From the IMG/VR virus record IMGVR_UViG_3300025018_000139: a stretch of DNA of 64,000 nucleotides; one strand, written 5' to 3'. The position numbers and the translations under genes are program-made. The notes under the pieces were generated by a model, which had not been told where the DNA came from, ran no database searches, and worked only from the letters and a program-made list of their open reading frames with translations. Below, piece by piece: positions 1 to 64,000 of the stretch (its first letter is position 1; every line of letters starts with the position of its first letter). Source of the DNA: an uncultured virus (IMG/VR IMGVR_UViG_3300025018_000139). Taxonomy: Duplodnaviria; Heunggongvirae; Uroviricota; Caudoviricetes.

Positions 1-1
1 T

Positions 2-415
2 GGAAATGCTAGTGTTTTTGGAAATGCTAGGGTTTTTGGAAATGCTTGTGTTTCTGGAAATTCAGTAGTTGAAGAATCTGCTGAAATTTATGGGCATTCC
101 GACATTTGTGAAGAAGCTCGTATCTACGGATTTGCCAGGATTTGTGATTGTGCTTTAGTTTGCGGGAGAGCGGCTGTTTTTGGTAACTCTTATATTCATG
201 GACATGCCAGCATTCATGGAAACACTTTGGTTTGTGAATCGGCAGAAGTTTTTGAAATAGCCAAAATTAAAGGAAGCTCCATTGTTAAAGGAAAAGCAAG
301 AGTGAGAGGAGAGTCAGAAGTTACAAGCAAATGTTTTCAATTTAATTTTGAATATTCTTTTATTTCAGAAAATGAGAATGAAAAAGTAGAAGAACTTGAG
401 CATGCTAACGCATAA
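2..415 (+). CDS. Hexapeptide-repeat (left-handed beta-helix-like) protein, family copy A, 5'-truncated by window edge
   Basis: Frame open from position 2 (GNASVFGNARVFGNACVS...), same C-terminal tail (FQFNFEYSFI...E-rich) as the other copies. Confidence 0.85.
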   Translation, partial: GNASVFGNARVFGNACVSGNSVVEESAEIYGHSDICEEARIYGFARICDCALVCGRAAVFGNSYIHGHASIHGNTLVCESAEVFEIAKIKGSSIVKGKARVRGESEVTSKCFQFNFEYSFISENENEKVEELEHANA

Positions 416-941
416 AAAAAATTGGCTTCAAAACAACGATGTTTTATTTGAAAAAATAAAAAATTCTTTAAATTTCAAAGAGCATATAATTGAAATGTAT
501 GGGAAGAAAATTCCTATGCCAAGGCTTATAAGTTATCACGGAAATGAAAGTTATTCTTATTCTGGACAAATTCATAAAGCAGAACCTTGGACAGAAGAAC
601 TTTTATTTATCAAATCAGAACTAGAAAAATTCTCTGGTTATGAATTTAATTCTTGCCTCGCCAACCTTTATAGAGACGGAAAAGATTCAGTTTCCCCACA
701 TTCTGATGATGAAAAAGAAATAGGTCCAGTTGTTGCAAGCGTTTCACTTGGAGCACCTCGAAGATTTTTAATTCAAATCAAAGATAAGTCGGAGCCAATC
801 CAAGAATTTTTGCTTGGAAACGGAGATTTGATTATTATGCATGAAGGGGTTCAAAAGACTCATGTTCACTGGGTTCCAAAAACAAAGAAAAAAGTTGGCG
901 AAAGAATAAATCTTACATTTCGACAAGGAATTAGAAAATGA
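402..941 (+). CDS. alkB: AlkB-family 2OG-Fe(II) dioxygenase (ALKBH2/3-like)
   Basis: NSCLANLYRDG, HSDDE (HxD), HWVPK and RINLTFR motifs; ATG at 402 preferred over TTG at 396. Confidence 0.92.
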   Translation: MLTHKKNWLQNNDVLFEKIKNSLNFKEHIIEMYGKKIPMPRLISYHGNESYSYSGQIHKAEPWTEELLFIKSELEKFSGYEFNSCLANLYRDGKDSVSPHSDDEKEIGPVVASVSLGAPRRFLIQIKDKSEPIQEFLLGNGDLIIMHEGVQKTHVHWVPKTKKKVGERINLTFRQGIRK

Positions 942-1372
942 GCACATTTGATTTTAACGATGGAAATGGTCCTGTTCCCGCGAAGCGGCATAGAAATCCC
1001 AATGGATCGGAAGGAGGCTGGGTTGCAGATAGTGCTTCTGTTAGAAATTCTGCTTTTATTGGAAAAAATGCAAAGATTTTTGGAAATTCTTTGGTTTTTG
1101 GAGATGCTCAGGTTTTTGGAAAAGCTCAGGTTTATGGAAATGCTGTGGTTTCTGGAAATGTTTGGGTTTTTGGAAAAGCTAGGGTTTTTGGAAATGCTCG
1201 GGTTTTTGGAAATGCTGAGATTTCTGGGAATGCTGAGGTTTATGGAAATTCAAAAATAAAAGAAAAATCAAAAATCAAAAATAAGAAATTTCAATTTGAT
1301 TTCAATTATTCTTTTATCCAAAAATTTGAAGAAGAATTAGAGCCGATTAAAGAAAAAGAATTAGCAGATTAG
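938..1372 (+). CDS. Hexapeptide-repeat protein, copy B
   Basis: Head FDFNDGNGPVPAKRHRNPNGSEGGWVADSA, G(N/D/K)AxV(F/Y/S) repeats, tail FQFDFNYSFI. Confidence 0.9.
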   Translation: MSTFDFNDGNGPVPAKRHRNPNGSEGGWVADSASVRNSAFIGKNAKIFGNSLVFGDAQVFGKAQVYGNAVVSGNVWVFGKARVFGNARVFGNAEISGNAEVYGNSKIKEKSKIKNKKFQFDFNYSFIQKFEEELEPIKEKELAD

Positions 1373-1394
1373 CACATTTTTGATTGAAAAGGTC

Positions 1395-1422
1395 TTGACA
1401 TCGGACTCGCAAAGCTTATATT
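1395..1422 (+). promoter_or_regulatory. Sigma70-type promoter
   Basis: TTGACA-N16-TATATT in the intergenic gap before the 1452 ORF. Confidence 0.75.
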
Positions 1423-1451
1423 GAAAGCTCCCTCCAGCCTTCGATGAGACC

Positions 1452-1844
1452 ATGCGCAAGAAGATCATAAAGCAATGCCTTCACCTTGCTCGGGCAAAAA
1501 ACAATCCCGAGTCCCACCCAGAATACAACAATTTTCACCATTTCTCTTTTATTGTTCAAAACAATAAAATTCTTGAAATGGGATTTAATCGAAAGGGTCC
1601 GCCCCTAGAGGGCTTTGGATACTCCCAAGAGTTTGGAAAAATCCATTCCGAGAACGATGTTTATCGTAAGGCCAAGGGAATCATTGATCATTCTAAGCCT
1701 TTTGATATTGTTAATATTCGTCTAAATAAGCGCGGTCAGCTTAGGCTTTCAAAGCCTTGTTCTTGTTGCGCAAGCTTTTTGCGTGTGGTAGGATGTCGAC
1801 ACGTCTACTTCTCCACGAATGACGGATTTGCAAAGGTTGTATGA
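1452..1844 (+). CDS. Cytidine/deoxycytidylate deaminase-fold protein
   Basis: HSE (HxE) and KPCSCC (PCxxC) zinc-deaminase motifs. Confidence 0.8.
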   Translation: MRKKIIKQCLHLARAKNNPESHPEYNNFHHFSFIVQNNKILEMGFNRKGPPLEGFGYSQEFGKIHSENDVYRKAKGIIDHSKPFDIVNIRLNKRGQLRLSKPCSCCASFLRVVGCRHVYFSTNDGFAKVV

Positions 1845-2206
1845 AAATTATGAGAATTTGGCTTGACGATGAAAGACCCGCTCCACAAGGCTGGCTTCTC
1901 GTTAAATCAGCTCAAGAAATGATTTCCATATTGAAAGATTCGAAGGTTTTTGAAATTTCTTTGGATAACGATCTTGGATTAGAAGATCAAGAAGGATATG
2001 ATGTTGTCAAATTTCTTGAAGAAGCCGTCTTCAATGATCCTTCCATTCACATTCCAATTATTCATGTTCATACAGCCAATCCTGTTGCTAGGCAAAAGAT
2101 GTTGGCAGGAATTGAAAATATTAAAAAATTTAAAGTGACAAAATATACTTCTCCTCGCTATGATGAAGTATATTTTGAAGGAGTAAAAATTCTAAATGAG
2201 CAATAA
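1841..2206 (+). CDS. Cyclic-phosphate-processing receiver-like domain protein
   Basis: RIWLDDERPAP, ISLDNDLG, GYDVVKFLE and IHVHTANPVAR motifs typical of this phage family. Confidence 0.75.
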   Translation: MKIMRIWLDDERPAPQGWLLVKSAQEMISILKDSKVFEISLDNDLGLEDQEGYDVVKFLEEAVFNDPSIHIPIIHVHTANPVARQKMLAGIENIKKFKVTKYTSPRYDEVYFEGVKILNEQ

Positions 2207-2696
2207 GTTATTCTTTGATTTTAATGATGGAAAAGGTCCGGTTCCGGCCCATCGCCATGTTAATCCTGATGGAACGGAAGGCGGTTGGGTGGCGGATAGT
2301 GCTTTTGTTGAATCAACATGTTTTGTTGGAAAAGATGCAAAGGTTTATGGAAAAGCTAGGGTTTCTGAAAAAGCTGAGGTTTTTAGTGGAGCTCAAGTTT
2401 TTGGAAATGCTCAAGTTTCTGGAAATGCTTGGATTTATGATAATGCTCAGGTTTTTGGAAATGCTGAGGTTTATGGAAATGCTTGTGTTTTTGAAAATGC
2501 TCAGGTTTCTGGAGATGCTAGGGTTTTTGGAGAGGCTTTGATTTATGGCAACTCAAAAATCAGAGGCGCTTCAGACATTAAAGGAAACTCCAGAATTCAT
2601 AATAAGTCTTTTAGATTTAATTTTTCTTACTCAGACATAATCTGTGAAGAATCTGATTTTAAAAAAGAAACAATTGAAGAAAAAGTCCAAGCATGA
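2196..2696 (+). CDS. Hexapeptide-repeat protein, copy C
   Basis: Same head (FDFNDGKGPVPAHRHVNPDGTEGGWVADSA), repeat core and tail (FRFNFSYSDI). Confidence 0.9.
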   Translation: MSNKLFFDFNDGKGPVPAHRHVNPDGTEGGWVADSAFVESTCFVGKDAKVYGKARVSEKAEVFSGAQVFGNAQVSGNAWIYDNAQVFGNAEVYGNACVFENAQVSGDARVFGEALIYGNSKIRGASDIKGNSRIHNKSFRFNFSYSDIICEESDFKKETIEEKVQA

Positions 2697-3178
2697 ACAT
2701 CTTCGTTTTAGATTACGATCCTCAAAAAGCGGCCGCTTTGCACTGCGATCGTCACGTCATAAAAATGATTCTTGAATCAGCACAAATGCTGTGCTCTTCA
2801 ATTCATTGTCATGACAAGAGTCGGGCAGTAAAATATAAGCCGACTCATATAAACCATCCTTGCACCATTTGGGCACGAAAAAGCCGAGACAACTTTATGT
2901 GGCTCGTTCAGTTGTCTAAGGCGCTTGTTGACGAACACCTCTTGAGGTATCCGCGGTCAAGCGAACACAAGTCAGCCAACGTCATTAGGGACTGCGAGAG
3001 CTTATTTCATGTCATTCCAAAAGGGTACATGACCGAATTTGCTCAGGCTATGCCTGACGAATATAAAAAAGAATGCGCGGTCGATGCATATCAAGAATTC
3101 TATAGAAAAGACAAGGTAAGATTTGCAACATGGAAATCGCCTAGGTCAACTCCTCAATTTATGCTAGCTGGCTATTGA
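2693..3178 (+). CDS. Pyrimidine-dimer DNA glycosylase/endonuclease V-like protein
   Basis: MNIFVLD, HCDRHVIKMILESAQML, YKPTHINHPCTIW and FAQAMPDEYK signatures. Confidence 0.8.
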   Translation: MNIFVLDYDPQKAAALHCDRHVIKMILESAQMLCSSIHCHDKSRAVKYKPTHINHPCTIWARKSRDNFMWLVQLSKALVDEHLLRYPRSSEHKSANVIRDCESLFHVIPKGYMTEFAQAMPDEYKKECAVDAYQEFYRKDKVRFATWKSPRSTPQFMLAGY

Positions 3179-3210
3179 CTTGCTTTTAACCCATGATTAG
3201 ACTTTCAGAC

Positions 3211-3630
3211 ATGAAAGACAACAGCATCAACTCTTTTAAAATGCAACTCCCCCAACCTCCTAATGGCTGGGATTGGGAAATGATAGTTCATATCGGAATT
3301 ATCCTTTGCGGACCAGATGGTCGTGCATTTTATTGCCTTTATCCTGACGATAAAAATGCAAAGCTGGCTTATGCGATCGATGCTTTTTATATTGAAGATT
3401 TTCGAATTGCTGTATCTTGCTTATCTTCTCATATCGGTACATTTAAAATGTTTAATACTAATGGAGGGATTTCAGACAACATCGAAACCGATCCAGCTAA
3501 AACTTTTCTAAAGTATCTTAATGATCGTCAAAGTAAATTGGGTAATGTAGATATTACCAAGTACGGAATTCTTGAATTTGACTGCAATGGAAATGTATGG
3601 GTTTCACTGAAAGAGCTTTCAAATGAATAA
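3211..3630 (+). CDS. Hypothetical protein
   Basis: ORF; start moved to ATG 3211 because TTGACT-N17-TAGACT (3175-3203) overlaps the longer start. Confidence 0.6.
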   Translation: MKDNSINSFKMQLPQPPNGWDWEMIVHIGIILCGPDGRAFYCLYPDDKNAKLAYAIDAFYIEDFRIAVSCLSSHIGTFKMFNTNGGISDNIETDPAKTFLKYLNDRQSKLGNVDITKYGILEFDCNGNVWVSLKELSNE

Positions 3631-3806
3631 TGACGAATCTTTTGGAAATGCATTAATTAGGGCATTACACGAAGCAAAAATTTTTGTGAAGTCCAAAACA
3701 TGGGCTGATCATCGATTTGTTTGGATTGCCTTGTCCGCTGTTGGAATTAAGATTTCAATCCTGGATCAAGATCAGGAAATTAAAGATGCATTGAAAGAAT
3801 TAAAAA

Positions 3807-4217
3807 ATGAGTAAATCAAATGATCCAATTTATCGGTCATCATTTCCTGAACTAACAAATGAAAAATTGGAAGAATTACTAATTGAAAAAAGGCAAATAT
3901 CTAAGGACAAATTTTTACTAAGCCAACTTTCATTTGGCTTGGCTTCTCTTTTTTCAATTACGACCTATATAATTGCTAGTGTTGACGAGTCCCTTCCTAC
4001 AAATATCTTGCTTATTGTTGGAATTGTCTCTTTGATTGTTTCTTTTATCTCAATTCGATCAATAATATTTCTGATATTTATATCAGAAAGAATCAAGGAA
4101 AATAAAACACAGATTACGAGAGAAAATATAAGAATCTTAATAAAGCAAAAAAATCTGAATTCAGAAGGTTTGCTTTATATTTCTCCTCATAAGCAATATC
4201 ATCACGATCATTTTTGA
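3807..4217 (+). CDS. Membrane protein with two predicted TM helices
   Basis: Two long hydrophobic stretches. Confidence 0.65.
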   Translation: MSKSNDPIYRSSFPELTNEKLEELLIEKRQISKDKFLLSQLSFGLASLFSITTYIIASVDESLPTNILLIVGIVSLIVSFISIRSIIFLIFISERIKENKTQITRENIRILIKQKNLNSEGLLYISPHKQYHHDHF

Positions 4218-4219
4218 AC

Positions 4220-4248
4220 TTGACATGAGGGCCAGAACGATCTAAAGT
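4220..4248 (+). promoter_or_regulatory. Sigma70-type promoter, probably leaderless transcript
   Basis: TTGACA-N17-TAAAGT, ATG follows after a 6-nt gap. Confidence 0.7.
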
Positions 4249-4254
4249 GAGTTT

Positions 4255-4512
4255 ATGGACGAACTCAAAGAAAAACTCAGTGCCCTAGTTGAATCTGCCG
4301 AATCATACGACGATGCTTGTGATGAGCTTAGCGATGCAATGTATGAAATTGAAGAGGCTCTTGATGATTCAGGCGCAAATGACGAATTAAAAGGTAAAAT
4401 AGAGGCATTTCTTAAAAAATATGATCCAATTTTGGATCGGGGAAATGACATGATTTGTGAAGTTGATGATCTTCTTCAATCTATAGAAGATAATCAATCA
4501 ACAAAGAATTAA
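4255..4512 (+). CDS. Small, highly acidic helical protein
   Basis: 85 aa, D/E-rich, with its own promoter. Confidence 0.75.
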   Translation: MDELKEKLSALVESAESYDDACDELSDAMYEIEEALDDSGANDELKGKIEAFLKKYDPILDRGNDMICEVDDLLQSIEDNQSTKN

Positions 4513-5153
4513 GGATATTATGATCGCAAAATTTGATCCAGATGCAATTATTGCTTATGACTTGGAAAGGAAAAATCCAGCAAGCGATGATATTCATTCT
4601 CTTATTCGGAACATTGCTGACAAGCCTCATAGGGCGCCCGTATATATCAAACAAGAAATAGAAGATGCTGTCGAAAATCGAACCAAAGAACTTCTCAAAG
4701 AAAATGAAGATCTAAAAGAAGTCTTGCGACTTTACAGAGAACTCTTGTTGACAACCAAACCAAAGAGCTTAAATTGAAGCTATGAGCCAGACAAACGAAT
4801 TCTTAGAAATTTATCGATTGCAAGTGCTATGAACATAAAAATGATAAAAATTCCTTCAGGCCCAGATTGGCAATCCAAATTGACAAATGAGGAAAAGCTT
4901 TATTTTCCTTGTGTTGAAAATGAGATCGAGCGCACACCGCCAACACCTAAATGGAGCTTTTTAAGCGATAAAGATGTAATTGACATAAAACGTCGCTTGC
5001 GCTTAATCATAAACAAATTGAACAATGACAAGCGAGGAACTCCAGAAGCTCTTTTTGAAACAATCAAAAGGATTACAGAAAATGCAATTATTCCAAAAGC
5101 TTTGCACATTTATCCTTGGAATATGAATTTTCAGAAAAAAAGGAAGGAAAGGA

Positions 5154-5447
5154 ATGGACGAAAATAATAAATTGTATGCATTCTGTGAGTGTAGCAATAT
5201 GAATTTCTCAACCTATCTTCATGCTGAGGTAACAAAAGTTCATGATGATGGAATGGTTTCAGTAAAAGGCTATACAGGTTGTAAATTTGTTCCCGTTCTC
5301 TTGTTACCTCTTGAGGCTGGCCAAAAACTTGGAAAAGAAGTAGACAAAACAAATAAAGAGATTCATGACAAGATTGGCGATGCAATACATAGCGGCACAG
5401 CAAGGCTAAGATCTTTGCTTAAAAGAACCGTCCCTTCAATCAAATAG
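5154..5447 (+). CDS. Hypothetical protein
   Basis: ORF with upstream AGGA, translationally coupled to neighbours. Confidence 0.6.
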   Translation: MDENNKLYAFCECSNMNFSTYLHAEVTKVHDDGMVSVKGYTGCKFVPVLLLPLEAGQKLGKEVDKTNKEIHDKIGDAIHSGTARLRSLLKRTVPSIK

Positions 5448-5456
5448 AAAGCTAAA

Positions 5457-6311
5457 ATGAATAATAACGATAAAATCAACAAGATCTTGTCGAACATTAA
5501 AAAAGCAGCAGAAGCCTTATCTGAGGCTGATCATATCATTGTAACATCTGGTGCAGGAATGAGTACCGATTGTGGAATGCCAGACTTTCGAGGGAAAGAT
5601 GGGTTCTGGAATGCCTATCCAAAATACAAAGAGCTTGGATTAAATTTTTACGATCTAGCTCAGGCTAAATGGTTTAAAGAAGATCCTCATCTTGCTTGGG
5701 GATTTTATGGCCATAGGAAAAACATGTACCAGAATTGTGTTCCACATTTTGGATACAATTTTCTTAAAGAATTGTCCTTGAAAAAAGATATGTTCTTTAT
5801 TACATCAAATGTAGATGGATTATTTGAAAAGTCAGGAATTGACAAAAATAGGATTTGGGAAATTCACGGCTCAATTCACAAATTTCAACATATTGAAACT
5901 CATTGGTATGACAAAGATAATCTTTCAAATGAAATCATTTCATCGGAAGGGTACGATATCGAAATCGATGAAAGCATGAGAATCAAAGATCTTCCCAAAA
6001 AAGACGGTCTTATTCTTCGTCCAAATATTGCGATGTTTGGAGATTACAATTGGAATCAAAAAGAAGCATTGAGGCAACAAGAAGCATTTAATGCTTGGGA
6101 ATTTGGTGTCCATGGGAAAATTGCAATTTTGGAATGTGGAGCAGGCGTTGCCATTCCTTCCATTCGAATGATTGGAGAAAGTTTAAAAAATAAATATTCT
6201 GCCAATTTTATTAGGATTAATACTGATGATTATGGTTGTTTATCAGGCATCCCTATCCCAATTAATGGAGAAAAGGCATTTAAAGCTATTTCAAGCCTTA
6301 TGCAGCAATAA
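5457..6311 (+). CDS. Sir2-family NAD-dependent deacylase
   Basis: SGAGMSTDCGMPDFRG, TSNVDGLF, EIHGS and LRPNIAMFGD motifs. Confidence 0.92.
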   Translation: MNNNDKINKILSNIKKAAEALSEADHIIVTSGAGMSTDCGMPDFRGKDGFWNAYPKYKELGLNFYDLAQAKWFKEDPHLAWGFYGHRKNMYQNCVPHFGYNFLKELSLKKDMFFITSNVDGLFEKSGIDKNRIWEIHGSIHKFQHIETHWYDKDNLSNEIISSEGYDIEIDESMRIKDLPKKDGLILRPNIAMFGDYNWNQKEALRQQEAFNAWEFGVHGKIAILECGAGVAIPSIRMIGESLKNKYSANFIRINTDDYGCLSGIPIPINGEKAFKAISSLMQQ

Positions 6312-6312
6312 A

Positions 6313-7017
6313 TTATCTTGCTAGAGAAAACATATGCTGAGAACTAAAATATTCAGCACCACCTGAAGCTATTTTTTCTTCAAATTGTTGTCCAAGGCCA
6401 TCTTTATGAGAATTTAGAGCGTCAACTAATTTTTTATGATTCATAATTGCTGAAGCAGAGCTAACTCCGCCGCCACCAGATCTATAGGCATGATTTAAGA
6501 AATCGGCAGAAGGACCAAAGTGAGTTGAAAAGCAATCGTCTTCTTTTGAATCAGTTTTTGTATCATCAACCAAGTCCAAGGCAGAACGTTTACTTGTATC
6601 AAAAGGTAATGCCTGTATGTCCGATCTATTATTTTTATAGTATTTCCATACGGATTTTGCCGAAGAACTAACAGAAGAACGATCAGGCATCAAAGTTTTG
6701 CTGGGGACGTGATTCATGGCAATATCATACATGGTTGGTCCAAATCCCTTTACGGCAGCAACAGACGTTATCTCCCAGGCATCATGACAAGGACCCCATC
6801 CTTCATGTTTTCTCACGGTAATATTTCCAAGAATCATTGATTTGTCAATAATCATCTTTTTTTCTTTTTTCATTGTTTGAACAAAAGAAACTGCATCATA
6901 CAAAACAAAATGCATGGAATTTCCCTGCTCAGACTTATATAATCCAAAATTATCAATATTTGCTTGCATCGCTTCAAGCAAAACCATTCTAATATATTTG
7001 CGTAAATTCTTCATCAT
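6313..7017 (-). CDS. Hypothetical protein, possible divergent GNAT-like fold, putative virion protein
   Basis: SVAAVKGFGPTMYDIAM resembles a GNAT motif A; N-terminus KNLRKYIRMVLLE. Confidence 0.5.
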   Translation of the reverse strand: MMKNLRKYIRMVLLEAMQANIDNFGLYKSEQGNSMHFVLYDAVSFVQTMKKEKKMIIDKSMILGNITVRKHEGWGPCHDAWEITSVAAVKGFGPTMYDIAMNHVPSKTLMPDRSSVSSSAKSVWKYYKNNRSDIQALPFDTSKRSALDLVDDTKTDSKEDDCFSTHFGPSADFLNHAYRSGGGGVSSASAIMNHKKLVDALNSHKDGLGQQFEEKIASGGAEYFSSQHMFSLAR

Positions 7018-7346
7018 TAAAATCCCATACTTATTTGGCTTCCAAGAGCCTTTGAAACAATCTCATTTGAGCAGCCTTCCAATGATTTAGATTTGCATTT
7101 AAAACCAAGCATCTCAGCTTTTTTGATTGCGCGGTCCATTAAAGATCTTTGAGTTATATCGGATTTATAAGGCAATTCTTTCATTTTTAATATTTCTTTG
7201 GCAATATCACTTAAATTTCTAGATGCTTCGATTGCATTTGTCTGATTCCAAAAATTGTTGTATTCTCTCTTTGTCACACTGCCGTAGACCATGTGATCTC
7301 GTGATTCAATCAATTCAAGTATCACTTTCTTTAAAATGCTGCTCAT
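7017..7346 (-). CDS. Hypothetical protein (start revised to MSSILKKVILELIES)
   Basis: The longer ORF overlaps copy D on the other strand; ATG 7346 is preceded by ATATTTATA. Confidence 0.65.
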   Translation of the reverse strand: MSSILKKVILELIESRDHMVYGSVTKREYNNFWNQTNAIEASRNLSDIAKEILKMKELPYKSDITQRSLMDRAIKKAEMLGFKCKSKSLEGCSNEIVSKALGSQISMGF

Positions 7347-7408
7347 ATGTCTATAAATATTGTTTTTAATGCTGTTTTTTAAAGAAATGGAAGAAAAGGA
7401 ATTAGAAA

Positions 7409-7960
7409 ATGAGCACATTTGATTTTGAAGACGGAAATGGGCCAGTCCCCGCGAAGCGGCATAGAAATCCCAATGGTTCAATCGGTGGCTGGGTTGCGGA
7501 TTCTGCTTCTGTGGCATTGTCTGCTTTTATTGAAAAAGATGCTTTGGTTTTTGGAAATGCTAAGATTTATGGAGATGCTAGTGTTTCTGGAGATGCTTTA
7601 ATTTATGGAAATGCCCAGGTTTATGGAGATGCTCGTGTTTCTGGAAATGCTAGGGTTTTTGGAAATTCTTGGGTTTTTGGAGATGCTAGGGTTTATGGAA
7701 AAGCTGATGTTTCTGGAAAGGCTAGGGTTTATGGAAATGCTAGGGTTTATGGAAAAGCTTGGGTTTGTGGAAAAGCTCAGGTTTATGGAAAAGCTCAGGT
7801 TTATGGAAAAGCTCAGGTTTATGGAAAATCAAAAATAAAAGGAAAATCAAAAGTTTTCGATAAGAAATTCAAATTTGATTTCAATTATTCTTTCGTCGAA
7901 GAATTTGAAAAAGAAGAGATTAAAGAAGAGATTAAAGAAAAGGAATTAGAAAATGCTTAA
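7409..7960 (+). CDS. Hexapeptide-repeat protein, copy D
   Basis: Conserved head and tail, about 16 repeat units, flanked by a 21-nt direct repeat (7391-7411 and 7935-7955). Confidence 0.9.
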   Translation: MSTFDFEDGNGPVPAKRHRNPNGSIGGWVADSASVALSAFIEKDALVFGNAKIYGDASVSGDALIYGNAQVYGDARVSGNARVFGNSWVFGDARVYGKADVSGKARVYGNARVYGKAWVCGKAQVYGKAQVYGKAQVYGKSKIKGKSKVFDKKFKFDFNYSFVEEFEKEEIKEEIKEKELENA

Positions 7961-8303
7961 CAAAACAGATAATCACCCAATGAGACGATCTGATTCTCTT
8001 GAAGTATTTAACTCTCATGTAGAATGTTCCTATTGTTCACATTGTTATTATGGTCGAGATACAGAATATGACATGATTAGTAAGTGTCTTCATCCAGAAA
8101 AAGTCGTAAAAAATCCTTGGGGAGAAGGGATGGCGCCTACATGCAAAGACTCTAATCCAGAAGGACTTTGCAAACTTTTTAAGCCAAGCTTTCTAACAAA
8201 AATATTGAGATTTTTTGGAAAAAGAAAACCCATGCTCATAGAAATTAAAGAAAGGACTCTCGACACAACATTCCAGCTCAAAGATGCCGGAAGATATTAT
8301 TAA
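7953..8303 (+). CDS. Cys-rich putative zinc-binding protein
   Basis: CxxCxxC...C...C...C pattern, similar to the 11390 ORF. Confidence 0.6.
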   Translation: MLNKTDNHPMRRSDSLEVFNSHVECSYCSHCYYGRDTEYDMISKCLHPEKVVKNPWGEGMAPTCKDSNPEGLCKLFKPSFLTKILRFFGKRKPMLIEIKERTLDTTFQLKDAGRYY

Positions 8304-8304
8304 T

Positions 8305-9312
8305 ATGAAAAACAATATTTGCCTATTAACAAGATTTGACATAGATACCGAAGAAGAAGAAAAGTTTGCTTCGGAAATTTTTGAAAATTGCGTTTCATCA
8401 AGAATGCAAGTTCCTGCAAATAGTTTGGTTATCGGAAGATATTCCGTTTTGCCATTTTATAATGAACTTGAAAAAGATTTGAATTTCATAAATTCGAAGT
8501 TAATTAATAACTTCTCGCAACACAAGTTTATTGCCGATATTGAAAAATGGTATCCAATTGTTGAAGACATTTCTCCAAAAACATGGTTTTCAAGATGGGA
8601 TTTAATTCCTGAAGGAAAATATGTCGTAAAAGGAAAAACCAATTCAAGAAAATTCAAATGGAATACTCATATGTTTGCGGACTGCAAACAAAATCTTCAA
8701 AAAGTAATCAATCGACTTTATGACGATGCCTTTATTTCAGAACAAGGAATATGCGTTCGAGAATATGTTCCATTGAAAACATATGATATTGGAATGAATG
8801 GAATGCCATTTACAAATGAATGGCGCCTTTTCTTTCTTGGAAACGAACTTGTTTCTTATGGGTATTATTGGTCAATTTATGAAAGAGAGAATCCCGAAGA
8901 TCTTCCAAAAGAAGCAATTGATTTTGCTCAAATGGCTGCCAAAAGAGTTTCAGAACATACAAATTTCTTTGTTTTGGATATTGCCCAGAAAGAAGATGGA
9001 GAATGGATATTGATTGAGATTAATGACGGACAAATGTCAGGACTTTCAACAATTGATCCTTCTTCATTTTATAAAAACCTGTTAAAGGTTGCATCTGATT
9101 CATACAAATTTGATTTGCTAAATGAAGGTCCGAAAACAAGGGTGTTACTCACTCGCTCATGTCGTAATTGTTTTCATTGTGAAACAAAATACTATGCCAT
9201 ACAAGGTGATAGCGGATATGACGTATCATGCAAATTGGCAAAGCGAGAAATTGGAGATAGCACATGGGCCACGCCCAATTGGTGTCCAATTCAATCAAAT
9301 CCAGAGGAATAA
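8305..9312 (+). CDS. ATP-grasp domain protein (R2K-clade-like) with Cys-rich C-terminal tail
   Basis: VREYVPL, NEWRLFF, FFVLDIA and WILIEINDGQMSGL motifs. Confidence 0.8.
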   Translation: MKNNICLLTRFDIDTEEEEKFASEIFENCVSSRMQVPANSLVIGRYSVLPFYNELEKDLNFINSKLINNFSQHKFIADIEKWYPIVEDISPKTWFSRWDLIPEGKYVVKGKTNSRKFKWNTHMFADCKQNLQKVINRLYDDAFISEQGICVREYVPLKTYDIGMNGMPFTNEWRLFFLGNELVSYGYYWSIYERENPEDLPKEAIDFAQMAAKRVSEHTNFFVLDIAQKEDGEWILIEINDGQMSGLSTIDPSSFYKNLLKVASDSYKFDLLNEGPKTRVLLTRSCRNCFHCETKYYAIQGDSGYDVSCKLAKREIGDSTWATPNWCPIQSNPEE

Positions 9313-9352
9313 ATATGAATACTGAAACTTTTGATTTTGGTAGAGGCAGGAC

Positions 9353-9380
9353 TTGACAACAGCTTCAACGATCTTAGAAT
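9353..9380 (+). promoter_or_regulatory. Sigma70-type promoter, probably leaderless transcript
   Basis: TTGACA-N16-TAGAAT, ATG 9387 after a 6-nt gap. Confidence 0.7.
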
Positions 9381-9386
9381 GAAAGA

Positions 9387-9761
9387 ATGAGCGAAGCTTA
9401 CACAATCCAAATCTGGGACGATGTAAACGGCTGGGATGGCCCAGACCATACCATGTCCCGTCATGAGGCTTGGCGAGCCGTACGCAACGTCAAGAAGGCG
9501 TGCGTCTATCGGGATAACGTCTGCGTGTATTCTCGCGGCCTCCAAACAACTTATCATGTTTTGATGGTAAAGTTTGCTGATCGTTTTGTGCCGATTTTTG
9601 CGCATCAAGATCGAAAAAAAGTTGAAACCTTTCGCTTGACTTGGCAGAGCTTTGAATCTACAATCGAGACTCAAGGCATCGAAAAACCAAATGTTAACGC
9701 TCTGCTTTCGGATTGTGACTTTTGGGTATCTGAAATATCTAACCGAGATTATGAATGTTAA
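9387..9761 (+). CDS. Hypothetical early protein
   Basis: ORF directly after a promoter, GC-richer codons. Confidence 0.7.
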   Translation: MSEAYTIQIWDDVNGWDGPDHTMSRHEAWRAVRNVKKACVYRDNVCVYSRGLQTTYHVLMVKFADRFVPIFAHQDRKKVETFRLTWQSFESTIETQGIEKPNVNALLSDCDFWVSEISNRDYEC

Positions 9762-9807
9762 TCTTTTTCTGGATTCTTAAATCAAACCAAAAGAAAGACA
9801 AAAGAAA

Positions 9808-11418
9808 ATGCTCTCACCAAACGAATGGCAAACGATGGTTCAGTGGGACCGCGAGCCGAGTAAGTACCAATGCGGAATCTTTGATTGGGTCGTAAATGAG
9901 AAGGGCAACGGTATCGTAGACGCTGTTGCTGGCAGCGGCAAATCTTCAAGCATTACTGCTGCCGCTCAGCTCACCGTTGGCGACGGTGTTTACATCGCCT
10001 TTAACAAGGCGATTGTTGATGAAATTGAGCCCAAGCTTAAGGGCACTCAAATGACTGCCCGAACTTCTTATTCTATTGGATTTGGGGCAATTCGATTCTG
10101 TAATCGAAACATCAAAATTCAGGTTGAAGATCCAAAGAAGCAAATCTTCAAGTACAAAACCGTTTTGAATAGCATTGAAAATGATCTTCAAAGGAACGGC
10201 GGTTTCCTGCTTGGACGAAAGCTTTCTTATCATGAATTGATGGAGCTTAAGGGCGGCGAGGAGAATGGAAAAATTCTCCTTCCGGTTGGGCTTATTTTGA
10301 ACCTTTTCAATATTGCAAGGTTGGATCTTGTTGATTTTGAAGGGAATGAATATCCAAACATTCTCTGGGATTTGGCCAATCATCATAATATTGATATTCC
10401 GCCTGATTCGGATCAGGTGGTCAGTGAAATCATTAGGTATCTTGCTGATTACGGAAAGAAGAATATTGGCATCATCGACTTCACCGACATGGTTTGGTTG
10501 CCGCACGTAAATCGATATCAGCCAAAGCGATATTCGTGGGTCTTTGTTGACGAATGCCAAGATACGAGCCCGGCACAACTTTCATTAATTATGAAATGTA
10601 CCAAGCGTGGCGGCCGGATGCTCTTTGTTGGAGATCCTTTCCAGTCAATCAATGGCTTTGCTGGGGCCGATACCAATTCTTTTCAAAAGATTATCAAAAT
10701 CGCCAAGGCAAAGGTTCTTCATCTTTCGGTTTGTTATCGATGTCCGACAAGCGGGATTGAGCTTGCCAAGCAATGGGTGCCTCAAATTGAGGCTCGACCA
10801 GGCGCCCCAGAAGGAACCGTTTCACATATCAAATATGACGAAATGAAAGACATGGTTCGAGAAGGAGATATGATCCTTTGCAGGAAAAATGCTCCTTTGG
10901 TTGGCGCAGCGTTTAGCATCATTTCCAAGGGAATTCCTGCCGTTGTCAAAGGCCGCACGATCGGAGAAGGTCTTACCAAAATCATCAAAAAAATCATGAA
11001 GAACCATAACTTCAAAACCTTTGGAGAGGGAATTGAAGATTGGTTTAATAATGAGAAGAATTTGATTGTTAGCCGAGGCGGAGATAGTGCAGGAATTGAA
11101 CAAAAAATGGTTGCCATTGATGATACCGCAGAATGCTTGCGAATCATTTATCAAAGGGAAGAAGTAAACAGTTTGAATGATATTTTGGATGCTGTTACGG
11201 ATCTTTTCAGCGATCAGCGTTCAAGCGTTACGCTTTCTTCAATTCATCGCTCCAAGGGCTTGGAAAATGATCGAATCTTCCTTCTTGGGTCAACCGAAAT
11301 TAGTTTTCGCGGTCAAAAGGAATGGATGAAACAGCAAGAGGCAAATTTGAGTTATGTTGCGCATACTCGTCACAAAAAGGATCTAGTATATGTTGAAGAA
11401 AAACAAAAACAAAAATAA
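9808..11418 (+). CDS. UvrD/Rep-like superfamily 1 helicase
   Basis: AVAGSGKS (Walker A), VDECQD (Walker B), VGDPFQSINGF, CYRC and SIHRSKGLE motifs. Confidence 0.92.
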   Translation: MLSPNEWQTMVQWDREPSKYQCGIFDWVVNEKGNGIVDAVAGSGKSSSITAAAQLTVGDGVYIAFNKAIVDEIEPKLKGTQMTARTSYSIGFGAIRFCNRNIKIQVEDPKKQIFKYKTVLNSIENDLQRNGGFLLGRKLSYHELMELKGGEENGKILLPVGLILNLFNIARLDLVDFEGNEYPNILWDLANHHNIDIPPDSDQVVSEIIRYLADYGKKNIGIIDFTDMVWLPHVNRYQPKRYSWVFVDECQDTSPAQLSLIMKCTKRGGRMLFVGDPFQSINGFAGADTNSFQKIIKIAKAKVLHLSVCYRCPTSGIELAKQWVPQIEARPGAPEGTVSHIKYDEMKDMVREGDMILCRKNAPLVGAAFSIISKGIPAVVKGRTIGEGLTKIIKKIMKNHNFKTFGEGIEDWFNNEKNLIVSRGGDSAGIEQKMVAIDDTAECLRIIYQREEVNSLNDILDAVTDLFSDQRSSVTLSSIHRSKGLENDRIFLLGSTEISFRGQKEWMKQQEANLSYVAHTRHKKDLVYVEEKQKQK

Positions 11419-11680
11419 ACAAGTTTCAATATGCAAAAATTGCAAATACCTTGGAGAAGGTTTGATTTCATTCCCTAATGGAAATACTAGCACCAACATT
11501 TCTTATGTTTGCACTTTAGAACTTGTAAAAGAACAACAAATAGACCCGGTATCAGGACAAAAAAGTCCTTTTACAGCGATAGCTTGTTATCAAAAAAATA
11601 ATAATGGACAATGTGAAGATTTTGAGGAAGTTGGAATTTTCAAAAAAATATACAGATTTTTTTCATTTGGCAGCATCTAA
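11390..11680 (+). CDS. Cys-rich putative zinc-binding protein
   Basis: CKNCKY...C...C..N.NGQC..F...KKIYRFF, matching the 7953 ORF. Confidence 0.55.
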   Translation: MLKKNKNKNKQVSICKNCKYLGEGLISFPNGNTSTNISYVCTLELVKEQQIDPVSGQKSPFTAIACYQKNNNGQCEDFEEVGIFKKIYRFFSFGSI

Positions 11681-12181
11681 TAATTGTGATACAAGGGTTC
11701 ATGTTCAAAAAAGGCGCACTTAGAGTTTGGCATTTAGATTTGAAGTAGCAGATCTTGAAGGCGCCGATTTGGTGAAATATGGAAGTTATTCTTCAAAGTT
11801 TTTTTTAAAAAACCCAATTGAAGAAGTTGATCATGCACTTCTAAAGCACAATTTTGATCAGATACAGGTGAGGATGTATTCTAGTTGGAACGGTGGATAT
11901 TTAAAAGAATCACTTAAGGTGATTAAGTAATCATTCAAAATAACAAAAGGAAAATAATATGTTTGGAGCAGTAAAACAAAAACTAATCGAAAAAGCAACC
12001 AATTCCGTAATTGGGGTTCTCAAGCGCGACATTACCGCACTCTTGGGAGAGGACGCACGACCGCAAGATATTGATATCATCAATCAGTATTTTGATAGTG
12101 GTGCAGCCTTGGAAAACGTCAAAGACGCACTTACCAAAGCCGGAATTCTTTAACAAAAACCTTAACAAAAACCCTAAACCT

Positions 12182-12233
12182 AAAATGTGCTCAAAACGAC
12201 TAAATTACTTTACGTTTTGAGCACATTTTTATT
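12182..12233 (+). terminator. Intrinsic terminator-like hairpin
   Basis: AAAATGTGCTCAAAACG / CGTTTTGAGCACATTTT 17-bp inverted repeat ending in a T tract. Confidence 0.7.
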
Positions 12234-12795
12234 TGAGAAATAAAATGAAAATCAAAGAAGTTAAAATTAAAAAAGTTATTGAAGATCAATGCAATGGAAA
12301 GAAGAAAATGAGCAAGAATAAATTTTATAAACCAGATTGTATCATTATAGAAGATGATGATCGGCGTCCATTTTTTATTGCATATGAGAATAAGGTTTTC
12401 ATAGGAGGAGACTCCTCTTTGACATGGAAAGAAAAGCAAGATCTAAAAAATATAATAATTTCTATTGCTAGCTTTTATGGTTGGGAGTATGAAAATGCTC
12501 CGAAAATTGACTCTCAAAAGCTTGAGAAAATTATATTTTATATTTTTGACGCAAAAAAATATGACCCTTATCCCCGATGTCCATTGTCCATGTTTTTCGT
12601 CTATAACATAACTGTCAAAAACTATAAAAAAGAGTATTCTGGAGTTGTTTTTGACTTAATTCCATTACCAACCAGAAAGCATGAATTGAAGTTTGGTTGT
12701 TTTAGCATTACTGGCAAAAAAAACATTTTAGAGATTTGTGATGCATTTGCAGAATTGTGGGGTTGGTATCAGCCGTAATATTTGGCGAATGTCAG

Positions 12796-12824
12796 TTGAC
12801 AAGCCATCTTTTGATGCTTAAACT
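12796..12824 (+). promoter_or_regulatory. Sigma70-type promoter
   Basis: TTGACA-N17-TAAACT upstream of a small membrane-protein ATG at 12856. Confidence 0.65.
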
Positions 12825-13307
12825 AGAAGAGAAGCTCTCTAAGAAAGAAGCCAACATGAAATCAAAAACACATTTTTTCTTTCAATTGTTTCTCTATTTT
12901 CTAATGCTATCTGTTACAGTTTATACTGTAGCTATGGATTCATTCTTTTCAATTGAAGGAATTTTTACTACAATTGTTCTAGTCATCATGACATTTCGAA
13001 TGAGCAATTTTTGGGAACAATACAAAAAAGACAAAGAAAAGAAAAAGGATTAAAATATGGAAGACATTAAAGATTTAATTGAAACATTTAAAAAAGAGAA
13101 CCCAGAGACTTTCAAAGAGATCTTTGAAGATATAAAAAAACTAGAAAGAGAGATCTCAGAAACCGAATATCAACAAAAGAAAATTAAATTCAAGATGGAT
13201 AATCTTGAATTTAATTTGAATGAGCTTGAAAAAACAGACTTCAAGCTCATGCATTAGTTAAATTAAAACTACTAAAGAACTCTATAGAAGAAGTAAAAAG
13301 AAAATTT

Positions 13308-13397
13308 ATCTTAAATTAATTTAAGATCAATTTAATTAATTTAAGGGTAATTCATCAATCTTAAATTGTAAACAAATTTAATTAATTTAAATTGATC
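13308..13397. repeat. AT-rich palindromic and direct-repeat cluster
   Basis: 20-bp perfect palindrome 13308-13327; AATTTAATTAATTTAA at 13329 and 13375; GATCAATTTAA/TTAAATTGATC inverted pair. Confidence 0.8.
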
Positions 13398-13431
13398 GAA
13401 GCAAGCCCAGAAGAATCTCTAAGCTTTTCTC

Positions 13432-13461
13432 TTGACAGCTAGAACGCTGATGATGTAGATT
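13432..13461 (+). promoter_or_regulatory. Sigma70-type promoter of the clpB-like gene
   Basis: TTGACA-N18-TAGATT; AAGGA RBS before ATG 13504. Confidence 0.6.
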
Positions 13462-13503
13462 CCAGTAGTCGCTTTCTATAACCAATCAGAACAAGGATAA
13501 CTA

Positions 13504-15993
13504 ATGAAAGACTTTAAACCAGAAAACGTATCAGATTCTGCCCGCAAAATTATTCAGAAAGCAGCAGATCAAGCTAAACTGCTAAAACATTCTGAATTTT
13601 CAACTTTGCATGTTCTTACGACAATTATTCATGATAAGAATGCAAGTCGACTTATCAAGAATGCCGGTGGTTCACTCCACCATATCTCAAAAGAGCTAAA
13701 AGAAAAGTTTTCAACCTTTCCTACGGAAAAGGTAAGAGATCCAAAGCCGAATGCCGACATTCATGAAATGTTGAACATTGCTGCGGGTAAAACCCCAGGC
13801 AAAATTGTTGTTGGGCATCTTATTCTTGCTCTAAAAGAAACTGAAGCCACCAAACATATTTTAGAAGGTCTAAACGAAAATAAGGTGATAGTCTCCCAAG
13901 AGTACGGCGAAGCGCTATCAAAATATTCCAGGGACCTAACACGGCTTGCGAAGCTAGGTTGTCTCGACCCGGTGATCGGTCGTGATGTGGAAGTGCGTCG
14001 AGCGATTCAGACTCTTAGTCGTCGAAATAAAAATAATCCTGTTATTGTCGGAGAGTCTGGGGTTGGTAAAACCAGCATTGTTTATGCAATCGCTCAACGA
14101 ATCGCTGACAACGATGTTCCGAAATCGATTCAGAATCTCTCGATTCTGCAACTTGATCTTTCAAGTATTGTTGCTGGTTCTCAGTATCGTGGACAGTTTG
14201 AAGAGCGCCTAAAGGGAGTAATTCAAGCGGCCTCAGAAGCAAAAGATGTAATTCTTTTCATTGACGATTTGCACACCATTATGGGAACCGGATCGGGAGA
14301 AAGCGGCGGCCAAGATGCTGCTGGTATTCTTAAACCGACTCTGGCAAATGGAGAAATTCGATGCATCGGAGCGACTACAACCGACGCTTACAAGAAAAAT
14401 ATCGAAAAAGATCCCCAGCTAGAGCGACGATTCCAGGCTGTTCGAATTGAAGAGCCTACGGTTGACGAATCAATCTCAATTCTAAGAGGATTGAGGAACA
14501 AATTTCAATCACATCATGGTCTTGAAATTGAAGATTCTGCTCTTGTTGCAGCGGCCAAGCTAAGTGCTCGCTATATTCAGAATCGGTATCTTCCCGATAA
14601 AGCGATTGACTTGATCGATGAAGCATGCGCCGAACTAAAGATGGATATTGAAAGTGTTCCATCTGTAATTGATGAGCGCGAACGAAAAATCAAACGACTC
14701 AACATGGAATTGGAAACGCTGGATAACTCCAGAAAAAACAAGGGTCGTAAGGCTAAGGTTAGGGAAGAAATTTCCAAGATCGAACAAGAAATCTTGGAAA
14801 TGCGAACCCGCTGGACCAAAGAAAAAGAACTAATTGAAGATATCAAAGATGTTTCTGAATCTTTGGATAAAGCGAATGCTACTTCAAGGACCATGGATCA
14901 TAATCGTCTTGCTTTGTTCATGATTAATGAAATCGCTCCTATTGAAAATCGAAAAAACAAAAGCATTGCTGATCTGAAAAAACTTCAGGCTGTTGGATCT
15001 TTTCTTCGGGATAAAGTAACTGAAGAAGACATTGCAAAAGTTGTTTCTTCTTGGACGGGGGTTCCTGCTGAAAAAATGCTTCAACAGAAAACTCAAAAAG
15101 AACTAATGAAAATGGAAGATCGACTACACAGCCGAGTTGTTGGTCAACATCCTGCGATTTCTGCTGTATCTGATGCTATTCGGCAAAGTCGAGCAGGCTT
15201 GACCGACCCCAATGCTCCAATGGGAACATTTTTGTTCATGGGACCTACAGGTACCGGCAAAACCGAATTGGCAAAAGCTTTGGCAGAATTTTTGTTTGAT
15301 GATGAATCTGCCATTGTTCGCCTGGACATGAGCGAATACATGGAAAAGCATGCCGTTTCTAGGCTTGTAGGTTCACCACCAGGCTACGTAGGATATGACG
15401 AGGGTGGGCAGCTCACCGAAGCTGTACGCCATCGCCCCTATTCTCTGGTGCTTCTGGACGAAGTTGAAAAGGCACATCCTGATGTGTGGAATATCATGCT
15501 TCAAGTATTTGATGAAGGACGACTTACTGATACACAAGGCCGAACTGTAGACTTTACAAATACTATCATTCTGCTAACTTCCAATATTGGTTCTGAGCTT
15601 TATTATCAGGATCATGACGAGGATACTCTGGCTGTTCTTCGTGAGAAATTGCTTCAAACCAAGTTCCGCCCAGAATTCATCAATCGAATTGATGGAATTG
15701 TTTACTTTCATCCTCTGTACAAAGAGCATATGATCAATATTCTTGATATTCAAATGCGCTCTGTTCAAAAGAGGCTCAAAGAACGAGATTTGGATCTTAT
15801 TCTTTCTGATAATGCTCGTGAATGGCTTGCTGAAAATGGATATGATCCGAAGTTTGGTGCTCGCCCTCTAAAGAGGCTCATCAAGCAAGAAGTTCTAAAG
15901 CCACTATCCAATTATCTTTTGACCACAAACGTCAAACCTGGAACAATTATCAAAATGGATCTTGAAGGAAATTCGTTGGAGATTGTAAAATAA
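13504..15993 (+). CDS. clpB: ClpB-like Hsp100 AAA+ disaggregase
   Basis: LDPVIGRD, GESGVGKT, YRGQFEERLK, coiled-coil middle domain, GPTGTGKT, GSPPGYVGY, LLDEVEKAHP and FGARPL motifs. Confidence 0.95.
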   Translation: MKDFKPENVSDSARKIIQKAADQAKLLKHSEFSTLHVLTTIIHDKNASRLIKNAGGSLHHISKELKEKFSTFPTEKVRDPKPNADIHEMLNIAAGKTPGKIVVGHLILALKETEATKHILEGLNENKVIVSQEYGEALSKYSRDLTRLAKLGCLDPVIGRDVEVRRAIQTLSRRNKNNPVIVGESGVGKTSIVYAIAQRIADNDVPKSIQNLSILQLDLSSIVAGSQYRGQFEERLKGVIQAASEAKDVILFIDDLHTIMGTGSGESGGQDAAGILKPTLANGEIRCIGATTTDAYKKNIEKDPQLERRFQAVRIEEPTVDESISILRGLRNKFQSHHGLEIEDSALVAAAKLSARYIQNRYLPDKAIDLIDEACAELKMDIESVPSVIDERERKIKRLNMELETLDNSRKNKGRKAKVREEISKIEQEILEMRTRWTKEKELIEDIKDVSESLDKANATSRTMDHNRLALFMINEIAPIENRKNKSIADLKKLQAVGSFLRDKVTEEDIAKVVSSWTGVPAEKMLQQKTQKELMKMEDRLHSRVVGQHPAISAVSDAIRQSRAGLTDPNAPMGTFLFMGPTGTGKTELAKALAEFLFDDESAIVRLDMSEYMEKHAVSRLVGSPPGYVGYDEGGQLTEAVRHRPYSLVLLDEVEKAHPDVWNIMLQVFDEGRLTDTQGRTVDFTNTIILLTSNIGSELYYQDHDEDTLAVLREKLLQTKFRPEFINRIDGIVYFHPLYKEHMINILDIQMRSVQKRLKERDLDLILSDNAREWLAENGYDPKFGARPLKRLIKQEVLKPLSNYLLTTNVKPGTIIKMDLEGNSLEIVK

Positions 15994-16518
15994 ATTCTTC
16001 TCCTCACAAAGAAAGAATAACAAATGGGAAAAGAAGAAACAAATCTAGAAATCGAATCCTTAAAAAAACAATTAAGCTTAACTCAAGCTGAATTGCAAGA
16101 TCATAAAGATGCAATTAAACGTTGTGTTGAATATGCAGAAACACTTATCTCTCACCTTCCAAGAGACTATATTGAACGCAAATTAGATGAAGAATACAAA
16201 GTTGATAGCTTGGGCAGAATTCTTTATACTATTGAAAATGAAAAAACTAAGGAGCTAGAAAACATTCCAAGTAGTGATTTTGTATTATTTGCCATGCTTT
16301 CAACACTTTCATGGATTCAAGATCTTGAAATGTCATTGGGACAAATTAGATCACTTGTAAAAAATGGATTTCTTGGAGAAGAACCTCTAACTTGCCAAGA
16401 CGGAAGACCTGTAAGAAACGCCAACAATTTAGGATTTGCAAGACCAATTGATGTAATTCTTGATGTGTCGGTCGAAATTGCAAGACTTTCACGAGGGTTG
16501 CCAAGAGAAGATGACTAA

Positions 16519-16833
16519 ATGCTTGTTATAAAAATTGAACTTTGGCCATTTGGCCAAGAAAGCAACAAAAGGGAACTTGGTAGGACTTACATCTATAATA
16601 ATGGAGAAGGGACTTCAGAAATTGGAGAGTACGAAGTTCGAGTTTGTAGAAATAAGCATAAAGGAGGAGAGTATGGCCCTCCGACCAAAGAGCTTCTTTA
16701 TGATGGAAAGGGAGCGTCAAGAACGGGCGAAGTCAAAAATTACCCAAGGAAAAGGCTAAACGTTTGGCAACTTGTGATAAGATCGCTGTTGTCAGCATTT
16801 CCAGAGGAATTAAATAAAAATGGAAAACAGTGA
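16519..16833 (+). CDS. Conserved phage hypothetical protein
   Basis: MLVIKIELWP...G...I.N.G.GT...G.Y pattern recalled from phage hypotheticals. Confidence 0.55.
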   Translation: MLVIKIELWPFGQESNKRELGRTYIYNNGEGTSEIGEYEVRVCRNKHKGGEYGPPTKELLYDGKGASRTGEVKNYPRKRLNVWQLVIRSLLSAFPEELNKNGKQ

Positions 16834-17225
16834 TCAAGAAATCATAGACTCAACGGATAGGTGGAAACAACAAGAGCATGAAAGAGAGATGAGAAAAATC
16901 AATCTCAGACATGAGCGACAAACTTTATTTATTAGCACAATTAGAGATTTTTTTAGAAGTGATAATTTTATTTGGATAAGTGTTATTCTTGGAATTGTAG
17001 CAATTGTTGGGAGTTTGACATTTTCATGCACTAAGCCACAAAAAGATCCTTTGGTGGAAATTGATTGCTCAAAGGCTGATGTAGAAAAAATAAAAGAGCT
17101 ATTTGAACATTGTAGAGGTGAAGAGACAGCATTAGCCAATAGAAAAAATTGCATTTCAAACATCGAAAATTCAATGTGCGAAAAAAGGGTAATAAAAGAT
17201 TATTCTGTTGAAATGAGAGCAATGG

Positions 17226-18374
17226 ATGCCATCAAGGAATAGTATTGTGAAAATTCCTTATCTTAACTTAAAAGACATTAATAAAAAATACAAAAAAGCA
17301 TTTTACAAGAAGCTAGATGACATTTTTGAAACATCTTCTTTTGTTGGAGGGAAGTATCTTGAAGAATTTGAAAATAAATTTTCAAAAATAAATGGTTCAA
17401 AATATTCTTTGGGAACATCTTGTGGGACTGATTGTCTATCTTTGATTCTTAGAGGATTGGACCTAAACAAAGATGAAGGATACATATACTACCCAGAGAA
17501 TACATTTATAGGAACAATTTTGGGTGGTCTTCAACTCGGATATAAGTTCAAGCATTACCCAGTAAATGAAAAAACTCAAAATGCAGATTCTAAGTCTCTA
17601 GAATTCATAGGAAATGATGCGATAGCGGTTATTGTAGTTTATCTTTATGGGCATTCTATCAAAGCTATAGAAGACTTTTCTTATCATTGCAAACTAAAAA
17701 AAATTCCATTAATAGAAGACTGTTCGCAATCTCATTTCCAAGAGATTAATGGCACAAAGGTTGGAAATTTTGGAGATGTTTCATTCTTCTCTTTGTTTCC
17801 GGGAAAAAACATTGGAGCAATAGGTGATGCAGGAGTCATTTGTACAAACAGCGAAATTTTGCAGCAATCCATTTCTCCTTTGAGAACATATGGAATGCAT
17901 AAAAAACATGAATATTCTGGGATGGGATTTAATCATAGAATGGATTCGATTCAGGCAGCTTTTCTATTAGAAAAGCTAAATGATTACAAATTTATTCTTG
18001 ACAGAAGACGAGAAATAGCAAAAAGGTATATTGAAGCCTTTAAGGGACTAGAAAAAATAAAAACTATCTTGCCAACAACTCAAAATGTTGACAAAATTGA
18101 AAACTTAAGTGCTTGGCATGTTTTTTGCCTAGATGTCTTAGATGAAAAGAATAGAAATGGATTAATTGAATATTTATCAGAAAAAGGAATTGCAACAAAT
18201 ATTCATTATCCTGTAATGATACATGAAGTAGATTGCTGGAAAGAACAAATCGGGTCAGAAATTTGTACCAACGATTTTGGAAAAAGAGTTCTTAGCATTC
18301 CTTGCAATGAAGGGATGACAGATGAAGATATTGATTTTGTTATTAGTGAAATAAAGAATTGGAGCGTATTATGA
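17226..18374 (+). CDS. DegT/DnrJ/EryC1/StrS PLP-dependent sugar aminotransferase
   Basis: IEDCSQSH, FSLFPGKNIGAIGDAG (PLP lysine) and GFNHRMDSIQAA; true start may be GTG slightly downstream. Confidence 0.92.
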   Translation: MPSRNSIVKIPYLNLKDINKKYKKAFYKKLDDIFETSSFVGGKYLEEFENKFSKINGSKYSLGTSCGTDCLSLILRGLDLNKDEGYIYYPENTFIGTILGGLQLGYKFKHYPVNEKTQNADSKSLEFIGNDAIAVIVVYLYGHSIKAIEDFSYHCKLKKIPLIEDCSQSHFQEINGTKVGNFGDVSFFSLFPGKNIGAIGDAGVICTNSEILQQSISPLRTYGMHKKHEYSGMGFNHRMDSIQAAFLLEKLNDYKFILDRRREIAKRYIEAFKGLEKIKTILPTTQNVDKIENLSAWHVFCLDVLDEKNRNGLIEYLSEKGIATNIHYPVMIHEVDCWKEQIGSEICTNDFGKRVLSIPCNEGMTDEDIDFVISEIKNWSVL

Positions 18375-19186
18375 TTGGCTTGCTTGGTTGCGGATATTGG
18401 GGAAAAATTCTTTCTAACAATCAGTCTTTTGATGTAGTATACGACCCAGCATATCCAGAGATATCAAATGTTAAATCGTCTGACTTGTTATTTGAGAAGT
18501 GTAAATCGGTTTTCGTTGCGACACCATTTGATACCCATTACTCGCTTGTAAAAAAGGCCCTAATGTACGGATGCGATGTTTTTTGCGAGAAGCCTCTTTG
18601 CAAAACAACAAGCCAGGTTGCAGAACTTTTTGAAGTGGCAAATAAAGCTTCTAAAAAGCTTCACGTAGACTGGATTTACACATATAATCCATATATTTTG
18701 TGGGTTTTAAATCGATTCAAATCAGGAATTTGTGGAGATTTAATATCAATAAAGATTGATAGATTGAACACGCAAAAAGTAAGATCTGATGCAAATGCCG
18801 TATCAGATCTTATGTGTCATGATATATCAATTTTGAATTTATTCTCAGAATCTTGTAGCTTTTCAAGCATAAAAAGAATTAATCAAAATAACGCATTTGG
18901 TTTTTTTGAATTGGAAGTTGATAACAAAAATTTTCATGCCTTGGTTCATGATTCTGGGAATTATCCAATTAAACAAATCAAGATTTATTTTCAATTTGAA
19001 AAAGAAATAATTATATTTGATGATGCATTGAAAATTATGAGCATAAATGGTAAAGAACAACATTTGTCATTTAATAGTCCTTTATCTGAATCAATAAAGT
19101 ATTTCATGTCAAATGACTTTAAAGACATTAATAAAAAATCATTTGACATGACACATAGAGTAACAAAATATATTGAGGTATTTTAG
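18371..19186 (+). CDS. Gfo/Idh/MocA-family oxidoreductase
   Basis: IGLLGCGYWG, VATPFDTH, VFCEKP and DLMCHD motifs. Confidence 0.88.
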   Translation: MIGLLGCGYWGKILSNNQSFDVVYDPAYPEISNVKSSDLLFEKCKSVFVATPFDTHYSLVKKALMYGCDVFCEKPLCKTTSQVAELFEVANKASKKLHVDWIYTYNPYILWVLNRFKSGICGDLISIKIDRLNTQKVRSDANAVSDLMCHDISILNLFSESCSFSSIKRINQNNAFGFFELEVDNKNFHALVHDSGNYPIKQIKIYFQFEKEIIIFDDALKIMSINGKEQHLSFNSPLSESIKYFMSNDFKDINKKSFDMTHRVTKYIEVF

Positions 19187-19937
19187 CGTGACAATACATA
19201 AAACAGCAATTTTAAATGGTAACATCAAAATTGGAAAAAATGTATCAATAGGTGCTTATTCAATATTGGATGGAAACATTGAAATTGGAGATGATACTTC
19301 AATTGGCAACCATGTTGGAATATATAATGATGTTGTAATTGGAAAAAAGAACAAGATATATAACATGGTTTCAATTGGAACCCTTGGAGAAATGACATTC
19401 AAGGGAGATGTAAAGCCTGTTGGCGGATTGATCGAAATAGGCGATCAGAATACAATTAGAGAATTTGTAACAATTCATTTTCCTTCTGTTTCCAAAAGAA
19501 CAAAAATTGGTTCAAAATGCTATATTACATCAAAAAGTCACATCCCACATGATGCAGTATTAGGAGATCATGTTATTATGGCCCATGCAATAATAGGAGG
19601 TTCTTGCATTGTTGAAGATCATGCATTTATTGGCTTAAACTCTGTAACGCATCAAGGTTTAACGATTGGAGAATCTGCCATGGTTGGAATGGGAAGCGTG
19701 AATACAAAACATGTTTTGCCATTTTCAGTTGTTGTTGGAAATCCGTCCAAATATCTAAGATTCAATTTTCTAAGTGCAGAAAGAAGAGGATTTACTTCTT
19801 TTGAAATAAATTATATAAAAGATTTTAATCCACAAATTCGCTACAATTATCATAAGCACAATAGGCCACTAGAATCAATAAAGGCTTTTATAGAAAAGTA
19901 TAAAATTGAAAATTGTATAATTCAAGATTTTATATAA
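19173..19937 (+). CDS. LpxA-like hexapeptide acyl/acetyltransferase
   Basis: Beta-helix repeats, IGDQNTIREFVTIH, SHIPHD and VVGNP motifs. Confidence 0.85.
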   Translation: MRYFSVTIHKTAILNGNIKIGKNVSIGAYSILDGNIEIGDDTSIGNHVGIYNDVVIGKKNKIYNMVSIGTLGEMTFKGDVKPVGGLIEIGDQNTIREFVTIHFPSVSKRTKIGSKCYITSKSHIPHDAVLGDHVIMAHAIIGGSCIVEDHAFIGLNSVTHQGLTIGESAMVGMGSVNTKHVLPFSVVVGNPSKYLRFNFLSAERRGFTSFEINYIKDFNPQIRYNYHKHNRPLESIKAFIEKYKIENCIIQDFI

Positions 19938-20752
19938 TTTCCGAACAAAGAATATCCCAAATGATCTTCTTCTAATATATCAATTAGTTCTTGAGCTTCT
20001 TTAGGGTGTTCTGAGTAGCTCATATCACGTTTTCCATACATTTTTAATTTTTTTAAATATGCTTTTTTCATTGTATCATCAATTGACAATTTTTCATCCC
20101 ATTCTTTATGAATTTTAATTTTTCTTAGAATATCTTCTTTTGTAAAAAACCAAGTTTCATAAGAAAACATTTGATTTTCCCACAAAGAAACTAGTCCCTT
20201 TGCTTTTTGAGAGCCAGATAATTTTATTTCATTTGCAATTTTATTCCATTTTATTTCTTCATTGAATTTTATTGCAGAATAAATACTAAAAGAAGAAAAG
20301 TTTCTTTTTATTTCTCTAACATCTTTTGTTGGAACTTTTACAAATGGCAAATTAAAAAAATTATACTGATTAGACTTAATTAAATTTTTTGTTTTTTGTA
20401 AAATTTCAAAACCCAATTTTTCTGACCATATATTGTCACTTGACAATATAAAAACAATACATTTTCTATTTAGATTATTGAAAAAGTCTAAGCAGAATTC
20501 ATATTGCTTTACCATTACATCTTGAGATATTTCTTCAGTGTTCCATTTAGGAGATGTTATAAAATTTACTTTTTCTATATCTGAATGCTTTTCAACTGTA
20601 TCATCGGTCGAATCTCCATTAAAAGCATAGATTTTATCTACGAAATCAAATTTATTCCAAGATTCCATGGCTTTATGCGATACAGGAAAGTATTTGTTTT
20701 TTACTAAATTTGTAGTAAAAACACAACAATAAATTTCGTAACCATTAATCAT
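19922..20752 (-). CDS. Putative GT-A-fold glycosyltransferase
   Basis: FVDKIYAFNGDSTDDT resembles the GT2 N-terminal motif; adjacent to the sugar cluster. Confidence 0.55.
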   Translation of the reverse strand: MINGYEIYCCVFTTNLVKNKYFPVSHKAMESWNKFDFVDKIYAFNGDSTDDTVEKHSDIEKVNFITSPKWNTEEISQDVMVKQYEFCLDFFNNLNRKCIVFILSSDNIWSEKLGFEILQKTKNLIKSNQYNFFNLPFVKVPTKDVREIKRNFSSFSIYSAIKFNEEIKWNKIANEIKLSGSQKAKGLVSLWENQMFSYETWFFTKEDILRKIKIHKEWDEKLSIDDTMKKAYLKKLKMYGKRDMSYSEHPKEAQELIDILEEDHLGYSLFGNYIKS

Positions 20753-20806
20753 AAATTATATGATCTCAGATATTTAAAAAAAGTAAATATTAGAATTTTA
20801 TTTTGG

Positions 20807-20835
20807 TTGACTTCCGAAGAAGAAGAGAGTAATAT
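20807..20835 (+). promoter_or_regulatory. Sigma70-type promoter, probably leaderless transcript
   Basis: TTGACT-N17-TAATAT, ATG 20842 after a 6-nt gap. Confidence 0.65.
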
Positions 20836-20841
20836 CGTCAT

Positions 20842-21153
20842 ATGAAACTTTTCTTTTCGATATTTCTTACTTACTTCGGAACCGCCAGCTTTGTTGTTTC
20901 AATAATTTTTGCAATCCTTAAGGCATTTTCTGTGGCAGTAGCTGGCGGTTGGTCTTGGGGCTTTGTTGCTTCGCTGGGAATTATAAGCCTTGCCATGATT
21001 GCTATTGGACAAGTTGTTGCTTGGAGCTTTGCAAAACAAGAGTCTAAAAAAATGTTTAATGGTTTTTCTGACCTTACGGAGAATGCTTATATGAAAGAAA
21101 TCGATTGGCTAAATGGTCCACCAGAAAACCAGGACGAACCTAAAGGAAGGTAA
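20842..21153 (+). CDS. Two-TM membrane protein
   Basis: Two hydrophobic helices linked by GGWSWG. Confidence 0.7.
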   Translation: MKLFFSIFLTYFGTASFVVSIIFAILKAFSVAVAGGWSWGFVASLGIISLAMIAIGQVVAWSFAKQESKKMFNGFSDLTENAYMKEIDWLNGPPENQDEPKGR

Positions 21154-21154
21154 T

Positions 21155-22366
21155 ATGAGCAATTTAGAAAGATATCTAAACGAAAACCATCAAAATCCTG
21201 AAAATCTGGCCGAAGATTTTTCGACCAAATTTGGTGTTAATGTCAAAAATGAAGGAGACTTATATCTCTTCAAATATGGCATTATATCGGCAAAATGGGA
21301 ACCAGAAACTCTTGAATGTCGCGGAAGCATTCTGAAATTTTCGGATAATGATGGATGGGAATTCAAATCTCGTCCATTTGACAAATTCTTTAATCAGCAT
21401 GAGGGCCATTGTCCCGTTTTTGATCCGAAAGTCTTCAATGAAGATCTACTGGAACAGTCTTGCCTTGCGACGAAAGCAGATGGAACATGCATTCAGCTTT
21501 GGCATGATGGCGCCAAGTGGAGAGCTTCGACACTAGGCACGATCACTCCGCTCATGGCCCATGAAAGCAATCTTACATTTGATCAATTGTTTTTCAAGAC
21601 AGTTGGAAATATTATCTGGGATGATCTTGTACCAGAGCTAACATATATTTTTGAGCTTTGCACCGAAGAAAACAGGATTGTAACACAATACCCAGCAGAT
21701 CACGCTGTTCTTCTTGGAGTGAGAGATCGTGTATGGGGAGATTATTATTCTCTTAATGGTGACCTGGAAGATATGATAGAATATGGCCCATTTCGGGAAG
21801 CAAATGTTGTGCTTCCTCAACTAATTTATCCTACACAAATTGGACTTAGGTCTTTAGAGGACGTAAAGCAGTTTATTGAAGAATCGGCAAAAACTGACAA
21901 GTACGGTAAGTACCCAGAAGGATTTGTTCTTTATGATCTGAATTGTTTTCATCCTTTAGCAAAAATGAAAAATTCACAATATGTTAGCCTTCATAGTTTT
22001 GGAGGAGGAGACATTGCTCACAGCAAAAACCAAATCATTGATGCTGTATTTTTAGGGTTTGTGGATGACATTTATGACGTTTTGTCTGATCGGCTCAGGG
22101 AGTTTGCTGACAAAATAAAACAGGAGGCAGAAAGTCTTTTGGAATCAACCCTTTTAACAGCAGAAAATTTGCAAGACAACTGCCCTTTTGAAAGCCGAAA
22201 AGAGTACGCTGCATTTATTCAGCAAAATGCAGACAAAAGGGTTCATTCATTTTTCTTCAAAAATGCAGAAGAATTTATGACCAAAGAGATTCGAGATGTA
22301 TCGCCAAAATTTCGAGGTTGGCTCAACGAAAATTATAAAAAGTTTGATTGGAAAAACGAAGAATGA
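21155..22366 (+). CDS. T4 Rnl1-like RNA ligase
   Basis: ECRG, RPFDKFFN, KADGT (motif I), FEL, EGFVL and AKMKN; GGAAGG RBS before ATG 21155. Confidence 0.9.
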   Translation: MSNLERYLNENHQNPENLAEDFSTKFGVNVKNEGDLYLFKYGIISAKWEPETLECRGSILKFSDNDGWEFKSRPFDKFFNQHEGHCPVFDPKVFNEDLLEQSCLATKADGTCIQLWHDGAKWRASTLGTITPLMAHESNLTFDQLFFKTVGNIIWDDLVPELTYIFELCTEENRIVTQYPADHAVLLGVRDRVWGDYYSLNGDLEDMIEYGPFREANVVLPQLIYPTQIGLRSLEDVKQFIEESAKTDKYGKYPEGFVLYDLNCFHPLAKMKNSQYVSLHSFGGGDIAHSKNQIIDAVFLGFVDDIYDVLSDRLREFADKIKQEAESLLESTLLTAENLQDNCPFESRKEYAAFIQQNADKRVHSFFFKNAEEFMTKEIRDVSPKFRGWLNENYKKFDWKNEE

Positions 22367-22838
22367 AATTTATTATTGAAATTGATGAAAATGAAGTTTT
22401 GGAATACATGCAAGATCATGATCCTGGCATCACAATGCGAATGATTAAGGACTATATTTTTGCTAAAAAAGATCTTATTTGTTCAACTTTACGAAGACAA
22501 ATGGGCTAAGGCGATCGAAGAAGAAAAGTTAAAAAACAAGCCTGTTCCTTGCCATTTAAACAACGATCATAGCCGCCCAGCTTTTGAAGGAGAAGTTTAT
22601 AATGGTAAAGTATTTACATCAAGAGGATGGGAATCAATTAAATGAAACTTAATGACATTATTGAAGAATCGGTATATAAAAGAATTTTTAATGTTGGAGA
22701 TATTGTCGTTGACAACATTCACAATTGCAAATATCAAATAAGTGAAATAAGTTTAATTCACACACCGCTAGGAAAACTAATGAGGTTTGCTTTTTCTAAT
22801 TCGTCTTGCTATCAATACGCTCACTTCTTCTTTAAAAA

Positions 22839-23144
22839 ATGATTGAAAATTGCCCAATATGCGATATGCCAATGATTGACGGCCCTTCGGTCAATCGTCA
22901 TCATTTAATTCCTAAACTAAAAGGCGGAAAAGAAACAGAATTGATGCATACGGTTTGTCATGGAAAGCTTCATAGCCTATGGAGCGAAAACGAACTTAGG
23001 GATACATTCAACAACATTGAAGCAATTCTTGCCGACGAAAGAATTCAAAAATTCATAAAATTTACGAAAAAGCAATTTGAAAGAGATCCAGAATATGTTG
23101 ACAGCAACAAACTTTCGAATAATCACAAGAAAAGAAGAAGATGA
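22839..23144 (+). CDS. Small HNH endonuclease-like protein
   Basis: CPIC...RHHLIPKLKGG...HTVCHGKLH. Confidence 0.8.
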   Translation: MIENCPICDMPMIDGPSVNRHHLIPKLKGGKETELMHTVCHGKLHSLWSENELRDTFNNIEAILADERIQKFIKFTKKQFERDPEYVDSNKLSNNHKKRRR

Positions 23145-24606
23145 ATAAAAAATCAATTGATGTAAAAATTGGAGATTATGTTATGCGTGAAGATGGAATA
23201 ATTTCATTGGTTACAGACGTTCGTCCAAATGCTTGCAATTTCTCTTTTTTGTATGGAACTGATTCTTATGGAGATCAGGGAACGTATATCGGAACAAGCA
23301 GAAATGTCAAAGAATCAACGGAACAAGAATATGAAAAACAAAAGCTTAAAAAGAGTATGTAAAGAAATAGATTTCTCAATATTCCATATTGAGAAATCTA
23401 AAAAGATTTTACGATTCAAGAATTACCAAAAAAATGATTAAAAATTATATTTTCAATGAAAATTTTGAAAAAAATATGTGCGAAACAAACATAGAAGCGC
23501 CAACATTTAGATATAATAGCCCCTTGGAATATATCAATGTTTTTTCTTTTAATTTTACTGGGATGTTATGGCCAAAACCAAAAGATTCCTTTGAATATAA
23601 ACAGAGATTTTATAATCGATGGAATAAGTGGATGAAAATTATAACAAAGGAATCAAATGACATATAACGAAGCTTGGCTAGAAGATGTTTATTCGTTGTT
23701 TGAAACCAACAAAATGAGAAAAGCGATTGATGTTGTTTTTGATAATATTGACAATCTATGTTGCGAACAAAGATTTGAAGAGATAGATGAAATATTATCA
23801 AAAGTTGATTTAGATCGTCTTGATGAAAATTTAATCGTGGCCTTTCTTACAATTTCGTTTGGAGCAAAAAACTATATAAAACAAAGAGCATCTTTTTATG
23901 AAAAAGCTGAATTTAAGCTGCTTGAAGCAAAAGACCCAGATGTGGTAAAGCAAATTCTGAATGGACTAAAATAATGCCCGCCTTTCACGAAAATGGAAAA
24001 GAATTCTTTAAGGAAAGTGTGCTTGCAAAAGATGAAACTTCCATTCTTGTATGGAGAAAAGGAAAATTTCTTGTTTTAGATATAAAGTATAAATATAAAA
24101 CTTGTTGGCGCCAAAGTTGATGCGCCAAGAAATTTATATCTAATGGCATACAGAGAGATGGCTAAGCAAATATTAGAAACAAGTCATGCCGAACATAATG
24201 ATATTGTGTTAGCGAATATAAATTCGCCAAACAAAGGAAAAAAAGTCAGAACAAATTACGTTCGCGGCCCATTGGTCGGATTTGAAGGAACGGTCATAAA
24301 AACTATTAGAGGAAAATCTTATCAATCTGCTAGACTTGTAGAATCATATGATTGCAAAAAAAAGGTAAAGATTGAAGCGAACAGACTGGAAGTCATTGAA
24401 TAGTCTTTTGTTCCTTTAGAATTTGATTTAGATACATTTAATGTAATATGTGATGCTTTGGAATCTATAGGTCTTCTTTTTCTTGATCTAATTATTCAAG
24501 CATATGAGAGAAAAACAAATCTTAAACGGAGCTTTTGGGGTATTACTGAGTCATACCGTCTGCTAGATAGTGCTGAGTGCCCAAGAAGATAATTTGAGTG
24601 CGCCTG

Positions 24607-24634
24607 TTGACACTCTCTTGTCCGTGCCTATATT
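24607..24634 (+). promoter_or_regulatory. Sigma70-type promoter
   Basis: TTGACA-N16-TATATT, AAGGA RBS before 24656. Confidence 0.75.
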
Positions 24635-24655
24635 GTAGGCAGAAGGAACTCAAAT

Positions 24656-25375
24656 ATGAACGTAACCACCGCCCTACAAGAACACGGTCCTTGGCTCTCT
24701 ATGGGAGAGCTGGTCAAGCTTACTGGTCAAGATGCGCCAACGCTTCGCCTTGAACTGAAAGAAAAGATCAAGGATGGAACTTTTCAAATCACTGGACAGA
24801 AGCGCGGAACACGTTATGCGCTAGCTAGTGCAAAGGTTCCTGATTCCAAGGACGATCTTGACTACAAGGCGGCCATCCTTGAAATTATGGAAGAAGCGAA
24901 GGATCATGTTTCTCGCAAGTTTTTGTGCGAAAAGCTTGACACTTATGATGCAAAGATCCGTCCTTCGCTTCTTGCATTGGTTGAGGAGGGAATTGTCGTA
25001 GACAATGGGAAAAAGAAGGGGCAGCTATTTTGGCTTGCGAAGCACGAGAAGGCTGGGGTTGTGGAGAAGCCTGCCCCGCCTGCTCCGAAGGCTGCCAAGC
25101 CCGTAGAGATTTCGCATAGTGAGAAGCCAGTCGTCACCGATGTTGACGAGCTAGTTCGAATGGGTGTAAACTCTCTTATGGTTGGAATTCCAATGTTGGT
25201 CTCAGAACTCAAGTCCGAAATTATGTCCGTTGCGCAGCACAATTTCAGTTCAAGTGCAGTTTTTGCGGCCTTTCATCGAATGTTCAAAGATGGGAAGCTT
25301 CCCCGAATGCGAAGCGAAAACCGCAATCAACATGGAGATGGGTTTCGAACGTTTTATTGGAAGGAAAATATCTAA
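24656..25375 (+). CDS. Tandem winged-helix DNA-binding protein
   Basis: Repeated helix-plus-wing units ending in GQKRGTRY and GKKKGQLF. Confidence 0.65.
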   Translation: MNVTTALQEHGPWLSMGELVKLTGQDAPTLRLELKEKIKDGTFQITGQKRGTRYALASAKVPDSKDDLDYKAAILEIMEEAKDHVSRKFLCEKLDTYDAKIRPSLLALVEEGIVVDNGKKKGQLFWLAKHEKAGVVEKPAPPAPKAAKPVEISHSEKPVVTDVDELVRMGVNSLMVGIPMLVSELKSEIMSVAQHNFSSSAVFAAFHRMFKDGKLPRMRSENRNQHGDGFRTFYWKENI

Positions 25376-25570
25376 TGAAAAATCTATCTAAAAATGAAAT
25401 TTGGGTTAGGTTCGCGGTTGCTTGCTACCAACCTGGGAATGTCTCATATTGCAGCAGTTTATCTGAAAAAGCAAATAGTGCCGCAATGGGCGCAGATGAG
25501 CTTTTTAAAGAATATCTAAAGCGATTTCCTGAAGAAAAAGAAAAAACATTGCTCAAGGAAGGATTATAAA

Positions 25571-25960
25571 ATGGAAACTCTTGAAACAATTGGTCTAGAA
25601 GCAAAACAGGTTCCCGACCTTGTTCATGTACGTGATTTGGAGTATTTTGACGGCCCACTTCTAAGTGAGCTTTCTGATAAATATTCAAATTTATACATTG
25701 AAAAGCTTTGCTCTTGCGACCAAGAAAAACAACGAACATTAATTGTTCGTTCAGATGAAAAGAGTATCTCTGAATACTTGAGCCTAGACCTAACAATGTT
25801 TGGATTGATGATTGAGAGGAGTTCAAACATTGGATGGCTATGTGATTATTACAACGATGGAAATCGAAAATTCTATGTTGTTGAAGTAAGTGAATTGCCG
25901 AAAAAATACTTGCCATCATTTTACACTTACCACGATCCTATCACGGATGAAGAGGAGTAA
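25571..25960 (+). CDS. Conserved hypothetical protein
   Basis: LEYFDGPLLS and LPKKYLP motifs recalled from DUF6575-like proteins. Confidence 0.45.
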   Translation: METLETIGLEAKQVPDLVHVRDLEYFDGPLLSELSDKYSNLYIEKLCSCDQEKQRTLIVRSDEKSISEYLSLDLTMFGLMIERSSNIGWLCDYYNDGNRKFYVVEVSELPKKYLPSFYTYHDPITDEEE

Positions 25961-26279
25961 TTTTATGAAAAACACAAATACTTTCAAGGTTGACAACGTT
26001 TCAAAAATGAGCCATGATCCCATTGGTCAGCATTTTATGATTCAAAACAATAAATTTCCACTTGTTTATTTTCGCAATGAAAAAGCTCGTTTTTGGGCCG
26101 ACAATACCGTTTTGAGCGGAGTATCCGCAACAGAATATGTTGCACAGCAAGCTTCAATATACGGAAAAAAATACTTAATTCTCCATCCAGAGGAAGATAA
26201 GGAAAACATTCCTTTTGATTATGATGGATGGGTTATTCGGTTTCCAAACTATGGAAAAGAAAACTTTTCAAATTAAGTT

Positions 26280-26738
26280 ATGAACACGTTTGATTTTGGA
26301 GATGGCAAAGGTCCGGTTCCCGCGAAGCGGCATATCAATCCTAATGGAGAAGAAGGTGGCTGGGTGGCTGATTCGGCCTATGTGGCATCGTCTGTCTTGG
26401 TTGCTAGAAATGCAATGGTTTTTCAAAATGCTGAAGTTTGGGGGAAGGCTGAAATATGGCAAGATGCTAAAGTTTTCGGATTTGCCAAAGTTTTCAATAA
26501 TGCGATAATTTCTGATAAAGCAGAAGTTTTTGGGACTGCTCGGGTTTTTGAAAATTCTATAGTTTCAGGAAAATCAAAAATAAAAGGAAAATCAAAAATA
26601 AAAGGAAAATCAAAAATTATTGACAAAATTTTTCAATTTGATTTTTATTATTCCGACATCACTGACAATGATGATTATGAAGAAATAAAATACGAAACTA
26701 ATAAAATGGAATGGAAAACAGCATATGAAAACCAATGA
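26280..26738 (+). CDS. Hexapeptide-repeat protein, copy E
   Basis: Head FDFGDGKGPVPAKRHINPNGEEGGWVADSA, tail FQFDFYYSDI. Confidence 0.9.
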   Translation: MNTFDFGDGKGPVPAKRHINPNGEEGGWVADSAYVASSVLVARNAMVFQNAEVWGKAEIWQDAKVFGFAKVFNNAIISDKAEVFGTARVFENSIVSGKSKIKGKSKIKGKSKIIDKIFQFDFYYSDITDNDDYEEIKYETNKMEWKTAYENQ

Positions 26739-27297
26739 AGAAAAATGGATAGAAGGACTTCCTAGCAAAGCTGGCAACTATTGGTTTTTCATTCTTCACA
26801 AAGACAAGAAACGATATCCAGGAACAGTCCAGCAAGGAGTCTGTCTCAAATTAGATGGAAAACACTTTTCGGTATGCAACGGCAACGGCATTTTGTTTGT
26901 TGAGGACTTTGGCCTTGACTCTCCAAACAAGATTTGGCATATTCCATTAAAAACGCCAAGTCCTCCAAATTATAAAAAGGAATAAAAATAAATGACATCA
27001 TCATTACCACAAGACATGAAAAATGCATCAAATCAAAAAGCAGAAGGCGATCGCTACATTCTGGCAAGGTTTCATCTGATCTATGGAACAATCGTTGAAG
27101 ATTCAAACAACTCTCTTGAAGATCTTTTGGGTCAAATACCTAATTTCTTGCATTCAGAAGAATCGGAAAATTTAAGCGTTTGCGAAGTTGAAGAGTGGAG
27201 GATTGATAAAAATGATTCTTCAAACTTAATTCCAACAAAACTGGAAACTCTTTTTACAATTTTGCATTATGCAGATCCTATAGAAGATAGGTAAAGT

Positions 27298-27957
27298 TTG
27301 GCAAATAAGAATTTTGAAAAATTCTTTGATTTCAATGGAAATGGTTTGGTTCCAGCCCATCGGCATAAAAATCCTGATGGATCGGAAGGAGGTTGGGTTG
27401 CGGATTCGGCTTTTGTTTCAAATTCAGCTTATATTGGATATAATGCTCAGGTTTCTGGATGCGCACGAATAAACAATAATGCTAAAATTTTTCATAATGC
27501 TAAAATTTTTGAAAATGCAGAGATTCATGATGAAGTTGTAGTTTGTGGGGATGCCAAAGTTTTTGGCAGAGCAAGATTATGGAATAATGTTATCATAAAT
27601 GACAGCGCTCAGGTTTTTGGCTACGCTGACATTTCAGATAATGCAGAAATATGTGGAATGGCTCTCGTCTATGGAGGGGCAGAAGTCTCTGGTTTTGCAA
27701 AAATTTATGGAGAAGCTCAGGCTTATGGAAGTGCAATAATATGTGACGAAGCAGAGGTATGCGGAAAATCTTCTGTCACAGAAAATTCTAAAATTTATGG
27801 AAAGTCCAAAATTCAAGGAAAATCAAAGATTCAAGGAAAATCAAAAATGAAAGATAAGTTATTTAAATTTAATTTTTGTTATTCAAACATTATTTGCGAA
27901 GAAGCCTCTGAAAAAGAAGAAGAAAAAGAAAAGGAAGTAAAAAATGAACGAACCTGA
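27298..27957 (+). CDS. Hexapeptide-repeat protein, copy F (longest complete copy, most diverged)
   Basis: Head FDFNGNGLVPAHRHKNPDGSEGGWVADSA, tail FKFNFCYSNI. Confidence 0.88.
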   Translation: MANKNFEKFFDFNGNGLVPAHRHKNPDGSEGGWVADSAFVSNSAYIGYNAQVSGCARINNNAKIFHNAKIFENAEIHDEVVVCGDAKVFGRARLWNNVIINDSAQVFGYADISDNAEICGMALVYGGAEVSGFAKIYGEAQAYGSAIICDEAEVCGKSSVTENSKIYGKSKIQGKSKIQGKSKMKDKLFKFNFCYSNIICEEASEKEEEKEKEVKNERT

Positions 27958-28318
27958 AACATTGAGAGGCTATACTAAAGCCCTAAAAATGAAAGGAAAT
28001 TTTGAAATTGAAATTTCTTAATATAATAAAACATATTGTTATTGATGTTCTGGCCCTTATTTCGCTTTTTATGCTTTTCTGGAAGCCTGAAATGCAATCT
28101 GATCAAATCATTCAAGCTGGTTTTATTGTCATAACATTTTATATTCTTTTTCCGCTTGCTATAATAAAATTTATTGCTAACAAAAGAAATTTCCCATTCT
28201 TTTTTCGGCCATCTTTTGTAAAGAAAACTAAAAGATGGTAGCAAGAACAATAATACACACCCAGAAAGCTTGGTGGAGAAGCATTTAAAAGAAGATTTAT
28301 GTTGCCAAAGAAAGAAGG

Positions 28319-28347
28319 TTGACAACGGTTGGAATCGTGGCTATATT
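28319..28347 (+). promoter_or_regulatory. Sigma70-type promoter, probably leaderless transcript
   Basis: TTGACA-N17-TATATT, ATG 28354 after a 6-nt gap. Confidence 0.75.
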
Positions 28348-28353
28348 CTAGCT

Positions 28354-29088
28354 ATGCCCGCTCCCGCAAAGAAAAAGAACACCGTAAAGGCGGCGACCCC
28401 GCCACAAACCCTAAACTTCCTAAAGCCCAAAAAGCTTGGTGATTCAAAGAGCAAAGCTGCAAAAAAGCAAAAACCCGTTTCTCATTTTCCGACCGAATCA
28501 AAGTGTCAACGTCCTTCATTCTCTGAGTTGATGGACGAATTTGCGGCGGCAGATGCCGTTGCTTCCGCAGCTCTGCGAAAAGTGGCAGAGCATAAAGCAA
28601 CCCTGAAAAGTTTCTTGCTAGAGAACTTTGCTCGCACTTGGGCAAACGAGAAGGAACGACCGGCAACTCGCACCTGGAAGGCCGTCAGGTCAAGTCTCGA
28701 TTACGTGATGACGAGCAACATCACCTTCACCGCCAGCAAGCAGGAAGAGATTGAAGGGGAACTTGGCATTGATATGAGCGAATATTTTGAAGTGACCGGA
28801 TTCAAGATTGATCTCAAAAAGCTTCAAAGCAATGAAGCCTATTTCAATGCCTTTGTTGAGTTTATCGGAAAAATTTCCGAAGAGGACATTGAAAGCAACG
28901 AATTTGTGGAACGACAGTTCAAGCTGAAAGATAACTTTTTCAACAGGCTTTCTGAAATTTGTGACAACAATTCTGATCGACTTTATAGTATGCTTAAAAT
29001 TCTTGATCCGCGAGCAAACTTCAAGAATGTTGCATCGTCAGACAAAGAAGAAGATTTGTTTGATATTGTCAAAAATATGAATGGATAG
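28354..29088 (+). CDS. Hypothetical early protein with basic, low-complexity N-terminus
   Basis: Start revised to MPAPAKKK downstream of the promoter. Confidence 0.7.
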   Translation: MPAPAKKKNTVKAATPPQTLNFLKPKKLGDSKSKAAKKQKPVSHFPTESKCQRPSFSELMDEFAAADAVASAALRKVAEHKATLKSFLLENFARTWANEKERPATRTWKAVRSSLDYVMTSNITFTASKQEEIEGELGIDMSEYFEVTGFKIDLKKLQSNEAYFNAFVEFIGKISEEDIESNEFVERQFKLKDNFFNRLSEICDNNSDRLYSMLKILDPRANFKNVASSDKEEDLFDIVKNMNG

Positions 29089-29225
29089 CAAGATGAAATT
29101 AGCATTTTTACTTGTAACCCTACCAGCTTTATGGATATTTGGAACATTTTTCAGGTGCAACTGTTCATCTTGTGAAATAGGTGATTTTTGGCTTTGCACC
29201 AAAACTAACAGAAAAGAGAAAAACG

Positions 29226-29522
29226 ATGGCTGAAGTTAAAAACGTTGTTGAAAAAAAGACTAATCTAAAGAAGCCTAGGAAATATCATGTCATTTTTATC
29301 AATGACGATTATACTCCTTTTGACTTCGTAGAAATGGTTCTTATGCAAGTCTTTCATAAGACCAAAGATGAAGCATTTGCAATTGCAACTTCTGTTCATA
29401 AGCAGGGAAAAGGCATTGCTGGAACCTTTACTCATGAGATTGCAGAAACAAAAGTCTGCCAAGTCGAAATGATCACCAAAAATACCGAATACCCTCTAAC
29501 TGTAACAATGGAGCCAGAGTAA
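29226..29522 (+). CDS. clpS: ATP-dependent Clp protease adaptor ClpS
   Basis: YHVIFINDDYTPFDFV, VHKQGKGIAG, EIAETK and YPLTVTMEPE motifs. Confidence 0.93.
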   Translation: MAEVKNVVEKKTNLKKPRKYHVIFINDDYTPFDFVEMVLMQVFHKTKDEAFAIATSVHKQGKGIAGTFTHEIAETKVCQVEMITKNTEYPLTVTMEPE

Positions 29523-29703
29523 TGAACAATTCAAAACCTACGTACCCAGAGCTTTTAAAGGCATTTGTTTTCTCTTGCAAAGTAAATCCAAATGAAGAGC
29601 AAAAAAAATATATTTCAGAAGTCATTGCATCGCTAATGAACTCTGAAGATTGGGAAAAAGAAACAAATTCAGAATTTAAAGAGAAAAAGAGCTTGGCATA
29701 ATA

Positions 29704-29874
29704 ATGAACTATTATGCTCGGAGAATGAAGCTCTGTCCTCGGTGCCAAGGCTGTGGTGTCACACGTCTGGAGACGTTTCTGTGCAGCTTCGCAGATCTCT
29801 TGGCGGCGTTCCTAGGAACGCCAATGATCCCCGCACCATGCTCGGGCTGCAAAGGCACAGGCTTAGTGAAATGA
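29704..29874 (+). CDS. 56-aa DnaJ-type zinc-finger microprotein (absent from the ORF track)
   Basis: CPRCQGCG ... CSGCKGTG, two CxxCxGxG motifs. Confidence 0.7.
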   Translation: MNYYARRMKLCPRCQGCGVTRLETFLCSFADLLAAFLGTPMIPAPCSGCKGTGLVK

Positions 29875-30013
29875 TGGAGAAGGTTTGATGGAAAGTACAA
29901 CTAAATTATCTTTTCCTTTATGTAAAGGAGAAGGATGCAGACAATATACCGGAAAAGTAAATCAAAAAAATTGTCTTTGGTGCCAGAGAAGAATTAAGCA
30001 AAGGGGAATAAAA

Positions 30014-30409
30014 ATGGAGATTAAAAACAATGAGACATGGCTTGAAAATAGCCGACAAGATCTAAGAAAATTAGAGGATCTAAAGCCTGGCTGGGATGGT
30101 TACAACGCTCCTCCAATTGAAACTGCGGCAATCACCCATGCAAGCCGGTTTCTAAATTTTCTTTCATCAATTATTAAAGAAAATAAAGAATATGAGTTCA
30201 GTTTAGAAGTTAATGGTACAAATAATGGAGGGGTACGACTTTTTATTACTACTGGATTGACAAAAAATGACGAAACCGATGGAATTCAAATTGAATTTGA
30301 TCGTCATGGAATTACGTTCTTTCAGTTTGCAAAAAGTGAAGGAAAAAATCTTAGCGGCTTGTATACAGCCAGCTTAGCCAATATATTTGCTAAATTGATT
30401 GACGATTAA
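30014..30409 (+). CDS. Conserved hypothetical protein
   Basis: LEDLKPGWDGYNAPPI motif; weakly similar to the 37958 ORF. Confidence 0.55.
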   Translation: MEIKNNETWLENSRQDLRKLEDLKPGWDGYNAPPIETAAITHASRFLNFLSSIIKENKEYEFSLEVNGTNNGGVRLFITTGLTKNDETDGIQIEFDRHGITFFQFAKSEGKNLSGLYTASLANIFAKLIDD

Positions 30410-30593
30410 AATTAGTAAAATATAGTATGGCAACTATAGAAGAGATTATAGAGTTTATAGTAGAAGGAAAAGGAAAGACCTTTAACGAAATCGTAAAACA
30501 CTTTGACGAGCATGAATTTGAATTAAGTGAAAAATTAAGATATGCTGAAACAAAAGGTTTTATTGTAAGAAAGAATAAGAAAGAAGTAGAAAT

Positions 30594-30881
30594 TTGGGCT
30601 CCATAAATATTTCATATCGAACAATTTATTTTCGACCCAAACTTGCTATTGATTTTAGGATTCCGGTTGCAGCCTTGATCCAAACACCAAAAGGCTCTGC
30701 CTTTATAGAGGCAGATAACCTACCAAGCAAAGACTTTCTTGGGGCTGCAAGTCATTCATTGCTTGAATTTGTTCTTGATAAAATTTCAAAAGAAAATGTT
30801 TGGGATAAATTGCCGGATTTTGTAGGTCCGCACTTTGAACTTGGAGATATTGACTTGGAAATATTAAGTTGCTCAAGATAA
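30594..30881 (+). CDS. DUF3037-like hypothetical protein
   Basis: YRTIYFRP...RIPVAALI resembles the DUF3037 N-terminus. Confidence 0.4.
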   Translation: MGSINISYRTIYFRPKLAIDFRIPVAALIQTPKGSAFIEADNLPSKDFLGAASHSLLEFVLDKISKENVWDKLPDFVGPHFELGDIDLEILSCSR

Positions 30882-31311
30882 AAGATGGGGTTGCTGTGAA
30901 GGAAAATTTTTGTGCTTGCCTCTTGCCAAGTGGTGAAGTGTGATTAAGTTGAGGTGGAGAGGAACCAACCAAAATGATTGACGCCATCGCAAAACTCGTT
31001 CAACTATTCTTCATCTTCTGGATTCATATGCTTTGGGGCTCGGCTGTAGTTTTTGCACTCGCATATCTTGTTTTTCAAGTGATTGCAGCTCTTGTCGCCC
31101 AGAGCTAGAAAGAAATAAAAATGAGCATCGGTATTATTGTTTTTCTAGTTGTTACCTTTATGGGCGTCGCCCTAAGTCAGGGCAACGCTTCTGCCGCCCT
31201 AACAGTTTTCGGATACTTTCTTGCCTTTGTTTGCATTAGCATCCTTCTAATCTTTGGATGCGTAACGGCTTACACAATGCTAATCCATCACCTTTGGAAC
31301 ATGTGATTTAA

Positions 31312-32001
31312 ATGTCAAATGAAAACGAATCTGACACGGATACTGGATTTCCCATTTACAGCGGAAACATCATGTATCCGCCGAGGCCAAAGGTCTCAAT
31401 TCCGCCAGAAAAAATTATTGATTACGAAAAGAAGGGATACGTTGCGCAGCTAAAGTTCAACGGAACGCGAACCCTTGTAGAGATGAAGCCGGGTGGAGAG
31501 ATCAAGCTGTGGACCCGAAACCGTGAGCCCCACAAGGCTTACACTCTGTCTGAAGGAATGAAGGCAGACCTTATGGAGTTTCATGAATCCTCAGACCCAG
31601 ACAAGCATGTTGTTTTGGATGGAGAATTGATGCATAGCAAAACCAAGGGTCTGAAAGATGTTTTTATTGCTTTTGATATCCTTGTATGCGAAGACAATTA
31701 TTTCATTGACATGAAAATGCTTGAAAGGTTTCGAATTCTCGATGAAATCATGGGAGAGCAAGATGATCGGGAAAAACAAACTGGTAGGGAAATTGCTATT
31801 TACGTGAGAGACCATCTTTGGCTGGCTGATACATTTGTCTACGATCTTGCTGGTCAATTTGAGCGATTCAAGGATATGGATGAAGTCGAAGGATTGGTCC
31901 TTAAAAATCCTGACGCAAAACTTGAGCGCGGACATTCAGAAAATAATAACTCATCTTGGCTGATTCGAGCACGCAAACCGAACAAGAATTACAGGTTCTA
32001 A
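31312..32001 (+). CDS. Minimal ATP-dependent DNA ligase-type nucleotidyltransferase (adenylation domain only)
   Basis: KFNGTR (I), LDGEL (III), AFDIL (IIIa), EGLVLK (IV) and WLIRARK (V); no OB domain. Confidence 0.82.
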   Translation: MSNENESDTDTGFPIYSGNIMYPPRPKVSIPPEKIIDYEKKGYVAQLKFNGTRTLVEMKPGGEIKLWTRNREPHKAYTLSEGMKADLMEFHESSDPDKHVVLDGELMHSKTKGLKDVFIAFDILVCEDNYFIDMKMLERFRILDEIMGEQDDREKQTGREIAIYVRDHLWLADTFVYDLAGQFERFKDMDEVEGLVLKNPDAKLERGHSENNNSSWLIRARKPNKNYRF

Positions 32002-32790
32002 GAAATATATGAAAAACAAATTTTATACGTGGCAAATCTCAAAAATCGACATGCTGGATGATAAGAAAAATATTATTGGCTCTGTTCATTATGATGAACA
32101 ATATGGCTGGTGGTGGTCTCTTGGTAAAAATATGAGATTCTGCTCGTTGTGGATCGAAAAAGAAGCGATTTATTATGACACTCCTGGACAAGCGAAGATA
32201 GCTGCTATCGATGTGCATATAAAAAAGGAAAAAGAAAAAGAGCTTGCATCTGTCGAAAGTGAGAAAGTTGCCTGGCAAGCAGCAGGATGGAAGACAGGAG
32301 GAACTCGCATTCAAGCGCGGCCACGTAAAGATGGAGATTGGGATGTTCGGACATGGAATGAAAATACCCAAAAATGGGGTGATTCAGATATTTGTGATGC
32401 CGCATACTGGCGCGCCGAGGGAATGATTATAGTAGAAAAAAAACCTCCTTCAATTAGCATGACCTATACGACCCTTACAAAAGCCCAAGAAACTGCTTGC
32501 TCTTTGGTTCTGGATCAGCAATACTTCCTAGAGAGCATCTACAAAGGCTGGGATGTCAATTTGGACATGGAGTTGCTTGAATCCCTCCAAATCTTTGAAT
32601 GCTTGGACGAAAAATTAAATATTACAGAATTTGGAATTGAAGTTGCAAAAGAATTAGCGAATGGAATTGGAAAATAATGAGTTTATTTGAAGAAATTGAA
32701 GTTGCAAAAGCATTTAAAAAATACGAAGAAGCACTAGTAACCCTTAAGAAAAAACTTTAGAACTTGAGAAAGCAAAAGAGTTATAAAGCC

Positions 32791-33069
32791 ATGAAAAATC
32801 AAAACATTTGGTATCACGGAACGTCAGATCATTCTTGGAAGCAGATTCAAAAGGAAGGAAAGCTTTTTGGAATTCAAAAGAACGGAAAGCGATTTACCTT
32901 TCTTTGCAACTCCAAGGATGAAGCGAGTCTTTATGGAGATGTTGTTCTTCGGGTGGAATATGATCCGCTTATGGATCTATTCAATAACAATTTTTCACCA
33001 GAAACTCTAGAATTTGGCGAAATGAAGGTTACTTCTGAGATTGAGCTTTCAAAAGTTCGACGAGTCTAA
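32791..33069 (+). CDS. Small ADP-ribosyltransferase-fold-like protein
   Basis: WYHGTS...IQKEG...FL....A..YG.VVLRV pattern. Confidence 0.5.
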   Translation: MKNQNIWYHGTSDHSWKQIQKEGKLFGIQKNGKRFTFLCNSKDEASLYGDVVLRVEYDPLMDLFNNNFSPETLEFGEMKVTSEIELSKVRRV

Positions 33070-33071
33070 GT

Positions 33072-33233
33072 ATGCATTGGAAAAATATTATTTTTTGGAT
33101 CTTTATTTCTCTCCTTGGATTGATGTCTCCGGCATGCCTGATTCTGGGTCTCATGGGACATATCAAAGCAGCCCTTTGCATTGCTTTTGTTGGTGTTTTT
33201 GGAATCGCATTTACGGCTGAAAGGTACTTCTAA
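33072..33233 (+). CDS. 53-aa membrane microprotein (absent from the ORF track)
   Basis: MHWKNIIFWIFISLLGL..., hydrophobic, follows the previous stop directly. Confidence 0.55.
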   Translation: MHWKNIIFWIFISLLGLMSPACLILGLMGHIKAALCIAFVGVFGIAFTAERYF

Positions 33234-33360
33234 GTTCCCTGCGATGGCCGCGGGCGATTGGTCCACGAAACGGACAAATCCTAGGGGCTAATTTATTCTA
33301 GATTATAATTAGCTTTCGCAAGCAGCCCGCCGGAGCTGCGGGTAAATCCGGCATTTTTTA
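33234..33360 (+). ncRNA. Candidate structured non-coding RNA
   Basis: GC-rich non-coding island with hairpins GTCC/GGAC and GGGCTAATT/AATTAGCTT, crossing stems GCAGC/GCTGC and GCCGGA/TCCGGC, then a T tract. Confidence 0.5.
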
Positions 33361-33413
33361 TCCAAAATGGTTTGCCATAACTTGTGGCTCAAAGGTTCGA
33401 TTCCTAGATTGGA
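33361..33413 (+). pseudogene. Degenerate tRNA-like remnant
   Basis: TCCAA/TTGGA acceptor-like stem, GCCA/TGGC stem-loop, AGG-TTCGATT-CCT T-arm; no D-arm, only 53 nt. Confidence 0.4.
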
Positions 33414-33417
33414 AAAT

Positions 33418-34161
33418 ATGAAAATTGTAAATATCAAGGATAAGCTTGAAGAGATTCAGTATCCACTAGAATCTCTGGCTTTGGGAGATTTTGATCATAT
33501 TGGAGAATTTACTGCTAAAAAGGCCAGATCAAAAGACTCGCCTCTGTATAAAAGCGTTGGTTGTTTCTTTCGTCCAAATTACGAAAGGGGACTTCTTCTT
33601 TATTCTCTAATCAGAAGATTTAAAATTTCTTCAATGTTAGAGATTGGATTTGGAAGAGGTTATGGAACGATGTGTGCCGTAAAGGCAATGATTGATGAAG
33701 GAATCGAAGGGAAGGTAACTACCGTTGATCCTTTTTTGTCAGAAGACTTTCTGAATCAGCTTTCAACAGTATTTCCAAAAGAATGGTTTAGCTATATTAG
33801 CTTTAAAAAACAATCTTCAGATGAAGCTTTTGAAAAAATGGAAGATGATTCAAGTTATGAATTGATTTATATTGATGGAGATCATCGGGTTGAACAGGTT
33901 CAAAAAGATTGGGACAATTCAAAAAATAGATTCACAAAATTTGTTCTTTTTGATGATTACCATCTTCCATCAAAAAAAGAAAAAGATATCGAAGTTGCAA
34001 GCGTTGTTGATCCGATTGAAGGATTCGAAAAAGAATTAATCATTATGGATCGAAGGATTTTTATTGATGATCGTCATCTTTCTGATGACGAGATTGATTA
34101 TGGTCAAATCTTGATAACAAATCCAGAACTTGATAAGTCAAAATACATTCTCGAATGGTAA
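33418..34161 (+). CDS. Class I SAM-dependent methyltransferase (Methyltransf_24-like)
   Basis: MLEIGFGRGYGT, LIYIDGDH and VLFDDY motifs. Confidence 0.85.
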   Translation: MKIVNIKDKLEEIQYPLESLALGDFDHIGEFTAKKARSKDSPLYKSVGCFFRPNYERGLLLYSLIRRFKISSMLEIGFGRGYGTMCAVKAMIDEGIEGKVTTVDPFLSEDFLNQLSTVFPKEWFSYISFKKQSSDEAFEKMEDDSSYELIYIDGDHRVEQVQKDWDNSKNRFTKFVLFDDYHLPSKKEKDIEVASVVDPIEGFEKELIIMDRRIFIDDRHLSDDEIDYGQILITNPELDKSKYILEW

Positions 34162-34754
34162 AAGGAAAATTTCTAGCGGACAAGGTTGAAATATGGTATG
34201 GTGACGACGCGATCGCATCATTCAAAATGATTGGAAAAATGAAATGAAATTGTTCAAAAACAAAGAAGATAAAAAAGAAACAAGTGTAAAAGTAAGAATA
34301 AAAGGTAATTTTGATTTTGAAATTGACCTTTCAACTGAAATGAGGGAACACTTTGAACAAAAGTTCAACGATGGATATTGGATCAATGAAGAATGGTATG
34401 AAAAGATGCCTAAAAAAACCAAAGAAACAGGACTCCATCCTTCTTATTCTGATCCTTCATATAGAGAGTATGAAAAATATTTTGACAAATGGGTTGAAGA
34501 AAGGATCGCAAATGTCACGGAAGAAGAAATAAAGGATTATATTGAAGAAAGTTTCTGCGATCCAACTTCTCTACTTGAAGCCTTTGGTGAATCCGAAAAT
34601 AGAATTAATTTAGAGGCTAATCTGGTTAAAAATAATCTAAAAACCATTATTGAGAACCTTAACAAAGAAGATGATTGTCATGACTGTTATGACTCAGAAC
34701 TCAGCTCTGCAAGAGAAAGTTTAAAGTCAGAAGTTGTTGAAAGAGTAAAATAAT

Positions 34755-35426
34755 ATGCGACTCGTTTGTATTTCAGATACCCATTCTCTTCATCATAACC
34801 TTGACGGACAACTTCCTGATGGAGATGTCTTAATTCATGCGGGAGATTTTTGTGGTCAGAATAGCATCATTTCCGCGGATGCTTTTCTTGATTGGTTTGC
34901 AGATCAGCCTCACAAATATAAGGTTTTTATTGCAGGAAATCATGATGGCCCTTTTGAGAAGACACCAGATTGGGTAAAAGATGTACTAAGCGAGATAAAT
35001 CCTCCGCTTTTCTATCTTCAAGATTCAGGAATTGAAATTGAAGGAGTTAAGTTTTTTGGAGAGCCGTGACAGCCAGAATTTAGAAATTGGCATTTTAATT
35101 TGCCACGCGGAAAGAAATTGGCAGAAAAGTGGAGTCTAATTCCATCTGATACGGACGTTTTGATTACCCATGGGCCTCCATATGGAATCCTTGATCAATG
35201 CCATTATTGGGATCCATATTTTGGCATCGATTATAATCGAAACGTGCATATTGGATGCAGAGATCTTTTAAATGAACTTAAGAGAATCAAGCCGAAAGTT
35301 CACATATTTGGCCATATTCATGAAAGTTATGGACAAATGAGACAAGATGACATAACGTTTATAAATGCTTCGCATATGACAGGAAATTACGAAGCAAAAA
35401 ATCCCCCAATTGTTGTCGACATCTAA
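34755..35426 (+). CDS. Calcineurin-like metallophosphoesterase with one in-frame TGA (35067-35069)
   Basis: ISDTH, HAGD and AGNHD before the stop; QPEFRNWHFNLPRG, LITHGPP and FGHIHE after it in the same frame. Confidence 0.88.
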
Positions 35427-35721
35427 GATATTCTTGACAACAATAAAACCTATTTCAAAAAGAAGAAGAACATATGATAAATATAATAATTTCTCTAATA
35501 TCAATAATAACGATACTTTTCACCATGAACATGCTAACAAAGTCTTACTACAAAAGAGTTTTAAGCGAAGCAATAGTTGATAGTGAAAAAGGACTATCCA
35601 AAACCGAGTTAAATGCTGAAAGGATTATGTTACCAAATCTTCCAATGTCAAAAACATTTATTTCAGGCCAAGACGTTAATCAGGTAGGAAAATGGATTGA
35701 CAGCTAAAAGGAATAAATAAT

Positions 35722-36456
35722 ATGAAATTAGGAGACAGAATGAAGTCGTATGAAGAGGCTGCTCGTCTTTATTTGACGCGTCGCATGCCAATGATTATTC
35801 GTGTTGACGGAAAGGCTTTTCATACGTTTACAAGAAAATATGAGAAGCCTTGGGATGTTGACTTGAGGGATGCAATGAATTCTGCGGCGACTTCTCTTGT
35901 TTCCGAAATTCAGGGAGCAAAAATTGCATATGTTCAATCAGATGAAATATCAGTCTTGGTTACAGATTACGACAGCTTTGTCAGCGAAGCATGGTTTAAT
36001 AAAGCCGTTCAAAAGGTGTGCAGCGTAAGCGCATCAATTGCAACAATGGGATTTAATAGAAAATTAAAAGAGTTAAATCCTGATTACGTAATGACGGCAT
36101 GTTTTGATTCCCGCTGCTTTGTTATTCCAAAAGAAGACGTTTGCAATTATTTTGTATGGAGACAACAAGACGCAATCAGAAATAGCGTTCAAGGTCTAGG
36201 TCAAAAGTATTTTAGTCACAAAGAAATGCATAAGAAAAATTGTGAAAAAGTAAAAGAGATGCTGATTGCTCATTCGATAATCTGGGATGATTGCGAAACT
36301 TGGAAGAAAAACGGATGGTGCGTCATTAGAGAAAATAAAGAAGAAATAATTAATGGTAAGCCATCAATAAGGAGCTATACAAATCCTTTTTGGGAAACAC
36401 CTGTTTTTGCTGAAGATCGAAATTTTATTGAGCGATTTGTTGAAATTGAAAATTAA
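35722..36456 (+). CDS. thg1: tRNA(His) guanylyltransferase Thg1-like 3'-5' polymerase
   Basis: RMKSYE, IIRVDGKAFHTFT, YVQSDEIS, FDSR and YFVWRQQDAIRNS motifs. Confidence 0.93.
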   Translation: MKLGDRMKSYEEAARLYLTRRMPMIIRVDGKAFHTFTRKYEKPWDVDLRDAMNSAATSLVSEIQGAKIAYVQSDEISVLVTDYDSFVSEAWFNKAVQKVCSVSASIATMGFNRKLKELNPDYVMTACFDSRCFVIPKEDVCNYFVWRQQDAIRNSVQGLGQKYFSHKEMHKKNCEKVKEMLIAHSIIWDDCETWKKNGWCVIRENKEEIINGKPSIRSYTNPFWETPVFAEDRNFIERFVEIEN

Positions 36457-36708
36457 GTATGGCAATCGAAATACTTGGCCTAATTTCTAGCATAATTTGC
36501 ATTATGCTTATTTCTCTCATGTCCGACAAGGGAACCATGAACGTAATTGGGACAGTAATATTATCAGTTCTATTATTCTTTTCTGGCGTCGCCCTGGGCG
36601 GAGAAATAACAGTTGATTATTGTAAAGAAATTGTAGATGCACAAAAGTAAAGTCATGCTTAATGTTTGTGTAGAAACAAAAGTCCAGAAGAAAGTTGAAA
36701 GGTTTAGC

Positions 36709-36737
36709 TTGACACCTCCTAAGAGAAGAGCTAAGTT
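36709..36737 (+). promoter_or_regulatory. Sigma70-type promoter
   Basis: TTGACA-N17-TAAGTT, AAGGA RBS before 36780. Confidence 0.65.
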
Positions 36738-36779
36738 ACAAGAGTCGGATTCACCCGCCAACCAACAAAGGAAACAAAA

Positions 36780-36965
36780 ATGAAAAGAGTTGTCACATTC
36801 AAGTTTGAGAAAAGCACTAAGGGGACCCATCGTTATCAGGAAGTAGAGGGAGATGAGCCTGTAGTTGCAGGCACGCTTTATCTAAAGAAGGATTTCGTGA
36901 AGTCACAGTTCAATACGGAGGAAGCACCTCCACAAATCAGGCTCACCATTGAGCTAAGTGAATAA
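36780..36965 (+). CDS. Small beta-rich hypothetical protein
   Basis: EKSTKGTHRYQE...GTLYLKK; promoter and RBS present. Confidence 0.65.
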   Translation: MKRVVTFKFEKSTKGTHRYQEVEGDEPVVAGTLYLKKDFVKSQFNTEEAPPQIRLTIELSE

Positions 36966-36985
36966 AAGTAAAAAGGATTACATAG

Positions 36986-37882
36986 ATGAATCAAGAAGAA
37001 GTAAAACTTGAAAATGGCGTTGTTGCCAAGTTAGGAGGACGTTATGCATTCATGGATAATGGAGTCCAGAGATACTTGGAAGTTTTTTATACCGAACAAG
37101 ACAAGGCTTATCGAGCTTCGGACAATGATACCGTTGTCCTAACTCCAACCTCATCTTGGACTCATGAGCTTGGAGATGGCCCATGGCAACGGATGACCAA
37201 AAATGGCACGAAAAGAATCGTTCTTGCTAAAGATACATGGAGCGAAATTAAGCTAGCAGATGAAGTTGAAGTTTTCGATCCAGAGTCCTATGCTTTTGTG
37301 TCAAAACGCACAGGCAATGTAGTAGAATATAAAACCAGACCCGAACCTAAAACCACTAAAGAGAACAATAAGAACCTAGACGATATCAGCGAGAAAGTTG
37401 CAAAAAAAATGACTACCAATTCAACACTAGACATGCTCAAGGGCGCCGGCATTGACGCAACCAAATCGGTTGGTGCCAATCAGGCTAACGAACTAATCAC
37501 CAGCGGCCTCAAGAGAGGACTGGTGGCAATGGGACTCCCCCAGGAATACATTGATAGCGAAGCTGGCCATCGGTTTCTGAAGATCCTCGGCCCGATTCTT
37601 ATCCATTATATGGCGGACTCTCAAGCAGACTTCATTGATGGCCTCATTGGCGATAATGCTTCAAACAACATCAAAGAAGGTTGCAAGTTTGCAACCCAAA
37701 AAGCGATGGAAGATGTTATGGAGCCATTCCTGGAGTTTGTTGCTCCTTTGCTCAAGGATCTGGCTTCAATGGGCGCCAATTCTATTGGAAGCGCAGTAAA
37801 GACTGGTCTTACCGCTCCAGTAGAGTCAAAGTCTTCTGACGCAGTTCAAGAACTCCTCAAGAACAAAGAAAAGGCTCGCTAA
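36986..37882 (+). CDS. Hypothetical protein
   Basis: 298-aa ORF with RBS, GC-richer codons, followed by a long hairpin. Confidence 0.75.
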   Translation: MNQEEVKLENGVVAKLGGRYAFMDNGVQRYLEVFYTEQDKAYRASDNDTVVLTPTSSWTHELGDGPWQRMTKNGTKRIVLAKDTWSEIKLADEVEVFDPESYAFVSKRTGNVVEYKTRPEPKTTKENNKNLDDISEKVAKKMTTNSTLDMLKGAGIDATKSVGANQANELITSGLKRGLVAMGLPQEYIDSEAGHRFLKILGPILIHYMADSQADFIDGLIGDNASNNIKEGCKFATQKAMEDVMEPFLEFVAPLLKDLASMGANSIGSAVKTGLTAPVESKSSDAVQELLKNKEKAR

Positions 37883-37888
37883 ACAAAG

Positions 37889-37943
37889 AAGGTCAATTGA
37901 TATTGAGCAGGAATATTCCTGCTCAATATCAATTGACCTTTTT
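37889..37943 (+). terminator. 52-bp perfect palindrome, probable terminator
   Basis: AAGGTCAATTGATATTGAGCAGGAAT|ATTCCTGCTCAATATCAATTGACCTT followed by TTT. Confidence 0.65.
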
Positions 37944-38298
37944 AAATTGAAGGTAATATGAAAAACAAAATAAGAGGAGTTTCTAAAAACAGTTTTTTGG
38001 ATCGTATTGATGAAGTTAAAAAACTATCTAAATTTGACAAATGGAATGATATAAATGAAATCATTTCACACTTCTTAGAAAACGGAGTTCCTTTTCCTTA
38101 TCTCTACCCAACCAATTCAGAAAATGGAATCATTTTAGAATGGGACGCAGATGATTATTATATTAGTCTTGAATTTGAAGGATGTACACATCTTGATATT
38201 TCAAATTCTAAATTGGATAAATCCATAAACATTTCAATAAAAGACGCAAAGAATGCGAAAGATGTTCTAATTGGCAATTTAAAAAATCTAGGACTTTT

Positions 38299-39432
38299 AT
38301 GAATTTTAAAATAGCTCCAACCACAATTTTATTATCTTTTGCTGGTTCTCACGCTTATGGCATGAATCAACCAACGTCGGATATAGACGTTAGAGGAATA
38401 TGTGTAGCTCCATTTGATATTAGGATTTCAATTAATAATCACTTTGAACAATATGAAGGAGAGTGGCCTTTTGATTTTATTCCTCAAAAATCAGAAAGAA
38501 ATGCAAAACTTCTTGAAAGCAAGCCAGATGATGTTGTAATCTTTGATATTGCAAAAGCAATAAATCTTATTGGAAATTGCAATCCAAACATGCTTGAACT
38601 TCTTTTTAGTAATGAAGAAGATTATATTCTTTTATCTCCAATGGGAGAAAAGCTTCTTGAAAACAAAAATAAGTTTTTAACATTAAAAATTAAGCATACG
38701 TACACAGGTTATGCCGTTTCTCAATTAAAAAAGATTGAACGTCATAGAAAATACTTAATGGGAACTATTCCCAAAAAGCCTTCAAGAACAGAATTTGGAT
38801 TGCCAGAACATGAAAGCTTAATTCCTTCGACTGAAAGAAATCTAATTGATGAAGAAATTAAAAAAAGAATTCGTGATTGGACTGCTGATAATATTGAAAT
38901 TAATCCCGCAGAAAGAGTAACATTGCATGAAAACATGCGCTCTTTTATGGCTGCTGCCATAAGGGCTTCTGACCATGATTTGGATGATAAAATTGAAGAT
39001 GTTGCGGCTGAGAGTCTTGGGTTTGATCAAGATATTCGAGAAATTCTTCGAAGAGAAAGAGGATTTAGAACAGCATTGAAAGAATTTAAAAGTTATGAAA
39101 GATGGGAATCAGATCGAAATCCCAAAAGAAAAGAATTAGAAGAAAGGCATGGGTTCGATACAAAGCACGCAAGCCACTTGATTCGGCTGGTAAGAAGTGG
39201 TACAGAGATATTGGAGTACGGAGAGCTTCGAGTTCGGAGAAAAGACGCAGAAGAATTGCTTGCTATCCGTCGAGGAGAAAGAAATTTTGAAGACATAAAA
39301 GAAGAATCAGATCGTCTTTTAAATAGGATGGACGATCTTTATAAAGAAAACCCTCAAAACCTTCCAAAAAAGCCTGATTCTAAATTTTTGGAACAAATAA
39401 ATAGAGAAATTATTTTAATGAGTCTAAGATAG
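38299..39432 (+). CDS. Pol-beta-superfamily nucleotidyltransferase (phage Nuc-transf/RlaP-like)
   Basis: GSHAYG...SDIDVRG, NPNMLELLF, GYAVSQL, DTKHASHLIRL and LLAIRRGE motifs. Confidence 0.87.
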   Translation: MNFKIAPTTILLSFAGSHAYGMNQPTSDIDVRGICVAPFDIRISINNHFEQYEGEWPFDFIPQKSERNAKLLESKPDDVVIFDIAKAINLIGNCNPNMLELLFSNEEDYILLSPMGEKLLENKNKFLTLKIKHTYTGYAVSQLKKIERHRKYLMGTIPKKPSRTEFGLPEHESLIPSTERNLIDEEIKKRIRDWTADNIEINPAERVTLHENMRSFMAAAIRASDHDLDDKIEDVAAESLGFDQDIREILRRERGFRTALKEFKSYERWESDRNPKRKELEERHGFDTKHASHLIRLVRSGTEILEYGELRVRRKDAEELLAIRRGERNFEDIKEESDRLLNRMDDLYKENPQNLPKKPDSKFLEQINREIILMSLR

Positions 39433-39442
39433 GAACAAAAAA

Positions 39443-40924
39443 ATGAAAAAAATTCTAAGTACACTTTTCCTCACAATTGGACTTGCTGGGTGCTCTAGCT
39501 ACGAACCAATTTCTATCAACAGCCAAACTGAACAATGTCTTGTGGATTTTGTAGATCCACAGGATGGCGAAGGTAATATCAGTGAAAATCAACTTCAAGA
39601 AATAATTGAAGAAAGATCGGAGCAATGGAAAGATCGAAATTTCAAGCTTGCTTCTCCTTATGCTGAAAGCAACCACCTATATGTGATGGATGGCAAATGC
39701 CCAGGAAAACTAAGCGTTGCAGCAAGCGGAGACCATGGTTTTTCAATTGAAAATATGGAACCAGTTACCTGGTACACCATTCCAGAAATAGAATCAAATG
39801 GATCTGAGGTTTTCATCAACAATGAGACTTCAGACTTTCCAAATGATCCGCTTTATCAGCACCAGTGGAACTTTCAAATGATTGACGCTCCAAAGGCTTG
39901 GAGCGATTCCAACCAAGGAAAAGATGTTATTGTAGCTGTTATTGATACCGGAGTTGGTTACAAAGATCATGGGAAGTTCAAAGCTCTAGAAGATCTAAAT
40001 AAAACAAAGTTTATAAAAGGTGTAACATTTACTCCTGATGGCCCGCCTGACGGAATTGACGATCATGCCCATGGCTCACACGTCGCAGGGACAATCGCAC
40101 AGAGCACCAATAATGGGTTAGGTGTAACCGGAATTGCTCCGCGAGCTGTAATCATGCCATTAAAGGTTCTTTCCGCAAATGGAGAAGGGACAGTACAAGA
40201 TATTTCAACAGCAATTCGCTATGCTGCGGATAATGGAGCGAAGGTAATCAATATGAGCCTTGGTGGCTCTATGCCTTCAAAGATCATGGAAGATGCAGTA
40301 GATTATGCACATGAAAAGGGAGTCCTTGTTATCTGCGCTGCTGGCAACGATCATTCAAAAAACGTAGGATATCCTGCTGGCTACAAGAATTGCATGTCTG
40401 TTTCTGCCATTGACAAAAACGAAGGATTGGCTTGGTACAGCAATTACGGAAAAGATATTGATATCTCAGCTCCGGGTGGAGATACAAGAAACGGACCTTA
40501 CGAAGGAATTGTTCAGAATACCTTAAATCCAAGAACAGGAGAAAGAGGTTATTTTGGATTTCAAGGAACTTCTATGGCAACTCCTCATGTTGCTGGTGTT
40601 GCTGCTTTGGTCTTTGGTGAAGGAATCACTGACAACGAACAGGCTTGGGAAATTTTGGAAGAGTCTGCCCACCACCCAGACCATGAAGACTGGGATGAGA
40701 TTTATGGTGCAGGGATTGTTAATGCGTACAGTGCAGTAATGATGGCAAGAGAAGAAAACGATGATGGTGGAATTATCGAAATGCCGATATGGAAGATTGT
40801 TCTCATTGGAGGCATTATGTTCATTGTTATTGGGTTTGTTGGGTGGCGAGTTTATAAGGCAGTAAAAAGCCTAGACTCGGACTATGACAAGTACGGAGAT
40901 GATGATTCTAGCGTGAATCTATAA
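39443..40924 (+). CDS. Subtilisin-family (S8) serine protease, lipoprotein with C-terminal TM helix
   Basis: Lipobox LAGC; catalytic VAVIDTG, HGSHVAG and GTSMATPHVAG; hydrophobic C-terminal helix. Confidence 0.93.
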   Translation: MKKILSTLFLTIGLAGCSSYEPISINSQTEQCLVDFVDPQDGEGNISENQLQEIIEERSEQWKDRNFKLASPYAESNHLYVMDGKCPGKLSVAASGDHGFSIENMEPVTWYTIPEIESNGSEVFINNETSDFPNDPLYQHQWNFQMIDAPKAWSDSNQGKDVIVAVIDTGVGYKDHGKFKALEDLNKTKFIKGVTFTPDGPPDGIDDHAHGSHVAGTIAQSTNNGLGVTGIAPRAVIMPLKVLSANGEGTVQDISTAIRYAADNGAKVINMSLGGSMPSKIMEDAVDYAHEKGVLVICAAGNDHSKNVGYPAGYKNCMSVSAIDKNEGLAWYSNYGKDIDISAPGGDTRNGPYEGIVQNTLNPRTGERGYFGFQGTSMATPHVAGVAALVFGEGITDNEQAWEILEESAHHPDHEDWDEIYGAGIVNAYSAVMMAREENDDGGIIEMPIWKIVLIGGIMFIVIGFVGWRVYKAVKSLDSDYDKYGDDDSSVNL

Positions 40925-40930
40925 AATAAA

Positions 40931-42709
40931 ATGTCGACCCTAAAACAGGGTCATGTAATCGAAGTCAAGGAAAATTCTTTTAGAATTGAACTCCTTGACT
41001 TCGATTACGGCGACTCAATCTTAAAAACCTATCATGATTTAAGTTATTCATATTGGCATGCAGGCTGTCTGTCTGTATATCGAAGGCCAAATGTTGGAGA
41101 AAAAGTTGAAATAATATTAAATTCTTCAAATAATATTTGTTTTATAAAGCCAGTGAGACCAAAAACTCCAATCGAAAATGATATCAAAATGTCAAACTCT
41201 AAAACATTTATTCTAACTCCTCAACATGTTTTCTTGGGCAGAAAAATGAAGATTTTTCCTCTCATTGTTTCAAATGGCCCTAAAGCATTTTTAAAAATTA
41301 GTGAAATTGGTCTAAAAAAAGGAGAAAATTCAAAGTCTTTTCCACAGGACATTGCAGATATTTTAGGAATAGACATTGGAAAGCATCCATCAGAAACCGA
41401 TCTTACTGGTCAAGAGTATGATGAGGCAGAACTTGCATACGAAAAAGAATGTGAAAAAATGCTTGCCATTTACGGTGAAATGGAAATAGCAAATGAAATA
41501 TTGATGGCCAATTCTGGAATGTCTGATTTGCGATTGGGAAAATATGAAAAAGAAGCAGGATCGGATGAATGGAAAATTTCACCAAATCAACCTATTCATG
41601 TTTTTTATGAAGAAAACATTTCTAAAATGGCAATGTCACCCGAAGCGGTTGCTGAAAGAGAAAAAAAATTAGATGAACATATTAAAAATGAATATGGCAA
41701 AAAAGATTCAGAACCCAAGGAAGAAGAAAAGGAAAACATGAACGACGAAAAAGAAAACAAAGAATTCAACAAAATTTTTACTGAGAAATGCGTTGAAGAA
41801 GAATGTTGCTTCATTCCAACATGGAAGCCTTTTGGAAAAGAAGAAATTCAACTGATTTTATATTTTGGTTGTTCTCTGGAAATTTTTCAGGAGAAAAAAC
41901 TAAAATTCATAGAATATGATGATGAAGATGATACTGTCTTAATTGAATCAGAAGAAGGATATTCAGAATGGGTTCCGATTCAGCTATTTGAATCGGTTGA
42001 ATTTGCTACAAATTTTGATGAAGAGGAAGAAGATAGCGAGTTCGATGCTCATCATATGACATTCGAAAACCAAGACGACAAAGGAGACATGGCTTTTGAA
42101 ATATGGGGAAATTCCAACTCTCTGGAACTGTGGAGCGGCAATGGAAAAACATTGATAACACCAAAAGACGCTCACATGCTTGTTCCATTTGTTGAGGAGT
42201 GGCTTAAAGCAATAGATTATTCATATCCATGTGTGGAAGCAGCGGAAAAATCAGATAATGAGACACTTGCATATATGATAGAACGTTATTCTGAAGAGTC
42301 CAAAAAAACAGAAAAGTTGGCCGAAGAAAATCAAGTTCTAATTCAAAATAATAAAATATTAGAATTTGACCTAAATGAAGCTCAAAACAATATAGGCAGA
42401 ATGGCAAATGAACTTATCAAACAAACTAAAGAAATATCGAAATTACAAGGCGACATTTCTTATTTGAGTGATAGGCTTTTCAAAATCAAAGTATCTGAAG
42501 AAAATAAAAAGACCAAAGCAAATGATACTAAGGGAGATTTGCAAAAGAATACACGAGCAGAAGCCTTGCAAATTATTCTTAATAAAAAAGAGCATGTTTT
42601 AGTGTCTGAAGGAGCTTTGTTTGATGAAGGAGCTTTGTTTGAACAGGAATCAAATCAAGAATCAAGCCTTGACACAATTTCAAAAGGAATTATGGAGTCA
42701 CACAGATGA
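40931..42709 (+). CDS. Large acidic multidomain hypothetical protein with C-terminal coiled coil
   Basis: 592-aa ORF. Confidence 0.7.
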   Translation: MSTLKQGHVIEVKENSFRIELLDFDYGDSILKTYHDLSYSYWHAGCLSVYRRPNVGEKVEIILNSSNNICFIKPVRPKTPIENDIKMSNSKTFILTPQHVFLGRKMKIFPLIVSNGPKAFLKISEIGLKKGENSKSFPQDIADILGIDIGKHPSETDLTGQEYDEAELAYEKECEKMLAIYGEMEIANEILMANSGMSDLRLGKYEKEAGSDEWKISPNQPIHVFYEENISKMAMSPEAVAEREKKLDEHIKNEYGKKDSEPKEEEKENMNDEKENKEFNKIFTEKCVEEECCFIPTWKPFGKEEIQLILYFGCSLEIFQEKKLKFIEYDDEDDTVLIESEEGYSEWVPIQLFESVEFATNFDEEEEDSEFDAHHMTFENQDDKGDMAFEIWGNSNSLELWSGNGKTLITPKDAHMLVPFVEEWLKAIDYSYPCVEAAEKSDNETLAYMIERYSEESKKTEKLAEENQVLIQNNKILEFDLNEAQNNIGRMANELIKQTKEISKLQGDISYLSDRLFKIKVSEENKKTKANDTKGDLQKNTRAEALQIILNKKEHVLVSEGALFDEGALFEQESNQESSLDTISKGIMESHR

Positions 42710-43434
42710 TTTATCTATTCAATCTAGAAACACTATTAAATTCCGAACAAAGAATGAGCCAAGAAACCAAAGATATATTTCTTTCTTGGTCAAATGACAA
42801 AGAATTTTGCATCGTTACAAGACAAAGTTTTGGAAAGGCTTTTGAATGCCTTCCTTTAGAGGTTTTAGAGAATGCAAAATATATATTTTGTTTTTCAGGA
42901 AATGCAATTTATAAATCATACAAGGAAGAAATAAATTCTTACCTAAGAATTAGGTATGACACTGTTGAATGGAAAGATGAAGTTATTGATATGTGCAACG
43001 ACTTTGTAAAAAAATCAAAATATGAAAAGAAAAAAGAAGAACATATCAAAAAAGAGCCAGGCATTCTCGCGGTCTCGTCCCTTGGTCTAAACAGCACACC
43101 AGAAGAGCGTCAGGAATATTTTGAGTGGGACGCAAGCAAAAAAGAGCGCACAGCCTTCGTAAAAAAATTCAACAAGAAATTTAAAGACCTTGAAGCGTCC
43201 TTAGGTGATCAGGTGTCGGTAGAAATAAGAGAAAAAGGAAAAAACAAATCTCAAATTTTTGATTTCCTTGAAGAAAAAGAAATTGTTCTTTTTCAATGTG
43301 AAAACGAAATTGACCTGTCTCTTTCGAATAAAATTGAAAAAGAAGAAAGCGGAAAGAATCATTCAATAAAAGATTCAAAAGAAACTTTTGAAATTATATC
43401 AAGAGAATATTATGATATTAAAGCTTGTGCTTGA
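42706..43434 (+). CDS. Phosphomannomutase-like HAD-IIB protein with degenerate catalytic motifs
   Basis: ERQEYFEWD...ER...LEASLGDQVSVEI...GKNKSQI resembles the PMM family; motif I reads LFNLET. Confidence 0.7.
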   Translation: MIYLFNLETLLNSEQRMSQETKDIFLSWSNDKEFCIVTRQSFGKAFECLPLEVLENAKYIFCFSGNAIYKSYKEEINSYLRIRYDTVEWKDEVIDMCNDFVKKSKYEKKKEEHIKKEPGILAVSSLGLNSTPEERQEYFEWDASKKERTAFVKKFNKKFKDLEASLGDQVSVEIREKGKNKSQIFDFLEEKEIVLFQCENEIDLSLSNKIEKEESGKNHSIKDSKETFEIISREYYDIKACA

Positions 43435-43612
43435 TGAAAAAATAAACTATAAGGACGGAGCACGACTTCTAGAAATGAAAAGATTTCTAAAATTAAAAAA
43501 GAAATCGTGGCTAAGGAGACTTTTAGAAAATTATGCATCATATAGTCACGATTAATTGCTAAAATTTGACCAAAAATGTGGTATAATTGCATAACCCTAA
43601 AAGGATAAATTT

Positions 43613-43816
43613 ATGCAATCATCAGCAATTGAATCAGTAGACTATCAAACAAATAATGGCTCGCCATGGCTCGACGTAACATTTAAATCAGGCGGAAAAT
43701 ATCGATATTTGGATGTCCCCTTGAGTGTTTTCAACGAGCTTGCGAATGCAGAATCTTATGGAAGATTTTTCCAAAATAACATTCGAGGCCAATTTAAATT
43801 TGAAAAACTTGATTAA
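43613..43816 (+). CDS. KTSC domain protein
   Basis: SSAIESVDY...F.SGGKYRYLDVP...AESYGRFF..NIR. Confidence 0.9.
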   Translation: MQSSAIESVDYQTNNGSPWLDVTFKSGGKYRYLDVPLSVFNELANAESYGRFFQNNIRGQFKFEKLD

Positions 43817-43832
43817 TGTTTAATATAGATCC

Positions 43833-43869
43833 AATAAGCAACAGTGATATCACTGTTGCTTATTTTTTT
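43833..43869 (+). terminator. 32-bp perfect palindrome with T tract
   Basis: AATAAGCAACAGTGAT|ATCACTGTTGCTTATT followed by Ts. Confidence 0.7.
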
Positions 43870-43889
43870 GCCATAAGAAAGAAAAGAAT

Positions 43890-44348
43890 ATGATTGATAA
43901 AAATAAAAACAAGTGGAATAAGTGGTTTTTAGGTCTTGCAGAATACATTTCAACAGCCTCAAAAGATCCATCAACAAAAGTTGGGTGCGTTGTCATAGGT
44001 CCAGAACGAGATATCCGCTCAACAGGATACAACGGATTTCCTAGAGGAATTGCTGATGACGAAAGATTAAATGACCGCAACAAAAAATATCCGATTATTG
44101 TTCATGCTGAAGAGAATGCAATAGCTCAAGCAGCGATGAATGGCGTCTCTCTGAAGGGCTGTTCAATATTTGTATGGCCTTTGCCACCATGTAGCAAGTG
44201 CGCACGACTTCTTATTCAGTCCGGTATAAAAGAATGTTTTTGGTTAGATCAAGAGATTTCAGAAAGATGGAAAGAAGATACTGAACGAGCAAGAGACTTA
44301 TTTGCTGAAGCTGGCGTCAAAACTAAAAGTATTTCAAAAGAACAATAG
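43890..44348 (+). CDS. dCMP deaminase
   Basis: SKDPSTKVG, GYNGFPRG, HAEENA and PCSKC motifs. Confidence 0.93.
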   Translation: MIDKNKNKWNKWFLGLAEYISTASKDPSTKVGCVVIGPERDIRSTGYNGFPRGIADDERLNDRNKKYPIIVHAEENAIAQAAMNGVSLKGCSIFVWPLPPCSKCARLLIQSGIKECFWLDQEISERWKEDTERARDLFAEAGVKTKSISKEQ

Positions 44349-44358
44349 ATTACTTAAT

Positions 44359-44395
44359 AAAAAAAAAAGGGAGCCATGTGGCTCCCTTTTTTTTT
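44359..44395. terminator. Bidirectional intrinsic terminator between convergent genes
   Basis: A10-GGGAGCCA-TG-TGGCTCCC-T9. Confidence 0.9.
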
Positions 44396-44409
44396 GGATG
44401 ATGGATGAT

Positions 44410-45243
44410 TTAGACGGCAACTTCTGAATCGTCTTCTGAATCGAGGCTCGAATCAAAATCAGAATCATCTGAGTTTTCTTCAGAATCACTCTCAACAGCA
44501 TTATCTTCTTCGACTTGCTCAAAAGAAGTTTCGTCACTTGAAAAGAATTGACCAAAGTCAAAATCTTCAGGAACATCGGCCACATCTTCAAGAAGCTCCA
44601 TTCCACGCCAATACTGACGTGAGCGGCCTTCTCCTTCAAACTGAAGCTCGCCAGCCTGTGACATTTTGGTGAATACCTGGCCAAAACTTTGACGAGTAAG
44701 GTTGCTCTCTGGAAATAGTTGCTGAGCAATCCCCAGAATTTTCGCAGGTGACACTTTCTGGGCGGGTTCAAGACCATTGAAAATCGCCCGAACATACTGT
44801 TTTACGGTAAAAGCACCCGGTTTACGATAATTGTCTCCAAGAGATGATTCATCAACAACAGAGAGATTGTTTGAATCAGTAAGAACAGTATAGTGCGTTC
44901 CTCGTCCACGTCCAATGGTGTCAATTAAGTTGGCGCTCTTTAGCCACTTAATTCCACGCTGAACTTCGGCTTTTTCAATTCCAGACTGTTTGGAGATCCA
45001 ATCCATCTGGAGTTGTGGAGTCTCTTCAGACGCAGAAAAGGAAAGCATAGTATCAAGAACGGCAATGTCTGTTGCGTTCGGATGAAAAATGCTTTTTCGA
45101 GCACCGGCTGGGCTGGCCTTTGTTCGGCTTACAGCAGGCAGTCCTTCTAGGTCACGAATGGCCTCGATAGCAGTCTGAAGTTTGGTTACGCGACCTTTAG
45201 CGATCGCAAGATCTTGTTCGAGATTTTTGAGTGTGTTTGACAT
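44410..45243 (-). CDS. Tandem winged-helix protein with acidic tail
   Basis: Wings GRGRGTHY and GEGRSRQY; start revised to MSNTLK (AAGGA RBS) because a promoter lies in the longer ORF. Confidence 0.7.
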   Translation of the reverse strand: MSNTLKNLEQDLAIAKGRVTKLQTAIEAIRDLEGLPAVSRTKASPAGARKSIFHPNATDIAVLDTMLSFSASEETPQLQMDWISKQSGIEKAEVQRGIKWLKSANLIDTIGRGRGTHYTVLTDSNNLSVVDESSLGDNYRKPGAFTVKQYVRAIFNGLEPAQKVSPAKILGIAQQLFPESNLTRQSFGQVFTKMSQAGELQFEGEGRSRQYWRGMELLEDVADVPEDFDFGQFFSSDETSFEQVEEDNAVESDSEENSDDSDFDSSLDSEDDSEVAV

Positions 45244-45280
45244 TTTTAGTTCCTTGCCGATAGCGGCTGTGTTGAAAAGG

Positions 45281-45309
45281 ACTTTACCTTTCGTTTTTTG
45301 GAAAGTCAA
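45281..45309 (-). promoter_or_regulatory. Sigma70-type promoter
   Basis: TTGACT-N17-TAAAGT on the minus strand. Confidence 0.65.
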
Positions 45310-47177
45310 CCCCCCCCCAACAAACTTTTTTTGAAGCCCTGCGGGAACTCTTTTTCATAAGGCGCTAAGATCGCCTCTAAGCACTGGAGTTCTGGTTGGT
45401 TTTCTAGTCTTGCAAATTTGAGCAAGCGAACGATGCGCTCGTCATCCCTAGAAAGAACAAGCATGTCTGAAACGGCTTCAAGAATTTTCGCTCTTGATTT
45501 TGTAATTTTTTTATTTGTTGTCGGCCAAAATTCAAGTCTACTAAGGATCGCTTCTCTGCTTGAATTTCTGTCTTTTGCTTGAATGCTTTCAACTCTTTTT
45601 TTGAAATCTTCTTCAGTTTCATTTTCGTGAGGAGCCTCTCCCGTCTCTTCTGCCATATCAAGGGCAGCCTGAGCCAGCGCCATTTTTTTAAAGATTAATT
45701 TACGAATATGGCGCTCCAAAGGATGGTCGGCAACCAAGTGATATATTATAACCTTTTCTTTTTTCTGTCCTATTCTTTCAGTACGCCCTTCAGCCTGGAC
45801 GTTGTTTGCAGGAACCCAATCTAAATCATTAAAAATGGAAACATGTGTTCTTGTTAAAGTCAACCCTGTTCCTGCTGCCTTAATTGATAAAGCTAATCCT
45901 TTTAATTTTCCATCCTGAAACTCGTCTTTTATTTTGTGTTTCTGAGCGGAAGTCGTACCTACGCCTGTTATTGCTTTCCATCCTTTTCTTTTTGAAATTT
46001 CATTAATTGGCGCAAGATGCGCACTAAAGACCAATGGAGCTATGTCTTGTGACTCAAGATCTTCGGCCACTTGCTTTAAAACAGCAATTTTGCTTTTTGC
46101 AAGTTCTTCCTTTTCTTTCGATAAAAATTCAAAAGGAGGAATTTCATCATCGCTATAATAATTGCTGCTTCGATATACATCCCAAGCATTGTCCAAAATT
46201 CTTCTTGATTTATCTGGCAGTTCAACTTTAATTTCTATATAAATTTTATCAGGAAGTTGAATATTAACTTCTTCTCTTTTTCGTCTAAGCATTGCTTTTC
46301 TTAGCACTTTTGGAGTTTCTTTTTTTGGTCCGTTAAATTCATACCCATATTCTCCTCTATAGCCCCCAAACAAATAAAGAAACCTTGCAAAGTCTTCAAA
46401 TATTATTTTTTCTATGCCAATTGCCCTGCACATGTTCCATAATTCCATTTCTCTATTTAGAATTGGAGTGCCTGTCGCCCCTATTGTCTTGTAGGAAATT
46501 TTCATCATTTCCCTTGCTCTTCTTGATTTTATTGCCTTGTTGTTTTTCAGGGCTTGAACTTCGTCAAATATTAAAACAGTTTGGCCCATGGCCTTTCGAT
46601 CTTCGTCCGTTATGTTTGGATTTTTTCTCTTTTTGGGAGGCAATTCAAATTTATCAGGAATTAGACCATAAGTCATAATTACAACCTCTCCCGCGTCTGG
46701 ATACTTAAACATTTTTCCATTCTTAACAATGTAAGATTTGAAATCTGGTCGCCATCTGTTTATTTCATCTTTCCAATTCAATACCAAGTGAGAAGGTGCT
46801 ACAACGAGAGCGCCTTGTTTTAAATCAAGTGACATGAGAATCTGGCAGGTCTTTCCGAGACCTGGGTCGTCAGCCAATAGGCAATTTTTTTGAGAAGTTA
46901 TCCATTTTACTCCATCAATTTGATATGAATACAAACCGGCTTCTTCTGCTCTTTTTACTGCTTCTTCATTGAAATTTTCTTCTCGAAGATTGGCCATGAA
47001 CTTTTTATAGTCATCCAAATTTTCTGGACATGCTTTTTTTATACATTGCAAGCCCCTGCAAACACCAAACCATTCTTCGTTAGATTTAAATACAAAACCG
47101 TCTGTGGGATTTAGAACAGTTCCACAGACGGAGCATTTGTTGGAATACTTGTTAACAAGCATGCCAAAATATATCAT
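45306..47177 (-). CDS. SNF2-family (SMARCAL1/HARP-like) helicase
   Basis: LADDPGLGKT, FDEVQ, ATGTPILNR, AGTGLTLT and QAEGRTERIGQ motifs. Confidence 0.92.
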   Translation of the reverse strand: MIYFGMLVNKYSNKCSVCGTVLNPTDGFVFKSNEEWFGVCRGLQCIKKACPENLDDYKKFMANLREENFNEEAVKRAEEAGLYSYQIDGVKWITSQKNCLLADDPGLGKTCQILMSLDLKQGALVVAPSHLVLNWKDEINRWRPDFKSYIVKNGKMFKYPDAGEVVIMTYGLIPDKFELPPKKRKNPNITDEDRKAMGQTVLIFDEVQALKNNKAIKSRRAREMMKISYKTIGATGTPILNREMELWNMCRAIGIEKIIFEDFARFLYLFGGYRGEYGYEFNGPKKETPKVLRKAMLRRKREEVNIQLPDKIYIEIKVELPDKSRRILDNAWDVYRSSNYYSDDEIPPFEFLSKEKEELAKSKIAVLKQVAEDLESQDIAPLVFSAHLAPINEISKRKGWKAITGVGTTSAQKHKIKDEFQDGKLKGLALSIKAAGTGLTLTRTHVSIFNDLDWVPANNVQAEGRTERIGQKKEKVIIYHLVADHPLERHIRKLIFKKMALAQAALDMAEETGEAPHENETEEDFKKRVESIQAKDRNSSREAILSRLEFWPTTNKKITKSRAKILEAVSDMLVLSRDDERIVRLLKFARLENQPELQCLEAILAPYEKEFPQGFKKSLLGGG

Positions 47178-47186
47178 CTTCCTAAG

Positions 47187-47528
47187 TTATTGTGACTCTA
47201 AAAATCTTTCCATAATAACCTTTTCATAGGAATCAACAATTTTTAGACATTCAGACTCCATTTCTTCCATAACAATTGTAGAACCATCTGGCATTCTAAA
47301 TGTTTTATTTCCTATATATTCAATCATCCTATCGTTGACCAATTCTCCAACGATAGCACATAAAATCTCAACTTGTCTTTCTCTCTCTTCTTCTTTTTCT
47401 TCCAAAGATGCTTCGGAAGCATCAAGTTGCGTAGATAAATCGTCGATACTTGATTGCATTTGACTTCTACTTGGTGAACAACCAAGTAGAAGAAAGGTTC
47501 CCATAATAATTCCTAATATTTTTTTCAT
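47187..47528 (-). CDS. Coiled-coil lipoprotein
   Basis: Signal peptide with LLGC lipobox followed by a heptad-rich segment. Confidence 0.7.
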   Translation of the reverse strand: MKKILGIIMGTFLLLGCSPSRSQMQSSIDDLSTQLDASEASLEEKEEERERQVEILCAIVGELVNDRMIEYIGNKTFRMPDGSTIVMEEMESECLKIVDSYEKVIMERFLESQ

Positions 47529-49192
47529 TGTTGTACGCTCATTTCTTCCATAAATCCTCTAATAGATGAGGGATCTTCTTCTGCTATTGCACATTCTATT
47601 GTAAGCATAAGGCCTGCAATACTTGCTGCATTCTCCAAGGCAGTTTTTGTGACCTTTACAGGATCAATAATACCACGTTCTATCATATTTACAAACTCTT
47701 CATTTAGAGCATCCCAGCCAGTTTGTTTGCTGGATTCCAAAATCTTATGTAAAATAACTTCACTTGGAAAGCCAGCATTTCTTGCTATTTGTACTAATGG
47801 AGCTTTGCAAGCTTCTCTAACAATTCTAGCACCGGCTTTTTCTGCTTCGTTTCTAAAAATATCTATATAGGGATGAATGTCAGGGTCAAATTTTGAAGCA
47901 TGAATTAATGCCGTTCCACCGCCAGGTACAATTCCTTCTTCAATCGCAGCCTGGGTTGCACATAAGGCATCATCAACCCTGTCTTTTCTTTCCTTCATTT
48001 CAACCTCTGTCGCTCCTCCTACACGAATTACAGCAACACCACCAGCCAAACGAGATAATCGTCTTTTCATTAAATCAATTTCATTTTGTGACAATGTGGG
48101 ATCTTCAAGTTGCGTCTTTATATCTTCAATTCTCTTTTCAATATTTTCTTTATTTTCCTTTTTTGCAACAATTGTTGTTGTTCCTTTTCCAACAATGATC
48201 TTAACTGCTTCTCCAAGAATATGTTGATTTGGATCTCTTGGATCAACATCGGTTATTTTTATTCCGCTTGCATCTGATATTACTTTTCCATTTGTCAATA
48301 TCGCAATATCTTGAAGCATATCATGTCGAGCATTTCCAAATTCAGGAGCGCGAATCGCGCAAATGTCAAGAGTTCCTCTCATTTTGTTGACGGTTAAGCT
48401 ATTGAGAGCTTCTCCTTCAACTTCATCACAAATAAGTAAAACGCTTCTTTTTGTAGCATGAATTGGCTCAAGAATAGGAAGCAAATCTTTCATATGCTCA
48501 AATCTTTTATTTGTAATAATAATTAAAGGTTCTTTTTCAAGGTTGGCTGTAAGTTTCTCTGAATTTGTAACAAAGAATGGAGATACGTAACCCCTATTAA
48601 ATTGCATTCCTTCTGTAACTTCCAATGTAGTTTTGTTGCTTTTTGCTTCTTCTACTGTAATAACTCCGTCACGGCCAACTTTTTCCATGGCATCAGCAAG
48701 CATTTTTCCAACAGCTTCGTCTCCGTTGGCAGAAACTCTACCAATGTTCATTATTTCTTCATTTGATTTTACTTGTTCACTATTGTAAGTAAGAGATTGG
48801 CAAATAATAGGAACAGCTTTGTCAATTCCTTTTTTTAAGTCTGTAGGATTGAACCCTGCTGCAATTAATTTTAATCCTTCTTTATATATCGCATGCCCAA
48901 GGATTGTCGCTGTAGTCGTACCATCGCCACTAATGTCGACAGTTTGAGAGGCAACCTCTTTAAGCATTTGCGCGCCAAGGTTTTGAAATTGGTCTTTTAA
49001 ATTAATAGATTTTGCTACAGTTACTCCGTCTTTTGTGACATGTGGAGCCATTCCTATTTTTTCAATTACAACATTTCTTCCTCTTGGCCCTAAAGTGACT
49101 CTTACAGCGTTTGCAAGAATTTCTACTCCTTCAAGAATTTTCTTACGAGCATGATCTTCGAACAATAATTTTTTGTTTGTCTGCACTTCCAT
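47525..49192 (-). CDS. groEL: Chaperonin GroEL
   Basis: VTLGPRGRNV, TKDGVTVAK, GDGTTTAT, GGVAVIRVG, GIVPGGG and GIIDPVKV; no GGM tail. Confidence 0.97.
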   Translation of the reverse strand: MEVQTNKKLLFEDHARKKILEGVEILANAVRVTLGPRGRNVVIEKIGMAPHVTKDGVTVAKSINLKDQFQNLGAQMLKEVASQTVDISGDGTTTATILGHAIYKEGLKLIAAGFNPTDLKKGIDKAVPIICQSLTYNSEQVKSNEEIMNIGRVSANGDEAVGKMLADAMEKVGRDGVITVEEAKSNKTTLEVTEGMQFNRGYVSPFFVTNSEKLTANLEKEPLIIITNKRFEHMKDLLPILEPIHATKRSVLLICDEVEGEALNSLTVNKMRGTLDICAIRAPEFGNARHDMLQDIAILTNGKVISDASGIKITDVDPRDPNQHILGEAVKIIVGKGTTTIVAKKENKENIEKRIEDIKTQLEDPTLSQNEIDLMKRRLSRLAGGVAVIRVGGATEVEMKERKDRVDDALCATQAAIEEGIVPGGGTALIHASKFDPDIHPYIDIFRNEAEKAGARIVREACKAPLVQIARNAGFPSEVILHKILESSKQTGWDALNEEFVNMIERGIIDPVKVTKTALENAASIAGLMLTIECAIAEEDPSSIRGFMEEMSVQQ

Positions 49193-49242
49193 GCATTTAT
49201 TTTATCACCAATATGGGATGTTTGTTTGTAAGAATTGAAATT

Positions 49243-50379
49243 TTAAGTCCATGTTATTTCCGCACAAAGATTAACTTGTGTGCTTGCCGGAACTGTATCC
49301 GATCTAAAAGTTACAGCCATAATGTCCAATGCGCTAAAATTATAGCCAATTGAATTCGAAATTGCTGGTGTATAGGCTGTCGATAGGTCCATTGATGTGT
49401 CTGTATCAACCAATGTAAATGTTGCTCCGCCATCCGTGGAGCGATAAACGTCAATATCACAAGATGCATTTAGGTTTTGATCAGCAAAGACTATGAACCT
49501 ATTCAACGTTGCTCCTCGCGGAAACAAAAACAAATGAGAATTGTTACGTATGGATGATTCTCCCTGTCCATTCCATGGAACCCATAAATCTGTTGAGACC
49601 CCAGATGTGGCCAAAATAAATGTAGATTGAATTACAGAATAAATTCTTACAGCGTCAGCTTGATCGAGCCAATGAGAAGATGCATGAGATGTTGGGGTTC
49701 TTGCATCTGACAATCTTGAATCACTTGCTTGAACAACCAAACCAGCAGTTGTTTCGGCAGAGGTTGCAAGTTCAACAGTACCTCGAACTGAGGTTGTGGC
49801 TGCTGGTATTGGATCTGATCCATCACTTGCATGCTCTGATCCATGAGTGTCTGGTGTTTGAGGATCAGCCAAGAGTCCTGACAATCCTGTAACACTTATT
49901 TCATCACTTCCTCCGTTTTCATGGGAAGCTGCATGGGCTGTTGGAGTTCTTGAATCAGATAATCTTGTGTCGCTTGCTTGAACAGCAAGTCCTGCTGTTG
50001 TTTCGGCAGAAGTTGCAAGTTCAGCTATTCCTTTTGTTGTAGTTGTTGCAGTTGGAACGCTAGCTTTTGCTTGGCCAGATGTGGCCAAGTCCCAAATTAT
50101 TGATGCAGTATCTGTAACAAGCCTTTCAGCGGTTAAACTTCCGTTTGTCGCACCAACAAGATATTCGGCATTTGTTGGTGCTCCGCTTCCACTGCTTCCA
50201 GAAATATTATTGTCTCCATAAACAGTAAGATCTCCATAAACAGTAAGATCTGCTGGATGGTTTATGTCATTACCAATATCTACGCTATTAGGAAAGATTA
50301 CTTTTCTAATCTTTTTTGTTAGATTATTTAATTTTTTATAATAATCTATAAAAGGAAGATCTTTAATCTTGATATTCAT
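49243..50379 (-). CDS. Tail-fibre-like virion protein with internal duplication
   Basis: Two copies of ATT..KG/RG..ELATSAETTAGL.VQASD.RLSD.RTPT.HA.SH. Confidence 0.7.
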   Translation of the reverse strand: MNIKIKDLPFIDYYKKLNNLTKKIRKVIFPNSVDIGNDINHPADLTVYGDLTVYGDNNISGSSGSGAPTNAEYLVGATNGSLTAERLVTDTASIIWDLATSGQAKASVPTATTTTKGIAELATSAETTAGLAVQASDTRLSDSRTPTAHAASHENGGSDEISVTGLSGLLADPQTPDTHGSEHASDGSDPIPAATTSVRGTVELATSAETTAGLVVQASDSRLSDARTPTSHASSHWLDQADAVRIYSVIQSTFILATSGVSTDLWVPWNGQGESSIRNNSHLFLFPRGATLNRFIVFADQNLNASCDIDVYRSTDGGATFTLVDTDTSMDLSTAYTPAISNSIGYNFSALDIMAVTFRSDTVPASTQVNLCAEITWT

Positions 50380-50426
50380 TGCAACAATAAATATCGGTCA
50401 GATATATATTACTATAGGAGATTTTT

Positions 50427-50696
50427 ATGTCTATCAAACTAAAAAAAGAAGATATACGCAAATTGGTGTTGGAAGAGTATATTCGTGTTCTAAAAGAATT
50501 CGAAGATGAAAATGAAATGCCTCAAACAAGCGGGATTGGAGCAGTTATGCAGGTAGCTGCTAGACTAGCCGCTGACTTGCAAGGGAAGGTGGAAGCAAAA
50601 GCGGCTGCCCATCAATTGGACCCAGAAGAGCTTTACCAAGCTCTTTTGAGCCAGGTTAAACAATTAAAGCAATTAAAAGCTAAAAGACAAGAATAA
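50427..50696 (+). CDS. Hypothetical protein, putative virion protein
   Basis: N-terminus IKLKKEDIRKLVLEEY, AGGAG RBS. Confidence 0.65.
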   Translation: MSIKLKKEDIRKLVLEEYIRVLKEFEDENEMPQTSGIGAVMQVAARLAADLQGKVEAKAAAHQLDPEELYQALLSQVKQLKQLKAKRQE

Positions 50697-50697
50697 A

Positions 50698-50877
50698 CTA
50701 TAATCCAAGTTGTTTTTTTAGTTTTTCGTTTTCAATTGAGAGGTTATTGACTTGTTGTCTTAACCTCTCAATTTTTTGATTTTGTTGCTTTTTTTCAAAT
50801 TCAAGTTCATCAATTTTGACTTTGACCATTCTAGCAGCCATGATTTTGTCAATGTTTTCTTTTGTATTGCTTGCCAT
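50698..50877 (-). CDS. 59-aa coiled-coil protein (absent from the ORF track)
   Basis: MASNTKENIDKIM...ENEKLKKQLGL*. Confidence 0.55.
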   Translation of the reverse strand: MASNTKENIDKIMAARMVKVKIDELEFEKKQQNQKIERLRQQVNNLSIENEKLKKQLGL

Positions 50878-52901
50878 AATGCTATTTTTTCCTATTTAGT
50901 TTGCCAATTTCATTGTTTCTTGCATTTAAGATCGCGTATTTCAATGATTTGCCGGAACCAATAATTTTAGATGTTTTACGATTTTTGATTGTATATTGTT
51001 CCTTTCCAATAAATACTGGCTCCCATTCATCCAAATTCATTTCAAGAATTGACATTGCAAAAGCTATTTTGTTCATTTTTTCCTTTCAAAGAAAAGCTCA
51101 ACAAGGATAACTTTTTCATAATCCTTTTTTTGACGCTTAATCTTTAGCTCAAACCCTTTATCTTCAACCTCTTTGACAAAAGAAGTTGCTTCTTTTGCAT
51201 TGTTACATTCTCTTAATTCAATATCTCTTGAATTGTCTAATATTTCTGGCCCATCTAAAAGTTCTATCGCTTTATACTTCATAGCTTATTATACAAGACA
51301 TCTTGGGTTTGTCATTCATTTTTCCATGTTAAAATTTTTGAATGATCCTTTATTTGTTTTTTTAAATCTTCATTAAGATTCCACTCTTCAAGTTTTTGAT
51401 CTATATTAGAATATTCATAGTATGAATCACCATACCCTTCTCCAATTTCTTTAGAGTAAGGATAAGCATATATTTTTATATACATCTATTGTTGAAATAT
51501 GTAAAATATGGAATGAAACGAATAAATCACACCGAATTAGATGAAATTTTTAATAGATACAATAAAACTTCAATAGAAATAGAAAAAATACAAAAAACAT
51601 TAACTGAAAGCGTAATACTTTATCCTTCAGAAATTGAAGAATTAAAAGCTCATCATTCTATTTTTAGAAATTTGAAAAATTATCTTTTGGCAAGAATAAA
51701 TGATTTAATTTCTGAAACAGGATATTCTGGGCTCAAAAGAGAAGATTCAATGCTTGATTTTCAAATAAAAGATGAAGAAAAATTATATGAAAAATGGAAT
51801 AAAATGGCATTTGATGAAGGATGCAAGCCCTTTTGTGACGATCGCCGACCAAATCCTGTTATAAACGGAAAGTCACATGATCAATGGGAACAAGAATTGC
51901 GCACAAAAGAAGCAAAAGAAGCTTTGGAAAAAGAATTGAAAGTGGTCGAAAAAGAACCTATGTCTGGTTCTCCGAGGGAAACAATTTCTCCAAATCAAAT
52001 AAATCCAGACTTTAGAATATGTAGCATTTGTGGACATGATAGAGTAAGTCATAGAATAATGGATATGAAGTGCCCAGCGTCCAATGAACAATCGAAGTGG
52101 AAAGATACAAATTTTTCTCCTTCAGAAATCTATAAAACAGGCAAAAAAAAGACGATAAAAGTGGAAATAAATCAAGAAGACATGGTAAAATTTTCATCTT
52201 TTGAAGAACAAGAAAACAAAGAAAATTCTTTACAAGAAATATCTGAAAAAATTCAGTCAAAAGCATAAATGAAACACAACCGACATAAGAAACAGTCAAT
52301 TTTAAGAAAAAGATTAGAATCTTCTCTTGTGCAAGGATTAAGTCCTCTTTATGCTCAAGGAACATTTTTTGATGCATGCGTTCAAAAGAATGCCAATGAT
52401 AAAAAATTAAAAATTGCAAAAAAGAGATACCACGACCTTCTTGACCATGCCGAAGATACAATTAAGCAGATTAAAAAAGTAATAGAAGAAATGGAACTTC
52501 AAAGTGCCAAAGAACAAAAAAAGCTAAAATTGTCTGATCAAGATACAAAAAGAAATAACAAGATTAACGGCGTACCCGAGGATGATTAGTTATAATATTT
52601 TTTATTCCAAAACAAATAAGAAATCCAAGCACAAATATAAGGTAGTAAAAAACCAAGAACTTCTCTTTCATTATAGTAATTAAAGAATGGAAAATGTTTT
52701 AGAAGGGAAAAAGAAAAAAAAGAAGAGAAAAAAAAAGAAAGGACTGGGATGGGGAAATCCTCTTTATTATGGAGTTTCCCCATCCGGTGAAAGTGCCGGA
52801 TTCTCGGGAGATGGCGGAGGAATTGGGGAAAATGCTCTTAAAGAGTGCATTCGTGAAATTATAGCCTCTAAAAACTCAATTAAATAATGTAAAATATCTT
52901 T

Positions 52902-53954
52902 ATGGATTTTTTGACATTCAAAAAAGCTGCAAAATTATTGCCGGTTGAAATATCGGTAATCATGCGTGGTCGTCACGGAATAGGTAAGAGCGAAATAGCT
53001 AAAGAATTAGCAGAAAGTTTCTGTTTGCCTCTTCTTGATAGAAGACTGTCCCAGGTAACAGAAGGCGATCTTTTGGGTTTGCCAAAAGTCGATGGAAAAG
53101 CAACCAAATTCTTGCCTCCTGAATGGTTTGTAGAAGCCATGGAAAATCCTTGCTTGCTTTTTTTAGATGAGTTTGACCGAAGCACGAGAGAGGTACAGCA
53201 AGCGGCCATGGAACTTGTCTTAGATCGTTCAATTCAAGGGAAAAAAATTCATAAGGATTGCAGGGTTTATTCCGCAATCAACGGCGGAAAGCATGGGGCA
53301 ATGTATAGTGTCAATAGCATCGATCCTGCATTATATGATCGTTTCTGGATTGCGGACATTGAACCTTCTATTGAAGAATGGGTCAAGTGGGGAATGGAAA
53401 GTAAAAAAATCATCCCAGAAATACTAGATTTTATAAGAATAAACAACGATCAATTGGAAAAGGATTTATCAAAAAATAGTCATGAAATAACACCTTCAAG
53501 AAGATCCTGGACAAGGCTGTCAAAGGTTCTTCAAGAAAATCCTGATATCATTAGAACAATAAGAAAAAATGATATGTTTATACCAATTTGTACAGGATTT
53601 GTTGGAATTCATGCAACAGGGCTTTTCAAAAGTTATCTTTTGAGGCCTTTTGAGCATATTAAAGCTAAAGATATTTTGGACAATTTTGATGAGAACGAAG
53701 AAAGGATAAGGGCATTTGAAGTCGAACATTTAAACTTGGCTTTGAAGAAAATTGGAGATCATTGCAATGATCCAAATACAAAGCCGTGGACAAAATCACA
53801 AGCCAAGAATCTTGCCAAATTTTTTGATTTATTGAAGCCAGAATTGCAAATTACGTTATGGGATAAAATAACAGGAACAAAAACAAAATTTGCGAATGTT
53901 CAATTAATTTCGCAATATGTTTCAGGTGCAATGATTGGTGCGCTAACCCAATGA
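52902..53954 (+). CDS. MoxR-like AAA+ ATPase
   Basis: GRHGIGKS, GDLLGLP, LFLDEFDR, DPALYDRF and PSRRSW; coupled to the vWA gene. Confidence 0.88.
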   Translation: MDFLTFKKAAKLLPVEISVIMRGRHGIGKSEIAKELAESFCLPLLDRRLSQVTEGDLLGLPKVDGKATKFLPPEWFVEAMENPCLLFLDEFDRSTREVQQAAMELVLDRSIQGKKIHKDCRVYSAINGGKHGAMYSVNSIDPALYDRFWIADIEPSIEEWVKWGMESKKIIPEILDFIRINNDQLEKDLSKNSHEITPSRRSWTRLSKVLQENPDIIRTIRKNDMFIPICTGFVGIHATGLFKSYLLRPFEHIKAKDILDNFDENEERIRAFEVEHLNLALKKIGDHCNDPNTKPWTKSQAKNLAKFFDLLKPELQITLWDKITGTKTKFANVQLISQYVSGAMIGALTQ

Positions 53955-56314
53955 AAAAGAAAGACCAACACTTAAAAGATGAAAAATGGAATAAATACGA
54001 TATTGATCAGACCCTTGCAAAATTCAATGTCGAAGAACCATTTTACGGTCATATATCTGCAAATATAAATAAATACAAAACAAAAGACTTGGATACTGCT
54101 GGGGTTAGCGTTCAAAATGGGAAAATGTGCCTATTTTATAATGAAGAGTTTTTTCAAAGCCTAAATTGGAGAGAGAGACAAGGGCTTCTTATTCATGAAT
54201 TTTTGCACCTAATTCTTAATCATGCAACCTCAAGAATGAAAAAGGATAAAAATGGAAATCCTGACAAAGCATGGTTTTTTGCCTGCTTCCCAGAAGGAAC
54301 AATTTTAGCTGATGGAAAACCAATAGAGGAATTTAAAGAATTTACTATCGGGCGAACTGGCCTTACCAAAGTCAATGCTATAATTCCTAAAGAATACAAT
54401 GGCAAAATGATAAAAATACAATGTGGAGGAATGGAATATGTGTCAACACCAGAACATAAATTTAGAATTTGCAGAAAAAAAAACAAAAGAAGGCCAATAA
54501 AACTAAATGAGCCAGAATGGATTAGTGCTGAAGATATAAAAGATGACGATTATCTAATAATCCCAAAATTGCCAGGGGAAAAGTATGAAATACTAGATTT
54601 AGAAGAATTTATAAATTTAGAAGAAAAATCCAATGGAAGAAATGCAATTAAAAATAAAGAATTGCTTTTAGATGAAGATTTGGCATGGCTATTAGGATTG
54701 TACACTGGAGATGGCTCTGGAAAACAAACAGTTTCCATATGTCTAGGTGCTCACGAAATTAAAATAATTGAAAAAACAATAGAAATAGCTAAAAAATTAA
54801 AATATAAGACTTCTTTTGGATGTTCTCAAAAAACTGTTTCAGATATAAAATTCGGAGGGCCAACATTGGCAAAAGCATTCAAAAAATGGTGTGGAAGTGG
54901 AGCTAAAAATAAAAAGATTCCTGATTTTATATTGCTAAACGAAAATAAAAATATAGTAAAATCTTATCTTCAAGGACTTATAGATAGCGATGGCTATATA
55001 GCCAAAAAAAATAAAAACCCAACATATGGAGTAGATACAAGTTCTAAATTACTTGCATCACATATTAGATTATTATTGTCTAAACTTGACATTGGATTCC
55101 ATGGCCGAACTTGGTATCAAAAAGATAGATATATAAATAATAAATTTTATAAAGGAGGTACTCCTATGTATAGAACCAATTGGAGCTGGGAGCCTTCTTT
55201 TAGTGAAAGAAATTTTTGTGGAAAAGTAATACAATCATATTCACATAGCTGGAAAAACACTTCTGAGGGGATCGCAATTCCAATTAAGTCAATTTCTTCA
55301 GAAGAATGGTCGGGCACCGTTTACGATATAAACACTGATGATAGTTCATTTATCGTAAACGGTGCCCTTGTCCACAATTGTGACTTTGCTGTAAATTCCT
55401 TAATTGATGAAAGCAGACTCCCGCCAGGCGGACTAATACCAGGAAAATGGAAAGAAGTTTTGCCAGAGCATCGTCACCTATATTCTGCTGATACATTGGA
55501 TGCTATGGAAAAGTTTCGTAACATGGTTTGCAGTTGGTCCAAAGGAGAATCTGCCGACTGGTATTATGAGCAAATAAATGAAAATAGAGATATATTTGAC
55601 AAACTAAATAAAGAGAATGTTCTTGCGTTGTCTGATGATCATGGAAAATGGGAAGAGCTTTCCTCTGAAGAAAAAGAAATTGTTGAAAACAATGTAAATA
55701 GAATTACAGAAGAAGCTGCTGAAACATGCAACAATAGCAATCATTGGGGAAGTGTTTCATCAAAAGTTCGGGAAATTATAAATGAGATACTAAAAGGAAA
55801 AATTGATTGGATTGATCTTTTAAAGTACTTTGTTGGAAATAGCTTAACTTCGCACCAGCATTCAACCATAAAAAAGATAAATCGAAGATATCCTTATATT
55901 CACCCAGGAAAAAAAAGAATAAGAACAGCCAATATTGCTGTTTGCGTCGATCAAAGTGGCTCTATTGATAATAAGGATTTGGCAAAGTTTTTTTCGGAAC
56001 TAAATGGGTTGGCAGATCATACAGAATTTATTGTTATTCCATTTGATTCGCAGGTAATAGAAGATCAAATTTTTACATGGGAAAAAGGGCAACAGCTAAT
56101 GCCTGAAAGAGTTGCACGTGGAGGAACAGATTTTGATGTTCCAACCAATTGGACTAATGAAAATTCTGACAAGTATGATGCTGTTATTTTTATGACAGAC
56201 GGATTTTGTTCTAAACCAATTGATAGCAAAATTCCAAGATGCTGGGTGATCTCTCCGAAAGGAAGACTTCTTTTTGAAACAGACGAATTAAAAATACAAA
56301 TGCAAAATAGTTAA
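53951..56314 (+). CDS. Zincin-like metallopeptidase + vWA protein (DUF2201-like) containing an intein
   Basis: TAGV, HEFLH (HExxH), DFAVNSLI, DDHGKW, MIDAS DQSGS, GGTDF and FMTDG motifs. Confidence 0.88.
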   Translation: MKKKDQHLKDEKWNKYDIDQTLAKFNVEEPFYGHISANINKYKTKDLDTAGVSVQNGKMCLFYNEEFFQSLNWRERQGLLIHEFLHLILNHATSRMKKDKNGNPDKAWFFACFPEGTILADGKPIEEFKEFTIGRTGLTKVNAIIPKEYNGKMIKIQCGGMEYVSTPEHKFRICRKKNKRRPIKLNEPEWISAEDIKDDDYLIIPKLPGEKYEILDLEEFINLEEKSNGRNAIKNKELLLDEDLAWLLGLYTGDGSGKQTVSICLGAHEIKIIEKTIEIAKKLKYKTSFGCSQKTVSDIKFGGPTLAKAFKKWCGSGAKNKKIPDFILLNENKNIVKSYLQGLIDSDGYIAKKNKNPTYGVDTSSKLLASHIRLLLSKLDIGFHGRTWYQKDRYINNKFYKGGTPMYRTNWSWEPSFSERNFCGKVIQSYSHSWKNTSEGIAIPIKSISSEEWSGTVYDINTDDSSFIVNGALVHNCDFAVNSLIDESRLPPGGLIPGKWKEVLPEHRHLYSADTLDAMEKFRNMVCSWSKGESADWYYEQINENRDIFDKLNKENVLALSDDHGKWEELSSEEKEIVENNVNRITEEAAETCNNSNHWGSVSSKVREIINEILKGKIDWIDLLKYFVGNSLTSHQHSTIKKINRRYPYIHPGKKRIRTANIAVCVDQSGSIDNKDLAKFFSELNGLADHTEFIVIPFDSQVIEDQIFTWEKGQQLMPERVARGGTDFDVPTNWTNENSDKYDAVIFMTDGFCSKPIDSKIPRCWVISPKGRLLFETDELKIQMQNS
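54284..55378 (+). mobile_element. Intein (365 aa) with LAGLIDADG homing endonuclease
   Basis: Starts CFPEGT, block B TPEHKF, LLGLYTGDG and YLQGLIDSDG, ends VYDINT...NGALVHN with +1 Cys. Confidence 0.95.
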
Positions 56315-56471
56315 ATTTGCTGGGGGCTCTGCATTATGCAAAGTGGGAAACGTCGACAAAGAGAAACTATATAAAAAACTAAAGATGTTGCGAGACTTAC
56401 GTCAAATACAAAAAAAACAAGAAGAAGAAAAAGATGAGCATGATTACCTTCTCAGTCTCATAAGAAGTGGC

Positions 56472-56900
56472 TCATTCAACTTTGAAAGACCATAAGATAA
56501 AACCTTCTTCTTTGAATTTTTTTGGAGCATCAATCCATTCTTTAAATCCACAATCTTTTAGATTTTTGATTGAATAGTGATTATTGACGCTCGTATATGT
56601 TACAATTTGCTTAAGTCCGAGAGTCCTTCCTGCCTCTATTCTTTTTTCTATTAGCATTTTTTGAATGCCTTGGCCTCTTTTGTTAGGAGCAACTCCAACA
56701 CGTGCTAAAAAATAAGAATCGCCCATCTTGCAGGCTGATGCATAGCCAATAACCTCTTTGTTTTCGTCATAAGCAAACCACCAAGAATACTTTGGTAAAC
56801 CAAGAAGCGGCAAGAGATCTTCAGGAAAACAAATTTTATCTAAATTTCTAAGAATGCAGTGATTCTTAAATGTCTTTCTAACTTTTTTAATCTCGACCAT
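56472..56900 (-). CDS. GNAT-family acetyltransferase
   Basis: LARVGVAPNKRGQGIQK and N..SIKNL..CGF motifs. Confidence 0.88.
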   Translation of the reverse strand: MVEIKKVRKTFKNHCILRNLDKICFPEDLLPLLGLPKYSWWFAYDENKEVIGYASACKMGDSYFLARVGVAPNKRGQGIQKMLIEKRIEAGRTLGLKQIVTYTSVNNHYSIKNLKDCGFKEWIDAPKKFKEEGFILWSFKVE

Positions 56901-57195
56901 AAGGAATTATATCATGTCTACAAAAAAAGAAGAACTAAAATTTAAAATTGGAGATTTAGTAAAAATTAACTATGAACCCGAAATAGGCAGAATATCAAAT
57001 CTAAATGAACGCCAAATTGGTCGAAACATGAGACCTGCACTTATTATCAATATAATTGAAAAAGAATCAATAGGAGATTTTAATTCATTTGATACATTGT
57101 ATCGATACAATGTGCTTGTTGGAAGAGAGGTTATTGAAATTGATCAAAAATGCCTTGTTCCTATCGTTTGAAAAGAAAACGTGATATTTATAGCC

Positions 57196-57645
57196 ATGGC
57201 AACATTTGATACAAACGTTGATAATAAAAGCAGAGCAGCAGGAATCATGCCAATTTCTGCCAACTCTGGGCGGTTCCTTCTTGCATTGAGGCACGAAGGG
57301 GTTTATTCTACAATTGGAGGATATCTTCGTTGGGGCGAAAAGTGCGCAGAAGGCGCAATAAGGGAGTTTGTTGAAGAAACCATGTATGATGGCCCTCTTT
57401 TGCTTTTAAAGGGATATACTCACCAAAGTCCCGTCAAAAATTTTTCATATGTTAATTTTTTGGGAATATGCCCCCAAGAATTTGAGCCTGTTCTCGATCA
57501 AGAAAATATTGAAGCCGAATGGTTTAGTTTGTCCCAGCTCTATGCCGGAGAATTGCCTCTTCATAAGGATTTTGAGTCCTTTTTGGTAGAAGCGAGGCCT
57601 CTTATCGACTCCACCATCAAAAGTTTGGGCCTCCTAAACCCTTGA
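57196..57645 (+). CDS. Nudix hydrolase
   Basis: GGYLRWGEKCAEGAIREFVEET Nudix box. Confidence 0.85.
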   Translation: MATFDTNVDNKSRAAGIMPISANSGRFLLALRHEGVYSTIGGYLRWGEKCAEGAIREFVEETMYDGPLLLLKGYTHQSPVKNFSYVNFLGICPQEFEPVLDQENIEAEWFSLSQLYAGELPLHKDFESFLVEARPLIDSTIKSLGLLNP

Positions 57646-57670
57646 CACCCATCCTTCTAGGATCTATGCT
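57642..57670 (+). promoter_or_regulatory. Sigma70-type promoter, probably leaderless transcript
   Basis: TTGACA-N17-TATGCT, ATG 57677 after a 6-nt gap. Confidence 0.72.
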
Positions 57671-57676
57671 TGGTGC

Positions 57677-57982
57677 ATGCACCTGTTCGACCTTCATACG
57701 TTCGACCACACCACTCAGCGCCTACCAATGGATATGCTCCAGAACATGGAGTTACCAGAAGTGCCAGACGAACTAAAAGGTGTTCTTTCTGTAAATTGGA
57801 AAGGAAAATACGGAATTCCCGCACCTTCGGCTGTTGCTGCTCTGACAAACAAATCGGGCTGGCCGATGGTTGTTTTTTCAATGGTCTGGCATAGTAAAAT
57901 TATCGAAGAGGAATATCCTTTCAAAACGGCCAAAAGCGAGTTTGAAATCTTTTCACAAGTGGCCCAAGAAAATTTGGTTTAA
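57677..57982 (+). CDS. Hypothetical early protein
   Basis: ORF immediately after a promoter. Confidence 0.65.
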   Translation: MHLFDLHTFDHTTQRLPMDMLQNMELPEVPDELKGVLSVNWKGKYGIPAPSAVAALTNKSGWPMVVFSMVWHSKIIEEEYPFKTAKSEFEIFSQVAQENLV

Positions 57983-58634
57983 ATATGTAAGAATTCAATG
58001 AAGAAAACTTTAAAGAAGTTGATGCTTGCTTAAGTTATCTCACTTTTCTCACTCCTTACTTAGTCTCTCAATGGGAAAAGGAAAAAGGAGTTCTTTGGCA
58101 CCAAAAAACATTTCCTCCAAAAGGAAAAGTATTCCATATTTTTACAGATGTAACTTGTGCAATTCTTTTAGGGATATTGCTTGAAATAAACAGGCAAGCC
58201 TGGAGTTCTCGTTTCCTATATGTTAAAATGGTAGAAGATGGCACGTGGGAAGTTTGGGACATTCATCATAAAACAGGCATGTGGCAATGGGTAGCATCTG
58301 GCCCTACCGAATTTGAAGCACTTATTGAATCGTTAAAGAAAACAAAAAATGAAAAAGATTAAATTTTATTGGGACTCGCCGCTTTCTCTCTTTGATGTTA
58401 CCATTGGTGACAATTGGGAGTTTCGATTTTTTGCACCAGAACACATGCTTAAGTGGTATTGGAATCTCCGAGGTTATGAAGGAATATGGCGAGAATATTC
58501 ATTTGGAATGTTTGTTAAGTTGTCAATTGTTGATGAAGAAATGGTAAGCGCCATGGAGGAGTTCATGGACCGTCGAGGATGACCGTGGTCGACTGGACTT
58601 AGTTGTTGAAAAATCAGAAAATGAAGAATAAATT

Positions 58635-59396
58635 ATGCGAAGCGATATGGCAAAAAAGCTGTGTGAACGTCCTCGAACGAATGATGGTTGGGGTCGAATG
58701 GACACTTATGTCCGAAACAATAAAATTCGAGTTCAGGAGCTAGAAGAAGACGAAGATGGTGACGGAAATATCATTCTTGACGTTGATGACAGTGGCCGCT
58801 CACGACATCCCATGAGCATCGGACGAGGCTCAAAGGAGCTTGGAGAAAATTTGGCTCCTCTTTATCGCTTTTTGGACAAACAGGTCGGCCGCCCTTGGGA
58901 CAAGGTTTATAGCGAAATTCGAGAACAGGTTAGCGCAAATAGTGCAACTCAAATTCATATTCTTCAGCATGCCGAAACTCATGTTAGCGGATTTCAAGAA
59001 ACCTTGATTATAAAAGAAGATGGAAAGATTTATAGTGGAAATTATGGATATGAGCTTTCAAACGATGAGCTTTATATTCATCCTGAAACCAAAATTCTTT
59101 GCAAGTACAAAACTGATAAAAAAAAGTACCTATACAAATTTTGGCAAAATGTACATAATGTCAAAGAAAAAGACATTTTAAAAATTGAAGATTGTATCTA
59201 TTTCGCCAAAATGAATGGAACCTGGTATGAAATCACTTACGAGCAAAAATGGTCTCATGAAAATTATAAGTTTTCATTTAAGTCCTATTTTTTGAATTTT
59301 TGTGGACATCCTTTGGATTTCAAATACGGATACAAATTGCCATACGAAAAAAGAGCTATTCCAAAAAGCATTTTAAAGAGAATGGGACTAAAATGA
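58635..59396 (+). CDS. Conserved hypothetical protein
   Basis: ENLAPLYRFL.KQVGRPWDKVYSEI motif recalled from bacterial and phage hypotheticals. Confidence 0.6.
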   Translation: MRSDMAKKLCERPRTNDGWGRMDTYVRNNKIRVQELEEDEDGDGNIILDVDDSGRSRHPMSIGRGSKELGENLAPLYRFLDKQVGRPWDKVYSEIREQVSANSATQIHILQHAETHVSGFQETLIIKEDGKIYSGNYGYELSNDELYIHPETKILCKYKTDKKKYLYKFWQNVHNVKEKDILKIEDCIYFAKMNGTWYEITYEQKWSHENYKFSFKSYFLNFCGHPLDFKYGYKLPYEKRAIPKSILKRMGLK

Positions 59397-60700
59397 CAAA
59401 AAATAAAATCATTAAAGCAATTGAAGATCGTGGCGGAGAAGTTTTTATTGTCGGAGGAGCCGTACGTGATGATTTGCTTGGTCTTGAAAGTAAAGATATT
59501 GACTTCTTGGTCAGGCTCCTTACTTTCGATGAAATAAAAGAATCGATTTCTCACCTTGGAAAGGTTTTGGACCAAGAAGTTGGAGGCAAAGTCTCGATGC
59601 TCAAGATTACGATTGATGGTGAAGAATTTGATATCGCAATTCCTAGGACAAGCGAAGTAAGTACGGGCTCTGGGCATGGTGATTTTAGCATTGTCATGGA
59701 TCCTCATGCATCGGTGGAATCCGATTTATCTCGACGTGATTTTACAATCAATGCGCTTGCCAGGGATGCTAAAGGAAATATTATTGATTCCTTTGGTGGA
59801 CTAAAAGATATTGAAGATAAGCTTATTCGAGCAGTTGGAGAGCCCGAAGCTCGATTTATAGAAGATCCTTTGCGAATGCTGCGAGCTTTGCAGTTTGCCG
59901 TTCGGTTTGGATTTGAAATAGAAGAAAAAACTGCAAAAGCTATAAAAAATCTGAAAGGGCTCATTAAAACGATTTCAAGTGAAAGAATTTTCATGGAATT
60001 TGAAAAGGCTTGGACAAAGGGAAAAAATCAAGAAGCATTTGTAAGAATGCTTCTTGATTTTCAAATTGGAACCGAGTTGTTTGGTTCCAAATTCGAACCT
60101 ATTGCAATTGAAATCGAAGGAACAAACCAAGAAAAAGTCCTTTCGGGATTTATTAGTCTTTTTCTTTTTCATAAGCCCGGATTTGTTCTTGAGCCAGGCA
60201 TTATACAAACTACAAATAGAATGGCAAATCACTTAAGAATTGCTTGGGATTTTCTGCATTTAAAATCAGAAATTTGGAAATGGGCAGATCGTTCTCATTT
60301 AGCATTCTTTAATAAATTCTTTACAGCTTTGAAAAATAGAGAGTGTGACTGCGAAAATGGAGTCATATGGCTTTCCGAATCAGAAATCGTTGATGAATTA
60401 ACGTCGGCACGAGGAAATGGGGAATCAATTTCATTTAGCTTTGGATTCGGAGGAAAAGAAAGAACTTGGCGTGATTGTAAAAAATGCAAACCAGACTTTG
60501 AAGAAATTGTTAATTTCATCGAATTTTGCAAATCATGTCCAATGTCAGCAAAAGAACTTGATATTTCTGGGAATGAATTGATGGATTTTGGATTTGAAGG
60601 AAAAGAAATTGGAATAATCCAAAACAAAATATTGAATGCAATATTTGAAGAAGAAATTTCCAACAAGAAAGAAGAAATATTAAAATGGATTCAAAACTAA
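59393..60700 (+). CDS. Class II tRNA nucleotidyltransferase (CCA-adding/poly(A) polymerase family)
   Basis: VGGAVRD...DID, DLSRRDFTINA, EDPLRMLR, SSERI..E and ISGNELM.FG motifs. Confidence 0.92.
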   Translation: MTKNKIIKAIEDRGGEVFIVGGAVRDDLLGLESKDIDFLVRLLTFDEIKESISHLGKVLDQEVGGKVSMLKITIDGEEFDIAIPRTSEVSTGSGHGDFSIVMDPHASVESDLSRRDFTINALARDAKGNIIDSFGGLKDIEDKLIRAVGEPEARFIEDPLRMLRALQFAVRFGFEIEEKTAKAIKNLKGLIKTISSERIFMEFEKAWTKGKNQEAFVRMLLDFQIGTELFGSKFEPIAIEIEGTNQEKVLSGFISLFLFHKPGFVLEPGIIQTTNRMANHLRIAWDFLHLKSEIWKWADRSHLAFFNKFFTALKNRECDCENGVIWLSESEIVDELTSARGNGESISFSFGFGGKERTWRDCKKCKPDFEEIVNFIEFCKSCPMSAKELDISGNELMDFGFEGKEIGIIQNKILNAIFEEEISNKKEEILKWIQN

Positions 60701-61384
60701 AAGAGAAATATGATGTTGTTTATCGCAGGATTGGAGGAGTTGGCGTCGCTGTAATTCGACGAAATGAAGAAGATATTCTTTCCTGGCTTCCTCAGCAAAA
60801 CTTCTCAGGAGAAGATGGAAGCCCTATCTCAAGAAAACAATGTCCAGATGCCTGGAAGGTCGCTGATGTTCTTTCTTCGACTCATTTGCTAGTTTATCTT
60901 GCTCGAAAAGAAGCAAGAACTCTTGCAAAAATGTTTGCACGTGATTGCCAAAAGATTCCTAGGGGTTTTACTTCGCTAAAAATAGACGAGCATAATTTAT
61001 TGCTTTTTTGGGTTTATCAATGCATGAAAGAAGAGCATCTTCGAGGAGTTAAAGCAGGAATTAATTTTAAGCATGAAGACTCTCATGTTTCTCATGTCTT
61101 TGAGATGTTAAGATGGGAAGATGATGGAACCGAGGATGAAATATGGGGTGGCTACAAAAAAGGAAAAGAAATCATTAAAAAACTTTGTATTAAGGCAGGA
61201 ATGAAGGAATTTACAAAATGAATATTTTAGCTTGTGGATGTGGTGGAATTCTTGAAATTGCAATTGGTGGATTCGGAATGTTTATGGCATCAGTTGTTGG
61301 AGTAATGTTTTGGATTCGACAAAAAATAGAGAGATATTTATGATGACCCTCCCGAAGGAGGAAAATGAAAAAAGGAATTAGAAA

Positions 61385-61762
61385 ATGAGCACATTTGATT
61401 TTAATGATGGAAAAGGTCCGGTTGCCGCAAGGCGGCATAGAAATCCTGATGGTTCAATCGGTGGTTGGGTTGCAGATTCAGCTTTTGTTTCTAAAGATGC
61501 TTGGATTGGTGAAAATGCCAAGGTTTTTGGAAATGCTAAAGTTTATGGAAATGCAAAGGTTTATGGAAATGCTTGGGTTTGGGGAGAAGCTTATGTTTTT
61601 GGAAATGCTTGGGTTTCTGGGAAGGCTAAAATTTTTGGAAATGCTAGAATAAGAGGAAAATCAAAGATAAAGAAAAAGATTTTTCAATTTGATTTCAATT
61701 ATTCTTTCGTCGAAGAATTTGAAAAGATTGAAGAAAAGGAATTAGAAAATGAGCACATTTGA
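61385..61762 (+). CDS. Hexapeptide-repeat protein, copy G
   Basis: Conserved head, repeats and FQFDFNYSFVEE tail. Confidence 0.9.
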   Translation: MSTFDFNDGKGPVAARRHRNPDGSIGGWVADSAFVSKDAWIGENAKVFGNAKVYGNAKVYGNAWVWGEAYVFGNAWVSGKAKIFGNARIRGKSKIKKKIFQFDFNYSFVEEFEKIEEKELENEHI

Positions 61763-61973
61763 TTTTAATGATGGAAAAGGTCCGGTTCCGGCCCATCGGC
61801 ATAAGAATCCTGATGGATCGGAAGGCGGTTGGGTTGCTGATTCAGTTTTTGTTTCTAAAAATGCTTGGGTTTCTGGTGGAGCTATGGTTTATGGAAGATC
61901 AAAAAAAAGCAGCCAAATGGCTGCTTCTTTTTCATTTATCAAATATTCGAAGCAATGCCAGCAGCAGCTATGA
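61749..61973 (+). pseudogene. Hexapeptide-repeat protein, copy H, truncated tandem copy
   Basis: Intact head, about 2-3 repeats, then runs into a terminator; family tail missing. Confidence 0.75.
61901..61932. terminator. Bidirectional terminator
   Basis: A-run-GCAGCCA-AA-TGGCTGC-TTCTTTTT between convergent genes. Confidence 0.75.
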
Positions 61974-62181
61974 GAGTCAGTCCAGCCTCTCGTGCATCAT
62001 TATCAAGCGGAGGAGGCAATCTCTCAGCTAATGAGCACAAAACCCAGCCAGGGGAAGAGCCAGTTCCAGACACAATAGAAAAAATCTCTTCGTCAGTAAG
62101 TTTTCCAGTCTGGACTTCTCTAACAATTACAGAAACTGCATTAGCAATTTCCATTCTTTCATGATGTGACAATTTCATTTA

Positions 62182-62556
62182 TCACCAGCCCATATCTTCG
62201 TCGTCATTGTCTGGCCCGAAATCTTGGCGATCAGCCTCATAATCTTCAATGGCCTGATAGATTTCATCAAAATGAGTCTCGCAAAGTTCGTCAAGTTCAG
62301 CTCCAGTGCGCGTGAACTTGTCACCAGACACCCAAGCGACGGTCACAGTGACTTCGGCCGGATCTCCTGGGTGGTGGTAAGTGTGAGGGGTTCCAGGCTC
62401 AAAGTCCCAGTCTTCCAAATGTAGCTCAAGAGTGTCCCCAACAATTTCTCCGTCTTCATCGATTTCGATGCCAGGAATTTCCAAGACAATTCGACCTCGG
62501 TCCTGTGGGTTGAGCCGTCGCTTGGGGGTCTCTTTTTTGGTGGTCTTGCGTGCCAT
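62182..62556 (-). CDS. Acidic hypothetical early protein
   Basis: TGGACA-N16-TAAGTT 6 nt upstream of the ATG; D/E-rich. Confidence 0.7.
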   Translation of the reverse strand: MARKTTKKETPKRRLNPQDRGRIVLEIPGIEIDEDGEIVGDTLELHLEDWDFEPGTPHTYHHPGDPAEVTVTVAWVSGDKFTRTGAELDELCETHFDEIYQAIEDYEADRQDFGPDNDDEDMGW

Positions 62557-62631
62557 GACAACAACTTAGTCACTCCAAGGGGCTTGTCCATAGGGAGTTT
62601 TGTAAACGCCAGGTTACAAGAGGCATTATTG

Positions 62632-63855
62632 TTAGAGCGAAGTTTTTTTAATCAATTTTACTTTTTTCTTTGACTTTTTCTTTGTTTTTTTCTTTACTGT
62701 ATAAAGCCGATCATTTCCAATAATTTTGTTTAGTTTTCTGATTCTCTTTTCAAGATCAACAACCTCTTCAAGAGCCTGCTCCAAGCCAAGAACATTTCTT
62801 CTTTTATGGAACTCTACAATAAAAGCAATTGGCAATCTCTTTAGTCGATTTCTTGCTTGGTCAGGAATGTCTGGCCCTATCAGCTTATCTACAATTTCAT
62901 CGTCGAGAGTTTCAACTTCAACCATATCATCAAATCTTCCCGGACGGATTACAGCATCGTCTAAGCTTTCAATATGATTAACTGAAACCATTAACAATTG
63001 AACATTTTCATTAAACTCTTCAAGCTCCGTCAAAAGTTTTGTAGCTCCCATTGAACGATCAAAATCATCAATCATTAAGGTAGAAGGTTTCAAAAGCTCA
63101 ATTGCCAAAATCATATCTTCTGAATTTAGATGTTCAAGATCTCCAACATTAATTCGAAGACTATACTTTCCAAATTCTTTTGCAACGTATCTCATTGCTG
63201 AGCTTTTTCCTGTTCCTGCGGTACCATGAAGCATAACGCTTCTATGATATCCTTTGTCCAAAAACTTTTTAGAACGCTCAAGAATTCCATCAGCGATTGA
63301 ACTTCGATGAACATTGTCTTGCCTGTCAACCTTGAAGACAGTAATTCCCCCGCCCCAGTCATCTTCGATGACACCTTTCTTTTTTCCGATCTCGCAAGCA
63401 GTTGTCCCAAGGTCGGCCCAGACCATTTTTCCAAGAGCTTCCATATACTCTTCTCGGCTTACTTCTTTTCGAACAAATGGGCCATGAATCTTTTCACCAC
63501 CGCCAAAATCTTGCCATCCAAAATTTATTCCATTAATATCTATTGATATTGATCTACTGTCTTCAATCTCTTGAAGAACCTTAATTTCATAGTTTCTTTT
63601 TGCAATGTCAAAAAGATAGTCTTTGTATTCCCAAAGATCAACAAGTGCCCACCCTTTGAAAGGTTTGGATTTTAGCCTTTCAGAATGGTGAAGCCAAGAA
63701 TTTGCAACCTTTAATGAAATTGAAGCATAATCTGATGCGCGCGGAGAATCTCTCAAGTGAATTAAGATATCTCCGGCATCTGATGCAATTTCCAAAAAAT
63801 GCCGAAGACCTTGTTTCCAATTGATTTTTTTAATGCTTTCTTTCCACATTGTCAT
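62632..63855 (-). CDS. AAA+ ATPase (classical clade, single domain)
   Basis: GTAGTGKS, IDDFD and LDDAVIRPGRFD motifs. Confidence 0.88.
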   Translation of the reverse strand: MTMWKESIKKINWKQGLRHFLEIASDAGDILIHLRDSPRASDYASISLKVANSWLHHSERLKSKPFKGWALVDLWEYKDYLFDIAKRNYEIKVLQEIEDSRSISIDINGINFGWQDFGGGEKIHGPFVRKEVSREEYMEALGKMVWADLGTTACEIGKKKGVIEDDWGGGITVFKVDRQDNVHRSSIADGILERSKKFLDKGYHRSVMLHGTAGTGKSSAMRYVAKEFGKYSLRINVGDLEHLNSEDMILAIELLKPSTLMIDDFDRSMGATKLLTELEEFNENVQLLMVSVNHIESLDDAVIRPGRFDDMVEVETLDDEIVDKLIGPDIPDQARNRLKRLPIAFIVEFHKRRNVLGLEQALEEVVDLEKRIRKLNKIIGNDRLYTVKKKTKKKSKKKVKLIKKTSL

Positions 63856-64000
63856 TGGCCAATTATACGAAATTGGTCAACAAAAATTCAAACATAATCT
63901 ATCCCAATAAGATTTTACTTTCTTTTAATTGGCCAGAAAGGCTATCAATTGTTCTTTTCTCTCCAGAAATCGCATCTTCTGCATATGTTTGATTGTTTTC

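Follow-up and report, generated by a model that had tools for sequence, protein, structure and literature searches.

In the window analysed here, the entire stretch of 64,000 nucleotides, which has the look of an accessory region in the genome of a large phage from an aquifer, a recurring 16-nt sequence, AAGGAATTAGAAAATG, probably marks the seam between units of a beta-solenoid gene family amplified head to tail, rather than the end of a mobile element. Movement of the copies as cassettes is unproven. Passive shuffling by short homology at the seam, resembling that of PeSL elements, is possible, and the position of an AlkB gene between two seams hints at it.

All eight copies of the family (A to H) matched a single HMM, and their hexapeptide beta-solenoid repeats match YdcK-type profiles (PF18836; PHROG 7964/5070). 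E-values against PF18836 were 4e-12 for B, 1e-12 for C, 8e-20 for D and 4e-7 for G, the last scoring 29.9 bits, slightly short of the 30-bit cut-off. F gave no PF18836 match at E ≤ 0.001, and its matches to Hexapep and LbH fell short of the respective cut-offs; D, G and F matched PHROG 7964/5070 at E 1e-22 to 1e-50 (D against PHROG 7964, E 2e-41). Alignment of the copies with phage homologues revealed a common N-terminal domain, FDFxDGxGPVPAxRHxNPDG..GGWVADSA. The search for further loci in IMG/VR was seeded with an alignment of five family sequences, the eight-sequence version being too divergent as a seed; 72 loci were retrieved through the N-terminal motif, and homologues at E ≤ 1e-10 numbered at least 1225. 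The C-terminal module of D alone (residues 135-183) matched nothing at E ≤ 0.001 when used as a query. Copy E is an eighth member that the text of the earlier note did not include.

Five exact copies of the 16-mer were found on the + strand (starting at 925, 7396, 7940, 61372 and 61736), each of them at one end, head or tail, of a gene of the YdcK-type beta-solenoid family, and versions with two mismatches start at 27931 and 3794. These seven matches at ≤2 mismatches compare with 0.35 expected, and none of 100 shuffles gave seven. Over 76.8 kb (the window and its flanks, from the same source) the site at 3794 is the only one at ≤2 mismatches that lies away from a family gene, a distribution at odds with the 16-mer being simply a common ribosome binding site (RBS) context, the outcome that the earlier note had named as refuting its proposal. 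That note had placed the 16-mer before B, D, G and H and in the coding tails of D and G, and every coordinate was right; the 14/16 match that it reported in the tail of F was likewise confirmed. A 63-aa ORF (3623-3814) and the C-terminus of a cREC gene were considered as family relics and rejected, any signal being no more than marginal where present at all (E 0.017 against a very small database). The bare 16-mer also had at least 120 matches in IMG/VR; the 120 listed are all single hits, and none of them adjoins a beta-solenoid family gene. These are chance matches, with nothing more to be read from them.

Features of the window, in order of position. SD, Shine-Dalgarno sequence.
Feature	Position	Strand	Remarks
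Copy A	2..415	+	5′ end cut by window; complete gene of 213 aa in source contig; tail EELEHANA* contains AlkB ATG; HMM match
Diverged seam, A tail, GAAGAACTTGAGCATG	389..404	+	ATG 402-404 homologous in position to the 16-mer ATG; starts AlkB (MLTHKK...)
AlkB-like 2OG-Fe(II) oxygenase	402..941	+	Pfam PF13532, E 3.4e-30; bracketed by two seams
16-mer seam, exact	925..940	+	end of AlkB plus SD and ATG of B
Copy B	938..1372	+	144 aa; PF18836 match
Decayed seam and relic head of lost downstream copy	1355..1400	+	truncated at the start of the best promoter-like site (1395-1422)
Copy C	2196..2696	+	166 aa; ATGA overlap with next gene start (2693)
Seam-like 16-mer, two mismatches	3794..3809	+	tail KELKNE* of 63-aa ORF; ATG of gene 3807-4217; family origin only a candidate
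Left seam of D	7390..7411	+	22 nt identical to G tail, the last 21 also to D tail; reads (M)EEKELEN; longer than the 16-mer
Copy D	7409..7960	+	183 aa; first + strand gene past divergent intergenic region; PF18836 and PHROG 7964 matches
Right seam of D	7935..7955	+	D tail KEKELEN plus ATG (7953) of next gene
Copy E	26280..26738	+	152 aa; different head context and tail; next ORF begins inside tail (26725)
Copy F	27298..27957	+	219 aa; tail 27931-27946 is 14/16 of the 16-mer; no ORF ≥30 aa from that ATG
Left seam and head of G	61370..61423	+	preceded by 7-codon mini-ORF 61365-61388 (MKKGIRK*), ATGA overlap with G start
Copy G	61385..61762	+	125 aa
G tail and H start	61734..61787	+	extant tandem seam; 54 nt identical to 61370-61423
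Copy H	61749..61901	+	N-terminal fragment only; mosaic
Terminator-like hairpin	61907..61926	+	end of H family homology; boundary with convergent genes

In a tandem array of such genes, a seam would lie on either side of each unit, and the tail of one copy would form the translation-initiation region of the next. Copies G and H stand in this arrangement today, with the stop codon of G 13 nt inside H (overlap 61749-61762). The observation in the earlier note that G's tail is H's start stands, although the identical heads of the two copies extend for 54 nt rather than 52. Of the 25 positions in the decayed copy at the tail of B (1355-1379), 21 agree with the repeat and the head that follows it, as the note had stated, and its relic head reaches about 1400; in local alignment of the sequence past the B stop codon with the family head, none of 2000 shuffles scored as well. 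The extant G-H pair and the relic after B thus bear out the suggestion that units can duplicate. Upstream of D, the sequence matches the tail of G for 6 nt beyond the 16-mer. Longer relic tails were sought upstream of D, G and B and were not significant once the 16-mer was masked (972, 126 and at least 37 of 2000 shuffles as good, respectively), so that the relic-tail evidence is only 16-22 nt long; nhmmer matches at 7382-7421 (E 0.005) and 61336-61398 (E 0.017) are mostly due to the 16-mer.

Similar arrangements were seen in other genomes. Three other phages (L124, L126 and L130) carry tandem copies of the family with overlapping stop and start codons and different seam sequences. In 9 of 58 non-redundant family genes, 7 of them among the 52 outside the window, the upstream sequence resembled the gene's own tail more closely than did 99% of a cross-contig null distribution. 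A single-copy gene of another virus (L149) ends ...KEKELENS*, and P0004, the one among the 120 best homologues to carry the same FxFxFxYS module, ends ...VLENV downstream of it.

The left repeat is 16 nt long at B, about 18 nt at G and 21-22 nt at D. It never terminates within the 13 nt upstream of the ATG, while its outer limit changes from copy to copy. A duplicate must bring its own RBS in order to survive, which accounts for the first observation, and the varying extent fits leftovers of a neighbour's tail combined with selection for the RBS rather than a fixed recombination site. The window is a short-read metagenome assembly, in which the joins of flanks to copies across identical seams of 31-54 nt depend on assembly.

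In the frame of the upstream tail, the 16-mer encodes the family C-terminus K-E-L-E-N; the same purine-rich codons supply a Shine-Dalgarno sequence, AAGGA, 8 nt upstream of the ATG, together with the ATG of the next gene. AAGGA is present at -9 to -15 upstream of about seven other genes as well, and any SD-like word was found at only 23 of the 62 starts examined. The next ORF begins within the last 14 nt of five of the seven complete copies (A, C, D, E and G), and overlaps take the form of ATGA at AlkB/B and of 8-14 nt at A/AlkB, D/next gene and G/H. This layout, in which the start codon lies across the 3′ end of the preceding ORF and has an SD-like word 5-10 nt ahead of it, is that of a coupled junction, and translation of the adjoining genes may be coupled. 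Coupling of this type, where stop and start codons overlap and the upstream gene contains the SD sequence, is textbook operon and phage architecture, and AAGGA 8 nt ahead of an ATG that sits within or across the end of the preceding ORF conforms to it; the verbatim repetition of the same 16-31 nt at five junctions does not. Folding z-scores of the five seams ranged from -1.2 to +1.1, no better than shuffles, and the five 16-mers are free of promoter- and terminator-like sites.

The copies are mosaics produced by gene conversion. Identical blocks are shared by shifting pairs (A/H, 81 nt; A/B, 69 nt; G/H, 54 nt; A/C and C/H, 41 nt each), and H runs from a G-like seam through 81 nt identical to A and back to G-like sequence. 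When runs of polymorphic sites that agree between two copies were tested by permutation, copy F and all columns before +18 being left out, three of 21 pairs stayed significant under Bonferroni correction: C-H at p = 6e-4, and A-B and A-H with none of 5000 permutations as extreme in either case. Around the start codon, the 31 nt from -13 to +18 show no differences in any of the six pairs among B, D, G and H, while at the third positions in codons 7-40 the same copies diverge by 26-65%. Overwriting by short-patch gene conversion could keep the seam and the first six codons identical. The seam would also be triply constrained, as protein tail, as RBS and as an unstructured start region, and selection on it, a second force that we infer, could help to hold the sequence constant. 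Gene conversion together with translational constraint can thus freeze about 31 bases as paralogues drift.

Tandem paralogue families with concerted evolution by gene conversion are well known in large phages and viruses. The family described here is like them in its head-to-tail copies, the seam on both sides, the truncated and relic copies and the shifting identical blocks, and unlike them in that its seam is a dual-use stretch of C-terminal codons, SD sequence and ATG, and in that the non-family genes AlkB and 7953-8303 stop or start in the seam. In the history suggested by these features, the arrays would later have eroded, leaving H truncated, the copy after B reduced to a 45-nt relic, AlkB between A and B, and the copies scattered across 60 kb.

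The AlkB gene is not accounted for by simple tandem duplication. Its ATG lies in the tail of A, and its end (...LTFRQGIRK*) lies in the perfect seam of B, where the 16-mer holds the last codons QGIRK and the TGA in a different frame; the earlier note had likewise described the left repeat of B as encoding the AlkB C-terminus and overlapping its stop. Replacement or insertion exactly at two seams is therefore needed, which is what a model of recombination between linkers predicts. Under such a model the seam of 16-22 nt would be a counterpart of PeSLs at the level of translation, offering a stretch of homology that can be carried from place to place. General phage recombination, with no dedicated recombinase, would there swap single genes, remove them as circles or bring new ones in, and AlkB would have entered the array by this route. 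D is flanked by a perfect 21-nt direct repeat (7391-7411 and 7935-7955, the right ATG starting gene 7953-8303, all as previously noted), and recombination between copies has demonstrably been active, as the identical blocks and the permutation test attest. Because every copy has the same orientation, forming direct repeats, crossovers would release circles. In the sole relative visible, from run X3 (∼88-90%), five extra bases lie immediately 5′ of the 16-mer; these would place its AlkB in the tail frame, ending ...KELENEHI*, like a fusion to a family tail. The same relative nevertheless keeps both the A-AlkB and AlkB-B adjacencies, and the contigs, to which the survey was confined, displayed no variant order, empty site or circle. 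AlkB is, moreover, the only non-family gene to end in a seam, a family gene on one side accounting for the seam elsewhere; a homology of 16-22 nt is short for exchange to be efficient; and the outer limits of the left repeats vary by copy. Shuffling by way of the linker is considered unlikely.

Close relatives of this locus were scarce. IMG/VR held no close relative of AlkB (a single 37% match, L193) or of its R2K ATP-grasp neighbour, megablast of 1-9000 and 59000-64000 against INPHARED returned no match, and a metagenome scan with a 24-mer of seam plus head recovered only three loci, all 100% identical to the window and representing its own source.

PeSL cassettes of T4-type phages consist of a σ70-like promoter and a terminator stem-loop between genes, and their exchange was demonstrated by comparison of near-identical phages and detection of mini-circles (Arbiol et al. 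2010, PMC2839356; Comeau et al. 2014, PMC4122927). The seam shares with PeSLs its nature as a short conserved expression signal around individual accessory genes, in those parts of a large phage genome that are plastic, and a proposed exchange by general recombination, with no dedicated recombinase, in which the newcomer is expressed and its neighbours are undisturbed. It differs from them in being a translation signal within coding sequence, with no promoter, terminator or hairpin, and in that neither exchange between relatives nor mini-circles were seen in the contigs of four runs. A second precedent is gene 68 of mycobacteriophage Island3, an inserted gene flanked by a direct repeat of ∼50 bp, its C-terminal codons repeating those of the upstream gene; that repeat occurs once, with no paralogue family (PMC3029335). 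The stronger proposal, that the seam, kept identical by conversion, is a working translational linker for swapping single genes in a coupled chain, with AlkB as a captured gene and seam-to-seam mini-circles formed during infection, seems somewhat less likely again. Were a linker of either kind at work, the conserved-linker idea of Botstein and of the PeSL studies would extend from transcription to translation signals, and huge phages would have a simple route for slotting accessory genes such as AlkB into expressed chains.

A further possibility is that the region from -13 to +18 has been selected as a shared translational operator, the target of a RegA-like repressor or an RNA, with recombination being incidental. 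The identity of these 31 nt in four copies against the third-position divergence alongside would suit such a target, as would a block that spans about a ribosome or repressor footprint, is unstructured and, up to the ATG, also heads the non-family gene 7953-8303. No candidate regulator was found, however, the start regions of A, C, E and F differ from that of B, D, G and H, and the gene conversion already demonstrated suffices for the identity, making an operator improbable.

The earlier note had further proposed that units excise as circles and insert at translation-initiation sites, and had likened them to cassettes; integron cassettes, too, are promoter-less single genes bounded by a repeated sequence. 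Neither excision nor insertion is supported: no empty site, seam-to-seam joint or circular junction was present in the contigs of four runs, which as contigs cannot show rare variants. The many apparent joints that link 1-2.5 kb with 7.5-7.9 kb in run X1 had unrelated letters between their sides or fell inside 18-nt solenoid repeats, and are read as other paralogues or cross-mapping at 80% likeness rather than excision products. Nor is insertion at a fixed site supported by the varying repeat extent or by the layout in other phages, plain tandem arrays with other sequences. The note's observation that no recombinase or reverse transcriptase is visible holds for the 81 ORFs scanned (the window and a 7-kb upstream flank), among which no integrase, transposase or resolvase was found either. 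The repeats are direct and coding, with a length that varies by copy between 16 and 22 nt, unlike those of a transposon, IS or MITE, and no inverted repeat, dyad or hairpin was detected at any of the five seams. The attC-like imperfect inverted repeat, IntI-type tyrosine recombinase and attI/Pc platform of integrons were likewise absent from the sequence scanned. Site-specific cassettes, whether integron-like or of a new kind, with the 16-mer as the site of a recombinase encoded elsewhere in the genome, are consequently very improbable, for although D has an exact repeat on both sides and the 81 ORFs scanned cover only the window and its upstream flank, the supposed site codes for protein, varies in repeat extent, lacks dyad symmetry, is conserved as protein in another virus (L149), and adjoined the family in none of the IMG/VR matches listed.

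If the 16-mer is the seam of an amplified family, as we favour, the window offers a clean example of how tandem duplication can produce sequences that look like the ends of mobile cassettes, and calls for caution in interpreting repeats in large phage genomes.

The eight copies, A to H, all encode small beta-solenoid proteins of the YdcK type and belong to a single family (PF18836, PHROG 7964/5070). Each family protein combines a conserved N-terminal domain (FDFxDGxGPVPA..GGWVADSA), a middle part with a variable count of 18-nt (hexapeptide) repeats, and a C-terminal part in which a K-rich stretch is followed by the motif FxFxFxYS and then an acidic tail. It is a very large family: 1225 or more homologues reach E <= 1e-10, and 72 loci were found in IMG/VR.

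Beta-solenoid family copies and the open reading frames that begin in their tails
Copy	Position	Strand	Start of next ORF	Remark
A	2-415	+	402	5' cut; next gene AlkB, its start at the position homologous to the ATG of the 16-mer
B	938-1372	+		
C	2196-2696	+	2693	
D	7409-7960	+	7953	
E	26280-26738	+	26725	family member additional to those in the earlier note
F	27298-27957	+		
G	61385-61762	+	61749	next gene H
H	61749-61901	+		N-terminal fragment

The 16-mer found at copy heads and tails (AAGGAATTAGAAAATG, here called the seam) is exact at 925, 7396, 7940, 61372 and 61736 and has two mismatches at 27931 and 3794. Chance predicts 0.35 matches at two or fewer mismatches in the window, against the seven observed, a number reached by none of 100 shuffles. 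Direct comparison bore out the perfect 21-nt repeat that the earlier note had described around D. The same note was right that the tail of B matches repeat plus head at 21/25 positions, that the tail of F matches the 16-mer at 14/16, and that the C-terminus (...RQGIRK*) and stop of AlkB, the 2OG-Fe(II) oxygenase gene between A and B, lie within the 16-mer; the identity it reported between the heads of G and H is real, but spans 54 nt rather than 52. Nor is the 16-mer a general RBS context, a reading for which the note had called for a test: in 76.8 kb, comprising the window plus flanks from the same source, all matches at two or fewer mismatches touch family genes except the one at 3794. The bare 16-mer has at least 120 single matches in IMG/VR, and among the matches listed none of 120 adjoins a family gene. 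In the seam-like site at 3794-3809 (14/16), a 63-aa ORF has its tail KELKNE* and gene 3807-4217 begins; a database homologue, P0065, ends ...KKELKNEY. The site might be a solo seam remaining from a lost copy.

Read in the tail frame, the 16-mer (AAG GAA TTA GAA AAT G) encodes K-E-L-E-N, the final residues of D (KELENA*) and G (KELENEHI*). This tail is present as protein in other viruses, a single-copy gene in one IMG/VR locus (L149) ending KEKELENS*; another homologue (P0004) ends VLENV after the same module, which is found in only 1 of the 120 best homologues. The same bases supply AAGGA and, eight bases further on, ATG. About seven other window genes are also preceded by this SD form, AAGGA at -9 to -15, and of the 62 starts examined just 23 have any SD-like word. 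All five seams lack structure (fold z-scores -1.2 to +1.1), and no inverted repeat was found at them. The next ORF begins inside the last 14 nt in five of the seven complete copies (A, C, D, E and G). Since the tail codons also hold AAGGA and ATG, and next ORFs start in copy tails, the seam is, judged by its reading frames, a dual-use tail plus translation-initiation region. Two mini-ORFs were also observed, each ending at or shortly past the ATG of a family gene. The one before D (within 7386-7421; MEEKELENEHI*) was read by eye in the tail frame, and the one before G (61365-61388; MKKGIRK*) shares the frame of AlkB and has a strong GAAGGAGG SD able to pair with CCCTCC just upstream. They look as if termination-reinitiation were being kept.

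Among B, D, G and H, positions -13 to +18 show no differences in 6/6 pairs; in codons 7-40 the divergence at third positions is 26-65%. Because the seam is identical while nearby third positions have diverged to this extent, its preservation involves more than shared descent. Identical blocks extend for 81 bases in A/H, adjoining one of 69 in A/B, and for 54 in G/H, 41 in A/C and 41 in C/H. In a Bonferroni-corrected permutation test, run with copy F and columns before +18 left out, 3 of 21 copy pairs passed. Gene conversion between copies is thus demonstrated, and a second preserving force may plausibly be a triple constraint, acting on the tail codons, the RBS and the open start region.

We consider it probable that the 16-mer is the unit seam of a paralogue family amplified in tandem and subject to gene conversion, and that it doubles as a translation-initiation region. 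The copies would have formed a head-to-tail array, in which the tail of one unit was the start region of the next, so that a seam flanks each copy. G and H are such a pair today, and tandem copies with stop/start overlap, but with seams of different sequence, occur in three other loci (L124, L126 and L130). Downstream of the stop of B lies a decayed family head that none of 2000 shuffles aligned equally well; it ends at the beginning of the region's best promoter-like site (1395-1422), and the family homology of H ends at a terminator hairpin (61907-61926). Upstream of D, 22 nt through the ATG, 6 nt beyond the 16-mer, are identical to the tail of G. The outer limit of the left repeat varies (B, 16 nt; G, about 18; D, 21-22). 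This is what one would see if remnants from a neighbouring tail had been shortened at random but kept as far as the RBS, and it does not fit a fixed site. When 58 non-redundant family genes were compared with a cross-contig null, nine had an upstream region whose similarity to the gene's own tail lay above the 99th percentile; seven of these nine belong to the 52 genes lying outside the window. Against this reading, the relic-tail evidence is short, since with the 16-mer masked the sequences upstream of D, G and B have no significant tail likeness. Elsewhere, in the IMG/VR contigs L162 (4630-6429) and L144 (5050-6507), five or more genes in a row, apparently unrelated to one another, end ...DDE/YDE/EDE and adjoin the following gene via the same GA(T/G)GA(T/A)GAATAATG stop/start junction; the beta-solenoid gene is just a single member of the row, and the junction looks like a genome-wide conserved motif in another phage.

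The main rival, passive linker-type shuffling at the seam, appears unlikely, and the position of AlkB is what a linker-recombination model predicts. AlkB starts inside the tail of A and ends inside a perfect seam, so its placement needs an event at two seams, which likewise counts against the plain tandem reading. Both the A-AlkB and AlkB-B adjacencies are kept in a relative of about 88-90% identity (run X3), in which, going by the indel table, five extra bases just 5' of the 16-mer would put AlkB in the tail frame (...KELENEHI*). Seam-to-seam joints of the window's own copies were absent from the contigs of four runs, although contigs cannot show rare forms; the circular excision and the insertion at initiation sites put forward in the earlier note thus stay hypothetical rather than refuted. 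Consistent with the earlier note's statement that no recombinase or reverse transcriptase is visible, none of 81 ORFs scanned, from the window and its 7-kb upstream flank, is an integrase, transposase, resolvase or RT; all that turned up was a LAGLIDADG intein and one weak HNH-like ORF.

The PeSL cassette of T4-type phages is the closest functional analogue (PMC2839356; PMC4122927); the seam is not a member of that class, however, because the defining promoter plus stem-loop is absent from it. Integron and transposon features are likewise absent. PMC3029335 describes a mycobacteriophage insert that has a C-terminus-encoding repeat at its flanks.

The window seems to be an accessory region from a large phage. 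Its G+C is 31-42% (2-kb windows), no tRNA genes were found in it, and INPHARED yielded no near match. It encodes ClpB, ClpS, a GroEL-type chaperonin and a subtilase; SNF2 helicase, Thg1, CCA-adding enzyme, RNA and DNA ligases and AlkB; and Sir2, an R2K ATP-grasp protein, a cREC receiver domain and an intein-bearing metallopeptidase-like protein. The sole exact source found was an aquifer metagenome, two JGI contigs of which are 100% identical to the window and reach 7.1 kb further left and 5.8 kb further right. By coordinate arithmetic both contigs terminate at 49888-49978, where they share an overlap of about 91 nt, so the 64-kb window is joined across a repeat region (49672-50055) in gene 49243-50379 (- strand), where an internal 135-nt repeat is 76% identical at 249-nt spacing.

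An RNA-repair-type set (21113-22366, 31312-32001, 35722-36456, 38299-39432, 59300-60700; listed together with ClpB/ClpS/GroEL) comprises a T4 Rnl1-like RNA ligase, a second ligase or capping-type nucleotidyltransferase, Thg1, an RlaP nucleotidyltransferase and the CCA-adding enzyme. The cREC receiver, Sir2 and R2K ATP-grasp genes (1841-2206, 5457-6311, 8284-9312) are interspersed with beta-solenoid copies and DNA-repair genes (AlkB, Pyr_excise-like). At 53951-56314 a DUF2201/VWA-like putative metallopeptidase is broken by the intein with its LAGLIDADG homing-endonuclease domain. A calcineurin-like phosphoesterase is divided between two neighbouring ORFs (34755-35069 and 35100-35426), which match the N-terminal and the C-terminal half of its Pfam model; the split may reflect a frameshift, a pseudogene or an interruption.
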